Shown here: piece by piece, positions 1 through 64,000 of the stretch
How the letters are laid out: every line of letters begins with the position of its first letter
Numbering within the stretch: position 1 is the first letter of the stretch
NCBI GenBank assembly: GCA_963727805.1
Contig: CAVSHF010000003.1
Coordinates: 768,001 to 832,000 of the forward strand
Reading direction: 5' to 3'
Length of the DNA: 64,000 bases
DNA from: an uncultured Nitrospiraceae bacterium
GTDB lineage: Bacteria > Nitrospirota > Thermodesulfovibrionia > Thermodesulfovibrionales > Dissulfurispiraceae
Made by a program: the position numbers and the translations under genes
The notes under the pieces: generated by a model
Seen by the model: only the letters and a program-made list of their open reading frames with translations
Told to the model about the DNA's origin: nothing
The model's database searches: none

Positions 1-206
1 TACTTGCCTACCATTACACTGCTTGCTTTTATAAGCACGACTACATCGTCACCAACCTTCAAAGCAAGATCGTTGACGGCATCTACGGTGATCGTAGAAC
101 TGATAATGTTACCGCCGCCGATGTCGACCTTCACTCTTGCCATTACTGACCCTGTAAGAATGTCTATTACTTTGCCTTTAATCTGGTTCCTAGTGCTTAA
201 CTTCAT
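1..206 (-). CDS. mop: Molybdenum-pterin binding (Mop/TOBE) protein, 68 aa; stop codon clipped by window edge
   Basis: Manual translation MKLSTRNQIKGKVIDILTGSVMARVKVDIGGGNIISSTITVDAVNDLALKVGDDVVVLIKASSVMVGK; S-x-RNQ and IKAS TOBE motifs; AGGAGG RBS; absent from ORF track. Confidence 0.92.
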   Translation of the reverse strand, partial: MKLSTRNQIKGKVIDILTGSVMARVKVDIGGGNIISSTITVDAVNDLALKVGDDVVVLIKASSVMVGK

Positions 207-378
207 CTGAATCCTCCTTGTCTCAAAGTCTGATATTTATTAGCTTCTCTTGCAGCGCCTCTGAAGTTAACCCCTTACTGCGTGCACACTTCTAATAAAA
301 AATAGTAATTTCATCGCCGCGTAGCAAATATAGGGGGCTTAAAGCACTATATATGCACAGCAGCCTATAAGCTGCATG

Positions 379-687
379 TTAATTATTTATTCTGCTATGT
401 TTGCGAATGTGATCAACTTCAGGCTGCATATGCCAGTTAATGCATGACTGAAGGCTTCCGAGCAGCCTATCGGCTTCTTTGGTTCCCGAGATGAGAAAAT
501 CAATCAGTTCAATGTCCTGAATTACCTCATACCAATCCAATGCATCCCAGGAAGCCAGACACGGGGTTTCAAATACATACGCTGACTGGGGGTTACGGCA
601 AGAGCCGACATGCATGCCGATATATAACTTAAGAGCAGTGATCAAGGCGCTAATCTTTGCGACTTCCGGCACGGACTTGCCTTTCAT
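379..687 (-). CDS. Hypothetical protein
   Basis: 102-aa ORF directly downstream of and co-oriented with the FDH gene; no recognisable motif. Confidence 0.35.
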   Translation of the reverse strand: MKGKSVPEVAKISALITALKLYIGMHVGSCRNPQSAYVFETPCLASWDALDWYEVIQDIELIDFLISGTKEADRLLGSLQSCINWHMQPEVDHIRKHSRINN

Positions 688-706
688 AATGATTCAATTA
701 TCCAGT

Positions 707-3394
707 TCATTGCAGAGCCGTTTTCTCTATCTTAACTGCCGAGAATTTATATTCGGGGGTTCCGGTTATCGGGTCTTTGTGACTCGACGTCAGGATGTTT
801 GTGAGTGCATCCTGATGATGGAAAGCAAGAAAGACAACTCCATGCTGAGATCTCTCTGTAATTTTTCCCTTCACTCGGATCTTTCCGCGACGAGAGCTAA
901 TATCGACCATCTCTCCGTCATTGACGCCAAGACGCTCAGCATCAGCCGGATTTATTTCGAGCAGTTCTTCGGGGAACAGCTCCGCGATGCCCGCAGCGCG
1001 CCGTGTCATCGAGCCGTTATTATAGTGTTCACGCCGCCTACCAGTTATGAGGATGAGAGGATATTCCTGATCGGGCACCTCGCCTGGGCCTTTGTACTCC
1101 AGTGGAACGAACCTAGCCTTTCCGCTGGGACGCGAAAATAATTCCTGGTATAGTGTGGTAGTTCCGGGATGCTCTTTTGTCGGACAGGGCCACTGGATGC
1201 CGCCATTGTCGAGCCGGTCATAGGAAATGCCGCCGTAGATCGGTGTTAAGCTCGCGATTTCATCCATAATTTGAGACGGATGGCGATATGACATAGGATA
1301 ACCCATTCGGGTCGAGAGCTCACAGATAACCTGCCATTCAGCCATACCTGAAAGAGGCTCGATGGCTTTGCGCACACGCTGGATGCGACGTTCGCCGTTT
1401 GTGAAGGTGCCATCCTTCTCCGCGAAGCTGGCACCGGGCAGGATTACATGGGCAAAGCGAGTAGTCTCAGTATGGAATATATCCTGGACTACCAGAAAGT
1501 CAAGAGATGACAGGGCTTTGCGGACATGATGAATGTCTGCGTCGGTATGAGCCTGGTCTTCGCCCAGTATGAAGAGTCCCTTGAACTCGCCGTGGGCCGC
1601 CTTATCCAGCATCTCGCAAGACTTGAGGCCGATCTCGGGAGAAAGCTTGAGGCCCCAGGCTTTTTCGAATTTCTCACGTACCTCATTGTTCGTAACAGAC
1701 TGATAACCGGGGAATGTAGCCGGCATAGGCCCCATATCAGTTGCGCCCTGAACGTTGTTCTGTCCGCGCAGAGCCATTATACCTGTAGAAGGGCGTCCGA
1801 TATGGCCGCAGCTTAGGGCGAGGTTGGCAATGGCTATTGCGTTCTCGGTACCGTTTCGGTGCTCGGTAACGCCCAGACCATAGAGGATCATCGCGCGTTC
1901 CGCCTTTGCATACATGCGTGCGGCTGCAACGAGGCGGTCAGGTGAGACGCCTGTGATTCCTTCTACCATTTCAGGTGTATAATCTTTAACTGCGGCTCTT
2001 AGATCTTCAAGCCCCTCCGTCCGCCTCTCGATGAATTCCTTATTATGCCATCCTTCCTTAAGGATCACATGGACCAACCCGTTTAGGAGTGCGACATTTG
2101 TTCCAGGCTTCAGGTTCAGCCAGATTTTGGCTTTGTTGACAAGCTCGATTTTGCGCGGATCTCCCACGATCATCTTGGCACCCCTTCTGAGCGCCTTGTT
2201 AACGTGCAGAGATACAATAGGATGACCCTCCGTCGTGTTGGAGCCAAATACAAAGAGAACGTCAGTTCCAGCTATCTGATTAAATGAATTGCTTGCTGCC
2301 CCAGCTCCCAGCGAGGTGGCCAGCCCGGCCACCGTTGGAGCGTGTCAGACCCGAGCGCAGTTATCGACATTGTTGGTGCCGAGGACCGCGCGGACCCATT
2401 TGGACATAAGATAATTTTCTTCATTTGTACAACGCGACGATGAGAAGCCTCCAACCGATTGCGGCCCGTAGCGTTCCTTCAGCTCTGTGAATTTCTGTGA
2501 CATGAGCGAGAGTGCCTCATCCCACGATGCTGGTCTGAAGTCGTTCCCTTCTCTGATAAGTGGTGTTGTGATACGGTCCTTGTGATGGATAAACTCGTAG
2601 CCAAATCGGCCTTTGATGCAGAGATTGCCGCCGTTAACAGGCGCACTGTAATCGGAGGTTACCCGAATTACCTTGCCGTCCTTCACGTTGAGATAGAAAT
2701 TGCATCCTGTCCCGCAATATGTGCAGGTCGTCTTGACCTTGTTTACTCCGCGAGTGCGGCCCTTACCCATCGATGGCCTTTCTACAAGGGCGCCGACAGG
2801 ACAGGTTGATATACACTGTCCGCAGAAGACGCAGTTATCCGGGCTTTTGGGCAAACTGAAGGCTGTGTCCGGGATAGTAGTGAAACCCCTTCCGACCAGG
2901 TCGATAGTTCCTTTTGTCACTACCTCATGGCATATTCTGACGCACCGCCCGCAGAGGATGCATTTGTTCGGATCGAAATAGACGAGGGGATTGTCGTCGC
3001 AAATCGGGAGGTTTCTGGGGGTCCCTGCAAGAGTATCAGGCTTGACTTCATAGAAATAGGCGAGTTCCTGCAGGTCGCAAACGCCCGACTTTTCACATAC
3101 CATACAATCATTGGGATGGTCGGAAAGGATGAGTGAAAGGACCGATCGTCTTAATGCGGTGATCTGTGTGCTCTCTGTCGTAATCTCCATTGATTCGGCA
3201 ACTGGCGTTGTGCATGCAGTAAGAGGACGGGGGACACCTTTGATTTCGACTACACAGAGCCGGCATCCGCCATAGGGTTCCAGTCGTTCATCATGACAGA
3301 GCGTTGGAATATATATACCGGCCTCTCTGCAGGCTTCGAGAACAGTTTTGCCCACCTCGGTTTTGATCGTTTTGCCGTTGATTTTAATCTCCAT
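707..3394 (-). CDS. fdhF: Selenocysteine-containing formate dehydrogenase alpha subunit (~895 aa) with N-terminal 2Fe-2S/4Fe-4S domains
   Basis: ORFs 2345..3529 and 707..2332 are in frame and joined by TGA (2345-2347) in NVDNCARV-U-HAPTVAGL; CTYCGTGC, LRGQNNVQG and molybdopterin-binding motifs; ATG at 3394 has GGAGG RBS. Confidence 0.95.
2315..2333 (-). promoter_or_regulatory. Bacterial SECIS hairpin
   Basis: GGTGGCC-GGGCT-GGCCACC perfect 7-bp stem starting 11 nt after the in-frame UGA. Confidence 0.85.
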
Positions 3395-3715
3395 CTGCAT
3401 ATCCTCCGCGAAAAAACTTATAGTTGTTGCCGATTTAATTTTCAGGTCGCGATATATCGCATATACCCAAAGCAAACAATAAATAATGAGGCCAAGTTGG
3501 CGTTGCGTCAATATTAGCATAACGCCCATTTATTTTCAATCTATCCATTATTAAATCGAAGACCACCCTGTATACAGTCACCCTCAATTCTTGACCTTCA
3601 TTCTCTTGCAGTGATAAGCTTTGCCGTGAAATATATTTTAGTTACACTGACATTGTGAAGCGTTAGCTCTATTTGCGCTCAATCTTTCTTAATCAGCCGA
3701 CAGGAGGGTACCGCC

Positions 3716-4108
3716 ATGTCTAATAAATGTCGTACATTTACCATGCGAACCAAAATATGGATTGAGGACGATGCTGGAAAGGTTGTCTTCGGTGCAGGAA
3801 GGTTCAGAATACTCAAGGCAGTTGAAGAGCATGGATCTCTCTCAGCGGCGGCGAAGGCCCTTGGAATGAGCTATAGGGGTGTGTGGGGGAAGATCAGGGC
3901 TACAGAGGATCGCTTGGGTAAACAACTGTTGCAGAAACAGACTGGAGGGATCAGTGGAGGCGGGTCTGAACTTACTCCGTTTGCAGATAACCTTCTAAAT
4001 AGCTACAATCAGCTGCAGAGCAAGACACGGGCGAAGGCTGATAGTTTTTTCCGTGATGTATTTGTCGATGAGTTGGCAGATAAAAAAGATCACAGGAAGT
4101 GTAAATGA
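3716..4108 (+). CDS. ModE-family winged-helix transcriptional regulator (HTH domain only)
   Basis: KIWIE..VFGAGRFRILKAVEEHGSLSAAAKALGMSYRGVW..GGISGGGSELT; GGAGG RBS. Confidence 0.88.
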   Translation: MSNKCRTFTMRTKIWIEDDAGKVVFGAGRFRILKAVEEHGSLSAAAKALGMSYRGVWGKIRATEDRLGKQLLQKQTGGISGGGSELTPFADNLLNSYNQLQSKTRAKADSFFRDVFVDELADKKDHRKCK

Positions 4109-4289
4109 GACTAGTCTTCTGTTCTTCGGGGACGCTGACAAGAGCATAGCTTGAAGATATTGTGACCGTAACAGCTTCCCTCTGTGTGTATCCGAAGTCT
4201 TTGAGCACTATCTCACTAATACTGTGCAGTCTATTCATTAAATCAACTGTTATATATGGACTCCACTGCTATATAGAATTGGGCAATCA

Positions 4290-5072
4290 CTATTTCTTTT
4301 TGCTTATAACCGATGGTACCGCGTCCGGATAGAAAAGATTGATTCCATGCTTTACATACTTGGCTATCAGCGTCTGTCCTTCCGGTGCCGTAACGAACGA
4401 TATAAAATCCATGGCTTCTCTATATTTAACATTCGGAAACTTATCTGGATTGACAGCTATGACGCTGTAATTATTCCTGAGCAAAGAGTCTCCTTTATAA
4501 AGGATCTTCAGGGCAATCTTTGTCTCGTAATTAAGAAACGTTCCCATATCAGTGATCGTATAAGCTTTTTTCTGATCGGCAGCAATTAATGTGTCTCCCA
4601 TTTTGGTGCCGGTTTCAAAATACCAGCCTTTGCTCTTGGGATTTATGCCTGCATCTTCCCAGATGTCCAATTCCTTTATATTGGTGCCCGAATCATCTCC
4701 CCGCGATACAAAAGGTTCGCCTGTAGCTGCTATCTCCTCAAATGCCTCTATCGCGGTCTTTGCCCGCTTGATCTTCGCAGGGTCTTTATCGGGGCCCACG
4801 ATAACAAAATCATTATGCATGACTGCTCTCCTGTTTACTCCATACCCCTCGGCGACAAACTTCTCCTCCCTGAATGGATCATGAACAAAAAGCATATCAG
4901 CCTGGCCCTGTTTTGCGATCTTTATAGCCTTGCCGGTTCCCACTGCTATAACCTCAATCTTCAAATCATATCGTGACGACTTTTCGAAGACTGGAATGAG
5001 AATATCGAAGAGACCGGAATTTTGCGTACTCGTGGTCGATGCGATGATAAGTTTTGTCTTTTGTTTTGGCAT
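4290..5072 (-). CDS. TupA-like tungstate-binding protein lacking an obvious signal peptide
   Basis: ASTTSTQNSGL, VGTGKA, MHNDFVIVGP, FVSRGDDSGT motifs; ATG 5072 with AGGAG RBS. Confidence 0.88.
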   Translation of the reverse strand: MPKQKTKLIIASTTSTQNSGLFDILIPVFEKSSRYDLKIEVIAVGTGKAIKIAKQGQADMLFVHDPFREEKFVAEGYGVNRRAVMHNDFVIVGPDKDPAKIKRAKTAIEAFEEIAATGEPFVSRGDDSGTNIKELDIWEDAGINPKSKGWYFETGTKMGDTLIAADQKKAYTITDMGTFLNYETKIALKILYKGDSLLRNNYSVIAVNPDKFPNVKYREAMDFISFVTAPEGQTLIAKYVKHGINLFYPDAVPSVISKKK

Positions 5073-5563
5073 ATAAATCTCCTCATTTGTATCACAGAAT
5101 CGTACATCTGCCCTCAAAGGGACCCACTATACGAATACTAGATAAGACCTGAACAGTCAAGCGGAGGCCGTGAAGAGTTAACATTGGCGCCATCTGCGAT
5201 CCTCGGAATGCGTGGTTCTGCGGAATGTGCTAGATCATTTGATTGCACATGAAATCTATTCACCGTCTTGATGAATGTATTTAATTTGACTTGTAAGGCA
5301 GCGAGATCCTATGTTTATTTATGACGGTAAGAAGTACAGCTTTAGCATGACGAGATAATAACATGCCAATATTCTATGGCCCTATCCGACAAAAGACCAC
5401 CTCTGCACCGTAGCGCTATATTAGGAGATGGTTTCGTGGCCTGGTGGAAGGAGGCGCTTTGTATCTTTGCAGCACAAAGACCCGATTATGGCTGCCTGGA
5501 ATACAAATCATCGACCGTTACAATAGAAGAAAACAGACACGAGTTACAGTGCAAGGGGATAAT

Positions 5564-6421
5564 ATGAAAACGGTAAGATTTTATCTGCTGACATTTCTAA
5601 TACTTCTATGGACCGTATCGATATCTTTCGCTCAGGAGAAATGCAACGCTGTTTACGGAAGCGGTGCAAATAAGTTTATGTTGGCCACAGGAAGTCCCGG
5701 TGAGTTAGGCATTCTGAAGGTCCTCGGTGAGACATTCAGCAAGGAAAATGATTCGACCCTCTGCTGGATTAAGGCTGGTTCCGGGGACTCACTCAGGCTC
5801 CTGAAGGAAAAGAACGTAGATATGATTATGGTGCATGCGCCCGCTGCGGAGAAGAAGGCTATCGCCGAGGGCTGGGCGACTAAACACTTGCTAATCGGCT
5901 CCAATGAATTTTACATCGTCGGTCCTGCTGATGATCCCGCGAACATTCAAGCGGCTAAGAGCGCTACCGACGCCTATCGGAGGATCGCTTCGGCAAAGGC
6001 AGAATTCTTTTCTAGAGGGGATAGCTCGGGCACTAACAAAAAGGAGATGGCTGTCTGGCAGAAGGCTGGCATAATACCTTCTGGTCAATGGTATATAGTC
6101 ACCAAAGACTTCATGACCGCAACCCTGAAGAGGGCTAATCAGGAGAAAGGTTATTTCATGACCGACAGCAGCACATGGGCTGCCGAAAGAAAGAGTATGC
6201 CCAATTTAAAGATACTTTTCAGGGGCGATAAATTTCTCATCAACACCTACCACACACTTGCCCAGCCGGCAGGGGTAACACCCGGCTCGGAGATTGCTGC
6301 TAAGTTTATAGACTTTGTGGTGTCGGGAAAGGGCCAGAAAATAATCAGCGACTTCGGTAAAGAGCAATTCGGCGAAGGACTGTACAATGATGCATCTTAT
6401 GCGCAACAATCTGATGATTAG
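5564..6421 (+). CDS. TupA-family (PBP_like_2) substrate-binding protein, divergent
   Basis: Signal peptide; NEFYIVGP, FFSRGDSSGT; ATGSPGELG in place of TTTS. Confidence 0.85.
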   Translation: MKTVRFYLLTFLILLWTVSISFAQEKCNAVYGSGANKFMLATGSPGELGILKVLGETFSKENDSTLCWIKAGSGDSLRLLKEKNVDMIMVHAPAAEKKAIAEGWATKHLLIGSNEFYIVGPADDPANIQAAKSATDAYRRIASAKAEFFSRGDSSGTNKKEMAVWQKAGIIPSGQWYIVTKDFMTATLKRANQEKGYFMTDSSTWAAERKSMPNLKILFRGDKFLINTYHTLAQPAGVTPGSEIAAKFIDFVVSGKGQKIISDFGKEQFGEGLYNDASYAQQSDD

Positions 6422-6467
6422 GCAATTCGAAAATATCACAAGAATAGCGATAGGGGAGACAATATCC

Positions 6468-7292
6468 ATGATGAGAAAGTTACTTGCATTGGTAGTACTC
6501 GTTTCAGCAATGGTGGTGTGCTGCTGGTCCTATTCATTTGCGGCCGATAGGGAAATAATCTGTTCATCGACAACGAGCACAGAGAATTCTGGACTCTTCA
6601 GTTACATCCTGCCTATGTTCGAAAAGAAGACAGGCATTAAGGTAAAGGTGGTTGCCCGCGGGACGGGAGCTGCCATCGAAATGGGGAAACGCGGGGACGC
6701 CGATGTGTCCTTTGTCCATGCCAAAGAGCAGGAACTAAAGGCGGTAGAAGAAGGCTTCTTTGTCGACCGACACGATGTCATGTATAACGACTTTGTGATC
6801 ATCGGTCCTGTCAATGATCCCGCGAATATAAAGAGCGAAAAATCGACTACCGAGGCATTCAAGAAAATTGCCGCATCGTCGATATTCGTGTCGCGTGGGG
6901 ATAATTCCGGCACGAATACAAAGGAGTTATCCATTTGGAAGAAGGCGGCAATAGAGACCAAAGGGCAGAAGTGGTATCTCGAAGTGGGGCAGGGGATGGA
7001 AAAGACCCAACGGATCGCTGACGAAAAACATGCGTACACTCTAACGGACAGGGGTACCTGGCTGGCGACGAAGGACAAGGACAGGCTTGAGATGGCCATC
7101 GTTCTTGAGGGCGATCCGACCTTGTTCAACCAGTATGGTGTCATGGCGGTTAATCCTGCAAAGTATAAGCATGTGAAATATAAAGAAGCGATGGAGTTCA
7201 TCAATTGGCTGATATCTAGGGAAGGCCAGCAGGCAATCGCTTCTTTCAAGGACAAGAACGGTAATCCGCTCTTTATCCCGAACGCAAAGTAA
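6468..7292 (+). CDS. tupA: Tungstate ABC transporter substrate-binding protein
   Basis: Signal peptide; SSTTSTENSGL, GTGAA, MYNDFVIIGP, SRGDNSGT, DRGT motifs. Confidence 0.9.
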   Translation: MMRKLLALVVLVSAMVVCCWSYSFAADREIICSSTTSTENSGLFSYILPMFEKKTGIKVKVVARGTGAAIEMGKRGDADVSFVHAKEQELKAVEEGFFVDRHDVMYNDFVIIGPVNDPANIKSEKSTTEAFKKIAASSIFVSRGDNSGTNTKELSIWKKAAIETKGQKWYLEVGQGMEKTQRIADEKHAYTLTDRGTWLATKDKDRLEMAIVLEGDPTLFNQYGVMAVNPAKYKHVKYKEAMEFINWLISREGQQAIASFKDKNGNPLFIPNAK

Positions 7293-7371
7293 GGGAAAGA
7301 CCGGCTCTTTCCTGAAGAAATCCTCGGGTTAGGCAGTCCTCAAAATGCGGGCACTACAGGAAGGACATCTC

Positions 7372-7481
7372 GCCTAACACGTAGCCTCGGAAATAAGAGT
7401 TTCTTTCAGAAAAAACATTTTTGGCGAAATGGCCGGGGTATTGATTGTCAGGATAATATTTCCAGGATAAGAGCGTTAGTC
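7372..7481 (+). repeat. Possible solitary attC-like site
   Basis: GCCTAAC ... CCTCGGAAATA / TATTTCCAGG (one extra base) ... GTTAGTC. Confidence 0.4.
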
Positions 7482-7735
7482 TATCGGGTATAAACATTGT
7501 GCAATGAGCTGTATCTGCATACTGTGGACTTTAAGCAGTAGAAATTTGTAAGGTTGAATGGAGCTTTGCGGCTGTAAAAGCACGTTAACGCTTCACAGAC
7601 ATAAAGAAAATGTCTCAGAGAGCTTTTATTGTTATCATGAAGAAAGGTTGGAGAATCGGAATACATATAGCGAATACAAGGCCGACGACCTAAGTCCAGT
7701 GCCGGAAGATTAATGGAAGAATATTTTCAAAAAAC

Positions 7736-8590
7736 ATGAAGACTGGATTAAGATTAGGGTTGGCAATATTGTGCTTATACGCGGTGTTTTTATCCCTTAG
7801 TAGCGGGAATGCTAATGCGGAAGATGGTGAAGTCCAGACCTCCGATCCCTGTTCAGCCGCAAACCCGTCTGCATTGTTTTATCTTTTGGATCGTCCAACC
7901 TTTTCAGACAGTGCCTGCTCTGTCCCATTTAGGCATATAGTTTTAGAATTAGGCTTGATTCGAGCAAATCTAAGAGGCGAGGGGAGCGGTAAGGCTGACA
8001 GTTACCCACAGGCCGAAGTGAGATTCGGACTTCCAGGCCGGAATGAGTTTAAAATACTTGCTCCCAACTACACGAGCCAGAGGTCGGAGACCCGACAGGA
8101 GGCATCCTCCGGCCTTTCTGCTGCCGGCATCGGGTTCAAACACGAGTTGGGATATGCCGGCAAATGGCTTGGCTCAGTGGAAGCCGTTCTGACCCTACCC
8201 TCTGGCAATGATGTTTTTGGGAGCCGAGGGTTAGGCACTACGATAAATGGGATAGTAGCATATTCACTTAGTGCTCATGTTGGATTGTCTCTCCAGCTTG
8301 GCATAAGCTCTTTGACTGACTCAGTCTCGGCTGGAGGCGGACGCTTCACGAGTTTTAACCAGTTTTTTGCGGCTACATGGAATCCCATCGAGCGGCTACA
8401 GTTATACGGCGAGGTCTATGGCCAAACGAAAACAGCGCGAAGCGAGGGAGCCGGCTACAACTTCGATGGTGGCCTCCAGTACCTTGTTACTCGCTGCTTA
8501 GTGGCTGATCTCGAAACGGGTGTGCGACTAACCGGCAATCTTGGAGGCTTCACCCATTACTACGGGGTGGGCGTTGGAATTCTTTTTTAA
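7736..8590 (+). CDS. Outer-membrane beta-barrel 'transporter' family protein
   Basis: Signal peptide, DRPTFSDSACSVP motif, alternating beta strands, C-terminal Phe. Confidence 0.7.
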   Translation: MKTGLRLGLAILCLYAVFLSLSSGNANAEDGEVQTSDPCSAANPSALFYLLDRPTFSDSACSVPFRHIVLELGLIRANLRGEGSGKADSYPQAEVRFGLPGRNEFKILAPNYTSQRSETRQEASSGLSAAGIGFKHELGYAGKWLGSVEAVLTLPSGNDVFGSRGLGTTINGIVAYSLSAHVGLSLQLGISSLTDSVSAGGGRFTSFNQFFAATWNPIERLQLYGEVYGQTKTARSEGAGYNFDGGLQYLVTRCLVADLETGVRLTGNLGGFTHYYGVGVGILF

Positions 8591-8640
8591 GTCCGAATAA
8601 AGACTTACCAGGCGACTTAGAAATCTATAGAGAATCCCGA

Positions 8641-9000
8641 ATGATTGCACGCCTTCGCGCCTATTCAGTATTAGTCGATGGGGAAAAGGTCCGCTCAGTA
8701 AAAGATGGTGCCACGGCAATAATTCCTCTCGCAGTGGGTTCACACAGTGTTTTAAATAAGATTGACTGGAAGAAAAGCAACACAATAACAATAAATACCG
8801 AAATTGAAAAAACCACAAAACTGAATATTGGCTATAAGAAACTTACAGGATGGAAGCTGTATGCGTTATCGGGAGCATGGATAATCACAGCTCTTATCGG
8901 CGCAACTATTGGAATTGGAGCACTTATTGGTATCGGCGTAGTCGGTTTCATGTTTAATCGTGTTGGCAGATTATATTTATATCAAGAACAAGAAACATAG
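8641..9000 (+). CDS. Hypothetical membrane protein
   Basis: 119-aa ORF with C-terminal hydrophobic segment. Confidence 0.55.
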   Translation: MIARLRAYSVLVDGEKVRSVKDGATAIIPLAVGSHSVLNKIDWKKSNTITINTEIEKTTKLNIGYKKLTGWKLYALSGAWIITALIGATIGIGALIGIGVVGFMFNRVGRLYLYQEQET

Positions 9001-9206
9001 TAGATTACAATCAAGGAATCGGCGGGAAACTTCCCCTTGATCGACAGCACCTGTCTCGATAGCTGGAAGAAACCTTGGATAATGAGCGGTTTCTCTGCGG
9101 CGATGACTTTAGGAGTAGAAACAATCGCCCAACAGAAGATATCCTGAATAATAGTTCTGATGTCGGTCTAACTTGATTGTAATTCGACGCGCATTATAAT
9201 ATCAGT

Positions 9207-9413
9207 ATGATCAGAAATAAGGATATCGCATTACAAGTTTTCTTTTTTGTCCTCGGGATGATGCTTGTGGTCTATGGCTGGCGTTCTTTTTTCAAGGGCC
9301 TGCTAGATATCGAACACAACTGGGTGCGCCTCGCCTTAGGTTTTTTCGCAGTGGGCTTGGGTCTTTTTATTTTTTATCTGCTCTTTCTGAGGAAATCAAA
9401 AAGAACCAAATAG
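9207..9413 (+). CDS. Small two-TM hypothetical protein
   Basis: Two hydrophobic helices and a basic tail. Confidence 0.55.
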   Translation: MIRNKDIALQVFFFVLGMMLVVYGWRSFFKGLLDIEHNWVRLALGFFAVGLGLFIFYLLFLRKSKRTK

Positions 9414-9649
9414 AAATCTTGTGGAGTTGCTGCAGTTTTAAGAACATGGCAATCAGATACCCTGTCCCTGGTCTGGACATGAAAGGTTTTCTCTCCCCTC
9501 GATGAACACCGGTAAAATAAAACGGCTTCACCGCGTCGGGGCAATCGCAATGATAACTAGGACACATTAGCCGCGGAACCCTGCGCTATCCGACACCAAA
9601 CTTGACGTAAGGGCAGTTCGTAGCCCTTGTTGGTCCTCGCATGTCTTGC

Positions 9650-10858
9650 TTACTCTCCAATCACCTGCCCGAACGGAATCCAGGTTTTGCCGTTGAACTT
9701 GATCAAAAACAACTCTTTGATTGGTTGATAATCGGTCGGACTTGTCGTTATTCTGATTCCGGGACGGAGCATCCCGAGCTCCAGATCTAGACTTGCAGCC
9801 TGCTTAATCACGTTCGCGCGGGTCAGATTGTCACCGCACTGCTTCAGCACTTCAACCAGCGCCTGCGCACGTTCGTAGCCAGCCACGTTGTTTTGATCTC
9901 TAATACTTGCCTGAGGATTGTATTTGTTCATCCAGTCGAGAAACTCGCGCACTGCTGGGTCTTGGCGTGCTTGCATATGCGTCCAACCCTTAGAGCGTGC
10001 GTTCGAGATTATTCCAACGGCTTTATCGAGGCCAGCGGGATCTAGGAAAGCAGCAATCGAGAGGGATGCGTTGGGAATGAATTGCTGTGGATGCCAGCCG
10101 ATGTCGTAGGCTATGCGAATCGCTTGGGTAGCAAACTTCCCCCATGCCAGGTTAATAAAAATATCGGCGCCAGAACTTTTTAGCGCCACGATATGCGAAG
10201 TGAGGTCTGCATCAGTATACTCGTAGGGAACTTCCTTTATGATCATCGTTGACGCCATATCCCCTAGACCATCGTGTATACCGGCAAGATACTCTTTGCC
10301 CGCATTGTTGTCAGCGTAAAGTACCGCTATTTTCGTATCAAGTTTGTTTTGAAGTATATACTTCGCGTAGGACAGTCCCTCCGTCCGGTATGTAGCGAAG
10401 AACCCCATTGTCCACGGGAAATGCGTCGGATCGTCCAAAGCCGCTGAGCTACTCTGGAGGAAAAGTTGCGGCACTTTCTTGTCATTTAGGTATATGCGGA
10501 TCGCCAGGTTGCTCTCAGTACCAAAGGAACTGAAGATCAGCAAAACCTCTTCCTGTTCGACTAGCTTATGCGCCAGTTCGATAGACTTGTTAACATTAGA
10601 GCCATCATCAACGGTTACAAAGTTGATCTTGCGACCATTTATTCCGCCACGATCGTTGATCATCTGAAAGTATGCAGCCTCTGCACGCCCTACAGCTCCG
10701 TATTCTGAGAACAGACCCGTGTAAGGACTGATATTGCCGATTTTGATCTCGGCGTCCGTGGCACCTGTGTCGTATTTCTTCTGAGCCACTGCAGGTGTAG
10801 CTACGAGCGCGATTGCGAACAGCGTCGCCGCAATATTGCGAAGTATGGAAAAGTTCAT
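9650..10858 (-). CDS. Branched-chain amino acid-type ABC transporter substrate-binding protein (orphan)
   Basis: Signal peptide; YDTGATDAEIKIG..PYTG, INDRGGINGRKI motifs; GGAGG RBS before 10858. Confidence 0.9.
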   Translation of the reverse strand: MNFSILRNIAATLFAIALVATPAVAQKKYDTGATDAEIKIGNISPYTGLFSEYGAVGRAEAAYFQMINDRGGINGRKINFVTVDDGSNVNKSIELAHKLVEQEEVLLIFSSFGTESNLAIRIYLNDKKVPQLFLQSSSAALDDPTHFPWTMGFFATYRTEGLSYAKYILQNKLDTKIAVLYADNNAGKEYLAGIHDGLGDMASTMIIKEVPYEYTDADLTSHIVALKSSGADIFINLAWGKFATQAIRIAYDIGWHPQQFIPNASLSIAAFLDPAGLDKAVGIISNARSKGWTHMQARQDPAVREFLDWMNKYNPQASIRDQNNVAGYERAQALVEVLKQCGDNLTRANVIKQAASLDLELGMLRPGIRITTSPTDYQPIKELFLIKFNGKTWIPFGQVIGE

Positions 10859-11711
10859 GTTCACTGCCTCCATTCCGTAAAGACCCGCCTATGGTTGGCT
10901 TAGCCTATAGTTATCTATTGCTGAGATATTTTATAGACTGTATCGACATATAGAAATCAAGTCAAGCAATATACAAAATAGTAAATTCAATTCATGCCTC
11001 CATGAATCCATAGAAAAGATGCCACCTCTCCTCAATACAAATTGAAGCGACAATTGCCGAATGAAACAAATGGCCGGAGAGCATCGCCCGTGGCACTAAC
11101 TTTTGGGTGGTAAACCACATTTCTCAGCTATACAGATTGAGGCATGTTACGAGGAGTCAATCGACAAAGCCTCCATGAAAGTTTTTTTTGGTAATCACCA
11201 AATTCCTAATACTGGTAAAATCGATTGGTTTCAGGTGGTACCAATATTCTGAACCGACGCGACCCATACTTGATTTCCGGAAGAAAGCTTGTGTAATAAG
11301 CCATGTCCTTGCGGCAATGACTATAAGTTGTTATCAGTGGTACGTTCTAGATGTCACCAAGAAGAACCACCTTGGAGCTTGACAATCTACACAGCAGTAC
11401 GAGTTAAGAATCTGATTATGATAATTACGTTCGGAATACAACATCCCTGGTAAGATGCTGAGGTATGTATAGTAAAGTGCAGGCATTTTTCGGTAGGCTC
11501 TCGCAGAATTGATTTCCGGTAGAAAGCTCGTATCATTCGCTGCTTCCCCACAGCGATGACTTTAATTAGGAAGCTAGTCACCAGTCTCAATATGGCTGCC
11601 TCGAAGATTTGACATGCAATCGATCCTGTCATTCTTCTGCCGTGAGTGAAGGGTTCTCTCGGAAACAAGCGGCGATGCAAAGCCGACCCAGTAACGCTTT
11701 CGTGCGGAAGC

Positions 11712-11768
11712 CACCAACGCCAAGGGTCAGGCGCGCTGTAAAGCGTCGCCTGCACCCTCTTGTTAGTT
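11712..11768 (-). repeat. Integron attC site (57 bp) downstream of katG
   Basis: Minus strand AACTAAC-AAGA-GGGTGCAGGCGA-CGCTTTACAGCG-CGCCTGACCC-TTGGC-GTTGGTG: AAC/GTT ends and paired L boxes with extra-helical bases. Confidence 0.75.
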
Positions 11769-11820
11769 GATCGTTTTATCGCCGCCCAGTCAGAAGCTGT
11801 CGAAGACGTTTATGCTACGA

Positions 11821-14070
<2,250 letters not shown>

Positions 14071-14221
14071 TTACGCTGCCCATCTAGCTAACAAGTTATT
14101 AGCTGGTTAACACGAGTGCTCGTCGCTGGATATAAGAATACCAGCATCGGTGGTAGGTTCGCGGTCCTCGTCCTTCATGGTAATAGCTCCTTCTTTGCCA
14201 GGGATGATTCTCCTTTCATCT

Positions 14222-14240
14222 TATTTTGAATTGTTTCTAA
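14222..14240. promoter_or_regulatory. Candidate Fur/PerR operator upstream of katG
   Basis: 19-bp AT-rich imperfect palindrome (minus strand ATTAGAAACAATTCAAAAT) between the Fur-family gene and katG. Confidence 0.4.
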
Positions 14241-14337
14241 TGGTGCGGATATTGATTATTATCCGCGGTCGTTTATAGTTTCTTGAAAAAGGCCTTTTGT
14301 CTTTGATAGGAAGATTGTTTTAAATATCAAAATTTAA

Positions 14338-14787
14338 TTAACCCTTATTCGGCCTGCAGTTTTTGCAGTAGCCATAATACTCGTAGCGCATGCGGTTCAT
14401 GACAAAACCAGTTTTCTGTTCCACCTGCTCTTTTAGCATGGGAATCGGCTCATCATAATTTACAATCCTCCCACACCCAAGACAGATCAAGTCGAGATGC
14501 TCTCTGACATCGCTCTCGTAGCGGTTTTCTCTATCATAAAACTCAAGCTCTTTTATTGCTCCTTCGCGCTTAAAAAGATTAAGCGTAAAGTATACAGTTG
14601 AAAGACTCACAGAAGGGACCTCCTGCCTCACCTTCTCAAAGATAGCACGTGCGCTAGAATGACTTCGGTCATTAGAGAGAACCTCAACAATAGCTAGCCG
14701 CTGACGTGTAAGCTTTAGATTGTTCTTCCTAAGCTTATCAATCAGCTTTCTTTTAATATCCTCTGATGTCGGAGTAATCTTCTTCAT
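14338..14787 (-). CDS. Fur-family repressor (PerR-like)
   Basis: LTRQRLAI, SLSTVY, HLDLICLGCG and GYCKNC zinc motifs; adjacent to katG. Confidence 0.92.
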   Translation of the reverse strand: MKKITPTSEDIKRKLIDKLRKNNLKLTRQRLAIVEVLSNDRSHSSARAIFEKVRQEVPSVSLSTVYFTLNLFKREGAIKELEFYDRENRYESDVREHLDLICLGCGRIVNYDEPIPMLKEQVEQKTGFVMNRMRYEYYGYCKNCRPNKG

Positions 14788-15191
14788 GATTTAATCCGGA
14801 ATAATTCTTGTTTAGAGTGTATTAATAAAGCTATAGCGTGTCAAGCCGCGCTGGAGAGCAAAAGCAACCTTACTTTCTTTGAAAATGAGAAGTGAATCCA
14901 TGTTTTTTAAATGCATTTACAATACATGTAAACAAAAATACTAACTACCGCATCTTAATGAGGCCAAACCGGTCTTACTCAGTAATCACAAAGTCGTCCT
15001 TGACACACTAGAGACTTTAAGCAAGCTCTAAAATATTGTGCTATAGTTGCAGAAAGATAAAAAAAGGGAATTTGCGGCGTTAAGTGTATGCCAAAACAGG
15101 GACAGCTGGAGCAGACAGAAAAACAGAATTACACTGATACAGACACGGACAGATACAGGCCGAAATTAAGCAAGGAAAGGAGGGAAACCTT

Positions 15192-15701
15192 ATGGGATAT
15201 AAAAATATGATGTTAGCTGAGTCCCGAAATGGCAATACTGAAGCAGTTAAGCAGCTTCTTGAAGCGGGCACTGATGTGAATGAAAAGAATAATCTTGGAG
15301 ATACCCCATTGATGTGGGCAGCCCGTTATGGTCACACTGAAACAGTAAAGCTCCTTCTTGAATCAAGCGCTGATGTTAATGCTAATAATAATTATGGCTG
15401 GACTGCTCTAATGTGGGCAGCCCGTTATGGCCACACTGAAACAGTAAAGTTCCTTCTCGAAAAAGGCGCAGATGTAAATAGAGAGAACCGTCATGGCAAC
15501 ACAGCACTACTGTTTGCGGCTTATGAAGGCAGTACTGAGATGGTGAAGCTACTTCTTGAAGCTGGCGCTGATGTTAACGCAACGAACGGAGAAGACGCCA
15601 GTGTATTGAGCTATGCCCATGAACTCAAGGACGAAGCCAAGCGAGAGGCGATCATAGAGATGTGTAGGGAATATAATGCTGTCGAATTGAACGGTGGTTA
15701 A
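15192..15701 (+). CDS. Ankyrin-repeat protein
   Basis: Repeated G-x-T-(P/A)-LMWAA..GHTETVKLLLE.GADVN units; GGAGG RBS. Confidence 0.93.
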   Translation: MGYKNMMLAESRNGNTEAVKQLLEAGTDVNEKNNLGDTPLMWAARYGHTETVKLLLESSADVNANNNYGWTALMWAARYGHTETVKFLLEKGADVNRENRHGNTALLFAAYEGSTEMVKLLLEAGADVNATNGEDASVLSYAHELKDEAKREAIIEMCREYNAVELNGG

Positions 15702-16057
15702 ACACTTCCCGGCGAGCTTAACCACTGATGATTTCCCATCGTACTCACCGGAATTCTCATGATGTTCTCCGGTATTGATTTTAGCACTAGGAGCCGAGAA
15801 TACGCTTCTGATTGCGAATTTCGGACCATGCCGAACACTCATTTCGGAGCAAAGCGAACACCTGTTTCGGTCTGAACGCGAACACTGATATCGGAGTCAT
15901 GGCGAACACTTTTGGGTAATCCCGATATAGGTGTTCGCCATGAGACCGAAATAGAAGTGTTCAGACTACCTGACGAAATAAACATAGCCGAAGCTGGATA
16001 AATTCCACACAAATACGCCATTGTCCTTCTTCTACGAACTTTGACGAAGGAGAAGCG

Positions 16058-17596
16058 ATGGCTAATAGGGGTATATCCATGCGGATGGTTAGAGAAATCT
16101 TAAGACTGTATTATGGGCTGCATCTTGGCAAACGACAAATAAGCCGGTCCTGCAAAGTGTCGCCGAGCACAGTAGTAGATTATGTCCAGAAGGCCCAGGA
16201 TAAGGGCATTTCATGGCCACTTCCTGAGGACCTTGATGACGCAAAGCTTGAAGCTATGCTCAGTGAACGCAGTAGTCGGAAGACAGCCCTTCGTCCGCTG
16301 CCCCCAATGGAGGAGATTCATCGCGAGCTTCGCAAAAAGGGCGTCACCCTTCAACTGTTGTGGCTCGAATATAAAGAACGGCATCCTGAGGGGTATCAGT
16401 TTACGCAGTTCTGCGAGCATTATCACCGCTGGGAGAAAAACCTTGAGATAAGTTTACGGCAGGAGCATCGCGCCGGCGAGAAGATGTTCATCGACTTTGC
16501 CGGCAAAGGGATACCCATCGTCGACTCTTTCACAGGCGAGAGCACCGAAGCTCAGATCTTTGTGGCAGTCCTTGGAGCAAGCAACTATACCTATGTCGAA
16601 GCGCTCCCATCGCAGAGTCTCCCCTTCTGGATCAAGGCTCACATCAATGCTTTTGAATACTTTCACGGTGTGAGCCAAATCCTTGTCCCGGACAATATCC
16701 GAGCAGCCGTATCGAAGTCCTGCCGATACGAACCCGACCTCAACCCCGTATATCTGAGTCTGGCGCAGCACTACGGTACCGCCATTATCCCTGCACGTCC
16801 GTATAAACCAAAAGATAAGGCAAAGGTGGAAGCCGGAGTATTGCTGGTCACCCGATGGATCATTGCGGCATTGAGGAATCACACATTCTTCAGTATCGAG
16901 GAGCTTAATGCCAGCATCAGGGAACTTCTGGAACGCTTGAATACCCGGAAGTTCAGGAAACTAAACAGTACCCGCAGAGAACTCTTTGAGACCCTTGAGA
17001 GGCCGTATCTTAAGCCTTTGCCCGTTGAGCGGTATCGATACATCGACTTCAAGCGGCCAACGGTTAACATCGATTACCACGTCGACGTAGCGGATCATTA
17101 CTACAGCGTTCCTTACCAGCTTCGTGGCAAAAAGTTAGAAGCCTTCCTCACTGTCGATACGGTGGAGATCTTCCACAATAACAATCGCATTGTGACTCAT
17201 CAACGCAGCTTCAAAGCAAGAGGATATACGACCATTGCTGAGCACATGCCGAAAGCGCATCAGAAGCATCTTGAGTGGACTCCATCGAGGATCATCCACT
17301 GGGCGGAGCAGACCGGCGCTGCCACAGCAAAGCTTGTCGAGACCATCCTGACGACGCGACCGCATCCGGAGCAGGGATTCAAATCCTGCATAGGCCTGTT
17401 GAGACTCGGCAAGAAGTACTCGCCGGAGAGACTGGAAGCAGCCTCTATGCGGGCGGTCCATATCAAGGCTTATTCATACAAGAGCGTCAAGTCGATGCTT
17501 GAAACCGGATTCGACCGTACTCCGATCACCGAACAAAAGGAGGTGACCCCGCCCTTATATCATGACAATATCCGCGGTAAAGAGTACTTCAGTTGA
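16058..17596 (+). CDS. istA: IS21-family DDE transposase
   Basis: GEKMFIDFAG, VPDN, KPKDKAKVEAGV, HDNIRG motifs. Confidence 0.96.
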   Translation: MANRGISMRMVREILRLYYGLHLGKRQISRSCKVSPSTVVDYVQKAQDKGISWPLPEDLDDAKLEAMLSERSSRKTALRPLPPMEEIHRELRKKGVTLQLLWLEYKERHPEGYQFTQFCEHYHRWEKNLEISLRQEHRAGEKMFIDFAGKGIPIVDSFTGESTEAQIFVAVLGASNYTYVEALPSQSLPFWIKAHINAFEYFHGVSQILVPDNIRAAVSKSCRYEPDLNPVYLSLAQHYGTAIIPARPYKPKDKAKVEAGVLLVTRWIIAALRNHTFFSIEELNASIRELLERLNTRKFRKLNSTRRELFETLERPYLKPLPVERYRYIDFKRPTVNIDYHVDVADHYYSVPYQLRGKKLEAFLTVDTVEIFHNNNRIVTHQRSFKARGYTTIAEHMPKAHQKHLEWTPSRIIHWAEQTGAATAKLVETILTTRPHPEQGFKSCIGLLRLGKKYSPERLEAASMRAVHIKAYSYKSVKSMLETGFDRTPITEQKEVTPPLYHDNIRGKEYFS

Positions 17597-17689
17597 AAAT
17601 CGGCTCTATGGGACAGCCAATAATCGACTAAGAGGCATCGACCAAGGGGTAAGTATACCCCACAAACATACTATAAGGAGGAGACAGCG

Positions 17690-18439
17690 TTGAATCACAC
17701 TATCGAAAAACTCTCACAGATGAAGCTCTACACAATGGCAACGGCAGTGAAGGAGCAGCTTGAAAATCCTTCCCTTAGCAAACTGAGCTTTGAGGACAGA
17801 TTCTCCATGATCATAGACCGGGAGTGGACTTCCAGGGAAGACAGAAAACTCACCAGAAGACTCAAGTCGGCACGCCTGAGGACCAATGCCACTATCGAAG
17901 ATATCGACTATCAGCACCCCAGGGGATTGGACAAGTCGGTCGTCAGATCCCTGGCTTCTTGTCAGTGGATCTCTTCTCACCATAACGTGATCATCACCGG
18001 GCCGACCGGCATCGGCAAGACTTACCTTGCTGAGGCATTTGCAAACAAAGCCTGCCGAGAAGGATTCACTGCTGTACAATACCGGTCAACAAGACTCTTT
18101 GAGGAACTGAGGATCGCAAAAGCTGACGGCAGTTTCTTCAAGGTCCTCGGAAGACTTGCAAAGACGGACCTCCTCGTCATTGACGACTGGGCCGTGGACC
18201 CACTGACCGAAGATGAGCGCGGCCACTTCCTGGAAGTCATGGAAGACAGATACGGACTGAAGGCGACAATCATTACCAGCCAGTATCCCGTCGCCAAATG
18301 GCATGATCGCATCGGAGAGCCTACAAAAGCCGACGCCATACTCGACAGGATCGTCCATAACTCACACAAGATAGCTTTGAAGGGAGAATCGATGAGAAAA
18401 ACTAAGACAAACTTGACGAAAGGCGAACGCTCTTCGTAA
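17690..18439 (+). CDS. istB: IS21-family helper ATPase
   Basis: GPTGIGKT Walker A, LLVIDDW, ADAILDRIVH, GESMR. Confidence 0.96.
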   Translation: MNHTIEKLSQMKLYTMATAVKEQLENPSLSKLSFEDRFSMIIDREWTSREDRKLTRRLKSARLRTNATIEDIDYQHPRGLDKSVVRSLASCQWISSHHNVIITGPTGIGKTYLAEAFANKACREGFTAVQYRSTRLFEELRIAKADGSFFKVLGRLAKTDLLVIDDWAVDPLTEDERGHFLEVMEDRYGLKATIITSQYPVAKWHDRIGEPTKADAILDRIVHNSHKIALKGESMRKTKTNLTKGERSS

Positions 18440-18635
18440 GATGTTTTGGTACGGCTTCGCTATGTTTCACAAGTGTTCGCCATCCTCCGGCACGACTGTT
18501 CGCCATCACCGGAATTCGCATCTGATAGTTTTTTTCGGAATTCGACGGTCTTGCTCAGATGGCTGAGGTGCTGATTGTCAGGTGAACCCAGTTCATCAGC
18601 TTGTTAGAACCTTGATTAGTCTTCTTTGGCTTGCA

Positions 18636-19097
18636 TTAATTTCCGCTGTTTAATTTTAACCAGTTCGCATCGGCCGTCTTGATGTTACCGGGAATGTCTT
18701 TGCTCCATTTTTCATATGCAGTCATGCTGCAATTCAGATATAGTTTCCCGTCAACAATCTTCCATACTTCCGGATCGGTCTGGGCTTTCCGCGACTCGGT
18801 CAATGCCCAGGCACAATAACCGTCATATTGCGGTGCATATTTCTCAGGACTGGTCGCGAACAGATCCCTGTTCTCGCTGGTTATAAAGTACCAAGTCATG
18901 TTATGCCACTGGAAGGCAAATGAGTCTTTGCCTTTTAGGGCCTTACCGTCCTTGAAATATGCGACGGTATCGTATCCCTTTATGGCTACATCACCCATCG
19001 ATGACTCTCCGCCAGCCATGCCACCTAATCCGGTCAACAGTAATAATACAAATGAGAAACACCTTAGCGTCCAATTGGTTGCTTTCCATGATTCCAT
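18636..19097 (-). CDS. YHS-domain exported protein (Cys form)
   Basis: AIKGYDTVAYF, PEKYAPQYDGYCAWA, WKIVDGKLYLN; signal peptide. Confidence 0.88.
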   Translation of the reverse strand: MESWKATNWTLRCFSFVLLLLTGLGGMAGGESSMGDVAIKGYDTVAYFKDGKALKGKDSFAFQWHNMTWYFITSENRDLFATSPEKYAPQYDGYCAWALTESRKAQTDPEVWKIVDGKLYLNCSMTAYEKWSKDIPGNIKTADANWLKLNSGN

Positions 19098-19461
19098 AGC
19101 CGTAGACCTCCATGTTACAATTATTGTAACAATGTTAAGAATGTTATTAACACATTTTGTCAGATTACATCATAAGAACGCGATGTTGTCAAGCAAATTG
19201 ATGGCTAGATGAGTAAAATGCCATTCTTTCCAACTCATTACTGTTCTACATAGAATGAATACCATTGTTGTTAAATATACCACTCAAAATATACCATCAT
19301 CTGCCTTGATGCAGAATGAGACGCCTATAGCGAAAAGAACGACCCAGCAGTAAAGCGGCAATTATCTCCGCTGCAAACATTTTCGATACCACTTTTTTTT
19401 AGTGTTGCTGTTAGTGCCGGTTTCTATAGTAATATAAGTTGAAGTTCATGCGTGAGGAAGG

Positions 19462-19770
19462 ATGATAGTAATGAAGTACAAAATGATCGCAGAACAGACA
19501 CTCTTAGCCTCGATTATTTTCGACAATACTAGGTTTGCCGAGGCACATGCGATCATTGGCCCGGATGATTTTTCTCAGGACTTGCACAGAATAATCTATG
19601 AAGCAATGCTAGTTCTCGATGCGAACAATGAGTTCATCGATTACATTAATCTTTCTTATAAACTTCTCAGTCACGGGCAGATAGCAGCTTTGTCTTACCT
19701 TAAGAATTTTTGTGCCTGGCCAGTTTCGAAAGACATAGGTGGTCTTGCGGAAAACATCCTCAATAGCTGA
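19462..19770 (+). CDS. Stand-alone DnaB helicase N-terminal domain protein
   Basis: AEQTLLASII..DDF..DLHRIIYEAM..IDYINL resembles the DnaB N-terminus; no ATPase domain. Confidence 0.7.
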   Translation: MIVMKYKMIAEQTLLASIIFDNTRFAEAHAIIGPDDFSQDLHRIIYEAMLVLDANNEFIDYINLSYKLLSHGQIAALSYLKNFCAWPVSKDIGGLAENILNS

Positions 19771-20021
19771 TTCGGGGAATAGCTAGAGAACAGCAACATC
19801 CAGCTAGGTATTGCCCACAAAAGTCGTTACGTCAAGCACCGGAACTGGTTGTACAGATAGTCCCTTTGATAACCGAATAGTTGATTTTGACTATGCCGGA
19901 GGAGAGGTTGTAAACTCCACTGCTATTAGAGCCCCTTGACGCGCCGGCAACCACCTTCGTCATACTAGTGGAGGAGAAGGAGAAATTGAGAATTGCATAG
20001 CTATAAAATGCACTTCCGTAT

Positions 20022-21569
20022 TCAACTGGAGAACCGATTCTTTTCTTCTTGTCTCCACCTTCCAGGAAGCTTTATTATGACTGTCATCCCTTGTCTTTCC
20101 CTACTTTCAATGGTAATCTCTCCAAGATGCTCTGATACTATTTGTTTTGCCAGAGGCAATCCCATCCCAAATCTTTTTAGTTTCGTACTGTAAAAAACAT
20201 TAAATATCCTGTCCATTTCCTCCTGCTTGATGCCTGACCCTGTATCAGAGACTGTAATGATAATATAGTCACCTCTCCGAGATGACGTGATTGTTATAGT
20301 TCCTCCTGCTTGAGATGCATCGACAGCATTTTGTATAACATGAAATATTGCCACTCTCAACAGACTTTTTTGTGCGTTAACCTTTAACATCTCCTCTGAA
20401 AGATGAAGCATAACATGTATTTTCTTGTTGTCAGCCTCCTTCACAGCAACCGAAACCACACTTCTGACAATATCATTTATATCCTCGTACTTAAACAGAG
20501 ATTTTTTAGTTCGAAGCAAGTTTTCAAAATCCCCAACTATACCTTGTAACTTTTCGCACTCCGAGATTACATCATTAAGAAGTGTCAACTCCTCCTTATT
20601 GCTGAGAACTCTTTTGCAAAGAATCCCGATCATTGCTGCAGGATTCCTGACCTTATCAGCCACCGTTAATGCCATTAAGCTCATCGTTCTTTCTGTGATA
20701 ATAGTTTCAAACTCCTGATTCAGCTCCACTAGTTCAGTGTTCATATTTTCTATTAGTTGCTTGTCCTTTAAGACCTTCATGTGGATATCATATATCCTTA
20801 TGAAGAAAAGACTCAAAGATCCAACTAGGAAAAGGGCGATAAGATTAAAACTGCTACTGATTGGAGCAATATGTTGCCATGTTTGCGCATGTCCGGCTGC
20901 AAGCAGGATGTGCTTAATAATGTGGCCTATGGACCTCGAGATAGCAAAAATGACGAAGGCCGAACTAAGCCATATCATGTAATTCCATAATATGTTTGTT
21001 CTTTCTCTTTTGTGAAGCTTCAAACTCGTAATTAGGCTCATTGTGGAAAAAATGAGAAATACGACAGCGCCGCCCATCTCTACTATCAAAATTGGAAACA
21101 GCGGCAAAGTAACAGCGAGAACAATTGCAGAGTCTTTACGTTCATTCAGATGTTGTTTCAATCCTCGATGAAAAAGAAATATTGCGATATTTATCAAGAT
21201 ATAGTCGTATTTTGCAAAATAAAAGATATAATCCTTGCCGCTAATCGCGATCACTCTTGTAAAATAACTCCATCCTTCGGCAGTGCCGATCATCTTGGCT
21301 GGATCAACCCAATGTTCAGCCATTTGTCCGACAAGAACAACGATATCCCACAGGATGAAGAATATTAATGAATAAAAGAAATATCTCCACTTTGTATCTT
21401 TATATAAGAGATTTTGAACTACTGCTCCTAAAACAAGAATGCAGGATAAAAGAAAAAAGATGCGTGCCAGCTCCGTCACAAAAGTTGGAGGGTAATCATG
21501 TGAAACGAAAGCCCACACATTGGAAGGAAACACAGCAATGAGAAGGCTAGCTCCCACCAATTTCCGCAT
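20022..21569 (-). CDS. Multi-TM sensor histidine kinase-like protein with atypical H-box
   Basis: Many TM helices; N box QNAVDA, DTGSGI, FYSTK, GMGL; H-box reads ADKVRNP. Confidence 0.88.
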   Translation of the reverse strand: MRKLVGASLLIAVFPSNVWAFVSHDYPPTFVTELARIFFLLSCILVLGAVVQNLLYKDTKWRYFFYSLIFFILWDIVVLVGQMAEHWVDPAKMIGTAEGWSYFTRVIAISGKDYIFYFAKYDYILINIAIFLFHRGLKQHLNERKDSAIVLAVTLPLFPILIVEMGGAVVFLIFSTMSLITSLKLHKRERTNILWNYMIWLSSAFVIFAISRSIGHIIKHILLAAGHAQTWQHIAPISSSFNLIALFLVGSLSLFFIRIYDIHMKVLKDKQLIENMNTELVELNQEFETIITERTMSLMALTVADKVRNPAAMIGILCKRVLSNKEELTLLNDVISECEKLQGIVGDFENLLRTKKSLFKYEDINDIVRSVVSVAVKEADNKKIHVMLHLSEEMLKVNAQKSLLRVAIFHVIQNAVDASQAGGTITITSSRRGDYIIITVSDTGSGIKQEEMDRIFNVFYSTKLKRFGMGLPLAKQIVSEHLGEITIESRERQGMTVIIKLPGRWRQEEKNRFSS

Positions 21570-22174
21570 GCCGTCTTTTCCTTCTTTCCGTTTCATATGT
21601 GCAACCTGACCATTTAAAGTGTGAAAGCGCATGCTCCCCGCGGACTTAGCTGCGACAGGCTATCCTATGCTGTTCTGCCTTGCCGACCATTGCTTGCTAT
21701 TCTGCTATGGTCCAGCGTCGGAGACGCTGGACACAGGTGTTGCCTTCAACCGATTTCATCGTAAACTCTTTTTTGATTGTAGTCATAGATTTAAAACTAA
21801 GACTACAACTTATGTCGGTTTTTTACAATATATGGGCGAAACAGGGCTATCGCATAATAGATGCCAAACAGGCCAAAATGCCAAATTGGTCTGAAAAGAA
21901 AGTGTAGCATTAGAGAAGGATTAAGTTTATCTTAACTTGGAACGGTGGGTTTGTGCCTGAAACAAACACCTATTGCCGTCACATCGTCAAAACAGGGGCG
22001 AATCTTCCCCTGGGACTTCAGTGAACAGTGACTCAAAAAACATTGAAATTTCATAAAAAGAGGCATACAATTAATTTGCCATGAATAAAGAAGACATAGA
22101 CCATCTCATGAAGTTCGCAAGCGTATTAATGTCCACCGCAATTGAGATTATAAATATGCAGTTCGAGGATAAAA

Positions 22175-22633
22175 TCAATCTTGATCTCCAAGGTTATTAA
22201 TAACATCCTCTTGCTTTGATCCCAAGTGAAGGGCATGCCAATTGCCAAAGCCTTCCGTTGGGTTGAAATACTGACTCTCAGCTTTCTTCTGGTCTGGCGC
22301 TGATAAAGGCAATACGCCGGTAGAAATAGTCAACTCACCCACTACTTTATCAGTATAAAATACGATATGAAGAGTTGCCGAATGTCTCTTGTCGATGAAT
22401 ATTCTACCTCCCGTATCACCTTCGTCCTTTCGGAACAAGCCAGCCCCTAGTAAGCGAACAACATGAGAGTCGTTGTTAATGCCAACCGTGATTCCAGCAA
22501 AGTGCATCGGCCAACATACCGATCCTTTCGGAGAGACTTCGTCAGCTGCTGCATTGCTAGAATAGATCAGAACAAAAAATATACACAATACAGCAATCTT
22601 TCTCATTAAGATATATGGATCCCCTCTAGGCAT
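22175..22633 (-). CDS. Exported hypothetical protein (cassette-like, possibly 3'-truncated)
   Basis: Signal peptide MRKIAVLCIFFVLIYSSNAAA; preceded by boundary repeat. Confidence 0.6.
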   Translation of the reverse strand: MPRGDPYILMRKIAVLCIFFVLIYSSNAAADEVSPKGSVCWPMHFAGITVGINNDSHVVRLLGAGLFRKDEGDTGGRIFIDKRHSATLHIVFYTDKVVGELTISTGVLPLSAPDQKKAESQYFNPTEGFGNWHALHLGSKQEDVINNLGDQD

Positions 22634-22668
22634 TAAGCACGTTTAGCTGATTACAATATAACATTTCT

Positions 22669-22772
22669 TTTTCATCTCTCTGCAACTAAAGCACAATTAT
22701 TAAGTGCTTTCTACTTATAATCGCGAGTCCGCTCGCTACGCTGCAGATGCGATGTTACGACTGGTAATGCTC
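22669..22772 (-). repeat. Cassette-boundary repeat (core ACTT 22713-22716)
   Basis: TTCATCTCTCTGCAACTAAAGCA..CTACTTATAATC-N29-ATGTTAC-N4-GGTAATGCTC. Confidence 0.85.
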
Positions 22773-23019
22773 AAAGCTGAGTTGCCAATTCGCTTACTGT
22801 AGTTGTTGTGTGCACTCCTTTTCATGATCCTCCAGATAATGGCAACAGCTAACCGAGGCACAGGGCAATTCCCCTTCCGGTGGTGGCCTCCGGGAGAAGC
22901 ACCACCGGAGTGCGGCCAAACCAGAAAGAGATAGTAGCATTGCCAGCAGTCCCACGCCGGCCAGCATAATAACTAGGCAGCTACCACTAGCTGCCCTGCC
23001 ACTATCAGAAGCCTGATCG

Positions 23020-23514
23020 TTACTGACCGTGCCTTACACATAACCCACTTACTGTTATCTTCCCCTTATTAGATCCCTTTTTTGTATTAAATTTGCGCAA
23101 CACCGCATCTCGACGCTCTTTGACTCGAAGTTCCAAAATAGATATTGTCGTATCCACCCTTTCTTTTGAAAAGGATTGCTCAAGTAACGAAAGGTTCATG
23201 TTGACACGATATAGCAAATCTTCCAACGGTTCAGGTTCTTGCTTGGAGAGTACTTCATCCAAGGTCTTCCAGCCCATTGCACAGTCAATATCATCAAATT
23301 GATAATACCTATCAGGAAAAATAATTGAGGCCATTTCCAAGAAATCCTGCCCGCGATCCCCGACAAATCTAAAAATTAACGAGCCACATTGAAAAACAGC
23401 CACTGCATTGCCAAAGCTGTGCTTGTCATACTCATGCGACAATAGCCGCATGCCTTCTAACCCCTGGTTATGCATTGAATTTATTATTTTATCTACAAAT
23501 GGGTTTATAGTCAC
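23020..23514 (-). CDS. Hypothetical protein
   Basis: 164-aa ORF in the co-oriented small-gene array. Confidence 0.65.
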   Translation of the reverse strand: MTINPFVDKIINSMHNQGLEGMRLLSHEYDKHSFGNAVAVFQCGSLIFRFVGDRGQDFLEMASIIFPDRYYQFDDIDCAMGWKTLDEVLSKQEPEPLEDLLYRVNMNLSLLEQSFSKERVDTTISILELRVKERRDAVLRKFNTKKGSNKGKITVSGLCVRHGQ

Positions 23515-23622
23515 GAGAAATTTGCCTCTGCTGCAATTATGTCAATGCATGCGGTATTGTCGAAGTAGACGGTAAAATGTTTGAATCTATCAGTTCCCCC
23601 CCTGAGCCCTTGAATGAGGCTG

Positions 23623-23994
23623 TTACAAAGTCATTATTTTCACTTTATTCGAAACAATCCTTATTCTATTAGTGCAAGCTCTACCACTGCCAAAGAGTCG
23701 GAGAGTATACTGTTGGAATTTGCGGTCAGCAAAGACTATTTCTTTTTGCAGCACACGGTCAATTGAGCCTGCACCGATATTATCTATGACATCATTGAAA
23801 TCGATCTTCTTGCTGATATTTTGGACATTGTGAAATTCCGCCCGAACTTTCTGTCTTTTAGCTGCCCAACCCGTACCAGGGTAAATTTCTGCTTCTATTA
23901 CTATTTTCGTTTTATCTTTCTTTGCGATGGGAAAGATATAACAAATACTAACAATATTGCCATCATGCCAGTAAGGTAGTGATATTTGTTTCAT
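23623..23994 (-). CDS. Hypothetical protein (immunity-protein-like N-terminal WHDG motif)
   Basis: 123-aa ORF preceded by boundary repeat. Confidence 0.65.
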   Translation of the reverse strand: MKQISLPYWHDGNIVSICYIFPIAKKDKTKIVIEAEIYPGTGWAAKRQKVRAEFHNVQNISKKIDFNDVIDNIGAGSIDRVLQKEIVFADRKFQQYTLRLFGSGRACTNRIRIVSNKVKIMTL

Positions 23995-24029
23995 TATTCT
24001 TATTTATAACGATTAATATATTGAAGTCC

Positions 24030-24132
24030 TTTTCATCTTCTGCAACTATACCATAATATTTCGGGACTTTCTACTTATAATCTCGATCGCGCCATCCGGA
24101 GTGAAGACGCGATATTTCTAGCGGAAATGCTC
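24030..24132 (-). repeat. Cassette-boundary repeat (core ACTT 24073-24076)
   Basis: TTTTCATCTTCTGCAACTATACCA..CTACTTATAATC-N29-ATATTTC-N4-GGAAATGCTC. Confidence 0.85.
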
Positions 24133-24137
24133 AGGGA

Positions 24138-24614
24138 TTATTGTTGGTTGCCCGTCTTTTTTTCTTTGTGGTTAACCACACGAGTCTGTGCAATTCTATC
24201 ATGAAGTGTCCTTTTTTCGGGATCGAAGAAAGCCATAATATACCCTGAAAATAGTAGTACGGCACTAATGATTTCTGCCAAGAAGCGGTAAAGCGCTGAA
24301 CCAAAGGGAACCGGCTCACCTGATGCCATTACGACTTTAATCTTTAGGATGCGTTTCCCGACGGTCATGCCGGATTTAGAAACCATAATCGTTGAATAGA
24401 GGCAGGCACCGATAATTTGCAGTAATATAAACGAACCTATCATCATCATGAAACGCTCGTATGAATTAACCGAGGCCTGGAGACTATTTGTGGCAAAGCC
24501 TATCGTGGCAATAAATGCGAGCAGTGGATAAATTACAGCTATGATACAGGTATCTATTGCTTTTGCAATTAATCTACGACCAATTCCTGCATATTCAAAT
24601 TGATTCGAATCCAA
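24138..24614 (-). CDS. RDD-family membrane protein
   Basis: YAGIGRRLIAKAID, GMTVGKRILKIKVV, KRTLHDRIAQTRVV. Confidence 0.92.
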   Translation of the reverse strand: MDSNQFEYAGIGRRLIAKAIDTCIIAVIYPLLAFIATIGFATNSLQASVNSYERFMMMIGSFILLQIIGACLYSTIMVSKSGMTVGKRILKIKVVMASGEPVPFGSALYRFLAEIISAVLLFSGYIMAFFDPEKRTLHDRIAQTRVVNHKEKKTGNQQ

Positions 24615-24664
24615 TTATTATTCCTTATTTATGCTTACCGATAAATATACGAAATCCGCTATTC

Positions 24665-24777
24665 CCATCTTACTGCAACTATATCACAATATTACATCGG
24701 AACTAATCGTAGCTTCTACTTAAAATCTCGATGGCGGCAGTCGTAGTCAAGACACTATGTTTCAGTCGGAAATCAAT
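24665..24777 (-). repeat. Cassette-boundary repeat (core ACTT 24718-24721)
   Basis: CATCTTACTGCAACTATATCA..CTACTTAAAATC-N29-ATGTTTC-N4-GGAAATCAAT. Confidence 0.85.
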
Positions 24778-24840
24778 TATATCTTGTGTCTAAAATCAAG
24801 TGGTACGTTTTCAGAGCAGAGATCCGTTTCTGGTCTACCT

Positions 24841-25275
24841 TCAGTTTGTGCTTGTTTCATATTTTGAGATAATAGTCTTTAATAAATCTATTTTAGGATG
24901 TTCGGGATTGTGTTGTGCCAAGGCTGAATATAGCGCATATAAAAAGGAGGCTTTTGAATATCTTTGTTTTTCAAAGATGCGTAGATTATAATCTTCTGAC
25001 TTCATCAATATTTGCAAAGAAAGAAGCCCTCGGTCAATAGCATTCTCAAAATTGTTTTGTCTCATGTAATGACCAAACAGTTCTTCAGTGGCGATCTGAT
25101 AAGTTAAATCATCAGGATATTTTTCGTTCAGGGTCAAAACTTTTTCAAGATAATATATTGCGGAAGTGAAATCGCCGCGATCTCTGCTTCGAAAAGATTT
25201 TCCGAGGAAACGCGCGGCCTTGAATCGTGAATAAAAAGCCTTAATGGAACCGACAAATGCGCTCATTCTTTTCAC
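24841..25275 (-). CDS. Hypothetical helical (TPR-like) protein
   Basis: GDFTSAIYYLEKVL pattern; flanked by boundary repeats. Confidence 0.6.
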   Translation of the reverse strand: MKRMSAFVGSIKAFYSRFKAARFLGKSFRSRDRGDFTSAIYYLEKVLTLNEKYPDDLTYQIATEELFGHYMRQNNFENAIDRGLLSLQILMKSEDYNLRIFEKQRYSKASFLYALYSALAQHNPEHPKIDLLKTIISKYETSTN

Positions 25276-25353
25276 TATAGCACACCTTCATGAACAGAAC
25301 TAATAGTAACTACTTATACTCAACACCCTGGGAGCACAGCGCATTACTCGATG
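25273..25353 (-). repeat. Cassette-boundary repeat interrupted by group II intron (core ACTT 25312-25315; resumes at 25992)
   Basis: CACTATAGCA..TAACTACTTATACTC-N29-ATG|intron|TTTCTTCCGGAA restores motif and spacing exactly. Confidence 0.85.
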
Positions 25354-25991
25354 GTCGAGTAGGCCGGTGGAATCGCACCACCAGCCCCTCACAGATTCCG
25401 TACGTGAACCTCTCGATTCATACGGCTCGTGTCAATCATCAAGTTGAGTCTTTGCAGTCTCAACCATACACATTGAGCGATAGTTCCTCCTGGTCACCCA
25501 GTTGACTGGTACTCTTTGTGGATTGACCCATCCCCTTCCCTCCACGGCTTATTATCACCGCTTCATCGGTACTATTGGACGGTCCGACCCCTTCACCTGC
25601 ATCGATACTTTCCCCCTTCGTTTGCACTTATAGGGTTTTCTCTTAGCATCAGATGAAGAGTTCCCGCGTTCCACACAGGAGCCTAGATCAGCTTCATGCC
25701 GCCTCTATGCCGGACGCCGTTCAGGCAGTAAACAGGTATCTCCTGAACTAATCCTGATGCAAAGTAAGAACATCAGTTTTGACGTCGTCCTTTTCCTTTC
25801 GACACCTCATCAGCGGTTCGCTTACGCTCATCTCTCTGATCCATCCCTGACACGATCTAGTCGTGCCTTTTCCTTTAACGCTCACCACCGGAGCCTTTCG
25901 ACTACAGCAGCTTAAGGTGGGTTGAAGCCTGCTCCTGCAAGCCGGCTTCGAGGGGCCAACCCTCATCTTCCTGTGCAGCCTCGTGGCGCAC
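25354..25991 (-). ncRNA. ORF-less group II intron (638 nt, IIB-like)
   Basis: 5' GTGCG; domain V GAGCCGTATGAATCGAGAGGTTCACGTACGGAATC; domain VI ending CCTACTCGAC; no RT ORF. Confidence 0.92.
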
Positions 25992-26149
25992 TTTCTTCCG
26001 GAATTCATTAAAGACACTTGGTTCATGCACTACCAGCAACCTTGTTTTCGAATTTCCAAAAAGTATGGTGAGTGTCGCTTGTGCGTCTTTAAGCGTGATA
26101 ACAAGATTCCTCAGATAATTGATAGTCAGTATACACGTTTACAAATGCT

Positions 26150-26527
26150 CTAAGGGCAAATACCTATGCAACTAGCACCAGTCAGGCTAGCATTTGAAAT
26201 TATCTTTTTCACAAACTCCAGATACTCAGGTGAAGAAATATCGATCCCGATACCGACAGTTTGTACTCCATTAACAAGGCACTTTGTGTGCCTCTTTACA
26301 ATTCCCTCAAATATAGACCGATCATCTTTGATTGTCAGTGTCAGTGTCAGTGTAACAGGAGTCCCTATAGGTGGAGGCATGCGTCTTGGAATAAGAACAC
26401 CGTGTTTTGAAATATCGATAGTTCTCATTTCATAGGTCATACCGTCATATTCTAATAGTGCACTAAGTCTCCTATCGTACCTCGGACTTCTTCTCTTCTC
26501 CGAACCACCAAACCGTCCCTTTGTCAT
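26150..26527 (-). CDS. PilZ-domain protein
   Basis: EKRRSPRY (RxxxR) and DISKHG (DxSxxG) motifs. Confidence 0.85.
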   Translation of the reverse strand: MTKGRFGGSEKRRSPRYDRRLSALLEYDGMTYEMRTIDISKHGVLIPRRMPPPIGTPVTLTLTLTIKDDRSIFEGIVKRHTKCLVNGVQTVGIGIDISSPEYLEFVKKIISNASLTGASCIGICP

Positions 26528-26999
26528 AACCCTGTCATCTCCGTATTCATTTACTGCTGATTCATTACTATAAAGATATTGTCTCCTAATCGGCTTTGGT
26601 TATCAAGGAGAATTTACAATTAATTGGGGAAAAGTCTTACTTTCTTTATGTTCGGTGATGTGTGTCACGAATGACACCCACAAAATTACCCTTGGGAGGA
26701 GACAACCCTGAGCCGCTGTTTGCCTGAGAGAAAAGTATCAGAAGTTCAAATGCGTATTTTTCGGCGTTTAAGGACACCCATTCCGGATCATCGCAGCACC
26801 ATATCGGACAGTTCATGAGGGCCCCAACCAATCACGTCTAATTTCCTTAGAAGCGAATCAGCTTGTGGAGATTCTCTCTGTGGGGTTCACTTGATACCCA
26901 GCGCTTCATCCTTCTTGCCAAGAATGTTCATTACGAACGTAACTATCGAAATTAGATTCTCAATAACTACTCCTACGCATCAAATATGGTATAACCAAG

Positions 27000-27152
27000 T
27001 TATGGACGGTTGTTAACCGCTCATAAAGGGGCAGGAGGACGTTAACTACAGGGTCATTGAATCCTTTTATCAGTCAGTCCCCTGTCTCCCAAAAGCCATG
27101 ATAAGTTGATAGGGCTAAGAGCTCTTGTAAACATGGAGATATGGTTGGGAGG
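27000..27152 (+). ncRNA. Putative bridge RNA of IS110 copy 1
   Basis: 5' hairpin, then two stems each with a large internal loop and apical hairpin; loop segments GTTAACTAC and TTATCAGT match the target, AGTTGAT and GGAG match the donor. Confidence 0.75.
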
Positions 27153-27189
27153 CATCCTGCCTAAGATCCTATGTGGGAGGTGCTTGGAA

Positions 27190-28386
27190 ATGAGCAAAGC
27201 ATTCATTGGCATCGATGTGTCAAAAGAGCATTCGGCTGCCCAAGGCATCGATAGTGACGAAAAGAAGCTTTTTTACTTAAGGTTTTCGATGGACTCAGCA
27301 GGGTTTGCAGAGCTTCGGACTGCGATTAAAAGATGCGCTGTGAACCTGGATGATATTGCTGTTGCGATGGAGTCCACCGGCTGTTATCATATCAACCTCT
27401 TTTCCTTCCTATGTGCGGAGGGACTTCGTTGTGTGGTAGTAAATCCGCTTCTAATATCCAAGTTTGTTCAGGGGTCATTGAGAAAGACCAAGACAGATAA
27501 GAAGGATGCGATGACCATAGCGCAGTTTCTTCTGAACAATGAAAAGAAGCTTTACTCCGTGACCGAGTCCCAGGATGCACAGGATCTCAGGGATCTGGCC
27601 AGAGAACGGGAGTCTCAATCATGGATGATTGCAACACTGAAGAATGACCTCAAAAGGTTGCTGCAGAGCACTTTCCCTGAGTTTGAGACACTCCGCAAGA
27701 ATATTTACACTAAGACGATGCTGAACTTTCTTACGCAGTATCCTTCGGCCAGATTAATACGGGAGGCAAAGAGAAAAGATATCGACAAAGCGCTCATCTG
27801 TCCCGGGGAGAAGCGAAAGAGAGTACAGATTAGTGCTGACGATCTTATCAATGCGGCAAAGCGTTCGGTGGGCTCAGCTGGTATAGCAAAGGAGCTTATT
27901 GTCTCTGAGAAAGCAACAACGATCCTATACCTTGAGGAAAAGTGTGAGAAGATTACCGAGGAATTGGTGGATGCGTGTGAGGCAACACAGATCGAAGATC
28001 TTGAGATAATGAAGACTCTCGATGGAGTGAAAGACATTACTGGATCGACCTTTTTAGCAGAGATGGGAGAGCTATCCAATTACAAGTCATATAAGAGTTT
28101 GATAGCTTTTATGGGGCTTGATCCATCTACCAATCAGTCAGGGCAGCATGTGGGGCCAAGCAAAATATCGAAACGAGGGAATCGTCATCTGAGGCGAGTC
28201 ATCCATATAATGACAATGTGTTCAATAAAGTCTGACAATATATTCAGACAATACTATCTTAGAAGGATAGCCGAAGGATTGCCTAAGATGAAGGCATTAA
28301 TGGCGACATCTCACAAACTGATCAGAGTGATCTTCTCTATGCTTTCACATAGAACGACTTTTAAAAAGGAGGTGGCTGCTGCATAG
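27190..28386 (+). CDS. IS110-family recombinase/transposase
   Basis: GIDVSK, MESTGCYH, KTKTDKKDA, GLDPSTNQSG, SKRGNRHLR; GGAGG RBS before 27190. Confidence 0.96.
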   Translation: MSKAFIGIDVSKEHSAAQGIDSDEKKLFYLRFSMDSAGFAELRTAIKRCAVNLDDIAVAMESTGCYHINLFSFLCAEGLRCVVVNPLLISKFVQGSLRKTKTDKKDAMTIAQFLLNNEKKLYSVTESQDAQDLRDLARERESQSWMIATLKNDLKRLLQSTFPEFETLRKNIYTKTMLNFLTQYPSARLIREAKRKDIDKALICPGEKRKRVQISADDLINAAKRSVGSAGIAKELIVSEKATTILYLEEKCEKITEELVDACEATQIEDLEIMKTLDGVKDITGSTFLAEMGELSNYKSYKSLIAFMGLDPSTNQSGQHVGPSKISKRGNRHLRRVIHIMTMCSIKSDNIFRQYYLRRIAEGLPKMKALMATSHKLIRVIFSMLSHRTTFKKEVAAA

Positions 28387-28389
28387 TTG

Positions 28390-28449
28390 ACTTATAATCG
28401 TGAGTGCGCCCAAAACGTTCAGGATGCTATGTTACGAATGGTAATGTTT
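28390..28449 (-). repeat. Right arm of boundary repeat abutting IS110 copy 1
   Basis: ACTTATAATC-N29-ATGTTAC-N4-GGTAATG; overlaps the stop codon of 28432..28902. Confidence 0.85.
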
Positions 28450-28902
28450 AAAGTGGAGCTTCGCCTCTTCAGGGGTATAATAAGCACGAAGTATTCCGGA
28501 AATCACAAGGTCCCCCAATAATTCCACGGGCACTGCTTGTCCGACAGAAACGCACTCTCTATGAAAATTGTCACCTGCAAGAAACTGAATTTCGCCATGC
28601 CTTTCAATTTGAATCGCCCCGATCTTGTGAACAATACGTCCCTCTGGCAACACTTCTTTGAGAATGGGAGCAATCGTTTGCGGTGTCAGCGGTATTACAA
28701 TAAATCTACTGTCTTCATTCCATTCGCGTGTGAAGGGCGGTAGGACATTTTCAATGACGCCTGGAATAGTTCCGAAGTGCATCTCGCTCATTGCTTCTAT
28801 ATCGCCTTCAAGTGCAATGTGCGCATCTCCAGCAAGCATGCGCATAAGAGCGGTTAAGAGTGCTGGCTTATCTCTTGGATCGAGGATATAAGCTTTCTTC
28901 AT
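28432..28902 (-). CDS. Hypothetical protein (single-gene cassette-like unit)
   Basis: 156-aa ORF bounded by repeat cores at 28390 and 28954. Confidence 0.7.
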   Translation of the reverse strand: MKKAYILDPRDKPALLTALMRMLAGDAHIALEGDIEAMSEMHFGTIPGVIENVLPPFTREWNEDSRFIVIPLTPQTIAPILKEVLPEGRIVHKIGAIQIERHGEIQFLAGDNFHRECVSVGQAVPVELLGDLVISGILRAYYTPEEAKLHFKHYHS

Positions 28903-28904
28903 TT

Positions 28905-29013
28905 TTTCTGAAACTATAGCATACTTTTCTCACCAGAACGAATGGTAGCTCCTACTTAAAATCAACATCGTGGGGACACGTCTCATTGTACAATGTTTCT
29001 ACCTGAAATAGAG
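28905..29013 (-). repeat. Cassette-boundary repeat (core ACTT 28954-28957)
   Basis: TCTGAAACTATAGCA..CTACTTAAAATC-N29-ATGTTTC-N4-TGAAAT. Confidence 0.82.
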
Positions 29014-29100
29014 AGGCGTACCCTATAATCAGCAACAACCCCTGTATTTAAGAATTTTGGGATATTGAAATTCCAAACAAGATCTAAGGCCGCCGGGAAA

Positions 29101-30615
29101 TTACTCAACATCGTACCTTTTCATCCAGTTTGAGAGCGTCTGGTAATTTGGGAGGCCCAGGAGTTTGGCCATTTCAGTCTTGTTCTTGCCAGCCTCTTCA
29201 GAGGCGCGTTTCAGATAGTGGCGGGCTACATCCGACATAAGGGCTGCAAGGCTGAACCCGCTCCCCAGGCTGCGGTTGAGAATTCTGCCTTTGCCCTTTT
29301 CAGTGCTGCTCAGAGGAAACAGTGCAGCGCGTATATCATCGGCCTCAATTGTCCGGCCGGGCGTCCATATCGCTGCCCGTGAAATAGTGTTGAAAAGCTC
29401 GCGGATGTTTCCAGGCCAAGGATGTTGCTGTAGAATATGCCTAGCTCCCGCGGAAAAGGTTTTTCTCTCCCAGCCCGGTTTGCCCTCGAATTGCCCATTT
29501 ATTTTTATAAGGATATCGTCGATCAGTGGACTGATATCACCGCGCCGTTCGCGCAGTGGAGGCAGCTGCAGCACTCCCACTGCTATGCGATGGAACAGGT
29601 CCTCCCTGAAGCGGCCCGAAAAAACCTCCTCTATAAGGTTGCTGTTGGTTGCCGCGATAATCCTTACATCGATGTCCTGGCATTTACTGGATCCCACCTG
29701 CGTGACTACGCCCTCTTCTATGGCACGCAAGAGTTTCACTTGGGCCAATAGTGGGAGCTCTCCGATCTCATCAAGAAATAACGTACCTTCGTTGGCCTCG
29801 ATAAAATGGCCGTCACGCGCGCTCGACGCCCCCGTAAATGCTCCTTTAGTATGCCCGAAGAACTCCGATTCAACCAGTTCCGGAGGGATAGAACCGCAGT
29901 TGACTGCAACAAAGGGCTTATCGTATCTCGGACTCGATGTGTGTATTGCCCGTGCGAAAAGCTCTTTGCCAGTCCCGGATTCTCCCTGGAGAAGGACTGG
30001 CACATCGTGTACAGCAAGTCTTCGAGCCTGTGCAATAACCCTTTCCATGGCCTTGCACCGATGGATTATGGAAGCGAATTCAGGCGACTCAGGCGGCAGC
30101 CCACGGGTCATCTTCAGGATTTCATCATCCGGATACCGGGACTCGTCATTGCCATTTGAAGCGGTTATATCGAAGGGCAATGAAACGGTTCGGACACCGT
30201 ATTTTCGTGAAGTCTGGATGATCTCAGCGGGATGGACTGTTTTTGACAAAAGTATCCATGCTGCCACCATGGCGAGTGATCCGGAGCTCAGATGGAATGT
30301 CTTGCGGAGGGATTTTTCCCCGAGTCTGCGGTTCACATCTCTTATAGCTGAGACAGCAGCATCATAGGTTTCCTTGAACTGATCATAAGCAGACAGATCG
30401 ACATGGTATTTCATGACCTTGATCCGGGTCACTGACTTGAGCCAGTCAATATATCCTTGCTCCTCTTCTTCAGCGAAAACGGACAGCAGGACGATATGTG
30501 TAAAGGGCCGATTAGTCAAGGCTTCCCCGATCGGCCCCAGATTTTCTCCGTGTTTTCTCCCGCAAGCGGCGAGATCGTTTTTACCGATCCAGGCAAACAA
30601 GACGTTGTTCTTCAT
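29101..30615 (-). CDS. Sigma-54-dependent transcriptional activator with RtcR-like N-terminal domain
   Basis: GESGTGKE, GAFTGA, LFLDEIGE, WPGNIREL, C-terminal HTH. Confidence 0.92.
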   Translation of the reverse strand: MKNNVLFAWIGKNDLAACGRKHGENLGPIGEALTNRPFTHIVLLSVFAEEEEQGYIDWLKSVTRIKVMKYHVDLSAYDQFKETYDAAVSAIRDVNRRLGEKSLRKTFHLSSGSLAMVAAWILLSKTVHPAEIIQTSRKYGVRTVSLPFDITASNGNDESRYPDDEILKMTRGLPPESPEFASIIHRCKAMERVIAQARRLAVHDVPVLLQGESGTGKELFARAIHTSSPRYDKPFVAVNCGSIPPELVESEFFGHTKGAFTGASSARDGHFIEANEGTLFLDEIGELPLLAQVKLLRAIEEGVVTQVGSSKCQDIDVRIIAATNSNLIEEVFSGRFREDLFHRIAVGVLQLPPLRERRGDISPLIDDILIKINGQFEGKPGWERKTFSAGARHILQQHPWPGNIRELFNTISRAAIWTPGRTIEADDIRAALFPLSSTEKGKGRILNRSLGSGFSLAALMSDVARHYLKRASEEAGKNKTEMAKLLGLPNYQTLSNWMKRYDVE

Positions 30616-30672
30616 ATGGAAATCATATACAAACTTTCTTGTATTTTACAAGATATTTTATCAAAGTAATCC

Positions 30673-31074
30673 CTATTCATTGTCGCTATCTTGAGGCTTT
30701 ATCTTTTCAATTATATGCGGCATCAATTCCGACAACCTATCTGACCACGCTTTTTTACTGCTGAGGGCATATACGTCAAGCTCACCCTGTTTATTGACAC
30801 TTAATAGGGCTACTGGGGAAACCTTAAGTCCACCGCCGGTACCTCCTCCTTTTCCCTCGCCCTTGCATTGGCCATTCACCCCCCTTTTTTCGTCCTTGCC
30901 CCCGCCTTCACCCTCGCCCATAAAGCCTCCGCCGGCGACCCCCAGACTAATCTCAAAGAGAGGCACTATGGTCTTATCGTTTATGACTATCGATGTACCA
31001 ATGACAGTTTCTTTTACCGTAGTCCCCTCAAGTTTGCTAAAAAGTGTTTCAATCAGCATCTTCACATGTTCCAT
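30673..31074 (-). CDS. GerW/YtfJ-family protein
   Basis: TVIGT.I....TIVP..EISLG..GGG and GGTGGGLKVSPVALL motifs. Confidence 0.85.
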   Translation of the reverse strand: MEHVKMLIETLFSKLEGTTVKETVIGTSIVINDKTIVPLFEISLGVAGGGFMGEGEGGGKDEKRGVNGQCKGEGKGGGTGGGLKVSPVALLSVNKQGELDVYALSSKKAWSDRLSELMPHIIEKIKPQDSDNE

Positions 31075-31753
31075 TCTTTCTTCCTCCCTTTATACAAGCA
31101 ATTAAAAATGTCGTTCCCCGGCGTGATAACAGAAATCCCAGAAGAATAAGCATCAGGCTTCCAATAACAATCCGAAATCCCAAAATACCCTCGGCAAGAT
31201 ACCGCTCTCGCTCAAAATCAGGTTCAATGTGTATGGGGAAGGGTATTGTGGCTAGCCCGGCCGCCAAAATGCCGACGCAGAGCCCGGTTTCCGCCGGATT
31301 TCCAAATCCTAGAGTGAAGTTCACCTGTACAGATGGAGAAAAGCTTCTATGTATTTTGCGCACCAGACTAATCAACAAAGGGATATGCTGCAAAACGGAC
31401 GATACCATTTCTGCCGTGAGATGTGATCGCCTGTTGAAATATTTGCGCCTCCTATTTCCCCCCGAATTTTTTCTAAAAAGTAAGATGGGTTTTCCACCCA
31501 ATAACACGATAATCTCCTTGGGGACTCGGTTGTATTTGACAACTGTAATGCCCCACATCCAAGTTATCGCGAGGTCTCCCGCCAACTTACCGTCGAAGAC
31601 TGCCTTTAAGGTTATTCGGAAAGGCACAAAAAGTATGGTGACGATTACGATCGCAAGGGGAATCAAAAACGCAATGGCCATAGCTCGGACCGAATCATAT
31701 CCAAGAACCAGATTTATAAACACAGGTCCGATCACGTTCTTTCTATTTCTCAA
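31049..31753 (-). CDS. DUF2953/YtfI-like membrane protein (true start may be downstream)
   Basis: GFGNPAETGLCVG, IEPDFE motifs; adjacent to the YtfJ-like gene. Confidence 0.7.
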   Translation of the reverse strand: MRNRKNVIGPVFINLVLGYDSVRAMAIAFLIPLAIVIVTILFVPFRITLKAVFDGKLAGDLAITWMWGITVVKYNRVPKEIIVLLGGKPILLFRKNSGGNRRRKYFNRRSHLTAEMVSSVLQHIPLLISLVRKIHRSFSPSVQVNFTLGFGNPAETGLCVGILAAGLATIPFPIHIEPDFERERYLAEGILGFRIVIGSLMLILLGFLLSRRGTTFLIACIKGGRKNGTCEDAD

Positions 31754-31934
31754 ACATATTCATTTTATAAGTTATAAGCCCAATTTTTTTGAAGGTAATG
31801 CGAACAATAATAAAAGGCATGCAGAACAGCGTGACATATGTCATTACATAACCAGCTAATGCTTCAACAAGCAGAACTCCATGCCATTTCATTTTAAACC
31901 ATCCCATAACACCTTCCTCTGGTACTGCAGACAT
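31743..31934 (-). CDS. Small hypothetical membrane protein
   Basis: Hydrophobic 63-aa ORF in the same operon-like run. Confidence 0.4.
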   Translation of the reverse strand: MSAVPEEGVMGWFKMKWHGVLLVEALAGYVMTYVTLFCMPFIIVRITFKKIGLITYKMNMFEK

Positions 31935-32078
31935 CAGTTTTAATAAGTATCTTTCACCGGGTCTCCTGCAAAAAAGCTCCTTTTTCTACTGCTGCCCCGG
32001 ATATATAGCGGTGGAGGACGATGCCCCTCCCATCTGTTTCTTCTATCCTCTGCTTAAATACTTATTGCAACTGTAATA

Positions 32079-32813
32079 TCACGCATAGAAATCAGCATGG
32101 ACATCCTGCCCGTCATAATATGCTGACATATGTGCGGAGGCCATTGTATCGGCTTCGACAGTTTCAAAGGCAGTACCGGGATCCATGACGATGAGATATT
32201 CGGAGCCGCTCACCTGTTGGCTCGAGATGTCTGATTCCCGGCATTCAACAGCTAACAGTTTTACACTCTCACCCAAGAGAGCAGGAGAACAAAACTTTCC
32301 GAGATACCCAGAAGGGATGGAAACGTCCCGTCCCTGAACACTTTTAACTATCTCGTCGTCACGAGGAACAAATGGTCGATTATCTAATATCCTGAAGAAT
32401 GACAGCTTCCATCTTCTCCCTGTGTCAAGTTTTACATGCAGAAGACCTCTCGAGTCGCCTCCACGGGGAGACACTATAAGAAAGTCTCCCCTAGCCGTCA
32501 TTGTGACGCAACATTCCAATAATGCTGTGTATTCAGCGACACGAGTCTTTCTAATCATGTGCCGGTCATTACATGCCTGATCGCAGCTTGCACGAAACTT
32601 CTTTCGCGGACATCCATGATCAAGCTGATTATACCGACACTGCCACCCATCTTCCCTGAAAGCGGTTTGCAGAGAGCTTGCCAGTCTGGTACTGATGCCT
32701 ATTCTGGTATATGGACCGGGCCCCCCCGCGCCTAACCCAATATGCGGATAGGGTAAGGGAATGATAGGGATACCCTTTGTCACCCGATCTCCTTCTAACT
32801 CAAAGCATCTCAT
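32079..32813 (-). CDS. Hypothetical protein
   Basis: ATG 32813 with AGGAG RBS, downstream of a sigma-54 promoter. Confidence 0.65.
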   Translation of the reverse strand: MRCFELEGDRVTKGIPIIPLPYPHIGLGAGGPGPYTRIGISTRLASSLQTAFREDGWQCRYNQLDHGCPRKKFRASCDQACNDRHMIRKTRVAEYTALLECCVTMTARGDFLIVSPRGGDSRGLLHVKLDTGRRWKLSFFRILDNRPFVPRDDEIVKSVQGRDVSIPSGYLGKFCSPALLGESVKLLAVECRESDISSQQVSGSEYLIVMDPGTAFETVEADTMASAHMSAYYDGQDVHADFYA

Positions 32814-32864
32814 TGAATCTCTCCTTTGTTGATCGGACTCCTTGTGCAAGCTATTCATAGTAAA

Positions 32865-32879
32865 GCAATAGACATGCCA
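32865..32879 (-). promoter_or_regulatory. Sigma-54 (-24/-12) promoter
   Basis: TGGCAT-GTCTA-TTGC on the minus strand. Confidence 0.75.
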
Positions 32880-33256
32880 GATCATTCAGATTTACTATCT
32901 GGATCACCGAGAGAATACCAAGAGTAGGTTTAATCAGCCTTATATGCAGCTATCAGGTAGCACTAACTTCTAAACAATAGTCACGGCAACGGTAAAAGTC
33001 TTTCCGGTAAATCCTTAGTCAGTGCAAGTGCTTTGCACTATTACCGACAATAGAGAGTTGCCTGTAGTAGTAGCTTCTCCCCTGCCATTCCCATAAACGA
33101 TCGGAAAATACAAACTTTATTGTATGTTTACAAAATATTTTGTGACGTCGTGGCTGATAAGTCTAAATAGATTCCTGCAACGTAATCTCCCGTGAGACGT
33201 GGAGAGGCCTTTTGAATAAGCATTGATTGCACATTAAGGAACGATTAACTGATAAG

Positions 33257-33271
33257 TGGCACAGGTTTTGC
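33257..33271 (+). promoter_or_regulatory. Sigma-54 (-24/-12) promoter
   Basis: TGGCAC-AGGTT-TTGC upstream of the methyltransferase. Confidence 0.75.
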
Positions 33272-33356
33272 TCAATAATGGACAGACTTAAATCCGCATA
33301 ACATAGGATTCATTGTAATAAGAGCTGTTGTTCATGGAGCTTGGTGGGGTACTGTA

Positions 33357-34133
33357 TTGAAATATCATGATAACATCGCAACAGCGTTTAGCTCGGCCAG
33401 AAGAGCTGACGCCAGAATCATCGATACGCTGATCTCCGCACTCGACGTAAAACGAGGCGCTCACATCGCCGATATTGGTGCAGGGACGGGAAACTATTCC
33501 AACGCCTTGGCTGACAGTGGATTGTATATGTCCGCCATTGAACCATCGGAAGCTATGCTCCGGCAAGCAATAAAACACAAAAACGTGAAATGGTATCTGG
33601 CTAGGGCCGAGGCGTTACCCTTGTATAGAGAATCTTTGGACGGCATCATCTCTGTGTCGGCAATTCATTTTTTTTCAAACCTGATGGATGCGAGCAAAGA
33701 GATGGCGCGTGTTTGTGCGTCCGGCAGAATCATCATATTCACCTGCGATCCAAGGTTGTCCGAAGAATTTTGGCTTTCTGAGTATTTCCCCGAGATGATC
33801 CGGAGGCGCTATTGCACCTATGCCAATATTTTTCAAATGATGAAAATAATAGAAGGCTTGACTGCTCGCAAAGGAATGATTATACGATTCCCTGTTCCCC
33901 ATGACATCACTGATACATTTGCCGGGTCCGGATGGAGACGACCTTGGCTATATTTGGATGACCAAGTTCGTAATTCCATGTCGGAATTTACCATGGCATC
34001 GCAAGACGAAGTTGACAGGGGATTGATTAAATTAGCAAGGGATATTGAGAGTGGAGAATGGACAAAAAAAAATAGCTGCCTGCTTGAGATGAACGATTAC
34101 GACCTCGGATACAGGTTTATCGTACTTTCATGA
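33357..34133 (+). CDS. Class I SAM-dependent methyltransferase
   Basis: IADIGAGTGNY, AIEPSEAM, AEALP motifs. Confidence 0.92.
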   Translation: MKYHDNIATAFSSARRADARIIDTLISALDVKRGAHIADIGAGTGNYSNALADSGLYMSAIEPSEAMLRQAIKHKNVKWYLARAEALPLYRESLDGIISVSAIHFFSNLMDASKEMARVCASGRIIIFTCDPRLSEEFWLSEYFPEMIRRRYCTYANIFQMMKIIEGLTARKGMIIRFPVPHDITDTFAGSGWRRPWLYLDDQVRNSMSEFTMASQDEVDRGLIKLARDIESGEWTKKNSCLLEMNDYDLGYRFIVLS

Positions 34134-34340
34134 TCAGAATGCCTCACTGCCAAAAGCATATCACACTGCAATGAAGAATGCACCCCCTTTACTTATGGCT
34201 TTGGCTAATACGCAAACCCGACCACTGCCACTTGATACCCAGCGCTTCATCCTTCTTGCCAAGAATGTTCATTACGAACGTAACTATCGAAATTAGATTC
34301 TCAATAACTACTCCTACGCATCAAATATGGTATAACCAAG

Positions 34341-34493
34341 TTATGGACGGTTGTTAACCGCTCATAAAGGGGCAGGAGGACGTTAACTACAGGGTCATTG
34401 AATCCTTTTATCAGTCAGTCCCCTGTCTCCCAAAAGCCATGATAAGTTGATAGGGCTAAGAGCTCTTGTAAACATGGAGATATGGTTGGGAGG
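34341..34493 (+). ncRNA. Putative bridge RNA of IS110 copy 2
   Basis: Same sequence as 27000-27152. Confidence 0.75.
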
Positions 34494-34530
34494 CATCCTG
34501 CCTAAGATCCTATGTGGGAGGTGCTTGGAA

Positions 34531-35727
34531 ATGAGCAAAGCATTCATTGGCATCGATGTGTCAAAAGAGCATTCGGCTGCCCAAGGCATCGATAGTGACG
34601 AAAAGAAGCTTTTTTACTTAAGGTTTTCGATGGACTCAGCAGGGTTTGCAGAGCTTCGGACTGCGATTAAAAGATGCGCTGTGAACCTGGATGATATTGC
34701 TGTTGCGATGGAGTCCACCGGCTGTTATCATATCAACCTCTTTTCCTTCCTATGTGCGGAGGGACTTCGTTGTGTGGTAGTAAATCCGCTTCTAATATCC
34801 AAGTTTGTTCAGGGGTCATTGAGAAAGACCAAGACAGATAAGAAGGATGCGATGACCATAGCGCAGTTTCTTCTGAACAATGAAAAGAAGCTTTACTCCG
34901 TGACCGAGTCCCAGGATGCACAGGATCTCAGGGATCTGGCCAGAGAACGGGAGTCTCAATCATGGATGATTGCAACACTGAAGAATGACCTCAAAAGGTT
35001 GCTGCAGAGCACTTTCCCTGAGTTTGAGACACTCCGCAAGAATATTTACACTAAGACGATGCTGAACTTTCTTACGCAGTATCCTTCGGCCAGATTAATA
35101 CGGGAGGCAAAGAGAAAAGATATCGACAAAGCGCTCATCTGTCCCGGGGAGAAGCGAAAGAGAGTACAGATTAGTGCTGACGATCTTATCAATGCGGCAA
35201 AGCGTTCGGTGGGCTCAGCTGGTATAGCAAAGGAGCTTATTGTCTCTGAGAAAGCAACAACGATCCTATACCTTGAGGAAAAGTGTGAGAAGATTACCGA
35301 GGAATTGGTGGATGCGTGTGAGGCAACACGGATCGAAGATCTTGAGATAATGAAGACTCTCGATGGAGTGAAAGACATTACTGGATCGACCTTTTTAGCA
35401 GAGATGGGAGAGCTATCCAATTACAAGTCATATAAGAGTTTGATAGCTTTTATGGGGCTTGATCCATCTACCAATCAGTCAGGGCAGCATGTGGGGCCAA
35501 GCAAAATATCGAAACGAGGGAATCGTCATCTGAGGCGAGTCATCCATATAATGACAATGTGTTCAATAAAGTCTGACAATATATTCAGACAATACTATCT
35601 TAGAAGGATAGCCGAAGGATTGCCTAAGATGAAGGCATTAATGGCGACATCTCACAAACTGATCAGAGTGATCTTCTCTATGCTTTCACATAGAACGACT
35701 TTTAAAAAGGAGGTGGCTGCTGCATAG
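34531..35727 (+). CDS. IS110-family recombinase/transposase
   Basis: Same motifs as copy 1. Confidence 0.96.
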   Translation: MSKAFIGIDVSKEHSAAQGIDSDEKKLFYLRFSMDSAGFAELRTAIKRCAVNLDDIAVAMESTGCYHINLFSFLCAEGLRCVVVNPLLISKFVQGSLRKTKTDKKDAMTIAQFLLNNEKKLYSVTESQDAQDLRDLARERESQSWMIATLKNDLKRLLQSTFPEFETLRKNIYTKTMLNFLTQYPSARLIREAKRKDIDKALICPGEKRKRVQISADDLINAAKRSVGSAGIAKELIVSEKATTILYLEEKCEKITEELVDACEATRIEDLEIMKTLDGVKDITGSTFLAEMGELSNYKSYKSLIAFMGLDPSTNQSGQHVGPSKISKRGNRHLRRVIHIMTMCSIKSDNIFRQYYLRRIAEGLPKMKALMATSHKLIRVIFSMLSHRTTFKKEVAAA

Positions 35728-35730
35728 TTG

Positions 35731-35790
35731 ACTTATAATCCACATCTAAACACATAATAATTATTCCGATGTTTACAACCGGAAGTCAAG
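35731..35790 (-). repeat. Right arm of boundary repeat abutting IS110 copy 2
   Basis: ACTTATAATC-N28-ATGTTTAC-N4-GGAAGTCAA; GGAA at the same offset as in other copies. Confidence 0.7.
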
Positions 35791-35948
35791 ATAGCAGCAA
35801 AATACATGCTCGTCAGCGGCAGGATTTAAGAGCGAGAATCGGGGCAACATGACCTTCGCGGCTTGCCTGCGGATTTCGGTGATGGCGACCAGCTGTTTCG
35901 GTCGATGGCGACCACTGCGAGAACGTCGTCGCACTGGGGTTAGTCATA

Positions 35949-36701
35949 TTACTCGGAGTGGTCGCGATGCGTCAAGTTTTGCTTCTTTTTCCGCATCGAC
36001 TCTCCCTTCAGCGTGATCTTGTGCGCAGCGTGAATGATCCTATCGAGTATGGCATCGGCCAGCGTCGGTTCTCCGATCAACTCAAACCACTTTGAAACAG
36101 GATACTGGCTCGTTATTAGCGTTGATCTGAGTCCGTGCCGATCCTCTATGACTTCCAGGAAGTCCCTTCTCTCTGCCTCATTCATTGAAGATAAGCCCCA
36201 ATCGTCGATAACGAGAAGCTCTGTCTTGGCTATCTTGTTCAAGAGTTTCAGGTAACTGCCGTCTCCTCTCGCTATTGCGAGCTCCCTGAAGAGCCGTGGA
36301 TAGCGGTAGTAGATTGCCGTCATTCCTTCACGGCAGGCTTTTTGTGCAAATGCTTCAGCGAGGTAGCTCTTGCCAATGCCCGTAGGCCCCGTGATGATAA
36401 CGTTGTGGTGGTTCTTGATCCACTCGCAGTTTGCCAAAGAGAGAATAAGAGACTTGTCGAGACCCCTTGAGTGCCTGTAGTCAACGTCCTCAATAGTCGC
36501 TTGCCTTTTTAGTTTCGCCGCCTTGAGCCTTATGGCGAGTTTTCTGTTTTCCCGGTACAGCCACTCTCTTTCTACGATCATGGCGAAGCGGTCATCAAAG
36601 GACAGCTCCGTCATGGAGGGCTGCTCACGTTGCTCATTGAAGCCCGTAACCATTCCGCTCAACTTCATATGGTAGAGCTTCTCTACTGTCTGGTTGTTCA
36701 T
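35949..36701 (-). CDS. istB: IS21-family helper ATPase
   Basis: GPTGIGKS, LLVIDDWG, ADAILDRI, GESMR. Confidence 0.96.
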   Translation of the reverse strand: MNNQTVEKLYHMKLSGMVTGFNEQREQPSMTELSFDDRFAMIVEREWLYRENRKLAIRLKAAKLKRQATIEDVDYRHSRGLDKSLILSLANCEWIKNHHNVIITGPTGIGKSYLAEAFAQKACREGMTAIYYRYPRLFRELAIARGDGSYLKLLNKIAKTELLVIDDWGLSSMNEAERRDFLEVIEDRHGLRSTLITSQYPVSKWFELIGEPTLADAILDRIIHAAHKITLKGESMRKKKQNLTHRDHSE

Positions 36702-36718
36702 AAACCTCCTTGTGTTGT

Positions 36719-38263
36719 TCAGTTGTAGTAATCGCTGCCCCTGATGTTGTCGTGATAGACGATAGCTGTCACCTCCTTGTCTTCGGTTATCGGTAGCTGG
36801 TCAATGCCATGCTCAAGGATTGAGTTAACGCTTCTGTATGAGAACGACCTGATAAGGAGTGCCCTTTGAGCTGCGGCCTCAAGCCGCTCGGCAGAGTATC
36901 GTTTGCCAAGTCTCATGATTCCGAGGCATGAGCGGTATCCCTGTTCGGGATGCGGCCTGGCGAGCATGATCTGTTCAAGCAGTTCTGCAGTATGCGGGCC
37001 TACTGTACTTGCAGCCCAATGGATGATCCTCGATGGCGACCACTCAAGATAACGCTGATGGGACTTGGGTCTATGCTCTGCGATCGTCGTGAAGCCTCCC
37101 TTCTGGAAGCTTCTTTGATGCAGGGCTACTCGCCTGGATTTGAATAGAATCTCTACTGTATTCATAGTCATCCTGACGTCAACCTGCTTTCTAACAAGTT
37201 GATAAGGAACGCTATAGCAGTGACCTTCGACCTCGATGTGATGGTCGATGTTGACGGTGGCTTTCTTCCACTGGGCATATTGGTATCGTTCCAGTGGAAG
37301 CGGTCTCAATGCCGGCTTGTCGATCGCCTCAAACATCTCGCGTCTGCATCCGGGCAGCTTTTTGAAGGGACGATTGTTGAGTCGCTCAAGGAGCTCTCGG
37401 ATTGCTTCATTCAACTCGCGCAGGCTGAAGAAGGTTCGGTTTCTAAGGGCCGCAAGTATCCATCGAGTAACAACGAGCACGGCTGATTCGCCCTTGGCTT
37501 TGTCCTTTGGCTTTGCTGCTCTGGCAGGGATGATGACTGTGCCATAATGGGCGGAGAACTCTTGGTATGTGGCGTTCAGTTCCGGCTCGTATCGACAGGC
37601 CCTAGTCACTGCAGCCTTGAGATTGTCAGGCACCATAATCATAGGGACCCCACCTATAAACTCCAGGGCGTTTATATTGCAGCTGATCCAGGACGGGATG
37701 TCTTGACGCAGCACCGCTTCGGCATAAGTATAGTTGCTGGCACCAAGTACTGAGACGAAGATCTGGGCTTCGTAAACTTCCGTCGTCAGGGGATTGATGA
37801 TGGGGATGGTTTTGCCCGCGAAGTCCAGGAAGAGCTTTTCGCCTGCACGATGAACCTGTCGCATGCTGACTTCAACGGTCTCGGCCCAGCGCCGATAATG
37901 CTCGCAGAACTGAGTATATTGATACCCGTCGGGGTACTTCTCTTTGTACTCCTGCCATAGGAGATAGAGCGTTACGCCCTTCTTCCTCAGTTCCCTGTGG
38001 AGTTCATCCATTGCCGGAAGTGGCCGGACTGTATCCCGGGCAACAGATTCCTTGCCGAACAGCAATTGCTCAAGTCCGGTGTCGTCGAGATCAGAGGGCA
38101 GCGGCCAGGTGATCGCCGCCTGTTCCGCCTTCTCAAGATACTTTACGACGGTGCTGTGCGAAACCTTCACACAGCGGGCAATCTGCCGCTTGGGTAGCTT
38201 CAGGTCGAAGTGTAGTCTTAATATCTCTCTCGTCTTTTGCATGGTTATGGTCGGGGTGGACAT
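36719..38263 (-). CDS. istA: IS21-family DDE transposase
   Basis: GEKLFLDFAG, VPDNLK, KPKDKAKGE, HDNIRG; GGAGG RBS before 38263. Confidence 0.96.
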   Translation of the reverse strand: MSTPTITMQKTREILRLHFDLKLPKRQIARCVKVSHSTVVKYLEKAEQAAITWPLPSDLDDTGLEQLLFGKESVARDTVRPLPAMDELHRELRKKGVTLYLLWQEYKEKYPDGYQYTQFCEHYRRWAETVEVSMRQVHRAGEKLFLDFAGKTIPIINPLTTEVYEAQIFVSVLGASNYTYAEAVLRQDIPSWISCNINALEFIGGVPMIMVPDNLKAAVTRACRYEPELNATYQEFSAHYGTVIIPARAAKPKDKAKGESAVLVVTRWILAALRNRTFFSLRELNEAIRELLERLNNRPFKKLPGCRREMFEAIDKPALRPLPLERYQYAQWKKATVNIDHHIEVEGHCYSVPYQLVRKQVDVRMTMNTVEILFKSRRVALHQRSFQKGGFTTIAEHRPKSHQRYLEWSPSRIIHWAASTVGPHTAELLEQIMLARPHPEQGYRSCLGIMRLGKRYSAERLEAAAQRALLIRSFSYRSVNSILEHGIDQLPITEDKEVTAIVYHDNIRGSDYYN

Positions 38264-38562
38264 TGTGCCTCCTTGATGAATGGTCAAGAAGAAACAATGA
38301 CTTATAACCCCCTGCTATATCCAGCTAAGACGACGCTCTCGTCAGCTCCTATATGACCTCTCGTTTCGGACTACGACCAAAAGTGGTCGCGCTCAGTCCG
38401 AAATGGGTGGTCGCGATACTCCGAAACAGGTGGTCGCGATGGACCGAAATGACTGGTCGCGATGCTCCGAAATACGCATGCCCCCCAGATAAGACTGTCA
38501 TGGCTATATAGGCCGACTTGCTAATACAAATATCAAGTGTGCTTCTCTTTACACTGTCTCAT

Positions 38563-39216
38563 TTAAGTTCCAACATTCAGGTAAACCAAAAATAAATTAA
38601 CAAATGCATGAACTACAATGGAAGCAATAAGCCCTCCTCTCATGTAAACATAGGTGAATATGACAGAATACAAAAAGATAAATAAAAGATTTATGTCAAA
38701 TACCCCCCATATGCCATGAGGCAAAACAAACAAAACGGATGAAAATAATATAGCCTGGACGTTACTCAAGCTTTTTTTGAGGATTTCAAAAAAATAGCCT
38801 CTAGCTAAAGTTTCCTCAAGCACAGGGCCAGCGACAATAAGTAAAAATAGGGTTGGGAAAAAATAGGGATATTTTATCTCGAGTATTTCCTGTACAAAAG
38901 GGATGTTTTTACCGAAAACCAGAATACTTGTCACCGCAACAAACCAACTTGCGACTATGCCCAAAAACACATAGATAAGCATTTCTCGACTTATTGCAAT
39001 TTTAGGAACAACTCTAGTCCTAATCGCCAGGTAAACAATTGCCACTGGCGATGATACTGCAGACGATGATAACATCGCTATTGTTAGCATCGGAATCATT
39101 GGGAACGCATCTGCTATTTTAGGCGCAACATAATAGCCACCTAATGCATGAGCTACAAGTAAAATGGCAAAACCTTCTATGACAATACTGATATTGTTAC
39201 GGTTAGATGAATTCAA
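38563..39216 (-). CDS. CPBP (CAAX/Abi) family intramembrane protease
   Basis: PVLEETLARG, FVLPH, HAFVN motifs. Confidence 0.9.
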   Translation of the reverse strand: MNSSNRNNISIVIEGFAILLVAHALGGYYVAPKIADAFPMIPMLTIAMLSSSAVSSPVAIVYLAIRTRVVPKIAISREMLIYVFLGIVASWFVAVTSILVFGKNIPFVQEILEIKYPYFFPTLFLLIVAGPVLEETLARGYFFEILKKSLSNVQAILFSSVLFVLPHGIWGVFDINLLFIFLYSVIFTYVYMRGGLIASIVVHAFVNLFLVYLNVGT

Positions 39217-39277
39217 TAATCGGGCTCAACTTTCCAAAAAATATAGAACCTTTTAACATCAGATATGACAGTGCTTG

Positions 39278-39340
39278 CTATTTAATAATCAAGAGTGCAT
39301 CCAATACTGAGAAGATGCTATGTTTCAACTTGCAATCAAT
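39278..39340 (-). repeat. Cassette-boundary repeat, variant core
   Basis: CTATTTAATAATC-N29-ATGTTTC-N4-TGCAATCAAT; internal TGCATC..GATGC hairpin; close to the 28390 copy. Confidence 0.75.
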
Positions 39341-39449
39341 GGTGCTTCCGGAAAGCCCCGCTTGAAGGTGAGAAATCCTAGTCTTTTTCTACAGCCTCGA
39401 ATATTGGAATTCTGCGGTGCGGCGGCGCTACATCCGGGGCAATAATTAG

Positions 39450-39983
39450 TTATGGCGTACAAACTATCAGCTTACCTTTGGTATCGATGCAGAACCAATC
39501 GCCACCCTTCAGTTCATGATACTCGCCGGTGGAATCTACTGGTACCGTTCTGCATCCGTTGCATACAAGAGCCTTTCCCTCCTCAAATGCTTCGCATCCG
39601 TCAAACTGCGGAATGATAGGGCCTCTACCATCCATCGTTGCATAACCGCATTTTCCTCCGCGCTCAAAACGAACAAAGTCATTATGGAAATTATCTGGGC
39701 CATTGTCGACGGGATAAACGCCCGCCACCACAACCTTGCCCTGCCTGTTCACATACATCCAGCCTTGCACTTTCCCATAAACGATCGCCAAGTTGCCATT
39801 GAATTTAAGATTAGCCAGATGAAATCGCTTAACTTGAAGCCACTCTTTCCCACGTTGTTCGAGGCAATTCTTATGCTCTGAGTAACCATCCGCATCTGAA
39901 TACCAGCAGGGTAACCCGCCCGCTGTAGAAATTCCAACAGCTGCTGTGATGATCACGGCAACGAGAATCGAAGTTCTTTTCAT
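39450..39983 (-). CDS. Exported WG-repeat protein
   Basis: Signal peptide; WMYVNRQGK, DNGPDNF, GKCGY..PQFD..AFEEGKA.VC. Confidence 0.82.
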   Translation of the reverse strand: MKRTSILVAVIITAAVGISTAGGLPCWYSDADGYSEHKNCLEQRGKEWLQVKRFHLANLKFNGNLAIVYGKVQGWMYVNRQGKVVVAGVYPVDNGPDNFHNDFVRFERGGKCGYATMDGRGPIIPQFDGCEAFEEGKALVCNGCRTVPVDSTGEYHELKGGDWFCIDTKGKLIVCTP

Positions 39984-40007
39984 AGTACGCCTTAACAATG
40001 TCATTAA

Positions 40008-40105
40008 TGTTCATCTTTCAGCAACTATAGCTCATATTTGTTCCTACTTAGAGTCATTCCTGTCAATTTTCTGCCGTGTGTGAAGGATTCTTTTGGAAAT
40101 CATCG
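40008..40105 (-). repeat. Cassette-boundary repeat, degenerate (core ACTT 40046-40049)
   Basis: TTCATCTTTCAGCAACTATAGC..CCTACTTAGAGTC-N39-GGAAATCA. Confidence 0.65.
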
Positions 40106-40469
40106 GCGATAAAAAGCCGCCTTGACAACGCCTTCGTGCAGAAATATCCATTTTGCTTGATCTAACCCAAACCATTCAATTGTAGATGAAAGAAATGATC
40201 TGCAGGTGAGCATTCACGTTTGTAATCAACGCATAGAACAACATGGCAGGATTAATAATTACCAGAAAAAGCCAGGATCGAGGACTAGAGAATAAAATAT
40301 CCCTCTTCCTTTGTTAAATATTACCAGCAAAGAGCGTTATAATCTAACTAGTACACATGGAATGATTGCTTCCGTGTCATCGATTAAAATGATACGAGGC
40401 AGGTGACACCAGTATGGCCTTCCGACTGTAATGTAATGCACATGGAAATTATCTTAGGCAAAGTGATAG

Positions 40470-41066
40470 ATGAAACGATGTGAATGGGCCAATGGAAGCC
40501 AGTTGGAACAGTCTTATCATGATAATGAATGGGGTGTGGAAACTCATGATGACAGAACACTGTTCGAATTCCTCATACTGGAGGGCGCTCAGGCCGGGTT
40601 GAGTTGGTCTACCATTCTTAACAAGCGTGAAGGGTACAGAGACGCCTTCGATAATTTCGACGCCCTGAAAATTTCCCAATACTCAGAGAATAAGATTTCC
40701 ACATTGCTCACCAATCCTGAGATCATAAGAAACAGGCTCAAAATTATCTCAACTATCACCAACGCAAGAGCTTTCGTACAGGTACAGAAGGAGTTGGGAA
40801 GCTTCGATAATTACATCTGGAAATTTGTGAATGGGAAGCCTATAATGAATTCATGGAAAAAGATAACAGACCTCCCCTCCAGTACCCCTGAGTCTGAGGC
40901 CATGAGTAAGGATTTAAAAAAAAGAGGCTTCAAATTCGTCGGTGCTACAATTTGTTATGCGTTCATGCAGGCAGTAGGCATGGTTAACGATCATGTTGTG
41001 GACTGCTTTAGATACAAATATATTAAACGGCAAAAACGATCTCGCGGGAGTAAGGGTTCTGCCTAA
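40470..41066 (+). CDS. tag: DNA-3-methyladenine glycosylase I
   Basis: RCEWA, YHDNEWG, LEGAQAGLSW, GMVNDH..C. Confidence 0.96.
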   Translation: MKRCEWANGSQLEQSYHDNEWGVETHDDRTLFEFLILEGAQAGLSWSTILNKREGYRDAFDNFDALKISQYSENKISTLLTNPEIIRNRLKIISTITNARAFVQVQKELGSFDNYIWKFVNGKPIMNSWKKITDLPSSTPESEAMSKDLKKRGFKFVGATICYAFMQAVGMVNDHVVDCFRYKYIKRQKRSRGSKGSA

Positions 41067-41352
41067 AATCTTTGCTTTCTAAAACATTCTATAATTCTCT
41101 TAATCTACGGAGGATTTCGTCCCGAAACATTACTAATCTCGTATATGATGAATGCCTCTCAACAATAAAGGGTCTGTTCTCAGATTAATAATTAAGAAAG
41201 CTTGAGTTCCAGAATCAAATACGCACGGGTTGTGAAAAAACTGTAGCTTACACATGAAAATAAATACAGATGCCATGTCAGATTCTGGGGCTTTAGAGAA
41301 AACCTTCCATCCATGTCCGGACCAGAGACAGATTTTCTGATGGACAGGTTCC

Positions 41353-41733
41353 TCATTGTGCAGGGGGCGAGACATGTTCAATCTCACTGACATCAGGCGC
41401 TGTTCCGTGCACGGAGCCACAGCCTTTTCCTTCGGTGAAGTAGCCGATAATTATATCCCTCGGGTTTATTTTCCAGTGGATTAAACAATCCTCATTGAAA
41501 GGTTCGACAAAGATAAAATAGCCGTTCGCTAGCGGGTACGAAGTCTCTTCCCAATTGATTTTAGATGCGTAGGTATCGGGATTCTTCATCGCTTGTTTCA
41601 TTTCTGAAAGCGGTCTAGCTAGCCATTCGGTGCCGTGGTCGGTAACCCTCTTTTCCATGGAGGCACACCCAAACAGCAAAACGAAAAGCGCCGCCATACA
41701 GCACTTCTTCCATATGTTTGAAATATATTTCAT
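41353..41733 (-). CDS. Hypothetical lipoprotein
   Basis: Lipobox LFGC after a hydrophobic stretch. Confidence 0.65.
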   Translation of the reverse strand: MKYISNIWKKCCMAALFVLLFGCASMEKRVTDHGTEWLARPLSEMKQAMKNPDTYASKINWEETSYPLANGYFIFVEPFNEDCLIHWKINPRDIIIGYFTEGKGCGSVHGTAPDVSEIEHVSPPAQ

Positions 41734-42397
41734 TATTATTTTCCTCATCGAAACCCGGTCGATACGTAATCCCATTATACCAGATACTACCCCTGCCTGC
41801 ATGCGTGCTGATGATCTATGACATAATCCTCTGCCCACTATCATCTCTTCTATTCGGACGTTAATGTATCGCTGAATTACTTGTTCATATTATACTTGAT
41901 CGCCATACCATGGAGTCACCAAGACGGCATGCATAGGACTGGGCGTAAGCTGCAGGGACTTGCGGTTCAAAAACGCCAATACATAATAAATTTCATGTCA
42001 TCGGTTAATGGCTCTTATTGGCTTTCTTTACGAATTTCTGTTTGACTCAAAGAAAAATAACTATTATTTTTTCACATACGCTGTCGGCACATAATCAGAG
42101 TAGCGATGCTTTTCTTATGTATCAGAATTTATAGGTAGTTTAATGAGAGGCCTTGGGATTTTAAGTTCAGACCATCAATGCTCTAATGCCATTTCTATGG
42201 GGAGTCAAATGTGAATAAACACTTTCTCGGCATTCCCAAAAGCGTTTTCTTGAAGGTGGAACCGCTGAAATCGACATCAATAAGTACGAGAGCAAAGATA
42301 CAAGTCTGGGGAAAGTCCCTTTGCGAAATGGTCCCTACGCAATATGGAATGTTAGGAACCTGCTGTAGACATTGTGGAAAATTGATAAAGTCGAGGC

Positions 42398-43420
42398 TTA
42401 GCGATTGCTTCCTTCCAGAAAGCCCTTCAGTGCCTGCCAGTACAAATCGAAACTTTGTACCTGAGGGAGGTGTCCCGCACCCTCAATCTCTACAAGACGA
42501 CAATCAGGAATTGCTGCCTTTGTCATGCGCCCCAACTCCGGGTATTTCCCCATCCTGTCCTTCACATCGTCAGGGGCCCAAGCTTTGCCGAGCGCAGTCC
42601 TATCCTTTTGTCCTATGATCAAGAGAACAGGCATCTTGAGGTCTCCAAATTCATAGAGCACCGGCTGAGTGAATGCCATGTCCGTCGTTAGAGCAGACAG
42701 CCGAGCCATTCGATGCCAATCGGGACCTTGAATCCAGCCAGCTTGTATATCGACAAGACTTTCATATTCTGGCTTCCAAGTGCCGCCAAAATAATTCGTC
42801 TTCATGTAATTACGGACAGTAGCCGGAGTTGATTTGAGTTCGTTGGCATAAAGCTCATCAATAGTCTTATAGGGAACCATTCTCTTCCAGTCCTCCAAGC
42901 CGATGGGATTCACGAGAACGAGCCGTTCAACGCGTTCAGGAAACATCAAAGAGAATCGAGTTGCCAGCATGCCACCAATAGAGTGACCTACCACGGATAC
43001 TTTATCAATATGAAGGCTATCCAGCAGAGCTTGTGTATCCCTTGCAAGCTCTTGAAAGCTAAACTGGAACTGTTCCGGCTTCGATGATTTTCCAAAGCCG
43101 ATCTGATCCGGGACGATGGTACGGTATCCTCTGGACACAAGAGCACGCATCGTAGGTTCCCAGTAAGCGCCACAAAAGTTCTTACCATGCAAAAGCAGCA
43201 CCGTTTGACCATTTGCCTTTTTTGGCACAACATCCATATACGCTAACCGAAGAGTCTGCCCCTGAGAAATAAAGGAGAAGCTCTTGACCTCAAATGGATA
43301 GGAGTAACCCGATAAATCGGCATCGTATGTAGAGACCCGGTCAAAAGCTTGGACATTCCAAACAGACAAAACTAGTGCCAACAATATTATGAAGAAGAGC
43401 AGGTCAATATGCTTTCTCAT
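42398..43420 (-). CDS. Exported alpha/beta-fold hydrolase
   Basis: [22 protein letters not shown] nucleophile elbow, AGHLP. Confidence 0.93.
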
Positions 43421-43800
43421 GTTAAAGCTCCTGGAAATGGCGAGGCAGTCGCCCGCCATTATTATTATGCTGCATGCGGTCCTTTGATGAATTATAGGGG
43501 CGAAGAAGGAGAGAGTCAAGAAGGTCGCAAAACTTCACATTTGTACCTTTTTGAATCACGCTTATTTGTCTTCACTAAGATGACGATGAATAATAGGCAA
43601 AAGATGCAGAATTCGATCATGGGAAATTTTCTGGGATAAACTTCCTGATCAAATAGAGACCCCCCCTTGAGCATAGCGTTAAGATTGTGTCCATTTGCGG
43701 TCGGTCGTGACAGGTGTCACATATCTTAAACTAAGTTTGATGTAAATTGTAGGTAGGTGGTTTGCAATAAACAAATATAAGTCTTGTGAGGTGAGCAGCA

Positions 43801-44106
43801 ATGGACAGAAAATCGGCAAACAGCAGATTCCTTAGTTATTGCATGGTTACCCTATCGGCATTTATGGCCATCGTCATATTGATAGGTGAGACCGCCCTTG
43901 CGGTCGCACTGATCGCTGCGGTGATCGACAATAGCCATCCTTCGGTGTTTGTATTTGTAGTCAGCGCAATTACTCTCGCTGCTATGTTTATTATTGCGGT
44001 AAGAGTCCTCTCGCTGGAACTAGCAGAATATCAGAGGGCTGCGGCTTCAGAAGAACACACCTTTTCAGTGGAAGATAATGACTTCACTAATTGCAGGCCA
44101 GTCTGA
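43801..44106 (+). CDS. Hypothetical membrane protein
   Basis: Two TM segments; GAGGTG RBS. Confidence 0.6.
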   Translation: MDRKSANSRFLSYCMVTLSAFMAIVILIGETALAVALIAAVIDNSHPSVFVFVVSAITLAAMFIIAVRVLSLELAEYQRAAASEEHTFSVEDNDFTNCRPV

Positions 44107-44889
44107 GCCGTCCCCTCTGGCCAAGGTAGGTTTTGCCGGTTGAGTATCCAGATGCAAGGAATCGGACACGGAGCAACGATCCAGTGATGTTCAATGAGAA
44201 TCTGAAGGGACTTCGCAACTACTGCTGACTGTCCCTCAATCTCTATGACATTTACACCGTCCCGTTTAAAAAGCTATATATTGCCTATAATCGATCCTTC
44301 CATCTTGGCACTGTTGGTACCGAAAAACAATTTTCAGTACGGGATGCCATATGCAAAACTATCTTCCTGAATGAATATGCGTAGTACAACTGTATATTGT
44401 TACATACTTCTCGAGTTGATTTTGATGAGTTGTAGGTGTTATTGGCACCCGATGAACGGAAATGATTTTGAAGACTTTTGGTTAAGTTCAGTGTCTGAAA
44501 TACCAGATCTGCGGACATGACGATATAGCCTCTCTGAAGATAAAGTAACAGAGACACCTTTAGGCGCTCGGGTTGCCGGAAACGGATTGAGGATATACTC
44601 GGGCATTGGCAGAGTATATCTACCACAATTCGTATAGTTCCAAAGATGGGTCGAAGATTATAGACCAGGCGTCGAGAGGCTGAAACGGGAGACGGTCATG
44701 GTCTAAGGGCAAGTAATGAAGACATATCTAGCTGGTTAAATGGTCCTTGTTGGCTGACAAAAAGAGGGTACGCGCGAGTCACCCGGCTTGCCCAGATAAA
44801 GTTTAAACTTAAGGGGGTTTGTTTCTCTTTAGTCGGAAAGGTGGTATGATTGCAGGAAGACCATACTGATAAAAAAGAGAGAAATAAAC

Positions 44890-45342
44890 ATGATAAACCA
44901 AAACGGAGATACGAGGCTTTTTTCGATAAAGGATTTACACGAATCTTTAGGGATGAGCGAGCAAACGTTAACATATTGGTTTGATATAGGGAAGCTCAAA
45001 GGTATCAAACTCGGAACAGAGTGGCACATCTCAGAAGGTGATCTCAAGGCTATTTTCAACATCAAGCATGTTGTCACCCGTGAACAATTCAAGGCGGCTG
45101 TCTTGGAAATTGAGAATGCTTTAAGGGGAAACGAGCCCATATCTAAACAGGCAAACGCTGCACTAAAAGTGTTATCCCGTGAAATTAAGATGAAAAATGC
45201 ATTACTTCGATTGTTCAAAGAGAATTCTCGTCTTTTTAAGAAGGAAGATTCTATAGACTACCAACTTTCAAAAATAATGGTTGATGACTTAGGAATCATA
45301 GATAAGACGTTGCGGAGCCGCAAAAAGGATAAGTCCGACTGA
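44890..45342 (+). CDS. Excisionase-like HTH DNA-binding protein
   Basis: LFSIKDL..LGMSEQTL..W...GKLKGIKLG.EWHI. Confidence 0.8.
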   Translation: MINQNGDTRLFSIKDLHESLGMSEQTLTYWFDIGKLKGIKLGTEWHISEGDLKAIFNIKHVVTREQFKAAVLEIENALRGNEPISKQANAALKVLSREIKMKNALLRLFKENSRLFKKEDSIDYQLSKIMVDDLGIIDKTLRSRKKDKSD

Positions 45343-45355
45343 TGGATAACACGAC

Positions 45356-45688
45356 ATGGTTTGTTTTCGCCTCTCTAGGCGCTTCAAGATATGTTCACGC
45401 ATCTCGCTGAATATCAGCAAATACGGGCCTTCGATCTCTATCGGGCCTCGAGGACTGAAAGCTGCCTTTATGCCGCAGGGGATCCGGAAGACTGCCGGGA
45501 TCCCAGAGACTAGTGTTTATTACAGTGAACAGGAGAAATACAAGGGCGAAGATAAACCGCAGTTGGCACAGTCGAGCGGAGGCTTATTGAAGGGCTATTT
45601 ATGCGTCATGTTGGCGGCATCGTTTTTATTATCGCCGTTAATAAAATCAAATAAAGGAGTGATGAGATGCGGATCAGGCCCCTCATAA
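45356..45688 (+). CDS. DUF4236-like protein, probably degenerate
   Basis: FR..RRFKI....LNISK.GPSISIGPRG..GIRKTAGIP.T..YYS. Confidence 0.6.
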   Translation: MVCFRLSRRFKICSRISLNISKYGPSISIGPRGLKAAFMPQGIRKTAGIPETSVYYSEQEKYKGEDKPQLAQSSGGLLKGYLCVMLAASFLLSPLIKSNKGVMRCGSGPS

Positions 45689-46209
45689 TTTACGCCGGAA
45701 TAATCATTATGAGTCTGGGCATTTCCAGTTGTACGAAAAACGATGAAAAAGGCAGCGTTGCAATACGTGAAAAAATATCAGAAGAGCTTCATAGTACTGA
45801 TTCCGATGCTATGAAACTATATAATATTCGGCGTCTTAATTTTGACCTTGCAATGGCTTACAACCGGGAGATTAAACCTGAAAAGGCAATAGAAATACTC
45901 CAAGATCTAATTAAGAAAAATAGAAATCCATATGACCCGATTGTTGGAATGAAATTTGAAATGGCGTCTGCTTCTTATGGCATGGAAGCTCTCTATTATA
46001 AAGAGCTTGCGAAATCGTATTCTCTGCAGAAGGAGGCTAAAGCTGAAAAGAAAGCATTGAGCAAGGCTGAACATGCCGAGACAATGGAAAATAAGCTAAA
46101 GCCCATCGAGACGACGAAGTATAAAGCGAGAAAGCAAAAAATAGGTAAGAACAACGGCAGTAGGAACAATTTAATATCATGTAGTAATTTCATGTTTATC
46201 TCAGCCTGA
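45667..46209 (+). CDS. Hypothetical lipoprotein
   Basis: Lipobox ISSC; helical protein. Confidence 0.65.
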   Translation: MRIRPLIIYAGIIIMSLGISSCTKNDEKGSVAIREKISEELHSTDSDAMKLYNIRRLNFDLAMAYNREIKPEKAIEILQDLIKKNRNPYDPIVGMKFEMASASYGMEALYYKELAKSYSLQKEAKAEKKALSKAEHAETMENKLKPIETTKYKARKQKIGKNNGSRNNLISCSNFMFISA

Positions 46210-46514
46210 TATGGTTCTCACCAGCGTGGGGTACCGTTTAGCAGCGTCCGAGTTAAGTGGCGTGTTAGGGTGTTGACACTTATTAATTCCAGATATCATA
46301 TTCACGGCTTTTTAGATATTGTATAAAGTTATAAAAGAACCAATCTACCAGCCCCGATATGTATAGGAAAACAGCGAGCAAATGAGTTTCCCTGATTTTG
46401 TTGCTTCGTTAGAGATGCAAGGATGGCGTACGTATTTCATGGTTATATGTTTCCGAACTAAGTCGGAACGAACGTCCGACCTTGCCTCGATTTTCCAGTT
46501 GAACTATTTAGAAA

Positions 46515-46910
46515 CTAATTGGGAACCCAGCAATCAAGAAGAGACGTTATATCTTTGCTGAATTGTTTTAAGTCAAGGGCTTTGTGCAGATAACCGTTAG
46601 CCCCTGCGGCATAAGCCTCTTTTTCGTCAGATTCGAGGGATGATGAGGTCACAACAACCACGGGGATTTTATCGATTCTGGCATCGGCACGAATCTCTTG
46701 CAATGTCTCGATTCCACTCATACCGCACATCTTCAAATCGAGCAATATAAGTGCCGGTAGATCTCCTCCCTCCCGCAAGTACTTAAGAGCGTCTTCTCCG
46801 CTCACAGCTACTTTTACCTTTACTTCGGGTCGTGCTGCATCGAGGGCTATTTCCGTGAGCTCGATATCATCCTTATTGTCGTCTACAATTAAGATAGTGC
46901 TCATCATCAC
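46515..46910 (-). CDS. Single-domain response regulator
   Basis: ILIVDD, LLDLKM, TSS, YLHK receiver motifs. Confidence 0.93.
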   Translation of the reverse strand: MMMSTILIVDDNKDDIELTEIALDAARPEVKVKVAVSGEDALKYLREGGDLPALILLDLKMCGMSGIETLQEIRADARIDKIPVVVVTSSSLESDEKEAYAAGANGYLHKALDLKQFSKDITSLLDCWVPN

Positions 46911-46918
46911 TCCATGCG

Positions 46919-49681
46919 TCAGCCTAACTTGAATAAAATTGTAGCACCCTTCTTATCTTCGCCTTCAGCCCATATCTTACCGCCGTGACGACGGATGATG
47001 CGCTCAACTATTGCAAGACCAATTCCTGTTCCTTCAAACTCTTCACTTCTATGAAGCCGGTGAAAAGGCGCAAACATCTTATTGGCGTATTCCTGGTTAA
47101 ACCCTGCACCATTATCCTTGACGTAAAAAACTGTCTTTCCTCCCTCGTCAACTGTTGCAAACTCGATCTGTGCATTCTCTGTTTTTGAAGTGAACTTCCA
47201 GGCGTTGCCCAATAAATTGGATAATACAATCTTGATCAGCCCCAAGTCAGCAAGGGCTGAACTGCCTTCTTTTATTTTAATATCGACCTTTCTGTCCGCA
47301 TTGGACTCTTGCAGTTCAGCAATAATGGCTGCGGCAAGACTGCTCAAATTAACTTCAGTCCGTATCATCTCTTGACGAGATATATGTGAAAGACGCAGAA
47401 GGTCATCAATGAGTCGGCTCATTTTAGACGCGCCAAGTTGGATGCGGTTCAGGTAGTTCCTCCTCTTATCGTCGAGACAATCATCTGCAATACCTTGAAA
47501 AAGCATCGAAGAAAAGCCCGAAATGGCACGCAGAGGACCGCGGAGATCGTGTGATATAGAATAAACAAATGATTCCATCTCTTTATTGGCAAACTCAAGT
47601 TCTTTATTCCTTGCACCAAGGTCTTCATTTAGCTTGCGTATCCGTTCTTCACTCTTCTTTCGTCCGGTTATGTCGATGCCGTGAACAAAGATGCCGGAGA
47701 CAGATCCGTCTGACTCTCGTAAAGGCAGATAAACAAACTCAAGCCAAACTTCTTCCAGTTGCCCATTCATACCACGTGCAAGCTTCAGAGAGACATCGTT
47801 TGCAGAAAAAGGCTTACCGGTTTGGAATACGCGGTCCAGTATCTGGGGATAAGGAGTGGCAGAAATTTCCGGCAGGGCGTCCGAAAGCTTCTTGCCGATG
47901 ATGTTGCGTCGCCCTATAATCTGGAAATATTTGTCGTTTGCAAGTTCGAAGACGTGGTCCGGACCTCGCAGAATACATACGAATGACGGTGATCGCTCAA
48001 CGATCTCGGCGAGACGTCGTTCGCTCTCGCGCTGGGCTTGCTCGGTCTGTTTGCGTTCAGTGATGTCGGTGATAAACGAATAGAAATACTCAGGCTTCCC
48101 GAGGGAATCCATTTTGAGGTGGACCAGCAGCTCGATTGGCACCCGGCTGCCATCCTTCCTGATATACTCCTTCTCGTACCGAACTGGTTGACCCGTGTGG
48201 AGCAGCTCATCCAGCTTCTCATGTTCACGTTTCTGCCATTCGGGCGGAGTGAGGGTTGTTACCCAGTCCATCAATCGGAGTTCCGTCCCATTGTACCCTG
48301 TCAGTCGCTCAAAAGCTCTATTAACAAGCCCAAGACGCCCGTCCGGATATCCTACGCCAAAAGGTTGGCTCGAGTGCTCGAGAATATTTCCAAGGAACTC
48401 GTTTTGTCGCTGGCTCTCCCGCAACGCTTCCTTTGCTTGCTTGCGCTCATTGGTAAGTTCGGTCTCAGCCTCTGCCTTGCTAGCACGAGCCTTGGCACGA
48501 TGCATGGCCTCAGTAATGAACGTGATGATCATGCAACTCATCAGGAAGACCGCCATACCAAGCCAATCGGCAGGATGCCCGATAGACAATTGCCCCACTG
48601 GCTCAATCCAAAGATAATCGACCAATAAAGCAGAGAATGCGGTTGCCAACAGCCCTGACTGCAGGCCTCCGTAAAGCGCAGCCAACATCACGGCGGGATA
48701 GAATGTCAAATAGGAGTTGCGCATTCCCAGTGCCTGCAAGAAGACTAACCGCACAACGGCGGCAGCGATAACGCTCGCGATGGCAACGCCATATCGATAC
48801 CGCGCCTCGGTCAGCGCCTGTCCCAGCGTTATCACTTGAACGCCTGACTCGCGCATGGAAGCAATAGCAGCAATGAACATATAGGCCCCGCCGAGGAACT
48901 GTCCTATACGCCCCGCCCAACTTAGCATGTTGGCGTGGACTGACTCAATCAGAATGCCGAGCAGCCCGGCCGCGATCAGCAGCAAAGCGAGCGCATACCA
49001 GTATATAAACGGAGATAGAGAGTGGCGGTTAGCCGCCCACAACAGGACGGCAGTGAGGGTGAACATGATCATGGCCGAGCCTAGCACAAATGTTCTCACA
49101 AGTGTCCCACCCTGCCCCTGAACAAAAAAGGGCGGCATCCAGCTTGCCAATGCTGACTGAGTGACCAACCAAACCGTACCCAGGGTGACTCCGAAACCTG
49201 CCGCTAGCCACAGGTTTCGCGTATCAATGACGGTCCACCTCGACTGCAGCGAGATGACAGCTCCCACTAAATGACACAGGGCCGACAACCAAACACAGAC
49301 GTTGTGAATCGTGATGAAGGTGTTGATGTCGAGTTGGCCGGCTCCCATCATGAGGCCGGCGGCGATCCCCGTGATTCCCGCGGCGCCCCAGCACACAGTA
49401 CCGCAGCAAAGCATCAGCAGTCCGGGCATTCCACTGACCAAAAAGCTCCGGCCAATTAGAAAGGAGATGCACAGGGATGTAACCACTACGAAGACGAAGT
49501 TCAGACCCGTCAGTAGATATAGTGACTCATAAGGTGTTCGCAGATCCGCGGCCCACAGCGCGGCGATGCTCACAAGCAAAAGTGGGATCGGTAGCCACGC
49601 CAGCCGTCTCAGATCATACCGTGAGTTAGTTGGGCCAGGAGATCCGTCTTTCGCCCAGTTTTGCTTTATCTCATTGGTCAT
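46919..49681 (-). CDS. Membrane-bound PAS/PAC sensor histidine kinase (DUF4118-like TM block)
   Basis: Many TMs, two PAS domains, SHDLRGPL H-box, NAWKFT, DNGAGF, GTGIGL. Confidence 0.94.
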   Translation of the reverse strand: MTNEIKQNWAKDGSPGPTNSRYDLRRLAWLPIPLLLVSIAALWAADLRTPYESLYLLTGLNFVFVVVTSLCISFLIGRSFLVSGMPGLLMLCCGTVCWGAAGITGIAAGLMMGAGQLDINTFITIHNVCVWLSALCHLVGAVISLQSRWTVIDTRNLWLAAGFGVTLGTVWLVTQSALASWMPPFFVQGQGGTLVRTFVLGSAMIMFTLTAVLLWAANRHSLSPFIYWYALALLLIAAGLLGILIESVHANMLSWAGRIGQFLGGAYMFIAAIASMRESGVQVITLGQALTEARYRYGVAIASVIAAAVVRLVFLQALGMRNSYLTFYPAVMLAALYGGLQSGLLATAFSALLVDYLWIEPVGQLSIGHPADWLGMAVFLMSCMIITFITEAMHRAKARASKAEAETELTNERKQAKEALRESQRQNEFLGNILEHSSQPFGVGYPDGRLGLVNRAFERLTGYNGTELRLMDWVTTLTPPEWQKREHEKLDELLHTGQPVRYEKEYIRKDGSRVPIELLVHLKMDSLGKPEYFYSFITDITERKQTEQAQRESERRLAEIVERSPSFVCILRGPDHVFELANDKYFQIIGRRNIIGKKLSDALPEISATPYPQILDRVFQTGKPFSANDVSLKLARGMNGQLEEVWLEFVYLPLRESDGSVSGIFVHGIDITGRKKSEERIRKLNEDLGARNKELEFANKEMESFVYSISHDLRGPLRAISGFSSMLFQGIADDCLDDKRRNYLNRIQLGASKMSRLIDDLLRLSHISRQEMIRTEVNLSSLAAAIIAELQESNADRKVDIKIKEGSSALADLGLIKIVLSNLLGNAWKFTSKTENAQIEFATVDEGGKTVFYVKDNGAGFNQEYANKMFAPFHRLHRSEEFEGTGIGLAIVERIIRRHGGKIWAEGEDKKGATILFKLG

Positions 49682-50050
49682 GAGTCATTCTTGCATTCGG
49701 GCATGGATAATATCTGTAGCACTGTGACGCAATATATTAACAGTAGCTATTAAGGACAGTATTATAATATGGGATCGGCTATTTACTGAAGGCTTTCCCG
49801 CTTCTCCAGAGACTTTAAAAAGAAAGGTTTTACGAGCAAACATGATATTAATATATACAGAGCTCGACTCTCCTGCAAGGGTTAGTCAGACTCGGTGTAA
49901 ATCTCATGCGGTTGCGCCTTACAGACTACTTACCTAATACATCAACTGGTTTAGCGGTCTTCAACATGCGTTGACTACAGAAACGACATGAAGAAGTCTT
50001 GGATCTCTATTTTTTCTGGTAACTCACACGGACATCTGTCAAATAATAAA

Positions 50051-50085
50051 AAAGGGAGAGTAACCGTGCCGTTTACTCTCCCTTT
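50051..50085 (-). terminator. Intrinsic terminator
   Basis: AAAGGGAGAGTAA/TTACTCTCCCTTT 13-bp stem followed by a T-run on the minus strand, just after the DUF1059 stop. Confidence 0.85.
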
Positions 50086-50089
50086 CAGT

Positions 50090-50254
50090 TCAGGCAGGCT
50101 TTATCATTTCCTTTACTTCTTTTTCCGAGATTTTCATGTTGTGCTTCTTTTGCGCGTGCTGCATCGCAAGCTCAATAATTTCCTTTTCATCATGGCTCTT
50201 TACACTGAAATTGCAGGGCGCCGGGCATTCGATCTTTTTCATTACGGTTGCCAT
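50090..50254 (-). CDS. DUF1059-family small metal-binding protein (54 aa)
   Basis: Manual translation MATVMKKIECPAPCNFSVKSHDEKEIIELAMQHAQKKHNMKISEKEVKEMIKPA; GGAGG RBS; below ORF-track cutoff. Confidence 0.85.
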   Translation of the reverse strand: MATVMKKIECPAPCNFSVKSHDEKEIIELAMQHAQKKHNMKISEKEVKEMIKPA

Positions 50255-50637
50255 ATGCATCACCTCCTTTACATTCAGGCAAGAAATAGTGAGCGCGAAT
50301 GAGCGCTTAAATTAGTCACGTTATAAATTAATATATACTTTAAGTATCTGGCCCCATATAAGCATTTATCTATTTTTTGCGTCGGAAGTATTCTGATTTA
50401 GACGTAGGGAACTATCCTACATATTTAAATAAATTTCGATCTTCCCTCGGGTAAGCACCCGACTTGCAGGCACATTTGATTATTATCGATTGAGGATTTA
50501 CTGCGAATTATTAGTTGTACTCTTCTCTTCTTATCAGCTTATCAAAAATACGGATTACAGAAAGGATTTGAGTAATGTTGTGGCCGGTCGGGGAAACTAC
50601 AATCCTCACTTCATTCGGGTGAATAAAGTAATATTGC

Positions 50638-51084
50638 TCATCTCTTGACGTCCGGTGGCAACTTGACGATGGTCAGCCAGAATCCCTCGATAGATTTCAC
50701 AACCGTAATAAACTCCTCCAGGTTTATCGGCTTAGTGATGTAACAGTTTGCATACAGGTCGTAGGACTTAAGTATGTCTTCCTCGTCCTTGGATACCGAA
50801 AGAACTACTACGGGGATACGTCTCAGGTTGGGGTCCGCCTTTATCTCTGCCAGCACCTCCCTTCCGTCTTTCTTCGGCAAGTTCAGGTCAAGCAGTATGA
50901 GGTCCGGTCGGGATGCCTCAGCGTAATCCCCTTCACGCCTGAGATAGGCCAGTGCCGTAACACCATCGTTGACAGTGCACATATTGTTACGAACCTTGGC
51001 TTCCTTGAGGACCTCTATCGTCAGGCGTACATCTCCGGGATTGTCCTCCACCAGTAGGATTTCGATAGGCTGTTCGTTATTCAT
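50638..51084 (-). CDS. Rcp1-like single-domain response regulator
   Basis: [32 protein letters not shown]. Confidence 0.95.
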
Positions 51085-51176
51085 GATTTTTTTTGCTCCC
51101 TTTGCGCAGGTATTGTGAAATATAACGTTGACCCCATACTCGGCTCTACCCAGATCATTCCTCCATGCTGCTCCAG
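51081..51176 (-). pseudogene. C-terminal remnant of a histidine kinase
   Basis: [31 protein letters not shown]; stop overlaps the regulator ATG (ATGA). Confidence 0.75.
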
Positions 51177-52008
51177 AGAAGGTTCAAAAAAGAAAGATAT
51201 TTATTATCAGTTGCTTTTTAATCTCAGCACCGTTAGTCAAACATAAAAAAATAGCTCTTTGTCTTTCGATATGTCAAATAGATTTTATCGTTGCAATTAT
51301 GATGAAGATAATTACAAAATGCAACACAAGAAGTCACTTCTTAAAACATCCGCTTCTCATCTGGCTCTTCTCACATGATGCCGATTTTACCAATGACAAA
51401 GAATTACAAACATGATAGTCTGTCAGTAGGTCTATTCCCATGTAGTTGCATAGCACTCAAGAACTACCGTGAAAGTCATAGCGTTGCTTTCCTCCCTCCT
51501 GACATACGCCTAGCAGTCGTAATGAGCAGCCATTAGTTCAAATAATAATTGTCAAAAGCCTCTAGGGGATCGAATTCGAGAAGATATTCACTTTCCGTTG
51601 ATATGCTGAGGCAGTGCCGCATGATGCAAAGAGATTGCATGCTCCAGTAGAGTGAAGGGCTTGTTTTTTTGCTCCGCCTATTGCAGTGCTTATCGCTTAA
51701 TGCTTTGTCTTTCCAAAAAAATGGCAATCAATACGGCAGTGTCAAAAAGAGATAGAGTAATAATATTTATCATGGTGCCTGCACGCATTTTACTGTGTCG
51801 CATGATTGTCCAATCGCATCGAACCGCAGCAAACACGTATGGGCTGAGATTGACGCTTACGAGTAGAATAGATTAAATTGGAGTAAAAGCGACTGGGAAA
51901 GCGTAGAATAATAGAGTCCCTGAAGTGCTTTTTACTTCTCCATCTATTCACGCCTAACCTATATTATTACGATGGCATTGATAGAAATTGCTGAGATGAG
52001 GCATCTGA

Positions 52009-54396
52009 ATGGAAGACGACAATAAAACTAAAGAAGAATCGCTCCTCGAAATGAGAGATTTGCAACAACATCACTCTGGACCTCATGCAACAACTGCAAA
52101 GGGAAGTCCTCAGCAAGTGTACCCACTCTGTGGCGAGACATTTTTTCGCTCACTGATTGAAAACTCCCTTGACATCATTACAGTTTTGGATGCAGATGGG
52201 TTATATCTGTATCAAAGCCCCAACCTTGAACAGGTATTGGGATATAAGCCTGAAGAACTGATCGGGAAAAGTGCTTTTGATTACATTAATCATGAAGACC
52301 TGGCGGCGGTCATGGATGCCTTCAATTTTGGAGTAAGTCATCCGGGAGCTTCAAGATCTGCAGAATATCGTTTCCGCGCAAAAGACGGCTCCTGGCGTCA
52401 TTTCGAGTCAGTGGGCAAGATGCTCCCCCCCAACGTGGGAATATCAGGAGTCGTCATCAACAGCCGAGATATCACGGACCGCAAACATGCAGAGGAGTTA
52501 CTGCTGAAGAGCGAACGTCGTCTCCGTAGGGCTGAAGAGGTGGCCAATTTTGGCAATTGGGAATTCCTCATGGATGACAAAGTAGTTCTCGCTTCCGATG
52601 GAGCCAAAACTATCTACGGTCTTAAAGGTAGTGAATGGCAAATTCCCGATGTGCAGGCAATCCCTCTCCCTGAGTATCGCACTATGCTTGATATTGCATT
52701 AACCGAGCTAATTGAGAAGGGCAAACCTTATAACGTCGAATTCAAGATACGAAGGCCAGCCGATGGGAGAATAATCGATATCCAGTCACTAGCTGAATAT
52801 GATTCCGCGAATAGGATTGTGTTTGGCGTCGTGCAGGACATCACAGAGCGCACAAGGACTGAAGAAGCACGCCGCGTTGCGGAAAAGACATTTAGAAATT
52901 TACTAGAGACTATCCAACTTGTGGCGATTTTGCTTGATCGCGATGGCAATATGACATTCTGCAATGATTACTTGCTGAATCTAACCGGCTGGGGAAAAAA
53001 GGAAGTATTCGGACAAAACTGGCAAAACCTCTTAATCCCTCAAGAGGAAAAAGAACATATGAACACTATCTTCTCTTCAGTTATCAGAGGAGAAAAGGTC
53101 AATTTACATGATGAGAGTCTTATTGTTACGCGTACGGGGAAAGAACTCTTAATATCTTGGAACAACACGGTGCTTCATGACTTGGAAGGGAAGATTGCCG
53201 GGATGGCTAGCATTGGAATCGATATCACAGCCCACAGAAGCCTGGAGGCCCAACTCAGACAGGCACAGAAGATGGAGGCTGTAGGTATCCTCGCAGGAGG
53301 CATCGCACATGACTTCAATAATATCCTCACCACAATAATGGGGTATGGTCATATCGTGCGATCTAAATTAAATGACAATGATCCGATGGCGTCCAGTGTT
53401 GAACAGATACTTGAAGCTGCGGATCGAGCAGCACAACTTACGCGTAGCCTTCTTGCATTCAGCAGAAAGCAAATTCTCAATCTCAAGCCTGTCAAAATTA
53501 ATGATATTATCAGCAGATTTGCAACATTTGTCTCTAGACTCATAGGCGATGATATTGAAATAAGTACTCCGCTAGCTCCTGATGAAATTGTCATCAATGC
53601 TGATTCGGTGCAAATTGATCAAGTACTGATGAACCTCGCGACAAATGCTAAGGACGCCATGCCTAATGGCGGGTGTTTCACTATAAGCACACGATTGGTT
53701 GAAAGTAATGATGAAAACTTCATTCTAGCGCATCCGGATGCTCAGCCTGGTATGTTTGTGCATATTTCAGTATCCGACACAGGCGAGGGTATGACAACAG
53801 AGGAGATCGGGAAGATATTTGATCCTTTCTTCACTACAAAAGACATAGGCAAAGGTACAGGCCTCGGACTTGCTATGGTCTATAGCATAATTGATCAGCA
53901 CAACGGGTATCTAAACGTTACGAGTGCACCCGGCAAGGGCAGCAACTTTAACATTTATCTTCCGATACATAGACAGGGAACAGAAACTTATGAGATGAGG
54001 ACTGCGGAATCTCTTGTCCTTGCTGGGTCTGAGACAATACTTGTAGCTGAAGATGACAAGAAATTAAGGACGCTTGCTGAAATCATTCTTAAGCAGCATG
54101 GTTACCATGTAATCCTAGCTGAAGATGGAGAGGACGCGATAAGCAAATTTATGACCCACAAAGATGAGATTCAACTTGTCATCCTCGATATGATAATGCC
54201 AAAAAAGAGCGGGATACAAGTCGATAATGAAATAAAGAAAATAAAACCTGACATCAAATCTTTTTTTGCAAGCGGATACACCGCTGATAAAATCGTTGGC
54301 ACTGATACGTGCGATAAAGAATTGGAATTAATTATGAAACCGTGGTCGCCAAAGGCGCTCTTAAGGAAAGTGAGAGAAGTGTTGAATAAAAAATGA
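52009..54396 (+). CDS. Cytoplasmic hybrid PAS histidine kinase/receiver
   Basis: Three PAS domains; [31 protein letters not shown]-terminal receiver. Confidence 0.95.
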
Positions 54397-54731
54397 GCAC
54401 ATATTTTGCTTTTTAATCGGCCACAGTGCCACTTTCTTATGTAAAAGGCTCAGACAGCGCTGAATGAGACTCTAATATGCACCAAAATCTTTATTATCGG
54501 AACATGAACTGTCGGAACCCTTTTCCCCTTTCAAGGCAACATCTCGATGCTGCGGTGGGGATTGCGCATATCTCTCCAGACAGCCGCTGTCTGAGTGATA
54601 CCGAAAGCTGTGCGAGCTCGTAGTTATGCTTAATATGCAGGACATCACTAGAGCGAGAGGGCCTTACTGATCGCAAGGATTTGTTTAATGCATAGCTTTA
54701 ATCGTCAGAACGGCATGCGTCCCGAAATGAC

Positions 54732-56411
54732 TCAGGGTTGCAGCACAGAACCGTTATAAAAGACCTCACATTTGCCGCCCTGAACAATGCGTTTTGCCTT
54801 CCTGTAAAGATTGACAACCGGACCAGCAAGAGACTCGACCGCGTTCACCGCACCGACCTGGGGATTTCCGAAGGAACCGCTGATGCCTTGTTTGAATTTT
54901 GCGCATCCCTTTTCATCAAGAAGCGCCACAATAACATTGTCATATCGCTCATTGACAATATTAAGTTTGCCCTTCAGGGCAACTCTGTTGTGGTGTGTAG
55001 CAAGAGCGCAGTCCGTAGCGTCCGCCACACCGTCCTTGATCTTCCAGTGGGAGGTGAACTGTGTGATGACACCCTGCCCTCCCTGAGTCTGGTTATATAT
55101 ATTCCCATAACGGTAACCCTTGAGTGCAACACTACCAATGAGCGCAACACTACTGAGAGGGCCAGCTATGAATAAAGTGCCGAGGTCGACGAGGTTGAAC
55201 TTTTGACTTGTCTCATAGGCCGAAAGGACCTTGTCGAGGTCCATGGTATAAATGACGAGATTATTTCCCCGGAGAGCAAAAGTCCCGTCCATGCTGCTCA
55301 ATATATTGCGATTCCCTTTCTCTTTCATCGTCAAGGAAGCGTCCAGATCACCCTTTCCGCCGATCACCTTTTTTGAGCCGAAGGACTCTTCAAGTTTTGC
55401 GAAGTCCAGCTTCGATACCTTTAGATTGATTTTATACACGGCATCGTCTTCCGACTTGTCTGCTATGGCATCTCCTTCTCCCTTCGCACCGAAAATATCC
55501 ATGGTCAGCGGTATGAGGGAGATTACTCCCTTCTCCACTTTTACAGGACTCTTGACATTATCGATTTTGAGGTCTTTTTTACGCACCTCTTTGCAGTCGA
55601 TGGTTCCCGTGAATGAGATGTTCCTTATAATAACTCCTGAGGTATCCACCACGGAGAGATCCTTGATTGACACATTGATTTCTTTCAACTCGGTCTTATC
55701 ACCAGCCTTCTTATCAAAATAGACAAGCGTCCCGAGGGCGAGAGGTTCTAAATTATATATTCCCCTGACCACTTTCACTGGAGCTTTGAGATTCTCGATC
55801 CTGAAATCTTTTTGCAGTACCTCCTTGCAGTCCAGGCTTCCAGTAAACGAGATGTTCTTTATGATGTCCCCTGAGGTATCGGATATCAAGAGATCCTTGA
55901 TATCAAGATTGAAATCTTTGAATTCAGTCTTTTCACCTGTCTTCTTATCAAGATAGACTAGTGTCCCCTGGGACAGCCGGAGTTTATTCAAACTGAAAGC
56001 TGCTCCCTGCCCCTCTTCAGTCGGTTTCTTTTTCAATTCGAAATTATATTTTCCTTCGGTGTCTTTCACGATGGTAATAGTTGGGTTGACAAGCTCGCAG
56101 CCCGTGACTTTGAGTTGATTCTTCAGCAGAGGGATCAATTCCATCCCTAGCTTGAGGTTTTCGAGGGAAACGATTTCGTCTCCCCCACCGGCGATATGGA
56201 CATCATTAGCTGACACACCAAAAGGAAAGAAAGAGAGCCCCATCTTCCCATTGACCTTGACATTCAGACCGGTCACCTGGGATGCTGCAGTTTCAATGCG
56301 GGGCTTGTAGGCATTGATATCGAATAACAAGATAACGATAATGGCAGAGATGACGATCAGGGCGACGACAACGCCTGCGATCATCAGAACTTTTTTTCTT
56401 TCCATTCCCAT
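54732..56411 (-). CDS. AsmA-family protein with internal duplication
   Basis: N-terminal TM, FDINAYKPRIE..TG..V...G motif. Confidence 0.85.
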   Translation of the reverse strand: MGMERKKVLMIAGVVVALIVISAIIVILLFDINAYKPRIETAASQVTGLNVKVNGKMGLSFFPFGVSANDVHIAGGGDEIVSLENLKLGMELIPLLKNQLKVTGCELVNPTITIVKDTEGKYNFELKKKPTEEGQGAAFSLNKLRLSQGTLVYLDKKTGEKTEFKDFNLDIKDLLISDTSGDIIKNISFTGSLDCKEVLQKDFRIENLKAPVKVVRGIYNLEPLALGTLVYFDKKAGDKTELKEINVSIKDLSVVDTSGVIIRNISFTGTIDCKEVRKKDLKIDNVKSPVKVEKGVISLIPLTMDIFGAKGEGDAIADKSEDDAVYKINLKVSKLDFAKLEESFGSKKVIGGKGDLDASLTMKEKGNRNILSSMDGTFALRGNNLVIYTMDLDKVLSAYETSQKFNLVDLGTLFIAGPLSSVALIGSVALKGYRYGNIYNQTQGGQGVITQFTSHWKIKDGVADATDCALATHHNRVALKGKLNIVNERYDNVIVALLDEKGCAKFKQGISGSFGNPQVGAVNAVESLAGPVVNLYRKAKRIVQGGKCEVFYNGSVLQP

Positions 56412-56575
56412 CTCCTTAACTCCTTAATAAGCGCATCATTATTTAATTATATTTATATTTGCTCGTCGTGTAATGGCATTGTGCAATAGATGAACTTCAA
56501 GCAGTATGAGCCGGCAACAAATCGACAGAAAAGAGTTTCAACAAAAAGAGTTATTCAACAGTCTTGGGCCGAATT

Positions 56576-57964
56576 CTACAACCATTGGAGAAATAAATGC
56601 GCAAGCCATTCCTTGATCCTTGGTACCAGGGGTCTTCCTTGCCAATCTTCCCATTGAATTTCGTCGGACTCCGCAATATCTTTAGCAAACATTTTTTCCA
56701 TTTCAACAGCAAACTCGCGGCTCATAATAACCGCATTCACCTCGTCATTGCTTAAAAAGCTCCAGTAGTCCATGTTAGTAGAGCCGACTGTCGACCAGAC
56801 CTCGTCAATTACCGCTGTTTTTGCATGCAGCAGGGCGTTGCGGCGCTCGTAAACCTTCACCCCCGCCTTCAAAAGCTCCGAATAATTATGCCGCTGTGCA
56901 TTTAATGCGAACCAAGAATCGGTGATTGAGGGAACAATAATCCTTACGTCAACACCGCGTCTGGCAGCATCAGTGAAAGCCTTTCGTATCTGGTCATCGG
57001 GGATAAAATAGGCATTCGTCAGATGGACCGAATGCTCTGCAAAAGTAATGGCGGACACATACACTATAAAGGTGAGCCTGTAGGTCTGCCCCGGAGTGCT
57101 GCCAACGATCTGCACCAGATCATTTCCCACATCCTTCAGCTTAGGGAAATATTTCTGGTCTGAGAGGTCCGGCCCCTTCTGTTTCAGCCATGTCGCTATA
57201 AAGAGTTGCTGCAACTCAGCCACAGCCGGGCCTTCAATTTGAACATCTGTGTCACGCCAAGGTATCGGCGTCTTTTCTTGCTGTTCCCTCCGGAATGGTG
57301 AGCTCGAATAAACCGCACTGATGTTGACACCCCCTGTAAAAGCGACCTTGCCGTCGATGATCAAAATCTTGCGGTGATCTCGCTGAATGATGCCCCATTT
57401 CCCATGGGCCTTCAGTGGATTTATCTGGTTGAATTCGACAACCTGAATCCCCCCGTCCCGCAGGCGTTCGAAAAAAGAAGCAGTCGTCTTAGAGCTGCCC
57501 ACACTGTCATAAATGAGATTTACCTGAACGCCTTCGGCCTGTTTTTGCAGCAACAAATCAGCAAACTTGCGACCCATTTCATCACTTTCAATGATAAAGG
57601 TTTCAAAGTTGACATGGTCTTTGGCATTCTGTATTGCTTTGAACATGGCGGCGTATGTCGCCTGACCATCGACGAGCAGCGTGACTTTATTGCCCTTTGT
57701 CAGCGGGCTGTCGCTCACCGTTTCTATTACGGCACTTTGGCGTTCCAGGAGATCCGTCGGCTCGACTGATCCCTTCAGCCGTTCCACAATCGCCTTGCTT
57801 TTTTCGGGAGATAACAGTCCTTTGGCAGAAACGATTTGAGGCGATTCCTGGGCAGTGGCCCCTTCCATCATTTCAGACACCTGCGGCAAGCTCGCACATC
57901 CAGTGCCAAGACCGAAGATGATAATCGACAGAATGAACAAAAAGAAGGGCTTTATGATCCTCAT
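56576..57964 (-). CDS. cls: Cardiolipin synthase / phospholipase D family, with lipoprotein signal
   Basis: Two HKD motifs (HRKILIIDG, HAKTAVIDE); WRDTD, GSTNMD. Confidence 0.92.
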   Translation of the reverse strand: MRIIKPFFLFILSIIIFGLGTGCASLPQVSEMMEGATAQESPQIVSAKGLLSPEKSKAIVERLKGSVEPTDLLERQSAVIETVSDSPLTKGNKVTLLVDGQATYAAMFKAIQNAKDHVNFETFIIESDEMGRKFADLLLQKQAEGVQVNLIYDSVGSSKTTASFFERLRDGGIQVVEFNQINPLKAHGKWGIIQRDHRKILIIDGKVAFTGGVNISAVYSSSPFRREQQEKTPIPWRDTDVQIEGPAVAELQQLFIATWLKQKGPDLSDQKYFPKLKDVGNDLVQIVGSTPGQTYRLTFIVYVSAITFAEHSVHLTNAYFIPDDQIRKAFTDAARRGVDVRIIVPSITDSWFALNAQRHNYSELLKAGVKVYERRNALLHAKTAVIDEVWSTVGSTNMDYWSFLSNDEVNAVIMSREFAVEMEKMFAKDIAESDEIQWEDWQGRPLVPRIKEWLAHLFLQWL

Positions 57965-58175
57965 GTTATAATTTTTTCAAGAAATGATCTCATTCTCCAC
58001 ATCTCAGCAAACTCGCCCTGTCTCAATTTAATTCAGCGTTCAGCTTATTCCATATATCATTACCGGCCCTCGGGACCTATTGTGAGCAGCTTTGTTCTTG
58101 TGGCTCGTTCTGGATTGTGCTTAATGTGCCTCTTTGATGCCCTGCGCAGCTCCGCAGGGTTGAGCGTCCAGTCAC

Positions 58176-59123
58176 TCAGCGAAGCGCCGTCCCGATTAGC
58201 ATCTGGAGCGCCACCTGGTTCTTATGCTCCTCTGTCTTGAATCTGAGGTAGTCATTCTTTTCCAGATCGAAGAGCTGTTTTCGGTAACGGCTTGTAAGAT
58301 CATACCAGCTGCTAAGCCTCATGCTGAAACGACTTTCTTCGGCATAGTGCAACACGTCCATAAAGGACTGGATCGCAAAATAGTACCGGACAGCGTTGCG
58401 CTCGAGTGCTCCACGGGGACCGCCGATATAGACGGGATTGCCGCTGCTATCCGTTCCGCTCACCGTGAATCCCACCTTTCCCAGGCCGAGTGTTGCAAAG
58501 TAGATCTTTTCCGCTAAACGAAGAGAAATACCATAGTTGTAAGTATAACTGACACGGACAAAGGTGGTACCGCCGTCAAGTGGTATGGCCTCAAACCTCA
58601 TCTTGTGGTTCTTTGTGCCGAGAGGGCCTTCATCTGCATTAAGAACAATATCCATATAGTTCGGCTGTTGTTCAACGTTCCGGCAATAAAAGATAAAATT
58701 ATATGTGTCTGCCGGGGATTCGTAGACTTTTCGACCGAAGTAAAAGGTCAGCCCCCACGCGCCGGACATATCCCTGTAGGTGCACGCCTTGACATTGGGA
58801 TGGAGCGATACGATATCGCACCAGTTAGCTGGAATTTTGAGCACATTCAGAACGTTCCTGAAGGGATGATGGAAGATTCCGTAGACATCCACATGCACTC
58901 TGCCATCCTGATCAGAAGACTCCAGGTAGAGAGGGAACCCGAAGCTGGTTCTCTCCAGTTTGGCCTCGACCCTGTTATAGGTGTCAAGCAGGATGTCGTG
59001 CCCCTGGCGAGGTTCGACAGCATACGAGGAGCAGGCTGAAAAGAGAATCGCAGAGAGGACCATCAAGAGGAAGATTTTCGTGAGGGTACGACCCTTACGC
59101 ATCTGATTCATCTGACTCGCCAT
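58176..59123 (-). CDS. Hypothetical exported protein
   Basis: Signal peptide or lipobox; conserved-looking GG.RGALERN.VRYYFAI. Confidence 0.75.
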   Translation of the reverse strand: MASQMNQMRKGRTLTKIFLLMVLSAILFSACSSYAVEPRQGHDILLDTYNRVEAKLERTSFGFPLYLESSDQDGRVHVDVYGIFHHPFRNVLNVLKIPANWCDIVSLHPNVKACTYRDMSGAWGLTFYFGRKVYESPADTYNFIFYCRNVEQQPNYMDIVLNADEGPLGTKNHKMRFEAIPLDGGTTFVRVSYTYNYGISLRLAEKIYFATLGLGKVGFTVSGTDSSGNPVYIGGPRGALERNAVRYYFAIQSFMDVLHYAEESRFSMRLSSWYDLTSRYRKQLFDLEKNDYLRFKTEEHKNQVALQMLIGTALR

Positions 59124-59179
59124 TTTATGATAGAAACGCCTGGAATAGAACTCCTAACAGTGTGTACATATCTATCCGC

Positions 59180-60211
59180 TTAATCTCCGATATCGCTCAG
59201 CATGATAGCGAGCCCCCGTGTGTCTTCATAACTTTCCAGCGCGATCTTGACAAGACTGGTCATGGGCACCGAGAGGATCATGCCAATCGGTCCCAGAATC
59301 CATCCCCAGAAGACCAATGAAAGGAAGACAACCAGCGTTGACAAACTCAGGCCTTTGCCCATCAGTTTCGGCTCTATGATGTTGCCTACAAAAATATGCA
59401 CAATGACAAAGCCAAGTACTGTTAGCAGGGCGGTTACCTCCCCTAACTGCACGAGGGCAAGGAGGGCGACAGGCAGGGCAGCAATGATTGAGCCAATATT
59501 AGGTATATAGTTCAGCAAAAACGAGAGCATGCCCCAAAGCACTGGATAATCGACCCCAAGGATAAAGAGCCAACCCCAGATCACAACGCCAATGGCGGAG
59601 CTGATCAAGGTTTTAATGACCAAATAGCGCTTAGCACTCTGACTGAATTTATCGATAGTAGCTAGCGCCTTCTCCGGTTTTTTTACCACAGCTCGTAATT
59701 TCTTTGGAAAATCTTCTACCTCCAGAAGGATGAACACGACCGTAAGCAGGATCAGAAACGCATCTGCGAGGACACTGCTCAGGGTTGATAATATATTCCC
59801 CGCCAGGCTCATCACCCACCCCGGATGCAGAATACCGATCATCTCTCCTTCCGGAATATTAACGCCCTTTTCGCGCAACCAGCCTATTGAAGTGGCAATA
59901 TAGGTAGATAATCGTTCTTGATAGTCGGGAAGCGAGCTCAAGAAATTATTCAGCGAAGGACTTATCAATACTCCAAAAAGTAATCCTATAACCAGGACGG
60001 CCACCAAGATGAAAATAAGTGCCAGCACTCTCGGTAATCCCTTATTTTGTAACCAGAACAACGGTGGAGTGCAAATAACCGCAATGAACACCGCAACAAA
60101 AAAGGGAACCAGAAGTGAGCTGGCTGCCTTCATTCCCGCCACCACGATGACAAAGCTCGCAAGGATCACTAGTGCCGGAGGTTTGACCGCACGTTTTCCT
60201 TTATTGTCCAT
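59180..60211 (-). CDS. AI-2E family transporter
   Basis: LLNYIPNIGS, GNIIEPKLMG..L.LS, FWGWILGPIGMILSVP. Confidence 0.93.
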   Translation of the reverse strand: MDNKGKRAVKPPALVILASFVIVVAGMKAASSLLVPFFVAVFIAVICTPPLFWLQNKGLPRVLALIFILVAVLVIGLLFGVLISPSLNNFLSSLPDYQERLSTYIATSIGWLREKGVNIPEGEMIGILHPGWVMSLAGNILSTLSSVLADAFLILLTVVFILLEVEDFPKKLRAVVKKPEKALATIDKFSQSAKRYLVIKTLISSAIGVVIWGWLFILGVDYPVLWGMLSFLLNYIPNIGSIIAALPVALLALVQLGEVTALLTVLGFVIVHIFVGNIIEPKLMGKGLSLSTLVVFLSLVFWGWILGPIGMILSVPMTSLVKIALESYEDTRGLAIMLSDIGD

Positions 60212-60677
60212 TGCGGCCTCCAAATCTTTCTCTATTTAATTAGAAATTTGCAAGACACGTAGTACGAGTTAAGTATGACATATAAATTCTACCTTACCTT
60301 GTTGGTCTTTTATTTGAGAGAATATTACACTGTATACGGCCCGATGCCTTTTCCTGAGTAGGGAAGTCATCGCGCGCTTCTTCAATGGTTTCGACGTCAG
60401 GGGTGGGATGATTGTAAAAATTCGGGCCATAGTTGTATGAGTCACTGTTGAAGCGCGTTTTCCACAATCCGGCACGCGGAAATCTGATAACATAATCATC
60501 GCGATTTTCATTTGTTATATTAACTACAACAACTACACTATCAGTTGGGCTTTGTTTGTCCTAGCGATGGAAAGCGATGAGCTTTTCCTCTCTGTTATAA
60601 TGATAGTTGAGGATGTTTTGACCGCACTAACCCCGTGTCACACCCGATCGGTTGCGCCGCAAGGAGATCAGATCCCG

Positions 60678-62070
60678 TTACATGTCTAAAATACCGTTTT
60701 CGGCCTCAGTTCGAGACCAATCAATTGGAATTTTGTCCTGAAACCAGCGATCTTCCAATAGCTCTTGCCCCTGAAAAATCATCGGGATGTCTGGCGAAGT
60801 AAGGACAATAGCGGCGCCCAAAGTGGAACGTTTCTTAGAAAACCAACTGTCCACTTTACCCGGCCATATTTCCTCCGGCACGCGGGCCCGACCATTGGCA
60901 ATCTCGTCGTGCGACTCAGTATAAATAATCCGCCGGAAAACATCTAAATCGTAGCGATGTTCGATCGCTGTTCTGACTGCACCAAATCGCGGACTTTATC
61001 ATCACGGGAGATGACGGCCTGGCGAACGGGATGAACAAATTCGGCATCCCATTGCGCATTGAAGCCTGCGCCGCCAGCTCCTACATCTTTAACTACCCAG
61101 GGTTATTCCTCTACTTTCTCCGATGCTTATTTTGCCTGGATACAACCGTTGGATTTCTTCGTTGATCCACTGCTTAACCAGCCTTCGGGAATATCATTAG
61201 CACGGTCCTCTAAATTACCGTCTATGCTTAAGATATAGGTAATCATGTCTCATCGTCAGCCTCGGCGTGGTAATCCTCAAACCACATCAGAGCGTTATCG
61301 CGTAGGTATTGGCGCACTTCGCCCCGACTATAATCCGGGCGCGTGTCACCCCAGGGCGGTGAGCGCATCGATCATTGTAAAAGTAAATTCCCCCCTTCTC
61401 ATTTTCACCCCAACCGTCAAACTGCCACAAATCAAGATCGCCGGGGCCTAAGTGATTGTAAACCCATCCACAATGACGGCAATACCATGCTCGTGGGCTG
61501 CTCTAACCAATCGCTTAAAGGCATCCGGCCCACCATAAACACTTTCAACAGCAAAGGGATGACACGGATTGTAGCCCCACGAAAAGTCACTGAAAACTCC
61601 GCGATCGGCATCACTTCTACTGCATTGATACCCAGTTGTTGAAGATAGGGTAGTTTTTCAATGGCACTGTCAAACGTGCCCGGCTGCCCCTCTTCTTTAA
61701 CATTAAATGTGCCGATATGCATCTCGTAAATGACAAGCTCATCGCCTGTGGCCATGTGGAAGTTGTTATTGCCCCAGTCGAACGCCTTGGGATCATAGAT
61801 AATTCCGTTGCCAGTTGCGTTTGTAACTTTTCTGGCATATGGGTCAATGCGAGAAAGGGGGCCCTTTAGCCCGTGGAGCAAGTATCTGTACTCATCTCCT
61901 GCTTTGGCCTCTGACACCTCAGTCGACCAGTAACCGTTCTTTTCTCCGAATAAAGAGGTTGCGGTCTCGTTCCAGTCATTGAAGGTTCCGATCACACAGA
62001 CTTTTTCAGCATTGAATGCTCATACTCGAAAAGTTACACCCTTTGCATTGACGATGGCTTCTATGTCAAG
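60678..62070 (-). pseudogene. Decayed GH13 glycogen-branching/alpha-amylase-family gene
   Basis: GVTFRV*AFNA (TGA 62020-62022 at conserved W), [38 protein letters not shown] spread over several frames. Confidence 0.85.
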
Positions 62071-62196
62071 CTGCTTGCTCACAGTGTTAGTTTATTGTTT
62101 TCTCTTCCCAATTTTATCGATCCGGTTGGTTCATGTTCAGCTCCGATCGCAGGTCGTTGGTCGTTTTCCGTATTTACGAGCCCACTGTGGCACATC

Positions 62197-62379
62197 CTAG
62201 TAGCGACCCTCATGTTCTCCGTGCTCTTCTCCGTGTCCTTCTCCGTGTCCACCTTGATCGCGATCTCCATACCCGCCGCGATCACGATCCCCATATCCTC
62301 CGCGATCAACTTCCGCGATACAGCTACAACATGCGATCAACATAATCGCGGCAAGAATTAACAGAAGCATTCTTCTCAT
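62197..62379 (-). CDS. Small low-complexity lipoprotein
   Basis: Signal peptide plus Cys; DRGGYGDR and HGE repeats; GGAGG RBS. Confidence 0.7.
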   Translation of the reverse strand: MRRMLLLILAAIMLIACCSCIAEVDRGGYGDRDRGGYGDRDQGGHGEGHGEEHGEHEGRY

Positions 62380-62420
62380 AGCATCCTCCTATTGAAATTA
62401 AAATACCACTTTTCATCTTC

Positions 62421-62444
62421 AAAAAAAAAAAAAAAAAAAAAAAA
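62421..62444. other. Poly-A run, probable artefact
   Basis: About 24 consecutive A. Confidence 0.5.
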
Positions 62445-62470
62445 CTCTTTTTCGAATAATTTCCGACTCT

Positions 62471-62662
62471 TCACTTCCCGATACGGATAGTTGAGAGGTT
62501 TCCTATCAGTCCGAAGACATTCAATAGCCAGACAATCACTGCAATAATTACTACCACATTCAAGATTTTCTTTATGGTAGCCTGCATCGGGATGTAGCTG
62601 TTAATCACCCAGAGAACCACCCCAACGACTACTAAAACAATCACTAATTGAATCAATGGCAT
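62471..62662 (-). CDS. Thivi_2564-like small membrane protein
   Basis: LVVVGVVLWVINSYIPMQATIKKILNVVV..WLL.VFG. Confidence 0.85.
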   Translation of the reverse strand: MPLIQLVIVLVVVGVVLWVINSYIPMQATIKKILNVVVIIAVIVWLLNVFGLIGNLSTIRIGK

Positions 62663-62748
62663 AGTATTCTCCTTTTATAATTTCCTTGTGCCCCATTAAC
62701 GACAGCATTCAAGCCCGGTTTCGAGATCTCAACTCAGTGCCGTGTTAC

Positions 62749-63027
62749 TTACTTAACATGGGCCTCTTGCTCCGGAGTCTCGTTTGTTAAGGTCTCTTCC
62801 ACTAATTCAACGATATTTTGTCCCTTTGCTTGCAAGTCGCTGCAAAATAGCTTGATCTCTTTTTTAGCTTGCTCTCCCGTATACCCATATTTCTCCTGCA
62901 GAAGGCCCGGCAGTTTGGCCAGTTTCACGTCAACCGTATCGAGATCTTTGTCAGTGAGTACTCCCCATCGCTGTTTTACAGCCGCCCTTAATTGTTTCAA
63001 CCTGTCCTGCAGTGTGTCACTATTCAT
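62749..63027 (-). CDS. CsbD/YjbJ-family stress protein
   Basis: MN.D.L....KQL...VKQRWG.LTD.DL..L.GLLQEKYGY. Confidence 0.85.
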   Translation of the reverse strand: MNSDTLQDRLKQLRAAVKQRWGVLTDKDLDTVDVKLAKLPGLLQEKYGYTGEQAKKEIKLFCSDLQAKGQNIVELVEETLTNETPEQEAHVK

Positions 63028-63158
63028 CGATTTTTCCTCCTTTCAGTTTCCCTCGTTCACTTGTAACTGAAGCATTTCTCAAAGACCTTTGGAAAATGGA
63101 ATTCGCGGTTCTGATCGCCTTTCTGAGATATGGCCCCCCAACCCGCCTGCACAACTCT

Positions 63159-63311
63159 CTAAAGCCGACCCAGCAGCAAAAGGATGATCAGAATCAGCAG
63201 GACCAAGCCCAGCCCTCCGCTCGGGTAGTATCCCCATTGCCGGCTGTGGGGCCATGTTGGCAGTGCGCCCAGCAGCATCAAAATCAGGATGATGATCAAA
63301 ATCGTAATCAT
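63159..63311 (-). CDS. DUF3309-family small membrane protein (50 aa)
   Basis: Manual translation MITILIIILILMLLGALPTWPHSRQWGYYPSGGLGLVLLILIILLLLGRL; AGGAG RBS. Confidence 0.9.
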   Translation of the reverse strand: MITILIIILILMLLGALPTWPHSRQWGYYPSGGLGLVLLILIILLLLGRL

Positions 63312-63441
63312 ATCACTCCTCCTTTTTTATAAGACTACGTTCTCCTTGATGGAAGCGATCACCAATCCCGCTCATTTGAACCTCGATATCGCTTCTTGGC
63401 AAGCAGTCTTGACTTCAGACCAGACTTTTTCCGCTTCAGTT

Positions 63442-63578
<137 letters not shown>

Positions 63579-63812
63579 TCTTCCATTCTCATTCATTTTA
63601 TACAGAATTTTAAAAAATACAACGCTGCCCTAGTTGATCTTTATCCTTAGCATATAATATATGGGAGCGATTTCTTTTTGTAATACTCATCAAACGTCAT
63701 CTCGCAGGAGTAGACTTTTCGCTTTCTTATCGATAATCCTATCTCGAGCCAATGTAGACGATGTTGTCAGAAACTACCAGGAAGACGTAAAGTAAATCTG
63801 GATCGTGAACGC

Positions 63813-64000
63813 ATGGAAAAATCGACGCATAGTCTAAGAATCATCGCTGCCGTCTTCACCTTGGTCATGGCTCTCGGCATAGGGGGCTTTATGATCACCG
63901 AGGGCATGTCGTTTGCTGATGCCCTATACTTCAGTGTCGTGACGGTGACAACGGTTGGCTACGGCGACATCACACCGAAGTCAGGCGCTGGAAGGATCCT
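63813..64000 (+). CDS. Two-TM potassium channel family protein (5' partial, runs off window)
   Basis: DALYFSVVTVTTVGYGDITP selectivity-filter signature. Confidence 0.92.
   Translation, partial: MEKSTHSLRIIAAVFTLVMALGIGGFMITEGMSFADALYFSVVTVTTVGYGDITPKSGAGRI

Follow-up and report, generated by a model that had tools for sequence, protein, structure and literature searches.

Integrons are the textbook route for stacking and swapping single bacterial genes, and are built on one enzyme family and folded sites. The dif modules of Acinetobacter plasmids are bounded by pdif (XerC/XerD) sites, which are 28 bp long, have inverted arms in an 11-6-11 organization and alternate in orientation, while the cer/psi and res sites combine accessory sequence on one side with a crossover core having two inverted arms. 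REP sequences in turn are homing targets of IS110-family elements; REP/BIME systems combine imperfect palindromes that form a stable hairpin with a single-copy Y1 (RAYT) gene lying between inverted units.

The window, a stretch of 64,000 nucleotides from the genome of an uncultured Nitrospiraceae bacterium (G000), had been described in a first-pass annotation as carrying nine same-orientation, evenly built repeats between small unrelated genes. A 58-bp unit, composed of CTACTTAWAATC, about 28 nt and TWTGTTWC-N4-GGWAAT, is indeed present at 9/9 of these sites, all co-oriented and placed 3' of minus-strand genes, and the nine fall into the repeat families D2-D5. The conserved spacing likewise holds, with merely 1-2 nt indels across 29 copies (alignment A1). 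The relevant features are:

22175..25275, minus strand: small module genes (152 aa, 164 aa, 123 aa, RDD, TPR-like)
22711..22768, plus strand: 58-bp unit of subfamily A, L box CTACTTATAATC and R box ATGTTACGACTGGTAAT (profile match, alignment)
24071..24128, plus strand: 58-bp unit directly 3' of the RDD gene stop (profile match, alignment)
24138-24614, minus strand: RDD gene
24716..24773, plus strand: 58-bp unit (profile match, alignment)
24841-25275, minus strand: TPR-like gene, a weak assignment
25310..25352, plus strand: L box and spacer of an intron-split unit, R-box remainder at 25992-26006
25353..25991, minus strand: ORF-less group II intron (Rfam RF01999 109.8 bits, RF00029 45.4 bits)
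26150..26527, minus strand: PilZ module gene
26888..28389, plus strand: IS110-family element copy 1, ACTT on both sides, at the core of the 28390 unit
28390..28445, plus strand: 58-bp unit, left edge replaced by the IS110 end
28952..29009, plus strand: 58-bp unit (profile match, alignment)
34229..35730, plus strand: IS110-family element copy 2, same insertion point in another unit
35731..35786, plus strand: 58-bp unit, weaker match (profile match, alignment)
35868..38478, minus strand: IS21-family element (IstA/IstB), three identical copies in the genome
38563..39216, minus strand: Rce1/CPBP-like module gene
39279..39336, plus strand: 58-bp unit with L box CTATTTAATAATC (profile match, alignment)
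39282..40050, minus strand: module of unit, WG-repeat gene and promoter-like GCTATAGTTGCTGAAAGATG
40044..40100, plus strand: terminal unit, complete but divergent (ACTTAGAGTC ... GGATTCTTTTGGAAAT), with no attached gene, next to tag

As had been noticed, ORF 28432-28902 terminates within the ATGTTAC of the 28390 unit, and there is no tyrosine recombinase among the window's ORFs.

Profile and covariance scans of the genome and its relatives, as had been suggested, show that the unit is not confined to the window. A profile from 7 copies recovered 28 matches in the whole genome (E<1e-3) and 33 upon iteration, and covariance model R1 recovered 34, giving 33-34 clear copies; the 12-mer CTACTTAWAATC by itself occurs 17 times against about 0.9 expected by simple arithmetic. 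In an alignment of 31 copies, conservation sets in abruptly at the C of CTACTT and extends to position 57. Further copies occur in relatives belonging to three genera, and the R1 scan found the family in 10/68 genomes of the bacterial family. Of 34 units, 26 have their nearest upstream ORF in the same sense (crude ORF calls) and, by reading, a TGA or TAA lies a few nt from the R box in most copies. The arrays, spaced at one or two genes, are scattered over several loci, and the neighbors of three dispersed copies that were checked are IS3, IS110 or sensor genes. The units are thus confined to accessory, IS-rich DNA, as judged in these three dispersed copies, where they mark the joints between small accessory-gene modules.

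Three kinds of mobile element, namely IS110, an IS91 composite and a group II intron, independently home to fixed points of the unit. The intron directly follows the R-box GWAA(C) and has the sense of the cassette genes, and the intron/unit junction of the window recurs at contig C5:34745. In public run X2 the IS21 element is absent, leaving an empty site (joint 35863|38479), and the terminal unit (40044..40100) has an IS110 end joined at its core in run X5. Differences in the compared contigs of public runs are restricted to IS and intron; they contain no excision product, no circle and no case of a cassette cleanly gained or lost, the joints being those of IS21, IS110 or the intron. Three identical genes for a 148-aa Y1 transposase also lie in or beside unit arrays, nested with a 1.7-kb repeat and having the appearance of an IS200-type element.

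Comparison of duplicated and shared modules places the homology breakpoints in or next to CTACTTA. The WG-repeat module at 39282-40050 is 96% identical over 765 nt to C5:565657-566421, with limits at the cores on both sides, such that the shared sequence runs from the L box to beyond the CTACTTA of the next unit. Window positions 22714-23065 match C5:65433 onward at 93% identity from CTTATAATC, a segment of G001 that is 95% identical to G000 begins at AGTAG, and G005 homology stops just past the L box. Taken together, these breakpoints place the exchange inside CTACTTA, with three clean core-bounded cases within or between genomes. An orthologous gene pair of G001 and G000 (95%) and the RDD paralogs share the R box alone between their units; one gene can hence carry different units, and unit and gene do not form a fixed pair.

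In line with the suggestion that a cognate recombinase could lie elsewhere, a candidate tyrosine recombinase gene is present at C5:27489-28460 and itself sits inside a repeat-bounded module. Its product matches PF00589 with 68.5 bits (cut-off 27.1), and its closest named model is the XerA/integron-integrase NF040815 (119.5 bits, cut-off 220); it qualifies as an equivalog of none of XerA, XerC, XerD (76 versus 330) and IntI (50 versus 265). The R, K, HxxR, H and Y residues of the tyrosine recombinase motif are readable in the protein. The gene belongs to a 1.7-kb stretch common to another species (G003, 90-95%), and this homology extends from within a degenerate unit to about 10 nt from an ACTT core. 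The search for a linked enzyme yielded an Xer-like family, of which homologs or fragments (>=49% identity) occur in 8/10 repeat-positive as against 7/58 repeat-negative genomes of the family. Many copies in relatives are pseudogenes, and G000 has one intact copy only.

We then compared the unit to the 143 nt past the stop codon of 54 recombinase relatives (49-65% identity, mostly from Syntrophales, Syntrophorhabdales and other deltaproteobacterial MAGs). The G000 profile gave 36 matches at E<10, against 0-6 in 20 shuffles, with the R-box match lying within about 50 nt of the stop in 22/54; single matches are weak, the best having E = 0.008. In a MAFFT alignment the G000 units align with these downstream regions over ATTACC-N4-GAAACAAAG-GTCTT and CGATTATNNAAGT. 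A unit similar to the R-box...L-box unit lies directly 3' of recombinase-family stop codons in two phyla. A profile from the Syntrophales downstream regions alone retrieves nothing in G000 at E<=1. No arrays were seen beside recombinase homologs at five loci from G024, G026, G007 and G089, of which two (L081, L083) reach a contig end; G089 has two weak partial unit matches (E 0.015, 0.031).

Based on these observations we propose, with moderate confidence, that the units are duplex recombination sites of this Xer-like family, bounding mobilizable gene modules. A module would comprise a promoter-like TGnTATAGT, a gene and a 3' unit; the small recombinase would bind the R and L boxes, with crossover inside the CTACTTA core, and excised modules may move as circles and re-insert. 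Of the earlier proposal of recombination-site cassettes, the placement of units at module joints, the breakpoints in or next to ACTT/CTACTTA and the existence of a candidate recombinase elsewhere in the genome are supported; excision or shuffling of cassettes by a dedicated enzyme is a prediction, and the compared contigs show IS and intron differences alone. Calling the system unrecognized was too strong, since a small and widespread recombinase element has a 3' site region similar to the units, which may be its relics. Several observations weigh against the proposal: a classical tyrosine-recombinase site has two arms, whereas no conserved arm lies left of the core; the contigs hold no excision product and G000 a single intact recombinase; the five homolog loci lack adjacent arrays, the Syntrophales-only profile is blank in G000 and the R-box matches are weak; and unit and gene are no fixed pair, with the clean core-bounded cases numbering three.

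The layout encountered here, a gene and a 3' site, co-oriented and with the boundary coinciding with the site's distal end, is integron-like, and the units could accordingly be read as divergent attC sites of an integron that has lost its integrase (a CALIN array). Integron integrases are common in relatives (18/61 genomes, two of them of the same genus), and the sites harbor IS110-family and group II intron insertions. Group IIC-attC introns target attC (PMC3001079); they are oriented opposite to the genes, whereas the window intron lies in gene sense. Against this reading, G000 has no IntI above the TIGR02249 cut-off (best 86.5 versus 265 bits), and in the 37 genomes that both scans covered, IntI shows no enrichment alongside the repeat (1/8 repeat-positive versus 10/29 repeat-negative). 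The unit profile finds no match in 6 intI loci of relatives, where several arrays are cut by contig ends. An AAC...GTT hairpin script applied to a relative's integron recovered canonical ...ATAAC...GTTAT... hairpin sites of -13 to -23 kcal/mol, whereas the unit ends CTACTTAWAATC and GGWAAT, judged by reading alignment A1, show neither complementarity nor AAC/GTT inverse-core pairing. The imperfect hairpin in constant register claimed for the repeats was not recovered: no consensus structure emerged from RNAalifold, pairing across the proposed stem amounts to 53% of cells and to 51% in shuffled sequence (58/500 shuffles as high), that across the small TTWC/GWAA hairpin to 84% and 82%, and 20 units folded as single-stranded DNA have z from -2.3 to +1.3 (mean about -0.2), resembling shuffled sequence. 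With no IntI above cut-off, no supported fold and canonical attC in IntI-bearing relatives, we reject attC identity and regard the CALIN reading as largely refuted and very improbable. A dif or pdif identity is also rejected, as the unit has no 28-bp site with two ~11-bp inverted arms around a 6-8 bp center; information is <=0.3 bits at every position left of the core, leaving no dif-type second arm, and GAGTCCGATAAGATATATTATGTTAAAT at C3:516986, presumably the host dif, differs from the unit. The initial judgment that the motif is neither attC nor dif is therefore upheld.

The main rival, in our view rather unlikely, holds that the units are gene-less miniature relics or solo ends of a ~1-kb mobile element (an Xer-like recombinase gene, 13-bp inverted repeats and an R/L-box region) that accumulated in accessory DNA, the cassette appearance and core breakpoints having arisen secondarily, through later homologous recombination between units or through the lodged IS. 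In Syntrophales the recombinase unit is indeed a discrete element: a single genome carries two copies that share 99.5% identity over 1040 nt, and by reading the element is flanked by CCCCAAAGACCTC/GAGGTCTTTGGGG (TGCAGACCCYGGC/GCCRGGGTCTGCA in Nitrospirota). The alignment of G000 units to its 3' region, their sharp edges on both sides, the one gene found with different units and the frequent pseudogenes among relatives' recombinases agree with this, as do the nearly identical units (89-96%) at C3:2252512, C4:19132 and C5:50493, whose flanks are unrelated on either side. It is countered by the lack of target-site duplications (mean length of the longest shared flank word 4.19 versus 4.15 +/- 0.17 in controls, 27 copies), by co-orientation with genes at a spacing of one or two, and by the movement of a whole gene plus unit from core to core; further, it overlaps our proposal because relics of a recombinase element would themselves be recombination sites. 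We deem it quite improbable that the units are instead REP-like intergenic elements without a recombinase of their own, with a host function after stop codons (e.g. protein binding, mRNA 3'-end or upstream promoter element), whose sheer abundance would have turned them into an insertion target of IS110, IS91 and group II elements. The stop codons near the R box fit this, and so does the insertion of three unrelated elements at fixed points, as with REP sequences. Orthologous copies are also kept at the same place in other species or genera (G004 versus C3:994757, G010 versus C3:93145, and G066, whose counterpart is a degenerate copy at C3:122400). Yet the units lack a stable fold, a terminator-like T run and a palindrome, are restricted to accessory, IS-rich DNA (three dispersed copies checked) and to 10/68 family genomes, and the linkage to recombinase genes and the core-to-core duplication would be left unexplained. 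The absence of a target-site duplication and of a stable hairpin also tells against the MITE or REP match that the first-pass annotation had named as a counter-explanation.

Returning to the recombination-site proposal, we tentatively suggest that it may amount to an integron-analogous capture without IntI or folded attC, in which a mobile Xer-like enzyme acts on duplex, one-sided 58-bp sites with a CTACTTA core, promoter-bearing single-gene modules are possibly stacked, swapped and spread between arrays and species, and the enzyme itself might have spread through anaerobic Nitrospirota and Syntrophales. If true, this would be a second, independent solution with a different enzyme lineage, one-sided duplex sites and a promoter in each module; gene capture by cassettes would have evolved at least twice, among anaerobes that are difficult to culture and go unflagged by integron-finding software. 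The unit is also a useful marker of accessory-DNA exchange points in these genomes and a shared homing target of IS110 (bridge-RNA type), the IS91 composite and the group II intron.

Like integrons and CALINs, these arrays consist of co-oriented single-gene modules ending in a ~60-bp site, whose far end is the point of exchange and which is targeted by IS110-family elements and a group II intron; unlike them, they have no IntI, folded single-strand site or AAC/GTT inverse cores and no attI or Pc beside an integrase, occupy several loci, include several modules with their own promoter-like TGnTATAGT and hold the intron in gene sense. With pdif modules they share accessory genes between short sites and the tie to Xer-type tyrosine recombinases, but the site is 58 bp, conserved on one side of the crossover and in a single orientation, and the candidate enzyme is a mobile Xer-like protein rather than host XerC/D. 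The resemblance of the unit to the 3' site region of a ~1-kb recombinase-only element, with gene-less copies far more numerous than gene-bearing ones, parallels IS with MITE-like derivatives and small tyrosine-recombinase elements, from which it differs in lacking terminal inverted repeats and target duplication, and in being co-oriented with the flanking genes and delimiting modules. As an abundant short intergenic repeat 3' of genes with IS110-family elements at a fixed core it recalls REP, though it has no palindrome or GTAG-headed hairpin, is found in accessory arrays only and is linked to a recombinase gene. Finally, despite the lack of a second conserved arm, it resembles cer/psi and res in its asymmetry, the exchange point lying at one end and additional conserved DNA to a single side, and direct repeats of it would favor deletion.

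All nine plus-strand coordinates between 22713 and 40046 of the window at which the first-pass annotation had reported one shared repeat were found on sequence inspection to carry it. The repeat is a one-directional unit of 58 bp, with an L box (CTACTTAWAATC), about 28 variable bases and an R box (TWTGTTWC-N4-GGWAAT, plus strand), and a repeat search places the window copies in repeat families. The small accessory genes bounded by units are here termed modules, and the features of the window considered are:

11269-11328 and 11508-11541, minus orientation: two segments hit weakly by the repeat profile (E 0.65 and 0.29), which may be decayed units of opposite orientation
11821-14016: catalase-peroxidase gene
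15022-15062: module-start motif GTGCTATAGTTGCAGAAAGAT, lying beyond the range in which the repeats were first reported and preceding the ankyrin-repeat gene 15192-15701 (plus strand)
22714-23065: segment recurring in the genome at 93% identity, starting with CTTATAATC
25312, plus strand: unit interrupted by a group II intron of 639 nt that has no ORF
28390 and 35731, plus strand: units each adjoining an identical IS110-family element
28432-28902: ORF whose stop codon, as first annotated, lies inside the ATGTTAC of a unit
38398-38472: three tandem 23-nt repeats (CCGAAATGNNTGGTCGCGATNCT) at the end of an IS21-family element
39282-40050: module with the WG-repeat gene

In the genome-wide scan proposed along with the repeat, a profile built from seven copies gave 28 matches at E<1e-3; the count was 33 after profile iteration and 34 by a sequence-only covariance model. 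The genome, of 3.9 Mb, contains the 12-mer CTACTTAWAATC 17 times, against about 0.9 expected by chance on an arithmetic estimate. An information profile of 31 copies places an abrupt onset of conservation at the C of CTACTT and its end at position 57, with at most 0.3 bits at each of the 40 bases to the left, and no target duplications flank the units. By crude ORF calls, the upstream ORF has the same orientation as the unit in 26 of 34 cases, and its stop lies within 150 nt of the unit in 17 of the 34. A promoter-like sequence, GCTATAGTTGCAGAAAGATG, stands immediately 5' of the start codon at about 8-9 places, mostly module starts; no unit was found near the gene tag in three relatives. The motif at 15022-15062 has a near-identical copy at C3:87702 (C3, C4 and C5 being contigs of the source genome). 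A pattern scan of metagenomes returned mostly chance matches, with true family members, as judged by the model, in 2 of 80 fetched loci, which brought no further information, and in the literature searched we found no description of the repeat or of an Xer-run cassette array in Nitrospirota.

The proposal that the units are points of exchange is upheld by homology breakpoints at the core (ACTT/CTACTTA), both within the genome and between species, relatives being sampled as one genome per species. The WG-repeat module has a 96% identical counterpart of 765 nt on C5, and the two are homologous from one L box to directly past the CTACTTA of the next unit. Among the relatives, a segment of genome G001 that is 95% identical to the source genome starts at AGTAG, the flank homology of G005 ends directly past the L box, and G010 and G004 have unit copies at orthologous positions with differing left flanks. 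Taken together, the within-genome and between-species cases bracket the exchange inside CTACTTA. One gene may also be found with different units, as in the orthologues of G001 and the source genome and in the RDD paralogues, which have the R box alone in common, and near-identical units are found between flanking sequences that are unrelated to either side. These observations weaken the simple picture of a gene travelling with its own site.

Several mobile elements are lodged in the units. The group II intron is inserted directly past the GWAA(C) of the R box at two loci. The IS110-family element has ACTT at both ends and lies at ACTT in both of its window copies; in a public contig it is also found at the core of the unit at 40046. 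There are eight copies of an IS91-type composite of 2.56 kb that codes for a Y2 transposase together with a tyrosine recombinase of 314 aa, and in at least six of these its end, ...GTCCTACT, directly abuts the remainder of a unit, which beside the right end comprises an L-box remainder, the spacer and the R box (both by eye). Outside the window, at C4:21836, C5:32290 and C5:421392, there are three identical genes for a 148-aa Y1 (IS200-type) transposase. Each is located within or next to a repeat array and is nested with a repeated element of 1.7 kb; one of the three genes truncates a unit. The tandem repeats CCGAAATGNNTGGTCGCGATNCT are probably multiple terminal repeats of the IS21-family element. 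Public contigs of sequencing run X2 show the site of this element empty (joint 35863/38479), and in run X3, from another population, the element is inserted at 24631-24637, close to where the RDD gene begins.

Public runs containing parts of the stretch cover at best shares of 0.41 and 0.25 of it, as contigs only, and all joints in them are IS or intron differences. Neither an excised cassette nor a circle turned up in these contigs, which are partial and say nothing on absence. In the run with the largest share, X1, there is almost no depth at 28338-34340 between the two IS110 copies and both sides are covered; judged from contigs alone, this block may be absent from that population. Over 1147 nt the catalase-peroxidase gene shares 96.6% identity with G079, a genome of another genus; the value greatly exceeds that of the neighbouring genes and suggests a recent transfer.

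Besides XerC/D-like genes and the IS91-type composite, the only intact tyrosine recombinase gene in the genome is at C5:27489-28460. Its product is Xer-like; it is not an IntI and belongs to no named Xer equivalog. The gene lies within a 1.7-kb unit common to another species (90-95% identity); one limit of this shared stretch is about 10 nt away from an ACTT core, and the other falls within a degenerate unit. Of the repeat-positive genomes of the family, 8 of 10 have homologues or fragments of the recombinase, compared with 7 of 58 repeat-negative ones, a co-occurrence that is not an independent statistical test because the genomes are related. Among repeat-positives the recombinase is intact only in the two repeat-richest genomes (34 and 18 copies), and no arrays were found beside its homologues in the loci fetched from relatives G024, G026, G007 and G089. 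Two other candidates were set aside: the 314-aa recombinase, which belongs to a composite inserting at the core and shows poor co-occurrence with the repeat (at E<=1e-40, 3 of 10 genomes with the repeat versus 6 of 58 without it), and a 363-aa ORF at C3:91776 with an integrase-like domain and an uncharacterised C-terminal extension, which by eye we guess to be TOBE/Mop-like.

We examined 80 loci with relatives of this recombinase, those from Nitrospirota being mostly 62-96% identical and those from Syntrophales and allies 49-65%, often with several per genome. In many of them ATTACC-N4-GAAAC-AAAG-(A)GGTCTT... directly follows the stop codon, with CGATT(A/C)TT(T/C)AAGTG further on; judged by its sequence, this pattern is the unit of the source genome read in gene sense. 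The source-genome profile gave 36 matches at E<10 in the 143 nt past the stop of 54 such loci, against 0-6 in twenty shuffles, with an R-box match within about 50 nt of the stop in 22 of the 54; single matches are weak (best E 0.008). In a MAFFT alignment both boxes align, the source-genome spacer being 26 nt shorter. The reverse search, with a profile of Syntrophales post-stop regions only, gave no match in the source genome at E<=1. In Syntrophales the gene and its site region behave as a discrete element of about 1 kb, of which two copies in a single genome share 99.5% identity over 1040 nt. By eye, 13-bp inverted repeats bracket the recombinase gene in loci L221-L300 (CCCCAAAGACCTC/GAGGTCTTTGGGG in Syntrophales, TGCAGACCCYGGC/GCCRGGGTCTGCA in Nitrospirota); this arrangement might represent either an invertible switch or element ends. 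Immediately beyond the left inverted repeat there is a TATAAT-like box.

Based on these observations we give about an even chance to the proposal that the units are sites of this recombinase family, which bound mobilisable modules. Fitting almost as well, and still a possibility to be taken seriously if doubtful, is that they are gene-less relics of the recombinase element that subsequently became hot spots for recombination and homing; the two readings overlap, as relics of the element would still be its sites. Less likely than either are a REP-like host element and attC sites of a lost integrase. The hairpin described in the first-pass annotation did not hold up: RNAalifold gave no consensus structure for 29 copies, and the proposed stem pairs in 53% of cells versus 51% in shuffles. 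A small TTWC/GWAA stem is paired in 84% versus 82%, which is conservation, not covariation, and single-stranded DNA folding of 20 copies gave a mean z-score of about -0.2 (range -2.3 to +1.3). We regard a REP-like host element as unlikely.

The derivation from attC is very improbable. Integron integrases are common in the relatives (18 of 61 genomes). The first-pass annotation had noted that the motif does not fit attC, and the source genome has no integron integrase, its best TIGR02249 score being 86.5 bits where the cut-off is 265. In the 37 genomes that both scans cover, IntI occurs in 1 of 8 repeat-positive versus 10 of 29 repeat-negative ones. The repeat profile found no match in six intI loci of relatives, where several arrays end at contig ends, and the integron array of one relative has ordinary ...ATAAC...GTTAT... 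hairpin sites. An Rfam gathering scan of the window matched only two group II intron models, none on the repeats, Rfam being without an attC model. Unit subfamily A resembles the host dif in GAGTCCG and ATGTTA, at a spacing that is 8 nt too long, and the likeness was judged due to chance; the likely chromosomal dif, GAGTCCGATAAGATATATTATGTTAAAT, is at C3:516959-516986, outside the window, and a site half-similar to it is at C5:890031. According to PMC3001079, group IIC-attC introns are on the bottom strand, opposite to the cassette genes; the intron of the source genome differs from these in lying in gene sense.

Follow-up and report, generated by a model that had tools for sequence, protein, structure and literature searches.

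An IS110-group insertion sequence carrying a candidate bridge RNA whose target guides match and covary with a repeat of its host

The window analysed here is a 64,000-nucleotide stretch of DNA from an uncultured Nitrospiraceae bacterium, and its positions 26972-28389 were confirmed as an intact IS110-group insertion sequence (IS). When 26850-28450 was compared by blastn with the genome from which it comes (5 contigs, 3.89 Mb), eight full-length copies of the IS were found. Copies 1 and 2 are near-identical, and the other six are 88-91% identical to copy 1. The features of the locus are listed below; all are given on the plus strand.

25300-25381, plus: copy of the host repeat free of this IS, with box TAACTACTTATACTC and, splitting its 3' part, a minus-strand group II intron that has no ORF
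26888-26968, plus: host repeat unit, left arm (last bases AATAACT); flank rather than IS, and identical upstream of copy 2 at 34229-34309
26969-26971, plus: core ACT, left copy; the two putative target guides overlap on its AC
26972-28389, plus: IS copy 1, 1418 bp between two ACT cores (blastn against own genome, alignment of copies)
26987-26995, plus: extended -10-like box TGGTATAAC of the left end (sequence)
27002-27024, plus: 5' stem-loop of the predicted bridge RNA (fold; four pairs of helix 2 are changed on both sides across homologues)
27028-27040, plus: predicted stem of the target-binding module, 5' strand, GGGGCAGG-A-GGAC (fold, covariation)
27041-27049, plus: candidate left target guide GTTAACTAC, corresponding to the top strand of left flank and core; TAACTAC matches 26963-26970
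27050-27066, plus: predicted apical hairpin of the target-binding module (fold, RNAalifold)
27067-27074, plus: candidate right target guide TTATCAGT; its reverse complement ACTGATAA agrees with the flank ACTTATAA (28390-28397) at 7/8 positions
27077-27088, plus: predicted stem of the target-binding module, 3' strand, GTCC-CCTGTCTC; its boundary with the next stem is ambiguous
27089-27148, plus: predicted donor-binding module, with a stem of 27089-27100 and 27140-27148 and a hairpin at 27112-27124
27190-28386, plus: recombinase gene, 398 aa (Pfam, alignment to the IS621 structure)
28387-28392, plus: TTGACT, formed by the last three bases of the IS (TTG) and the right core ACT (28390-28392) (sequence)
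28390-28451, plus: host repeat, right-hand part, with 5' box ACTTATAATC (nhmmer match C3:796390-796451; 29.2 bits as flank alone)
34313-35730, plus: IS copy 2, with cores at 34310-34312 and 35731-35733 and the same guides as copy 1

We placed the ends of the element at 26972 and 28389 because the six diverged copies align only within 26967 to 28392-28410, where the last bases are look-alike flank. The junctions read CT-ACT-CCTACRCATCAAATATGG on the left and TATAGTTG-ACT-flank on the right. ACT is present at both junctions in 8/8 copies, with no other duplication of the target. An 84-86 nt left flank common to copies 1 and 2 was considered as part of the IS and rejected, as the six diverged copies begin at 26967-26972. 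The non-coding left end spans 218 nt (26972-27189), while the right end extends 3 nt past the stop codon, and copy 1 has neither terminal nor subterminal inverted repeats (18 inverted pairs were found, none of them joining the two ends). According to PMC11187229, the IS110 type has its non-coding region upstream of the gene, and the IS1111 group is distinguished by a downstream non-coding region together with subterminal inverted repeats, neither of which is present here. By these criteria, the long left end, the 3-nt right end and the absence of inverted repeats assign the element to the IS110 type and not to the IS1111 type.

The recombinase matches DEDD_Tnp_IS110 (PF01548; 1.4e-37) and Transposase_20 (PF02371; 2.5e-22), and aligns with the IS621 transposase (PDB 8wt6) at E = 1.2e-14, the motifs GID, E-TG, KTD--DA and SK-G coinciding. 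Residues D9, E61, D103, D106 and S327 align with the catalytic motifs of IS621, which points to a DEDD (RuvC-like) domain at the N terminus and, at the C terminus, a Tnp domain bearing the catalytic serine.

Copy 2 differs from copy 1 by one base in 1512 nt, common flank included. With the repeat HMM, its right flank scores 7.3 bits and so belongs only weakly to the repeat family. Truncation of this flank by the adjoining IS21 element was considered and rejected: both repeat boxes are kept, with a weak HMM score. The window contains two such IS21-family elements, at 16058-18439 (plus strand) and 35949-38287 (minus strand), each with an IstA-like rve/Mu-transposase C-terminal protein and an IstB ATPase; three tandem end repeats of 23 nt, at 38398-38472, belong to the second.

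The IS lies in a repeat of its host. The box in which it sits is the 5' box of a repeat of about 75 nt, with the consensus (T/A)nCTAC-TTAWARTC, and a 3' box, TTTCnnCCGGAAATC, follows after a variable spacer. With nhmmer, 77 copies were found in the genome at E<=1 and 43 at E<=1e-3, clustered in a few arrays and mostly in one orientation. Those in the window at 22703, 24066, 24707, 25300, 28390 and 28943 have between them one or two small ORFs on the minus strand, whose families are unrelated (RDD, TPR, PilZ and unknowns). The 3' box overlaps ORF stop codons; that of the repeat at 28390-28451 overlaps the stop codon of the minus-strand ORF 28432-28902. The repeat bounds co-oriented gene modules. 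Five further repeats, in the opposite orientation, lie at 7481-15783 of the window among ordinary-looking genes (a periplasmic binding protein, a KatG-type peroxidase, Fur and an ankyrin protein), so the repeat is not confined to arrays of small ORFs.

A repeat that separates small genes recalls the attC sites of integrons, whose core motifs are RYYYAAC and GTTRRRY. The boxes here read CTACTTAWARTC and TTTCnnCCGGAAATC and do not form the ends of a palindromic hairpin of that kind. RNAalifold finds no consensus structure on either strand of the repeat, and the mean folding energy is -4.6 kcal/mol vs -3.8 for shuffles (33 copies). A search of the genome for an integron integrase (TIGR02249) reached 86.5 bits at best against a cut-off of 265, the matches being ordinary tyrosine recombinases. 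We rejected an attC/integron reading of the repeat, given the lack of IntI in the genome and of a conserved fold in the repeat. The original prediction had described the IS as programmed against cassette repeats. The guides do spell the core of the occupied repeat, as detailed below, but the repeat is not attC and the array is not an integron.

Other mobile elements are found in this repeat as well. A group II intron lacking an ORF lies at 25346-25993 on the minus strand (25354-25964 by the Rfam match; RF01999, 109.8 bits; RF00029, 45.4 bits). Its insertion point is constant, in the distal part of the unit and ahead of the 3' box. Further copies of the intron are found beside IS copies 3 and 8 (C3:2247400 and C5:400660), and others interrupt repeats at C5:34735 and C5:62743. 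A 2.56-kb IS91-family element is present in eight copies of at least 99.7% identity, for example at C5:23888-26449 (L027) and C3:847726-850288, and encodes a Y2_Tnp and Zn_Tnp_IS91 transposase as well as a 299-aa tyrosine recombinase. It ends exactly at CTAC-TAC-TTAAAATC, and on contig C5 one end abuts the CTAC-TT box of the first repeat in the large array. Three unrelated mobile elements use one module-boundary repeat in a non-integron array.

These observations bear on whether the IS produced the repeat boxes, or left them as footprints, instead of using them as a target that existed before it. Both the box and the IS lineage have expanded in this genome: the 12-mer box CTACTTAWARTC occurs 21 times (20 forward and 1 reverse, with 6 for a reversed-pattern control), as against 0-4 times per genome in 40 relatives, which is near the control, many of those assemblies being fragmented. 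Among the genomes searched, this 12-mer is expanded in this one only, though such counts neither tell repeat and IS apart nor establish that the 12-mer is missing from fragmented assemblies. The repeat units, however, are about 75 nt long, their 3' box has no relation to the IS, there are more of them than of the IS, and unrelated elements (the group II intron and the IS91-family element) use the same units. We therefore consider it very unlikely that the boxes were produced by the IS.

The non-coding left end of the IS is predicted to fold into a 5' stem-loop followed by two modules with internal loops. In the first, the loop strands 27041-27049 and 27067-27076 surround the small hairpin 27050-27066; in the second, the loops 27101-27111 and 27126-27139 surround the hairpin 27112-27124. 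A 5' hairpin had been placed at 27000-27026 beforehand and was recovered at 27002-27024, and the stem and internal loop with apical hairpin lie at the positions first proposed, with the fold kept in homologues. Taken singly, the sequence folds with a z-score of only -2.0. In an alignment of seven sequences from the same genome, 99.6% of cells pair and one pair is changed on both sides (GGAC/GUCC to GAAC/GUUC), but this alignment is no test of the fold because the copies are too alike.

Homologues in other genomes provide greater divergence. A homologous recombinase at E<=1e-60 is found in 10/61 genomes, own genome included, the full-length matches being 47-66% identical. A covariance model, R1, was built from the left end and run on 10 loci of the 9 other genomes, two of the loci coming from one genome. 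R1 matched directly upstream of the recombinase gene in loci of 8/9 other genomes; seven of the matches are complete (E from 6e-32 to 1.7e-15), and the eighth runs off the end of its contig (E 1e-6). Locus L010, a partial gene at a contig end, had no R1 match. In the resulting 14-sequence alignment, which was fitted to R1 and so leans towards the structure, 91.1% of cells pair, compared with 30-57% after shifting the partners by 1-3 columns. Eleven pairs (25 cells) are changed on both sides, and 0/500 shuffles attain the pairing and covariation values; this is the covariation analysis that had been proposed as a check, and its outcome favours the fold. The change from GGAC/GUCC to GAAC/GUUC occurs in 6/13 distinct sequences. 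RNAalifold, applied to the alignment by itself, predicts 33 pairs, 10 of them with compensatory changes, and differs in how it places the base of the two modules, as both GGCAGG and GGGAGG are possible partners of CCUGYCUCCC. The modelled RNA fold with its two internal-loop modules thus appears conserved, with an ambiguous boundary between the basal stems.

The two target guides proposed within the first internal loop overlap on the AC of the core. TAACTAC of the empty site, claimed to equal the left guide, is identical to the guide's 3' end, and the 7/8 complementarity claimed for the right guide holds as well (ACTGATAA against ACTTATAA). The left guide thus corresponds to the top strand, the right guide is complementary to it, and both include the core. 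The right guide and the flank also covary, both in copies 3-8 and among homologues, as the following comparisons of its reverse complement with the right flank show.

Copy 7: guide reverse complement ACTTATTA, flank ACTTATTA
Copy 3: guide reverse complement ACTTAGTA, flank ACTTATTA
Copy 5: guide reverse complement ACTGAAAA, flank ACTGAAAA
Copies 4, 6 and 8: guide reverse complement ACTGAAAA, flank ACTGAAAG
L012 (other genome): guide reverse complement ACTCCTTT, equal to its own flank
L016 (other genome): guide reverse complement ACTACAAG, equal to its own flank
L014 (other genome): CTCCTCT agrees with its own flank
L015 and L017 (other genomes): guide reverse complement ACAGAAAC, flanks ACAGGAAC and ACAGAAAT

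To score this relation we used 13 elements, namely the copies of this genome (copy 2 merged with copy 1) and six elements of other genomes; L018 (broken ORF, core not AC) and L013 (RNA cut by the contig end) were left out of the count. The right guide agrees with the flank at 69/78 non-core positions, and the left guide at 57/91 positions, which is only moderate. The sum of 126 compares with 74.8 +/- 7.9 for permuted flanks and was attained in 0/20000 permutations, figures that overstate the significance since the elements and copies are related and not independent. In the alignment of seven copies, 9/17 guide columns are variable vs 20/144 elsewhere (Fisher p = 5e-4). The match is imperfect at the site of copies 1 and 2, where 10/13 non-core positions agree and 3 do not, and the left guide of copy 1 agrees better with the flank of copy 4 (6/7) than with its own (5/7).

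The original prediction had made its case dependent on guides that vary with their targets, and such covariation was found across the 13 elements. Together with the conserved structure and its compensatory changes, it supports the proposed reading of the left end as an IS621-type bridge RNA. The region upstream of the gene could also be a mere mRNA leader, its resemblance to the flanks being due to chance; it matches no Rfam family, either at gathering thresholds or at E<=10, and its single-sequence z-score is unremarkable. This explanation is already contradicted by the 13 elements, in which both guides covary with the flanks, and by a scaffold that is conserved at 47-66% protein identity while its loops vary, and we regard it as extremely improbable. 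It is very likely, judging from these sequence comparisons, that a bridge-RNA gene lies upstream of the recombinase, with target guides that match and covary with the insertion-site DNA, and that the IS inserts into the host repeat under RNA guidance.

The eight copies fall into four guide variants, and the IS lineage appears from its sequences to have diversified into these variants following the box sub-types TTATAATC, TTATTATC, TGAAAGTC and TGAAAACC. With each of the four variants agreeing with its box sub-type, the eight copies offer a clean natural case of what looks like bridge-RNA retargeting, and relatives in other genomes seem to be set to other sites on the same RNA scaffold.

Contigs assembled from public sequencing runs are informative about such variation. 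No run holds half or more of the sampled words of the stretch; relatives occur in digester, bioreactor and soil metagenomes, with small shares in wetland metatranscriptome runs. The contigs of these relatives cover the IS only, starting at about 26954-26970 and stopping at 28396-28399, after which other flanks follow that keep the box letters. Several of them (runs X1 and X15; metagenome and metatranscriptome) break at 27042-27046 and continue with other left-guide letters. This pattern fits many insertion contexts and variable guides in nature, and suggests that many guide variants coexist in natural populations. Contigs from RNA libraries cover 27046-27256; being assembled, they demonstrate neither transcription nor its strand or ends, and such contigs could contain DNA. 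No joint of a circle or of an empty site was seen among the contigs, an absence that carries no weight in data of this kind, and neither do the parts of the stretch that lack cover.

The second internal loop was predicted to match the donor junction, and it does. The left donor guide AGTTGA (27104-27109) is identical to bases of the right end, TAGTTGA, and CTCC in the left end is the complement of the right donor guide, GGAG (27135-27138), so that the loop agrees with both ends of the element; one base beside the core is unpaired on each side. In homologues, guide and end differ together, with GAAG alongside CTTC in L011 and GGGTGT alongside ACACC in L015 and L017, a covariation read by eye.

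The ends may also form a promoter. TTGACT at the right end would be a -35-like hexamer separated by an 18-nt spacer from TGGTATAAC, and only in a circular junction. Homologues keep TGGTATAA/TGTTATAA at the -10-like box, and all of them have TAGTTGAC at the right end. A consensus promoter scan of the integrated copy flagged none, and the left-end -10 box ends in C. The putative arrangement, TTGACT, 18 nt and TATAAC, is predicted from sequence and is consistent with the circle-junction promoter of this family.

These features suggest the following route. By homology to IS621, the element would leave as a circle, whose junction TAGTTG-ACT-CCTAC would bring the -35-like TTGACT beside TGGTATAAC. 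The promoter so formed would drive transcription of an RNA of about 150 nt and of the recombinase. The circle junction would then be bound by the donor loop (AGUUGA and GGAG). Within the repeat's 5' box, the target loop (GUUAACUAC and UUAUCAGU) would bind the bottom strand at AATAACTAC and the top strand at ACTTATAA. Strand exchange by the DEDD/Ser recombinase would follow at the common AC(T) core, with the outcome of one fixed orientation and no duplication except the core.

When the flanks of all insertions in the genome were collected, as had been recommended, each of the eight copies was found between CTAC and T, in one orientation. With the repeat HMM, the right flanks of copies 1, 3 and 7 score 29, 19 and 18 bits and that of copy 2 a weak 7 bits, while those of copies 4, 5, 6 and 8 (4/8 copies) give no score. 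The latter flanks carry a look-alike box, CTAC-TGAAAGTC, and a distal box of the GATTWCC type, and parts of the flank of copy 4 are found again at other places in the genome. In our judgement, the boxes holding copies 4, 5, 6 and 8 are diverged relatives of the repeat.

Guide pairing as we delimited it does not by itself single out the repeat. A scan of the genome for the predicted 15-nt targets found no perfect site for any guide set, and many of the sites with 2-3 mismatches lie outside repeats. For the target of copies 1 and 2, 45 genome sites have at most 3 mismatches in 13 positions; 5 are in repeats, whereas 40 are outside them and empty, so that pairing of this extent is insufficient alone to explain the repeat-type location of the copies. 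The IS-free repeat at 25306-25321, which had been called a near-perfect unoccupied target, is real and its box is intact, but it agrees at 9/13 non-core positions and the description was overstated.

Several explanations of the empty sites may be considered. Selection may remove insertions elsewhere, or the effective pairing may differ from the delimitation used, for instance by being longer. Targeting could also need a second determinant in the repeat, a feature of sequence or shape besides the guides. Such a determinant would account for the 40/45 equally good guide matches that lie unoccupied outside repeats, all eight copies are in units with a similar two-box layout, and a stem-loop gate is reported for ISPpu10 (bioRxiv 10.64898/2026.03.19.712850). 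The repeats, on the other hand, have no conserved fold by the RNAalifold and energy comparisons given above, and selection or a longer guide gives the same pattern. We hold a second determinant to be possible but rather doubtful.

What the IS does in the array was left by the original prediction between a parasite and an enzyme that rearranges the repeats. The first of these is most likely: the IS parasitises the host repeat, as group II introns and the IS91-family element also do. The repeat is presumably an abundant, harmless site for it, and the convergence of mobile elements on a safe, abundant site is the pattern seen for this repeat. The second has no support, the donor loop being set to the IS's own ends, and we found no evidence of module shuffling by this IS.

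In its fuller form, the rearranging role would make the recombinase and bridge RNA the machinery that moves or shuffles repeat-bounded modules, for example by recombining the junction with another box and taking the adjoining DNA with it. No IntI is present, and IS621 is reported to recombine substrates matching only half of the bridge RNA. The left flank that copies 1 and 2 have exactly in common (84-86 nt) begins right after CAC, which contains the AC core. Yet the donor loop matches the ends of the IS and not the repeat; 43-77 repeats stand against only 8 IS copies, with this IS occupying 1/43 repeats at E<=1e-3 and 3/77 at E<=1; the left-edge bases of the common block do not match the right donor guide; and a single duplicated block is an anecdote. 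Such machinery is decidedly unlikely.

The duplicated block deserves description in its own right. The duplicated units are 26886-28399 and 34227-35740, and other relatives of the left arm are only 88-93% alike; a 61-nt relative of 26888-26968 was found by blastn in the same genome at C3:74903-74963. The block starts after CAC in both places, and a short ORF, MNILGKKDEALGIK, is cut off at the same codon. The exact common flank implies that flank DNA was duplicated together with the IS at least once, apparently as one unit. One could suppose that the IS110 lineage recombines its junctions with other boxes that have an AC core and occasionally carries module DNA along, the duplication being one such event. 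We think this decidedly unlikely. If it were true, an RNA-guided recombinase would contribute to the shuffling of a non-integron module array, with guides evolving in place and tracking the sub-types of the boundary repeat. Parasitism of the repeat remains our preferred reading.

The bridge-RNA mechanism is already known, having been described in 2024, and the element is a clear new example of it. Like IS621 of E. coli (PMC11208160; PDB 8wt6), the element has a DEDD and Ser recombinase, a predicted RNA gene at the left end, ahead of the recombinase gene, with the order 5' hairpin, target loop and donor loop, and a left guide equal to the top strand with a right guide equal to its complement, both covering the core, as both target guides of IS621 include the core. 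A -35 box in the right end (here a -35-like sequence, by our reading) and a target that is an abundant host repeat are further likenesses. The protein, in contrast, is only distantly similar (E = 1e-14, in two stretches), with a longer linker and 398 aa vs a 328-aa chain, and the target here is a non-palindromic module-boundary repeat, while that of IS621 is REP.

In ISPpu10 of Pseudomonas putida (bioRxiv 10.64898/2026.03.19.712850), too, IS110 insertions all lie in one conserved intergenic sequence, and guide pairing may not be the sole determinant; its target has a GC-rich stem-loop, unlike the repeat here, which has no conserved fold. The IS1111-attC group (ISKpn4 and ISPst6; PMC11187229) likewise consists of DEDD-transposase elements homing to repeats that separate cassettes, with insertion at one position and in one orientation. 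That group has its non-coding region downstream, subterminal inverted repeats and true attC targets, whereas here the RNA lies upstream, subterminal inverted repeats are absent and the target is not attC. With respect to IS621, two further differences concern the recombination itself: the core is AC(T) in place of CT, and the right guide pairs over 6-8 nt, compared with the 4-base right guide used in the IS621 analysis (PMC11208160). With this core and longer right guide, the element could be a further orthologue for bridge recombination.
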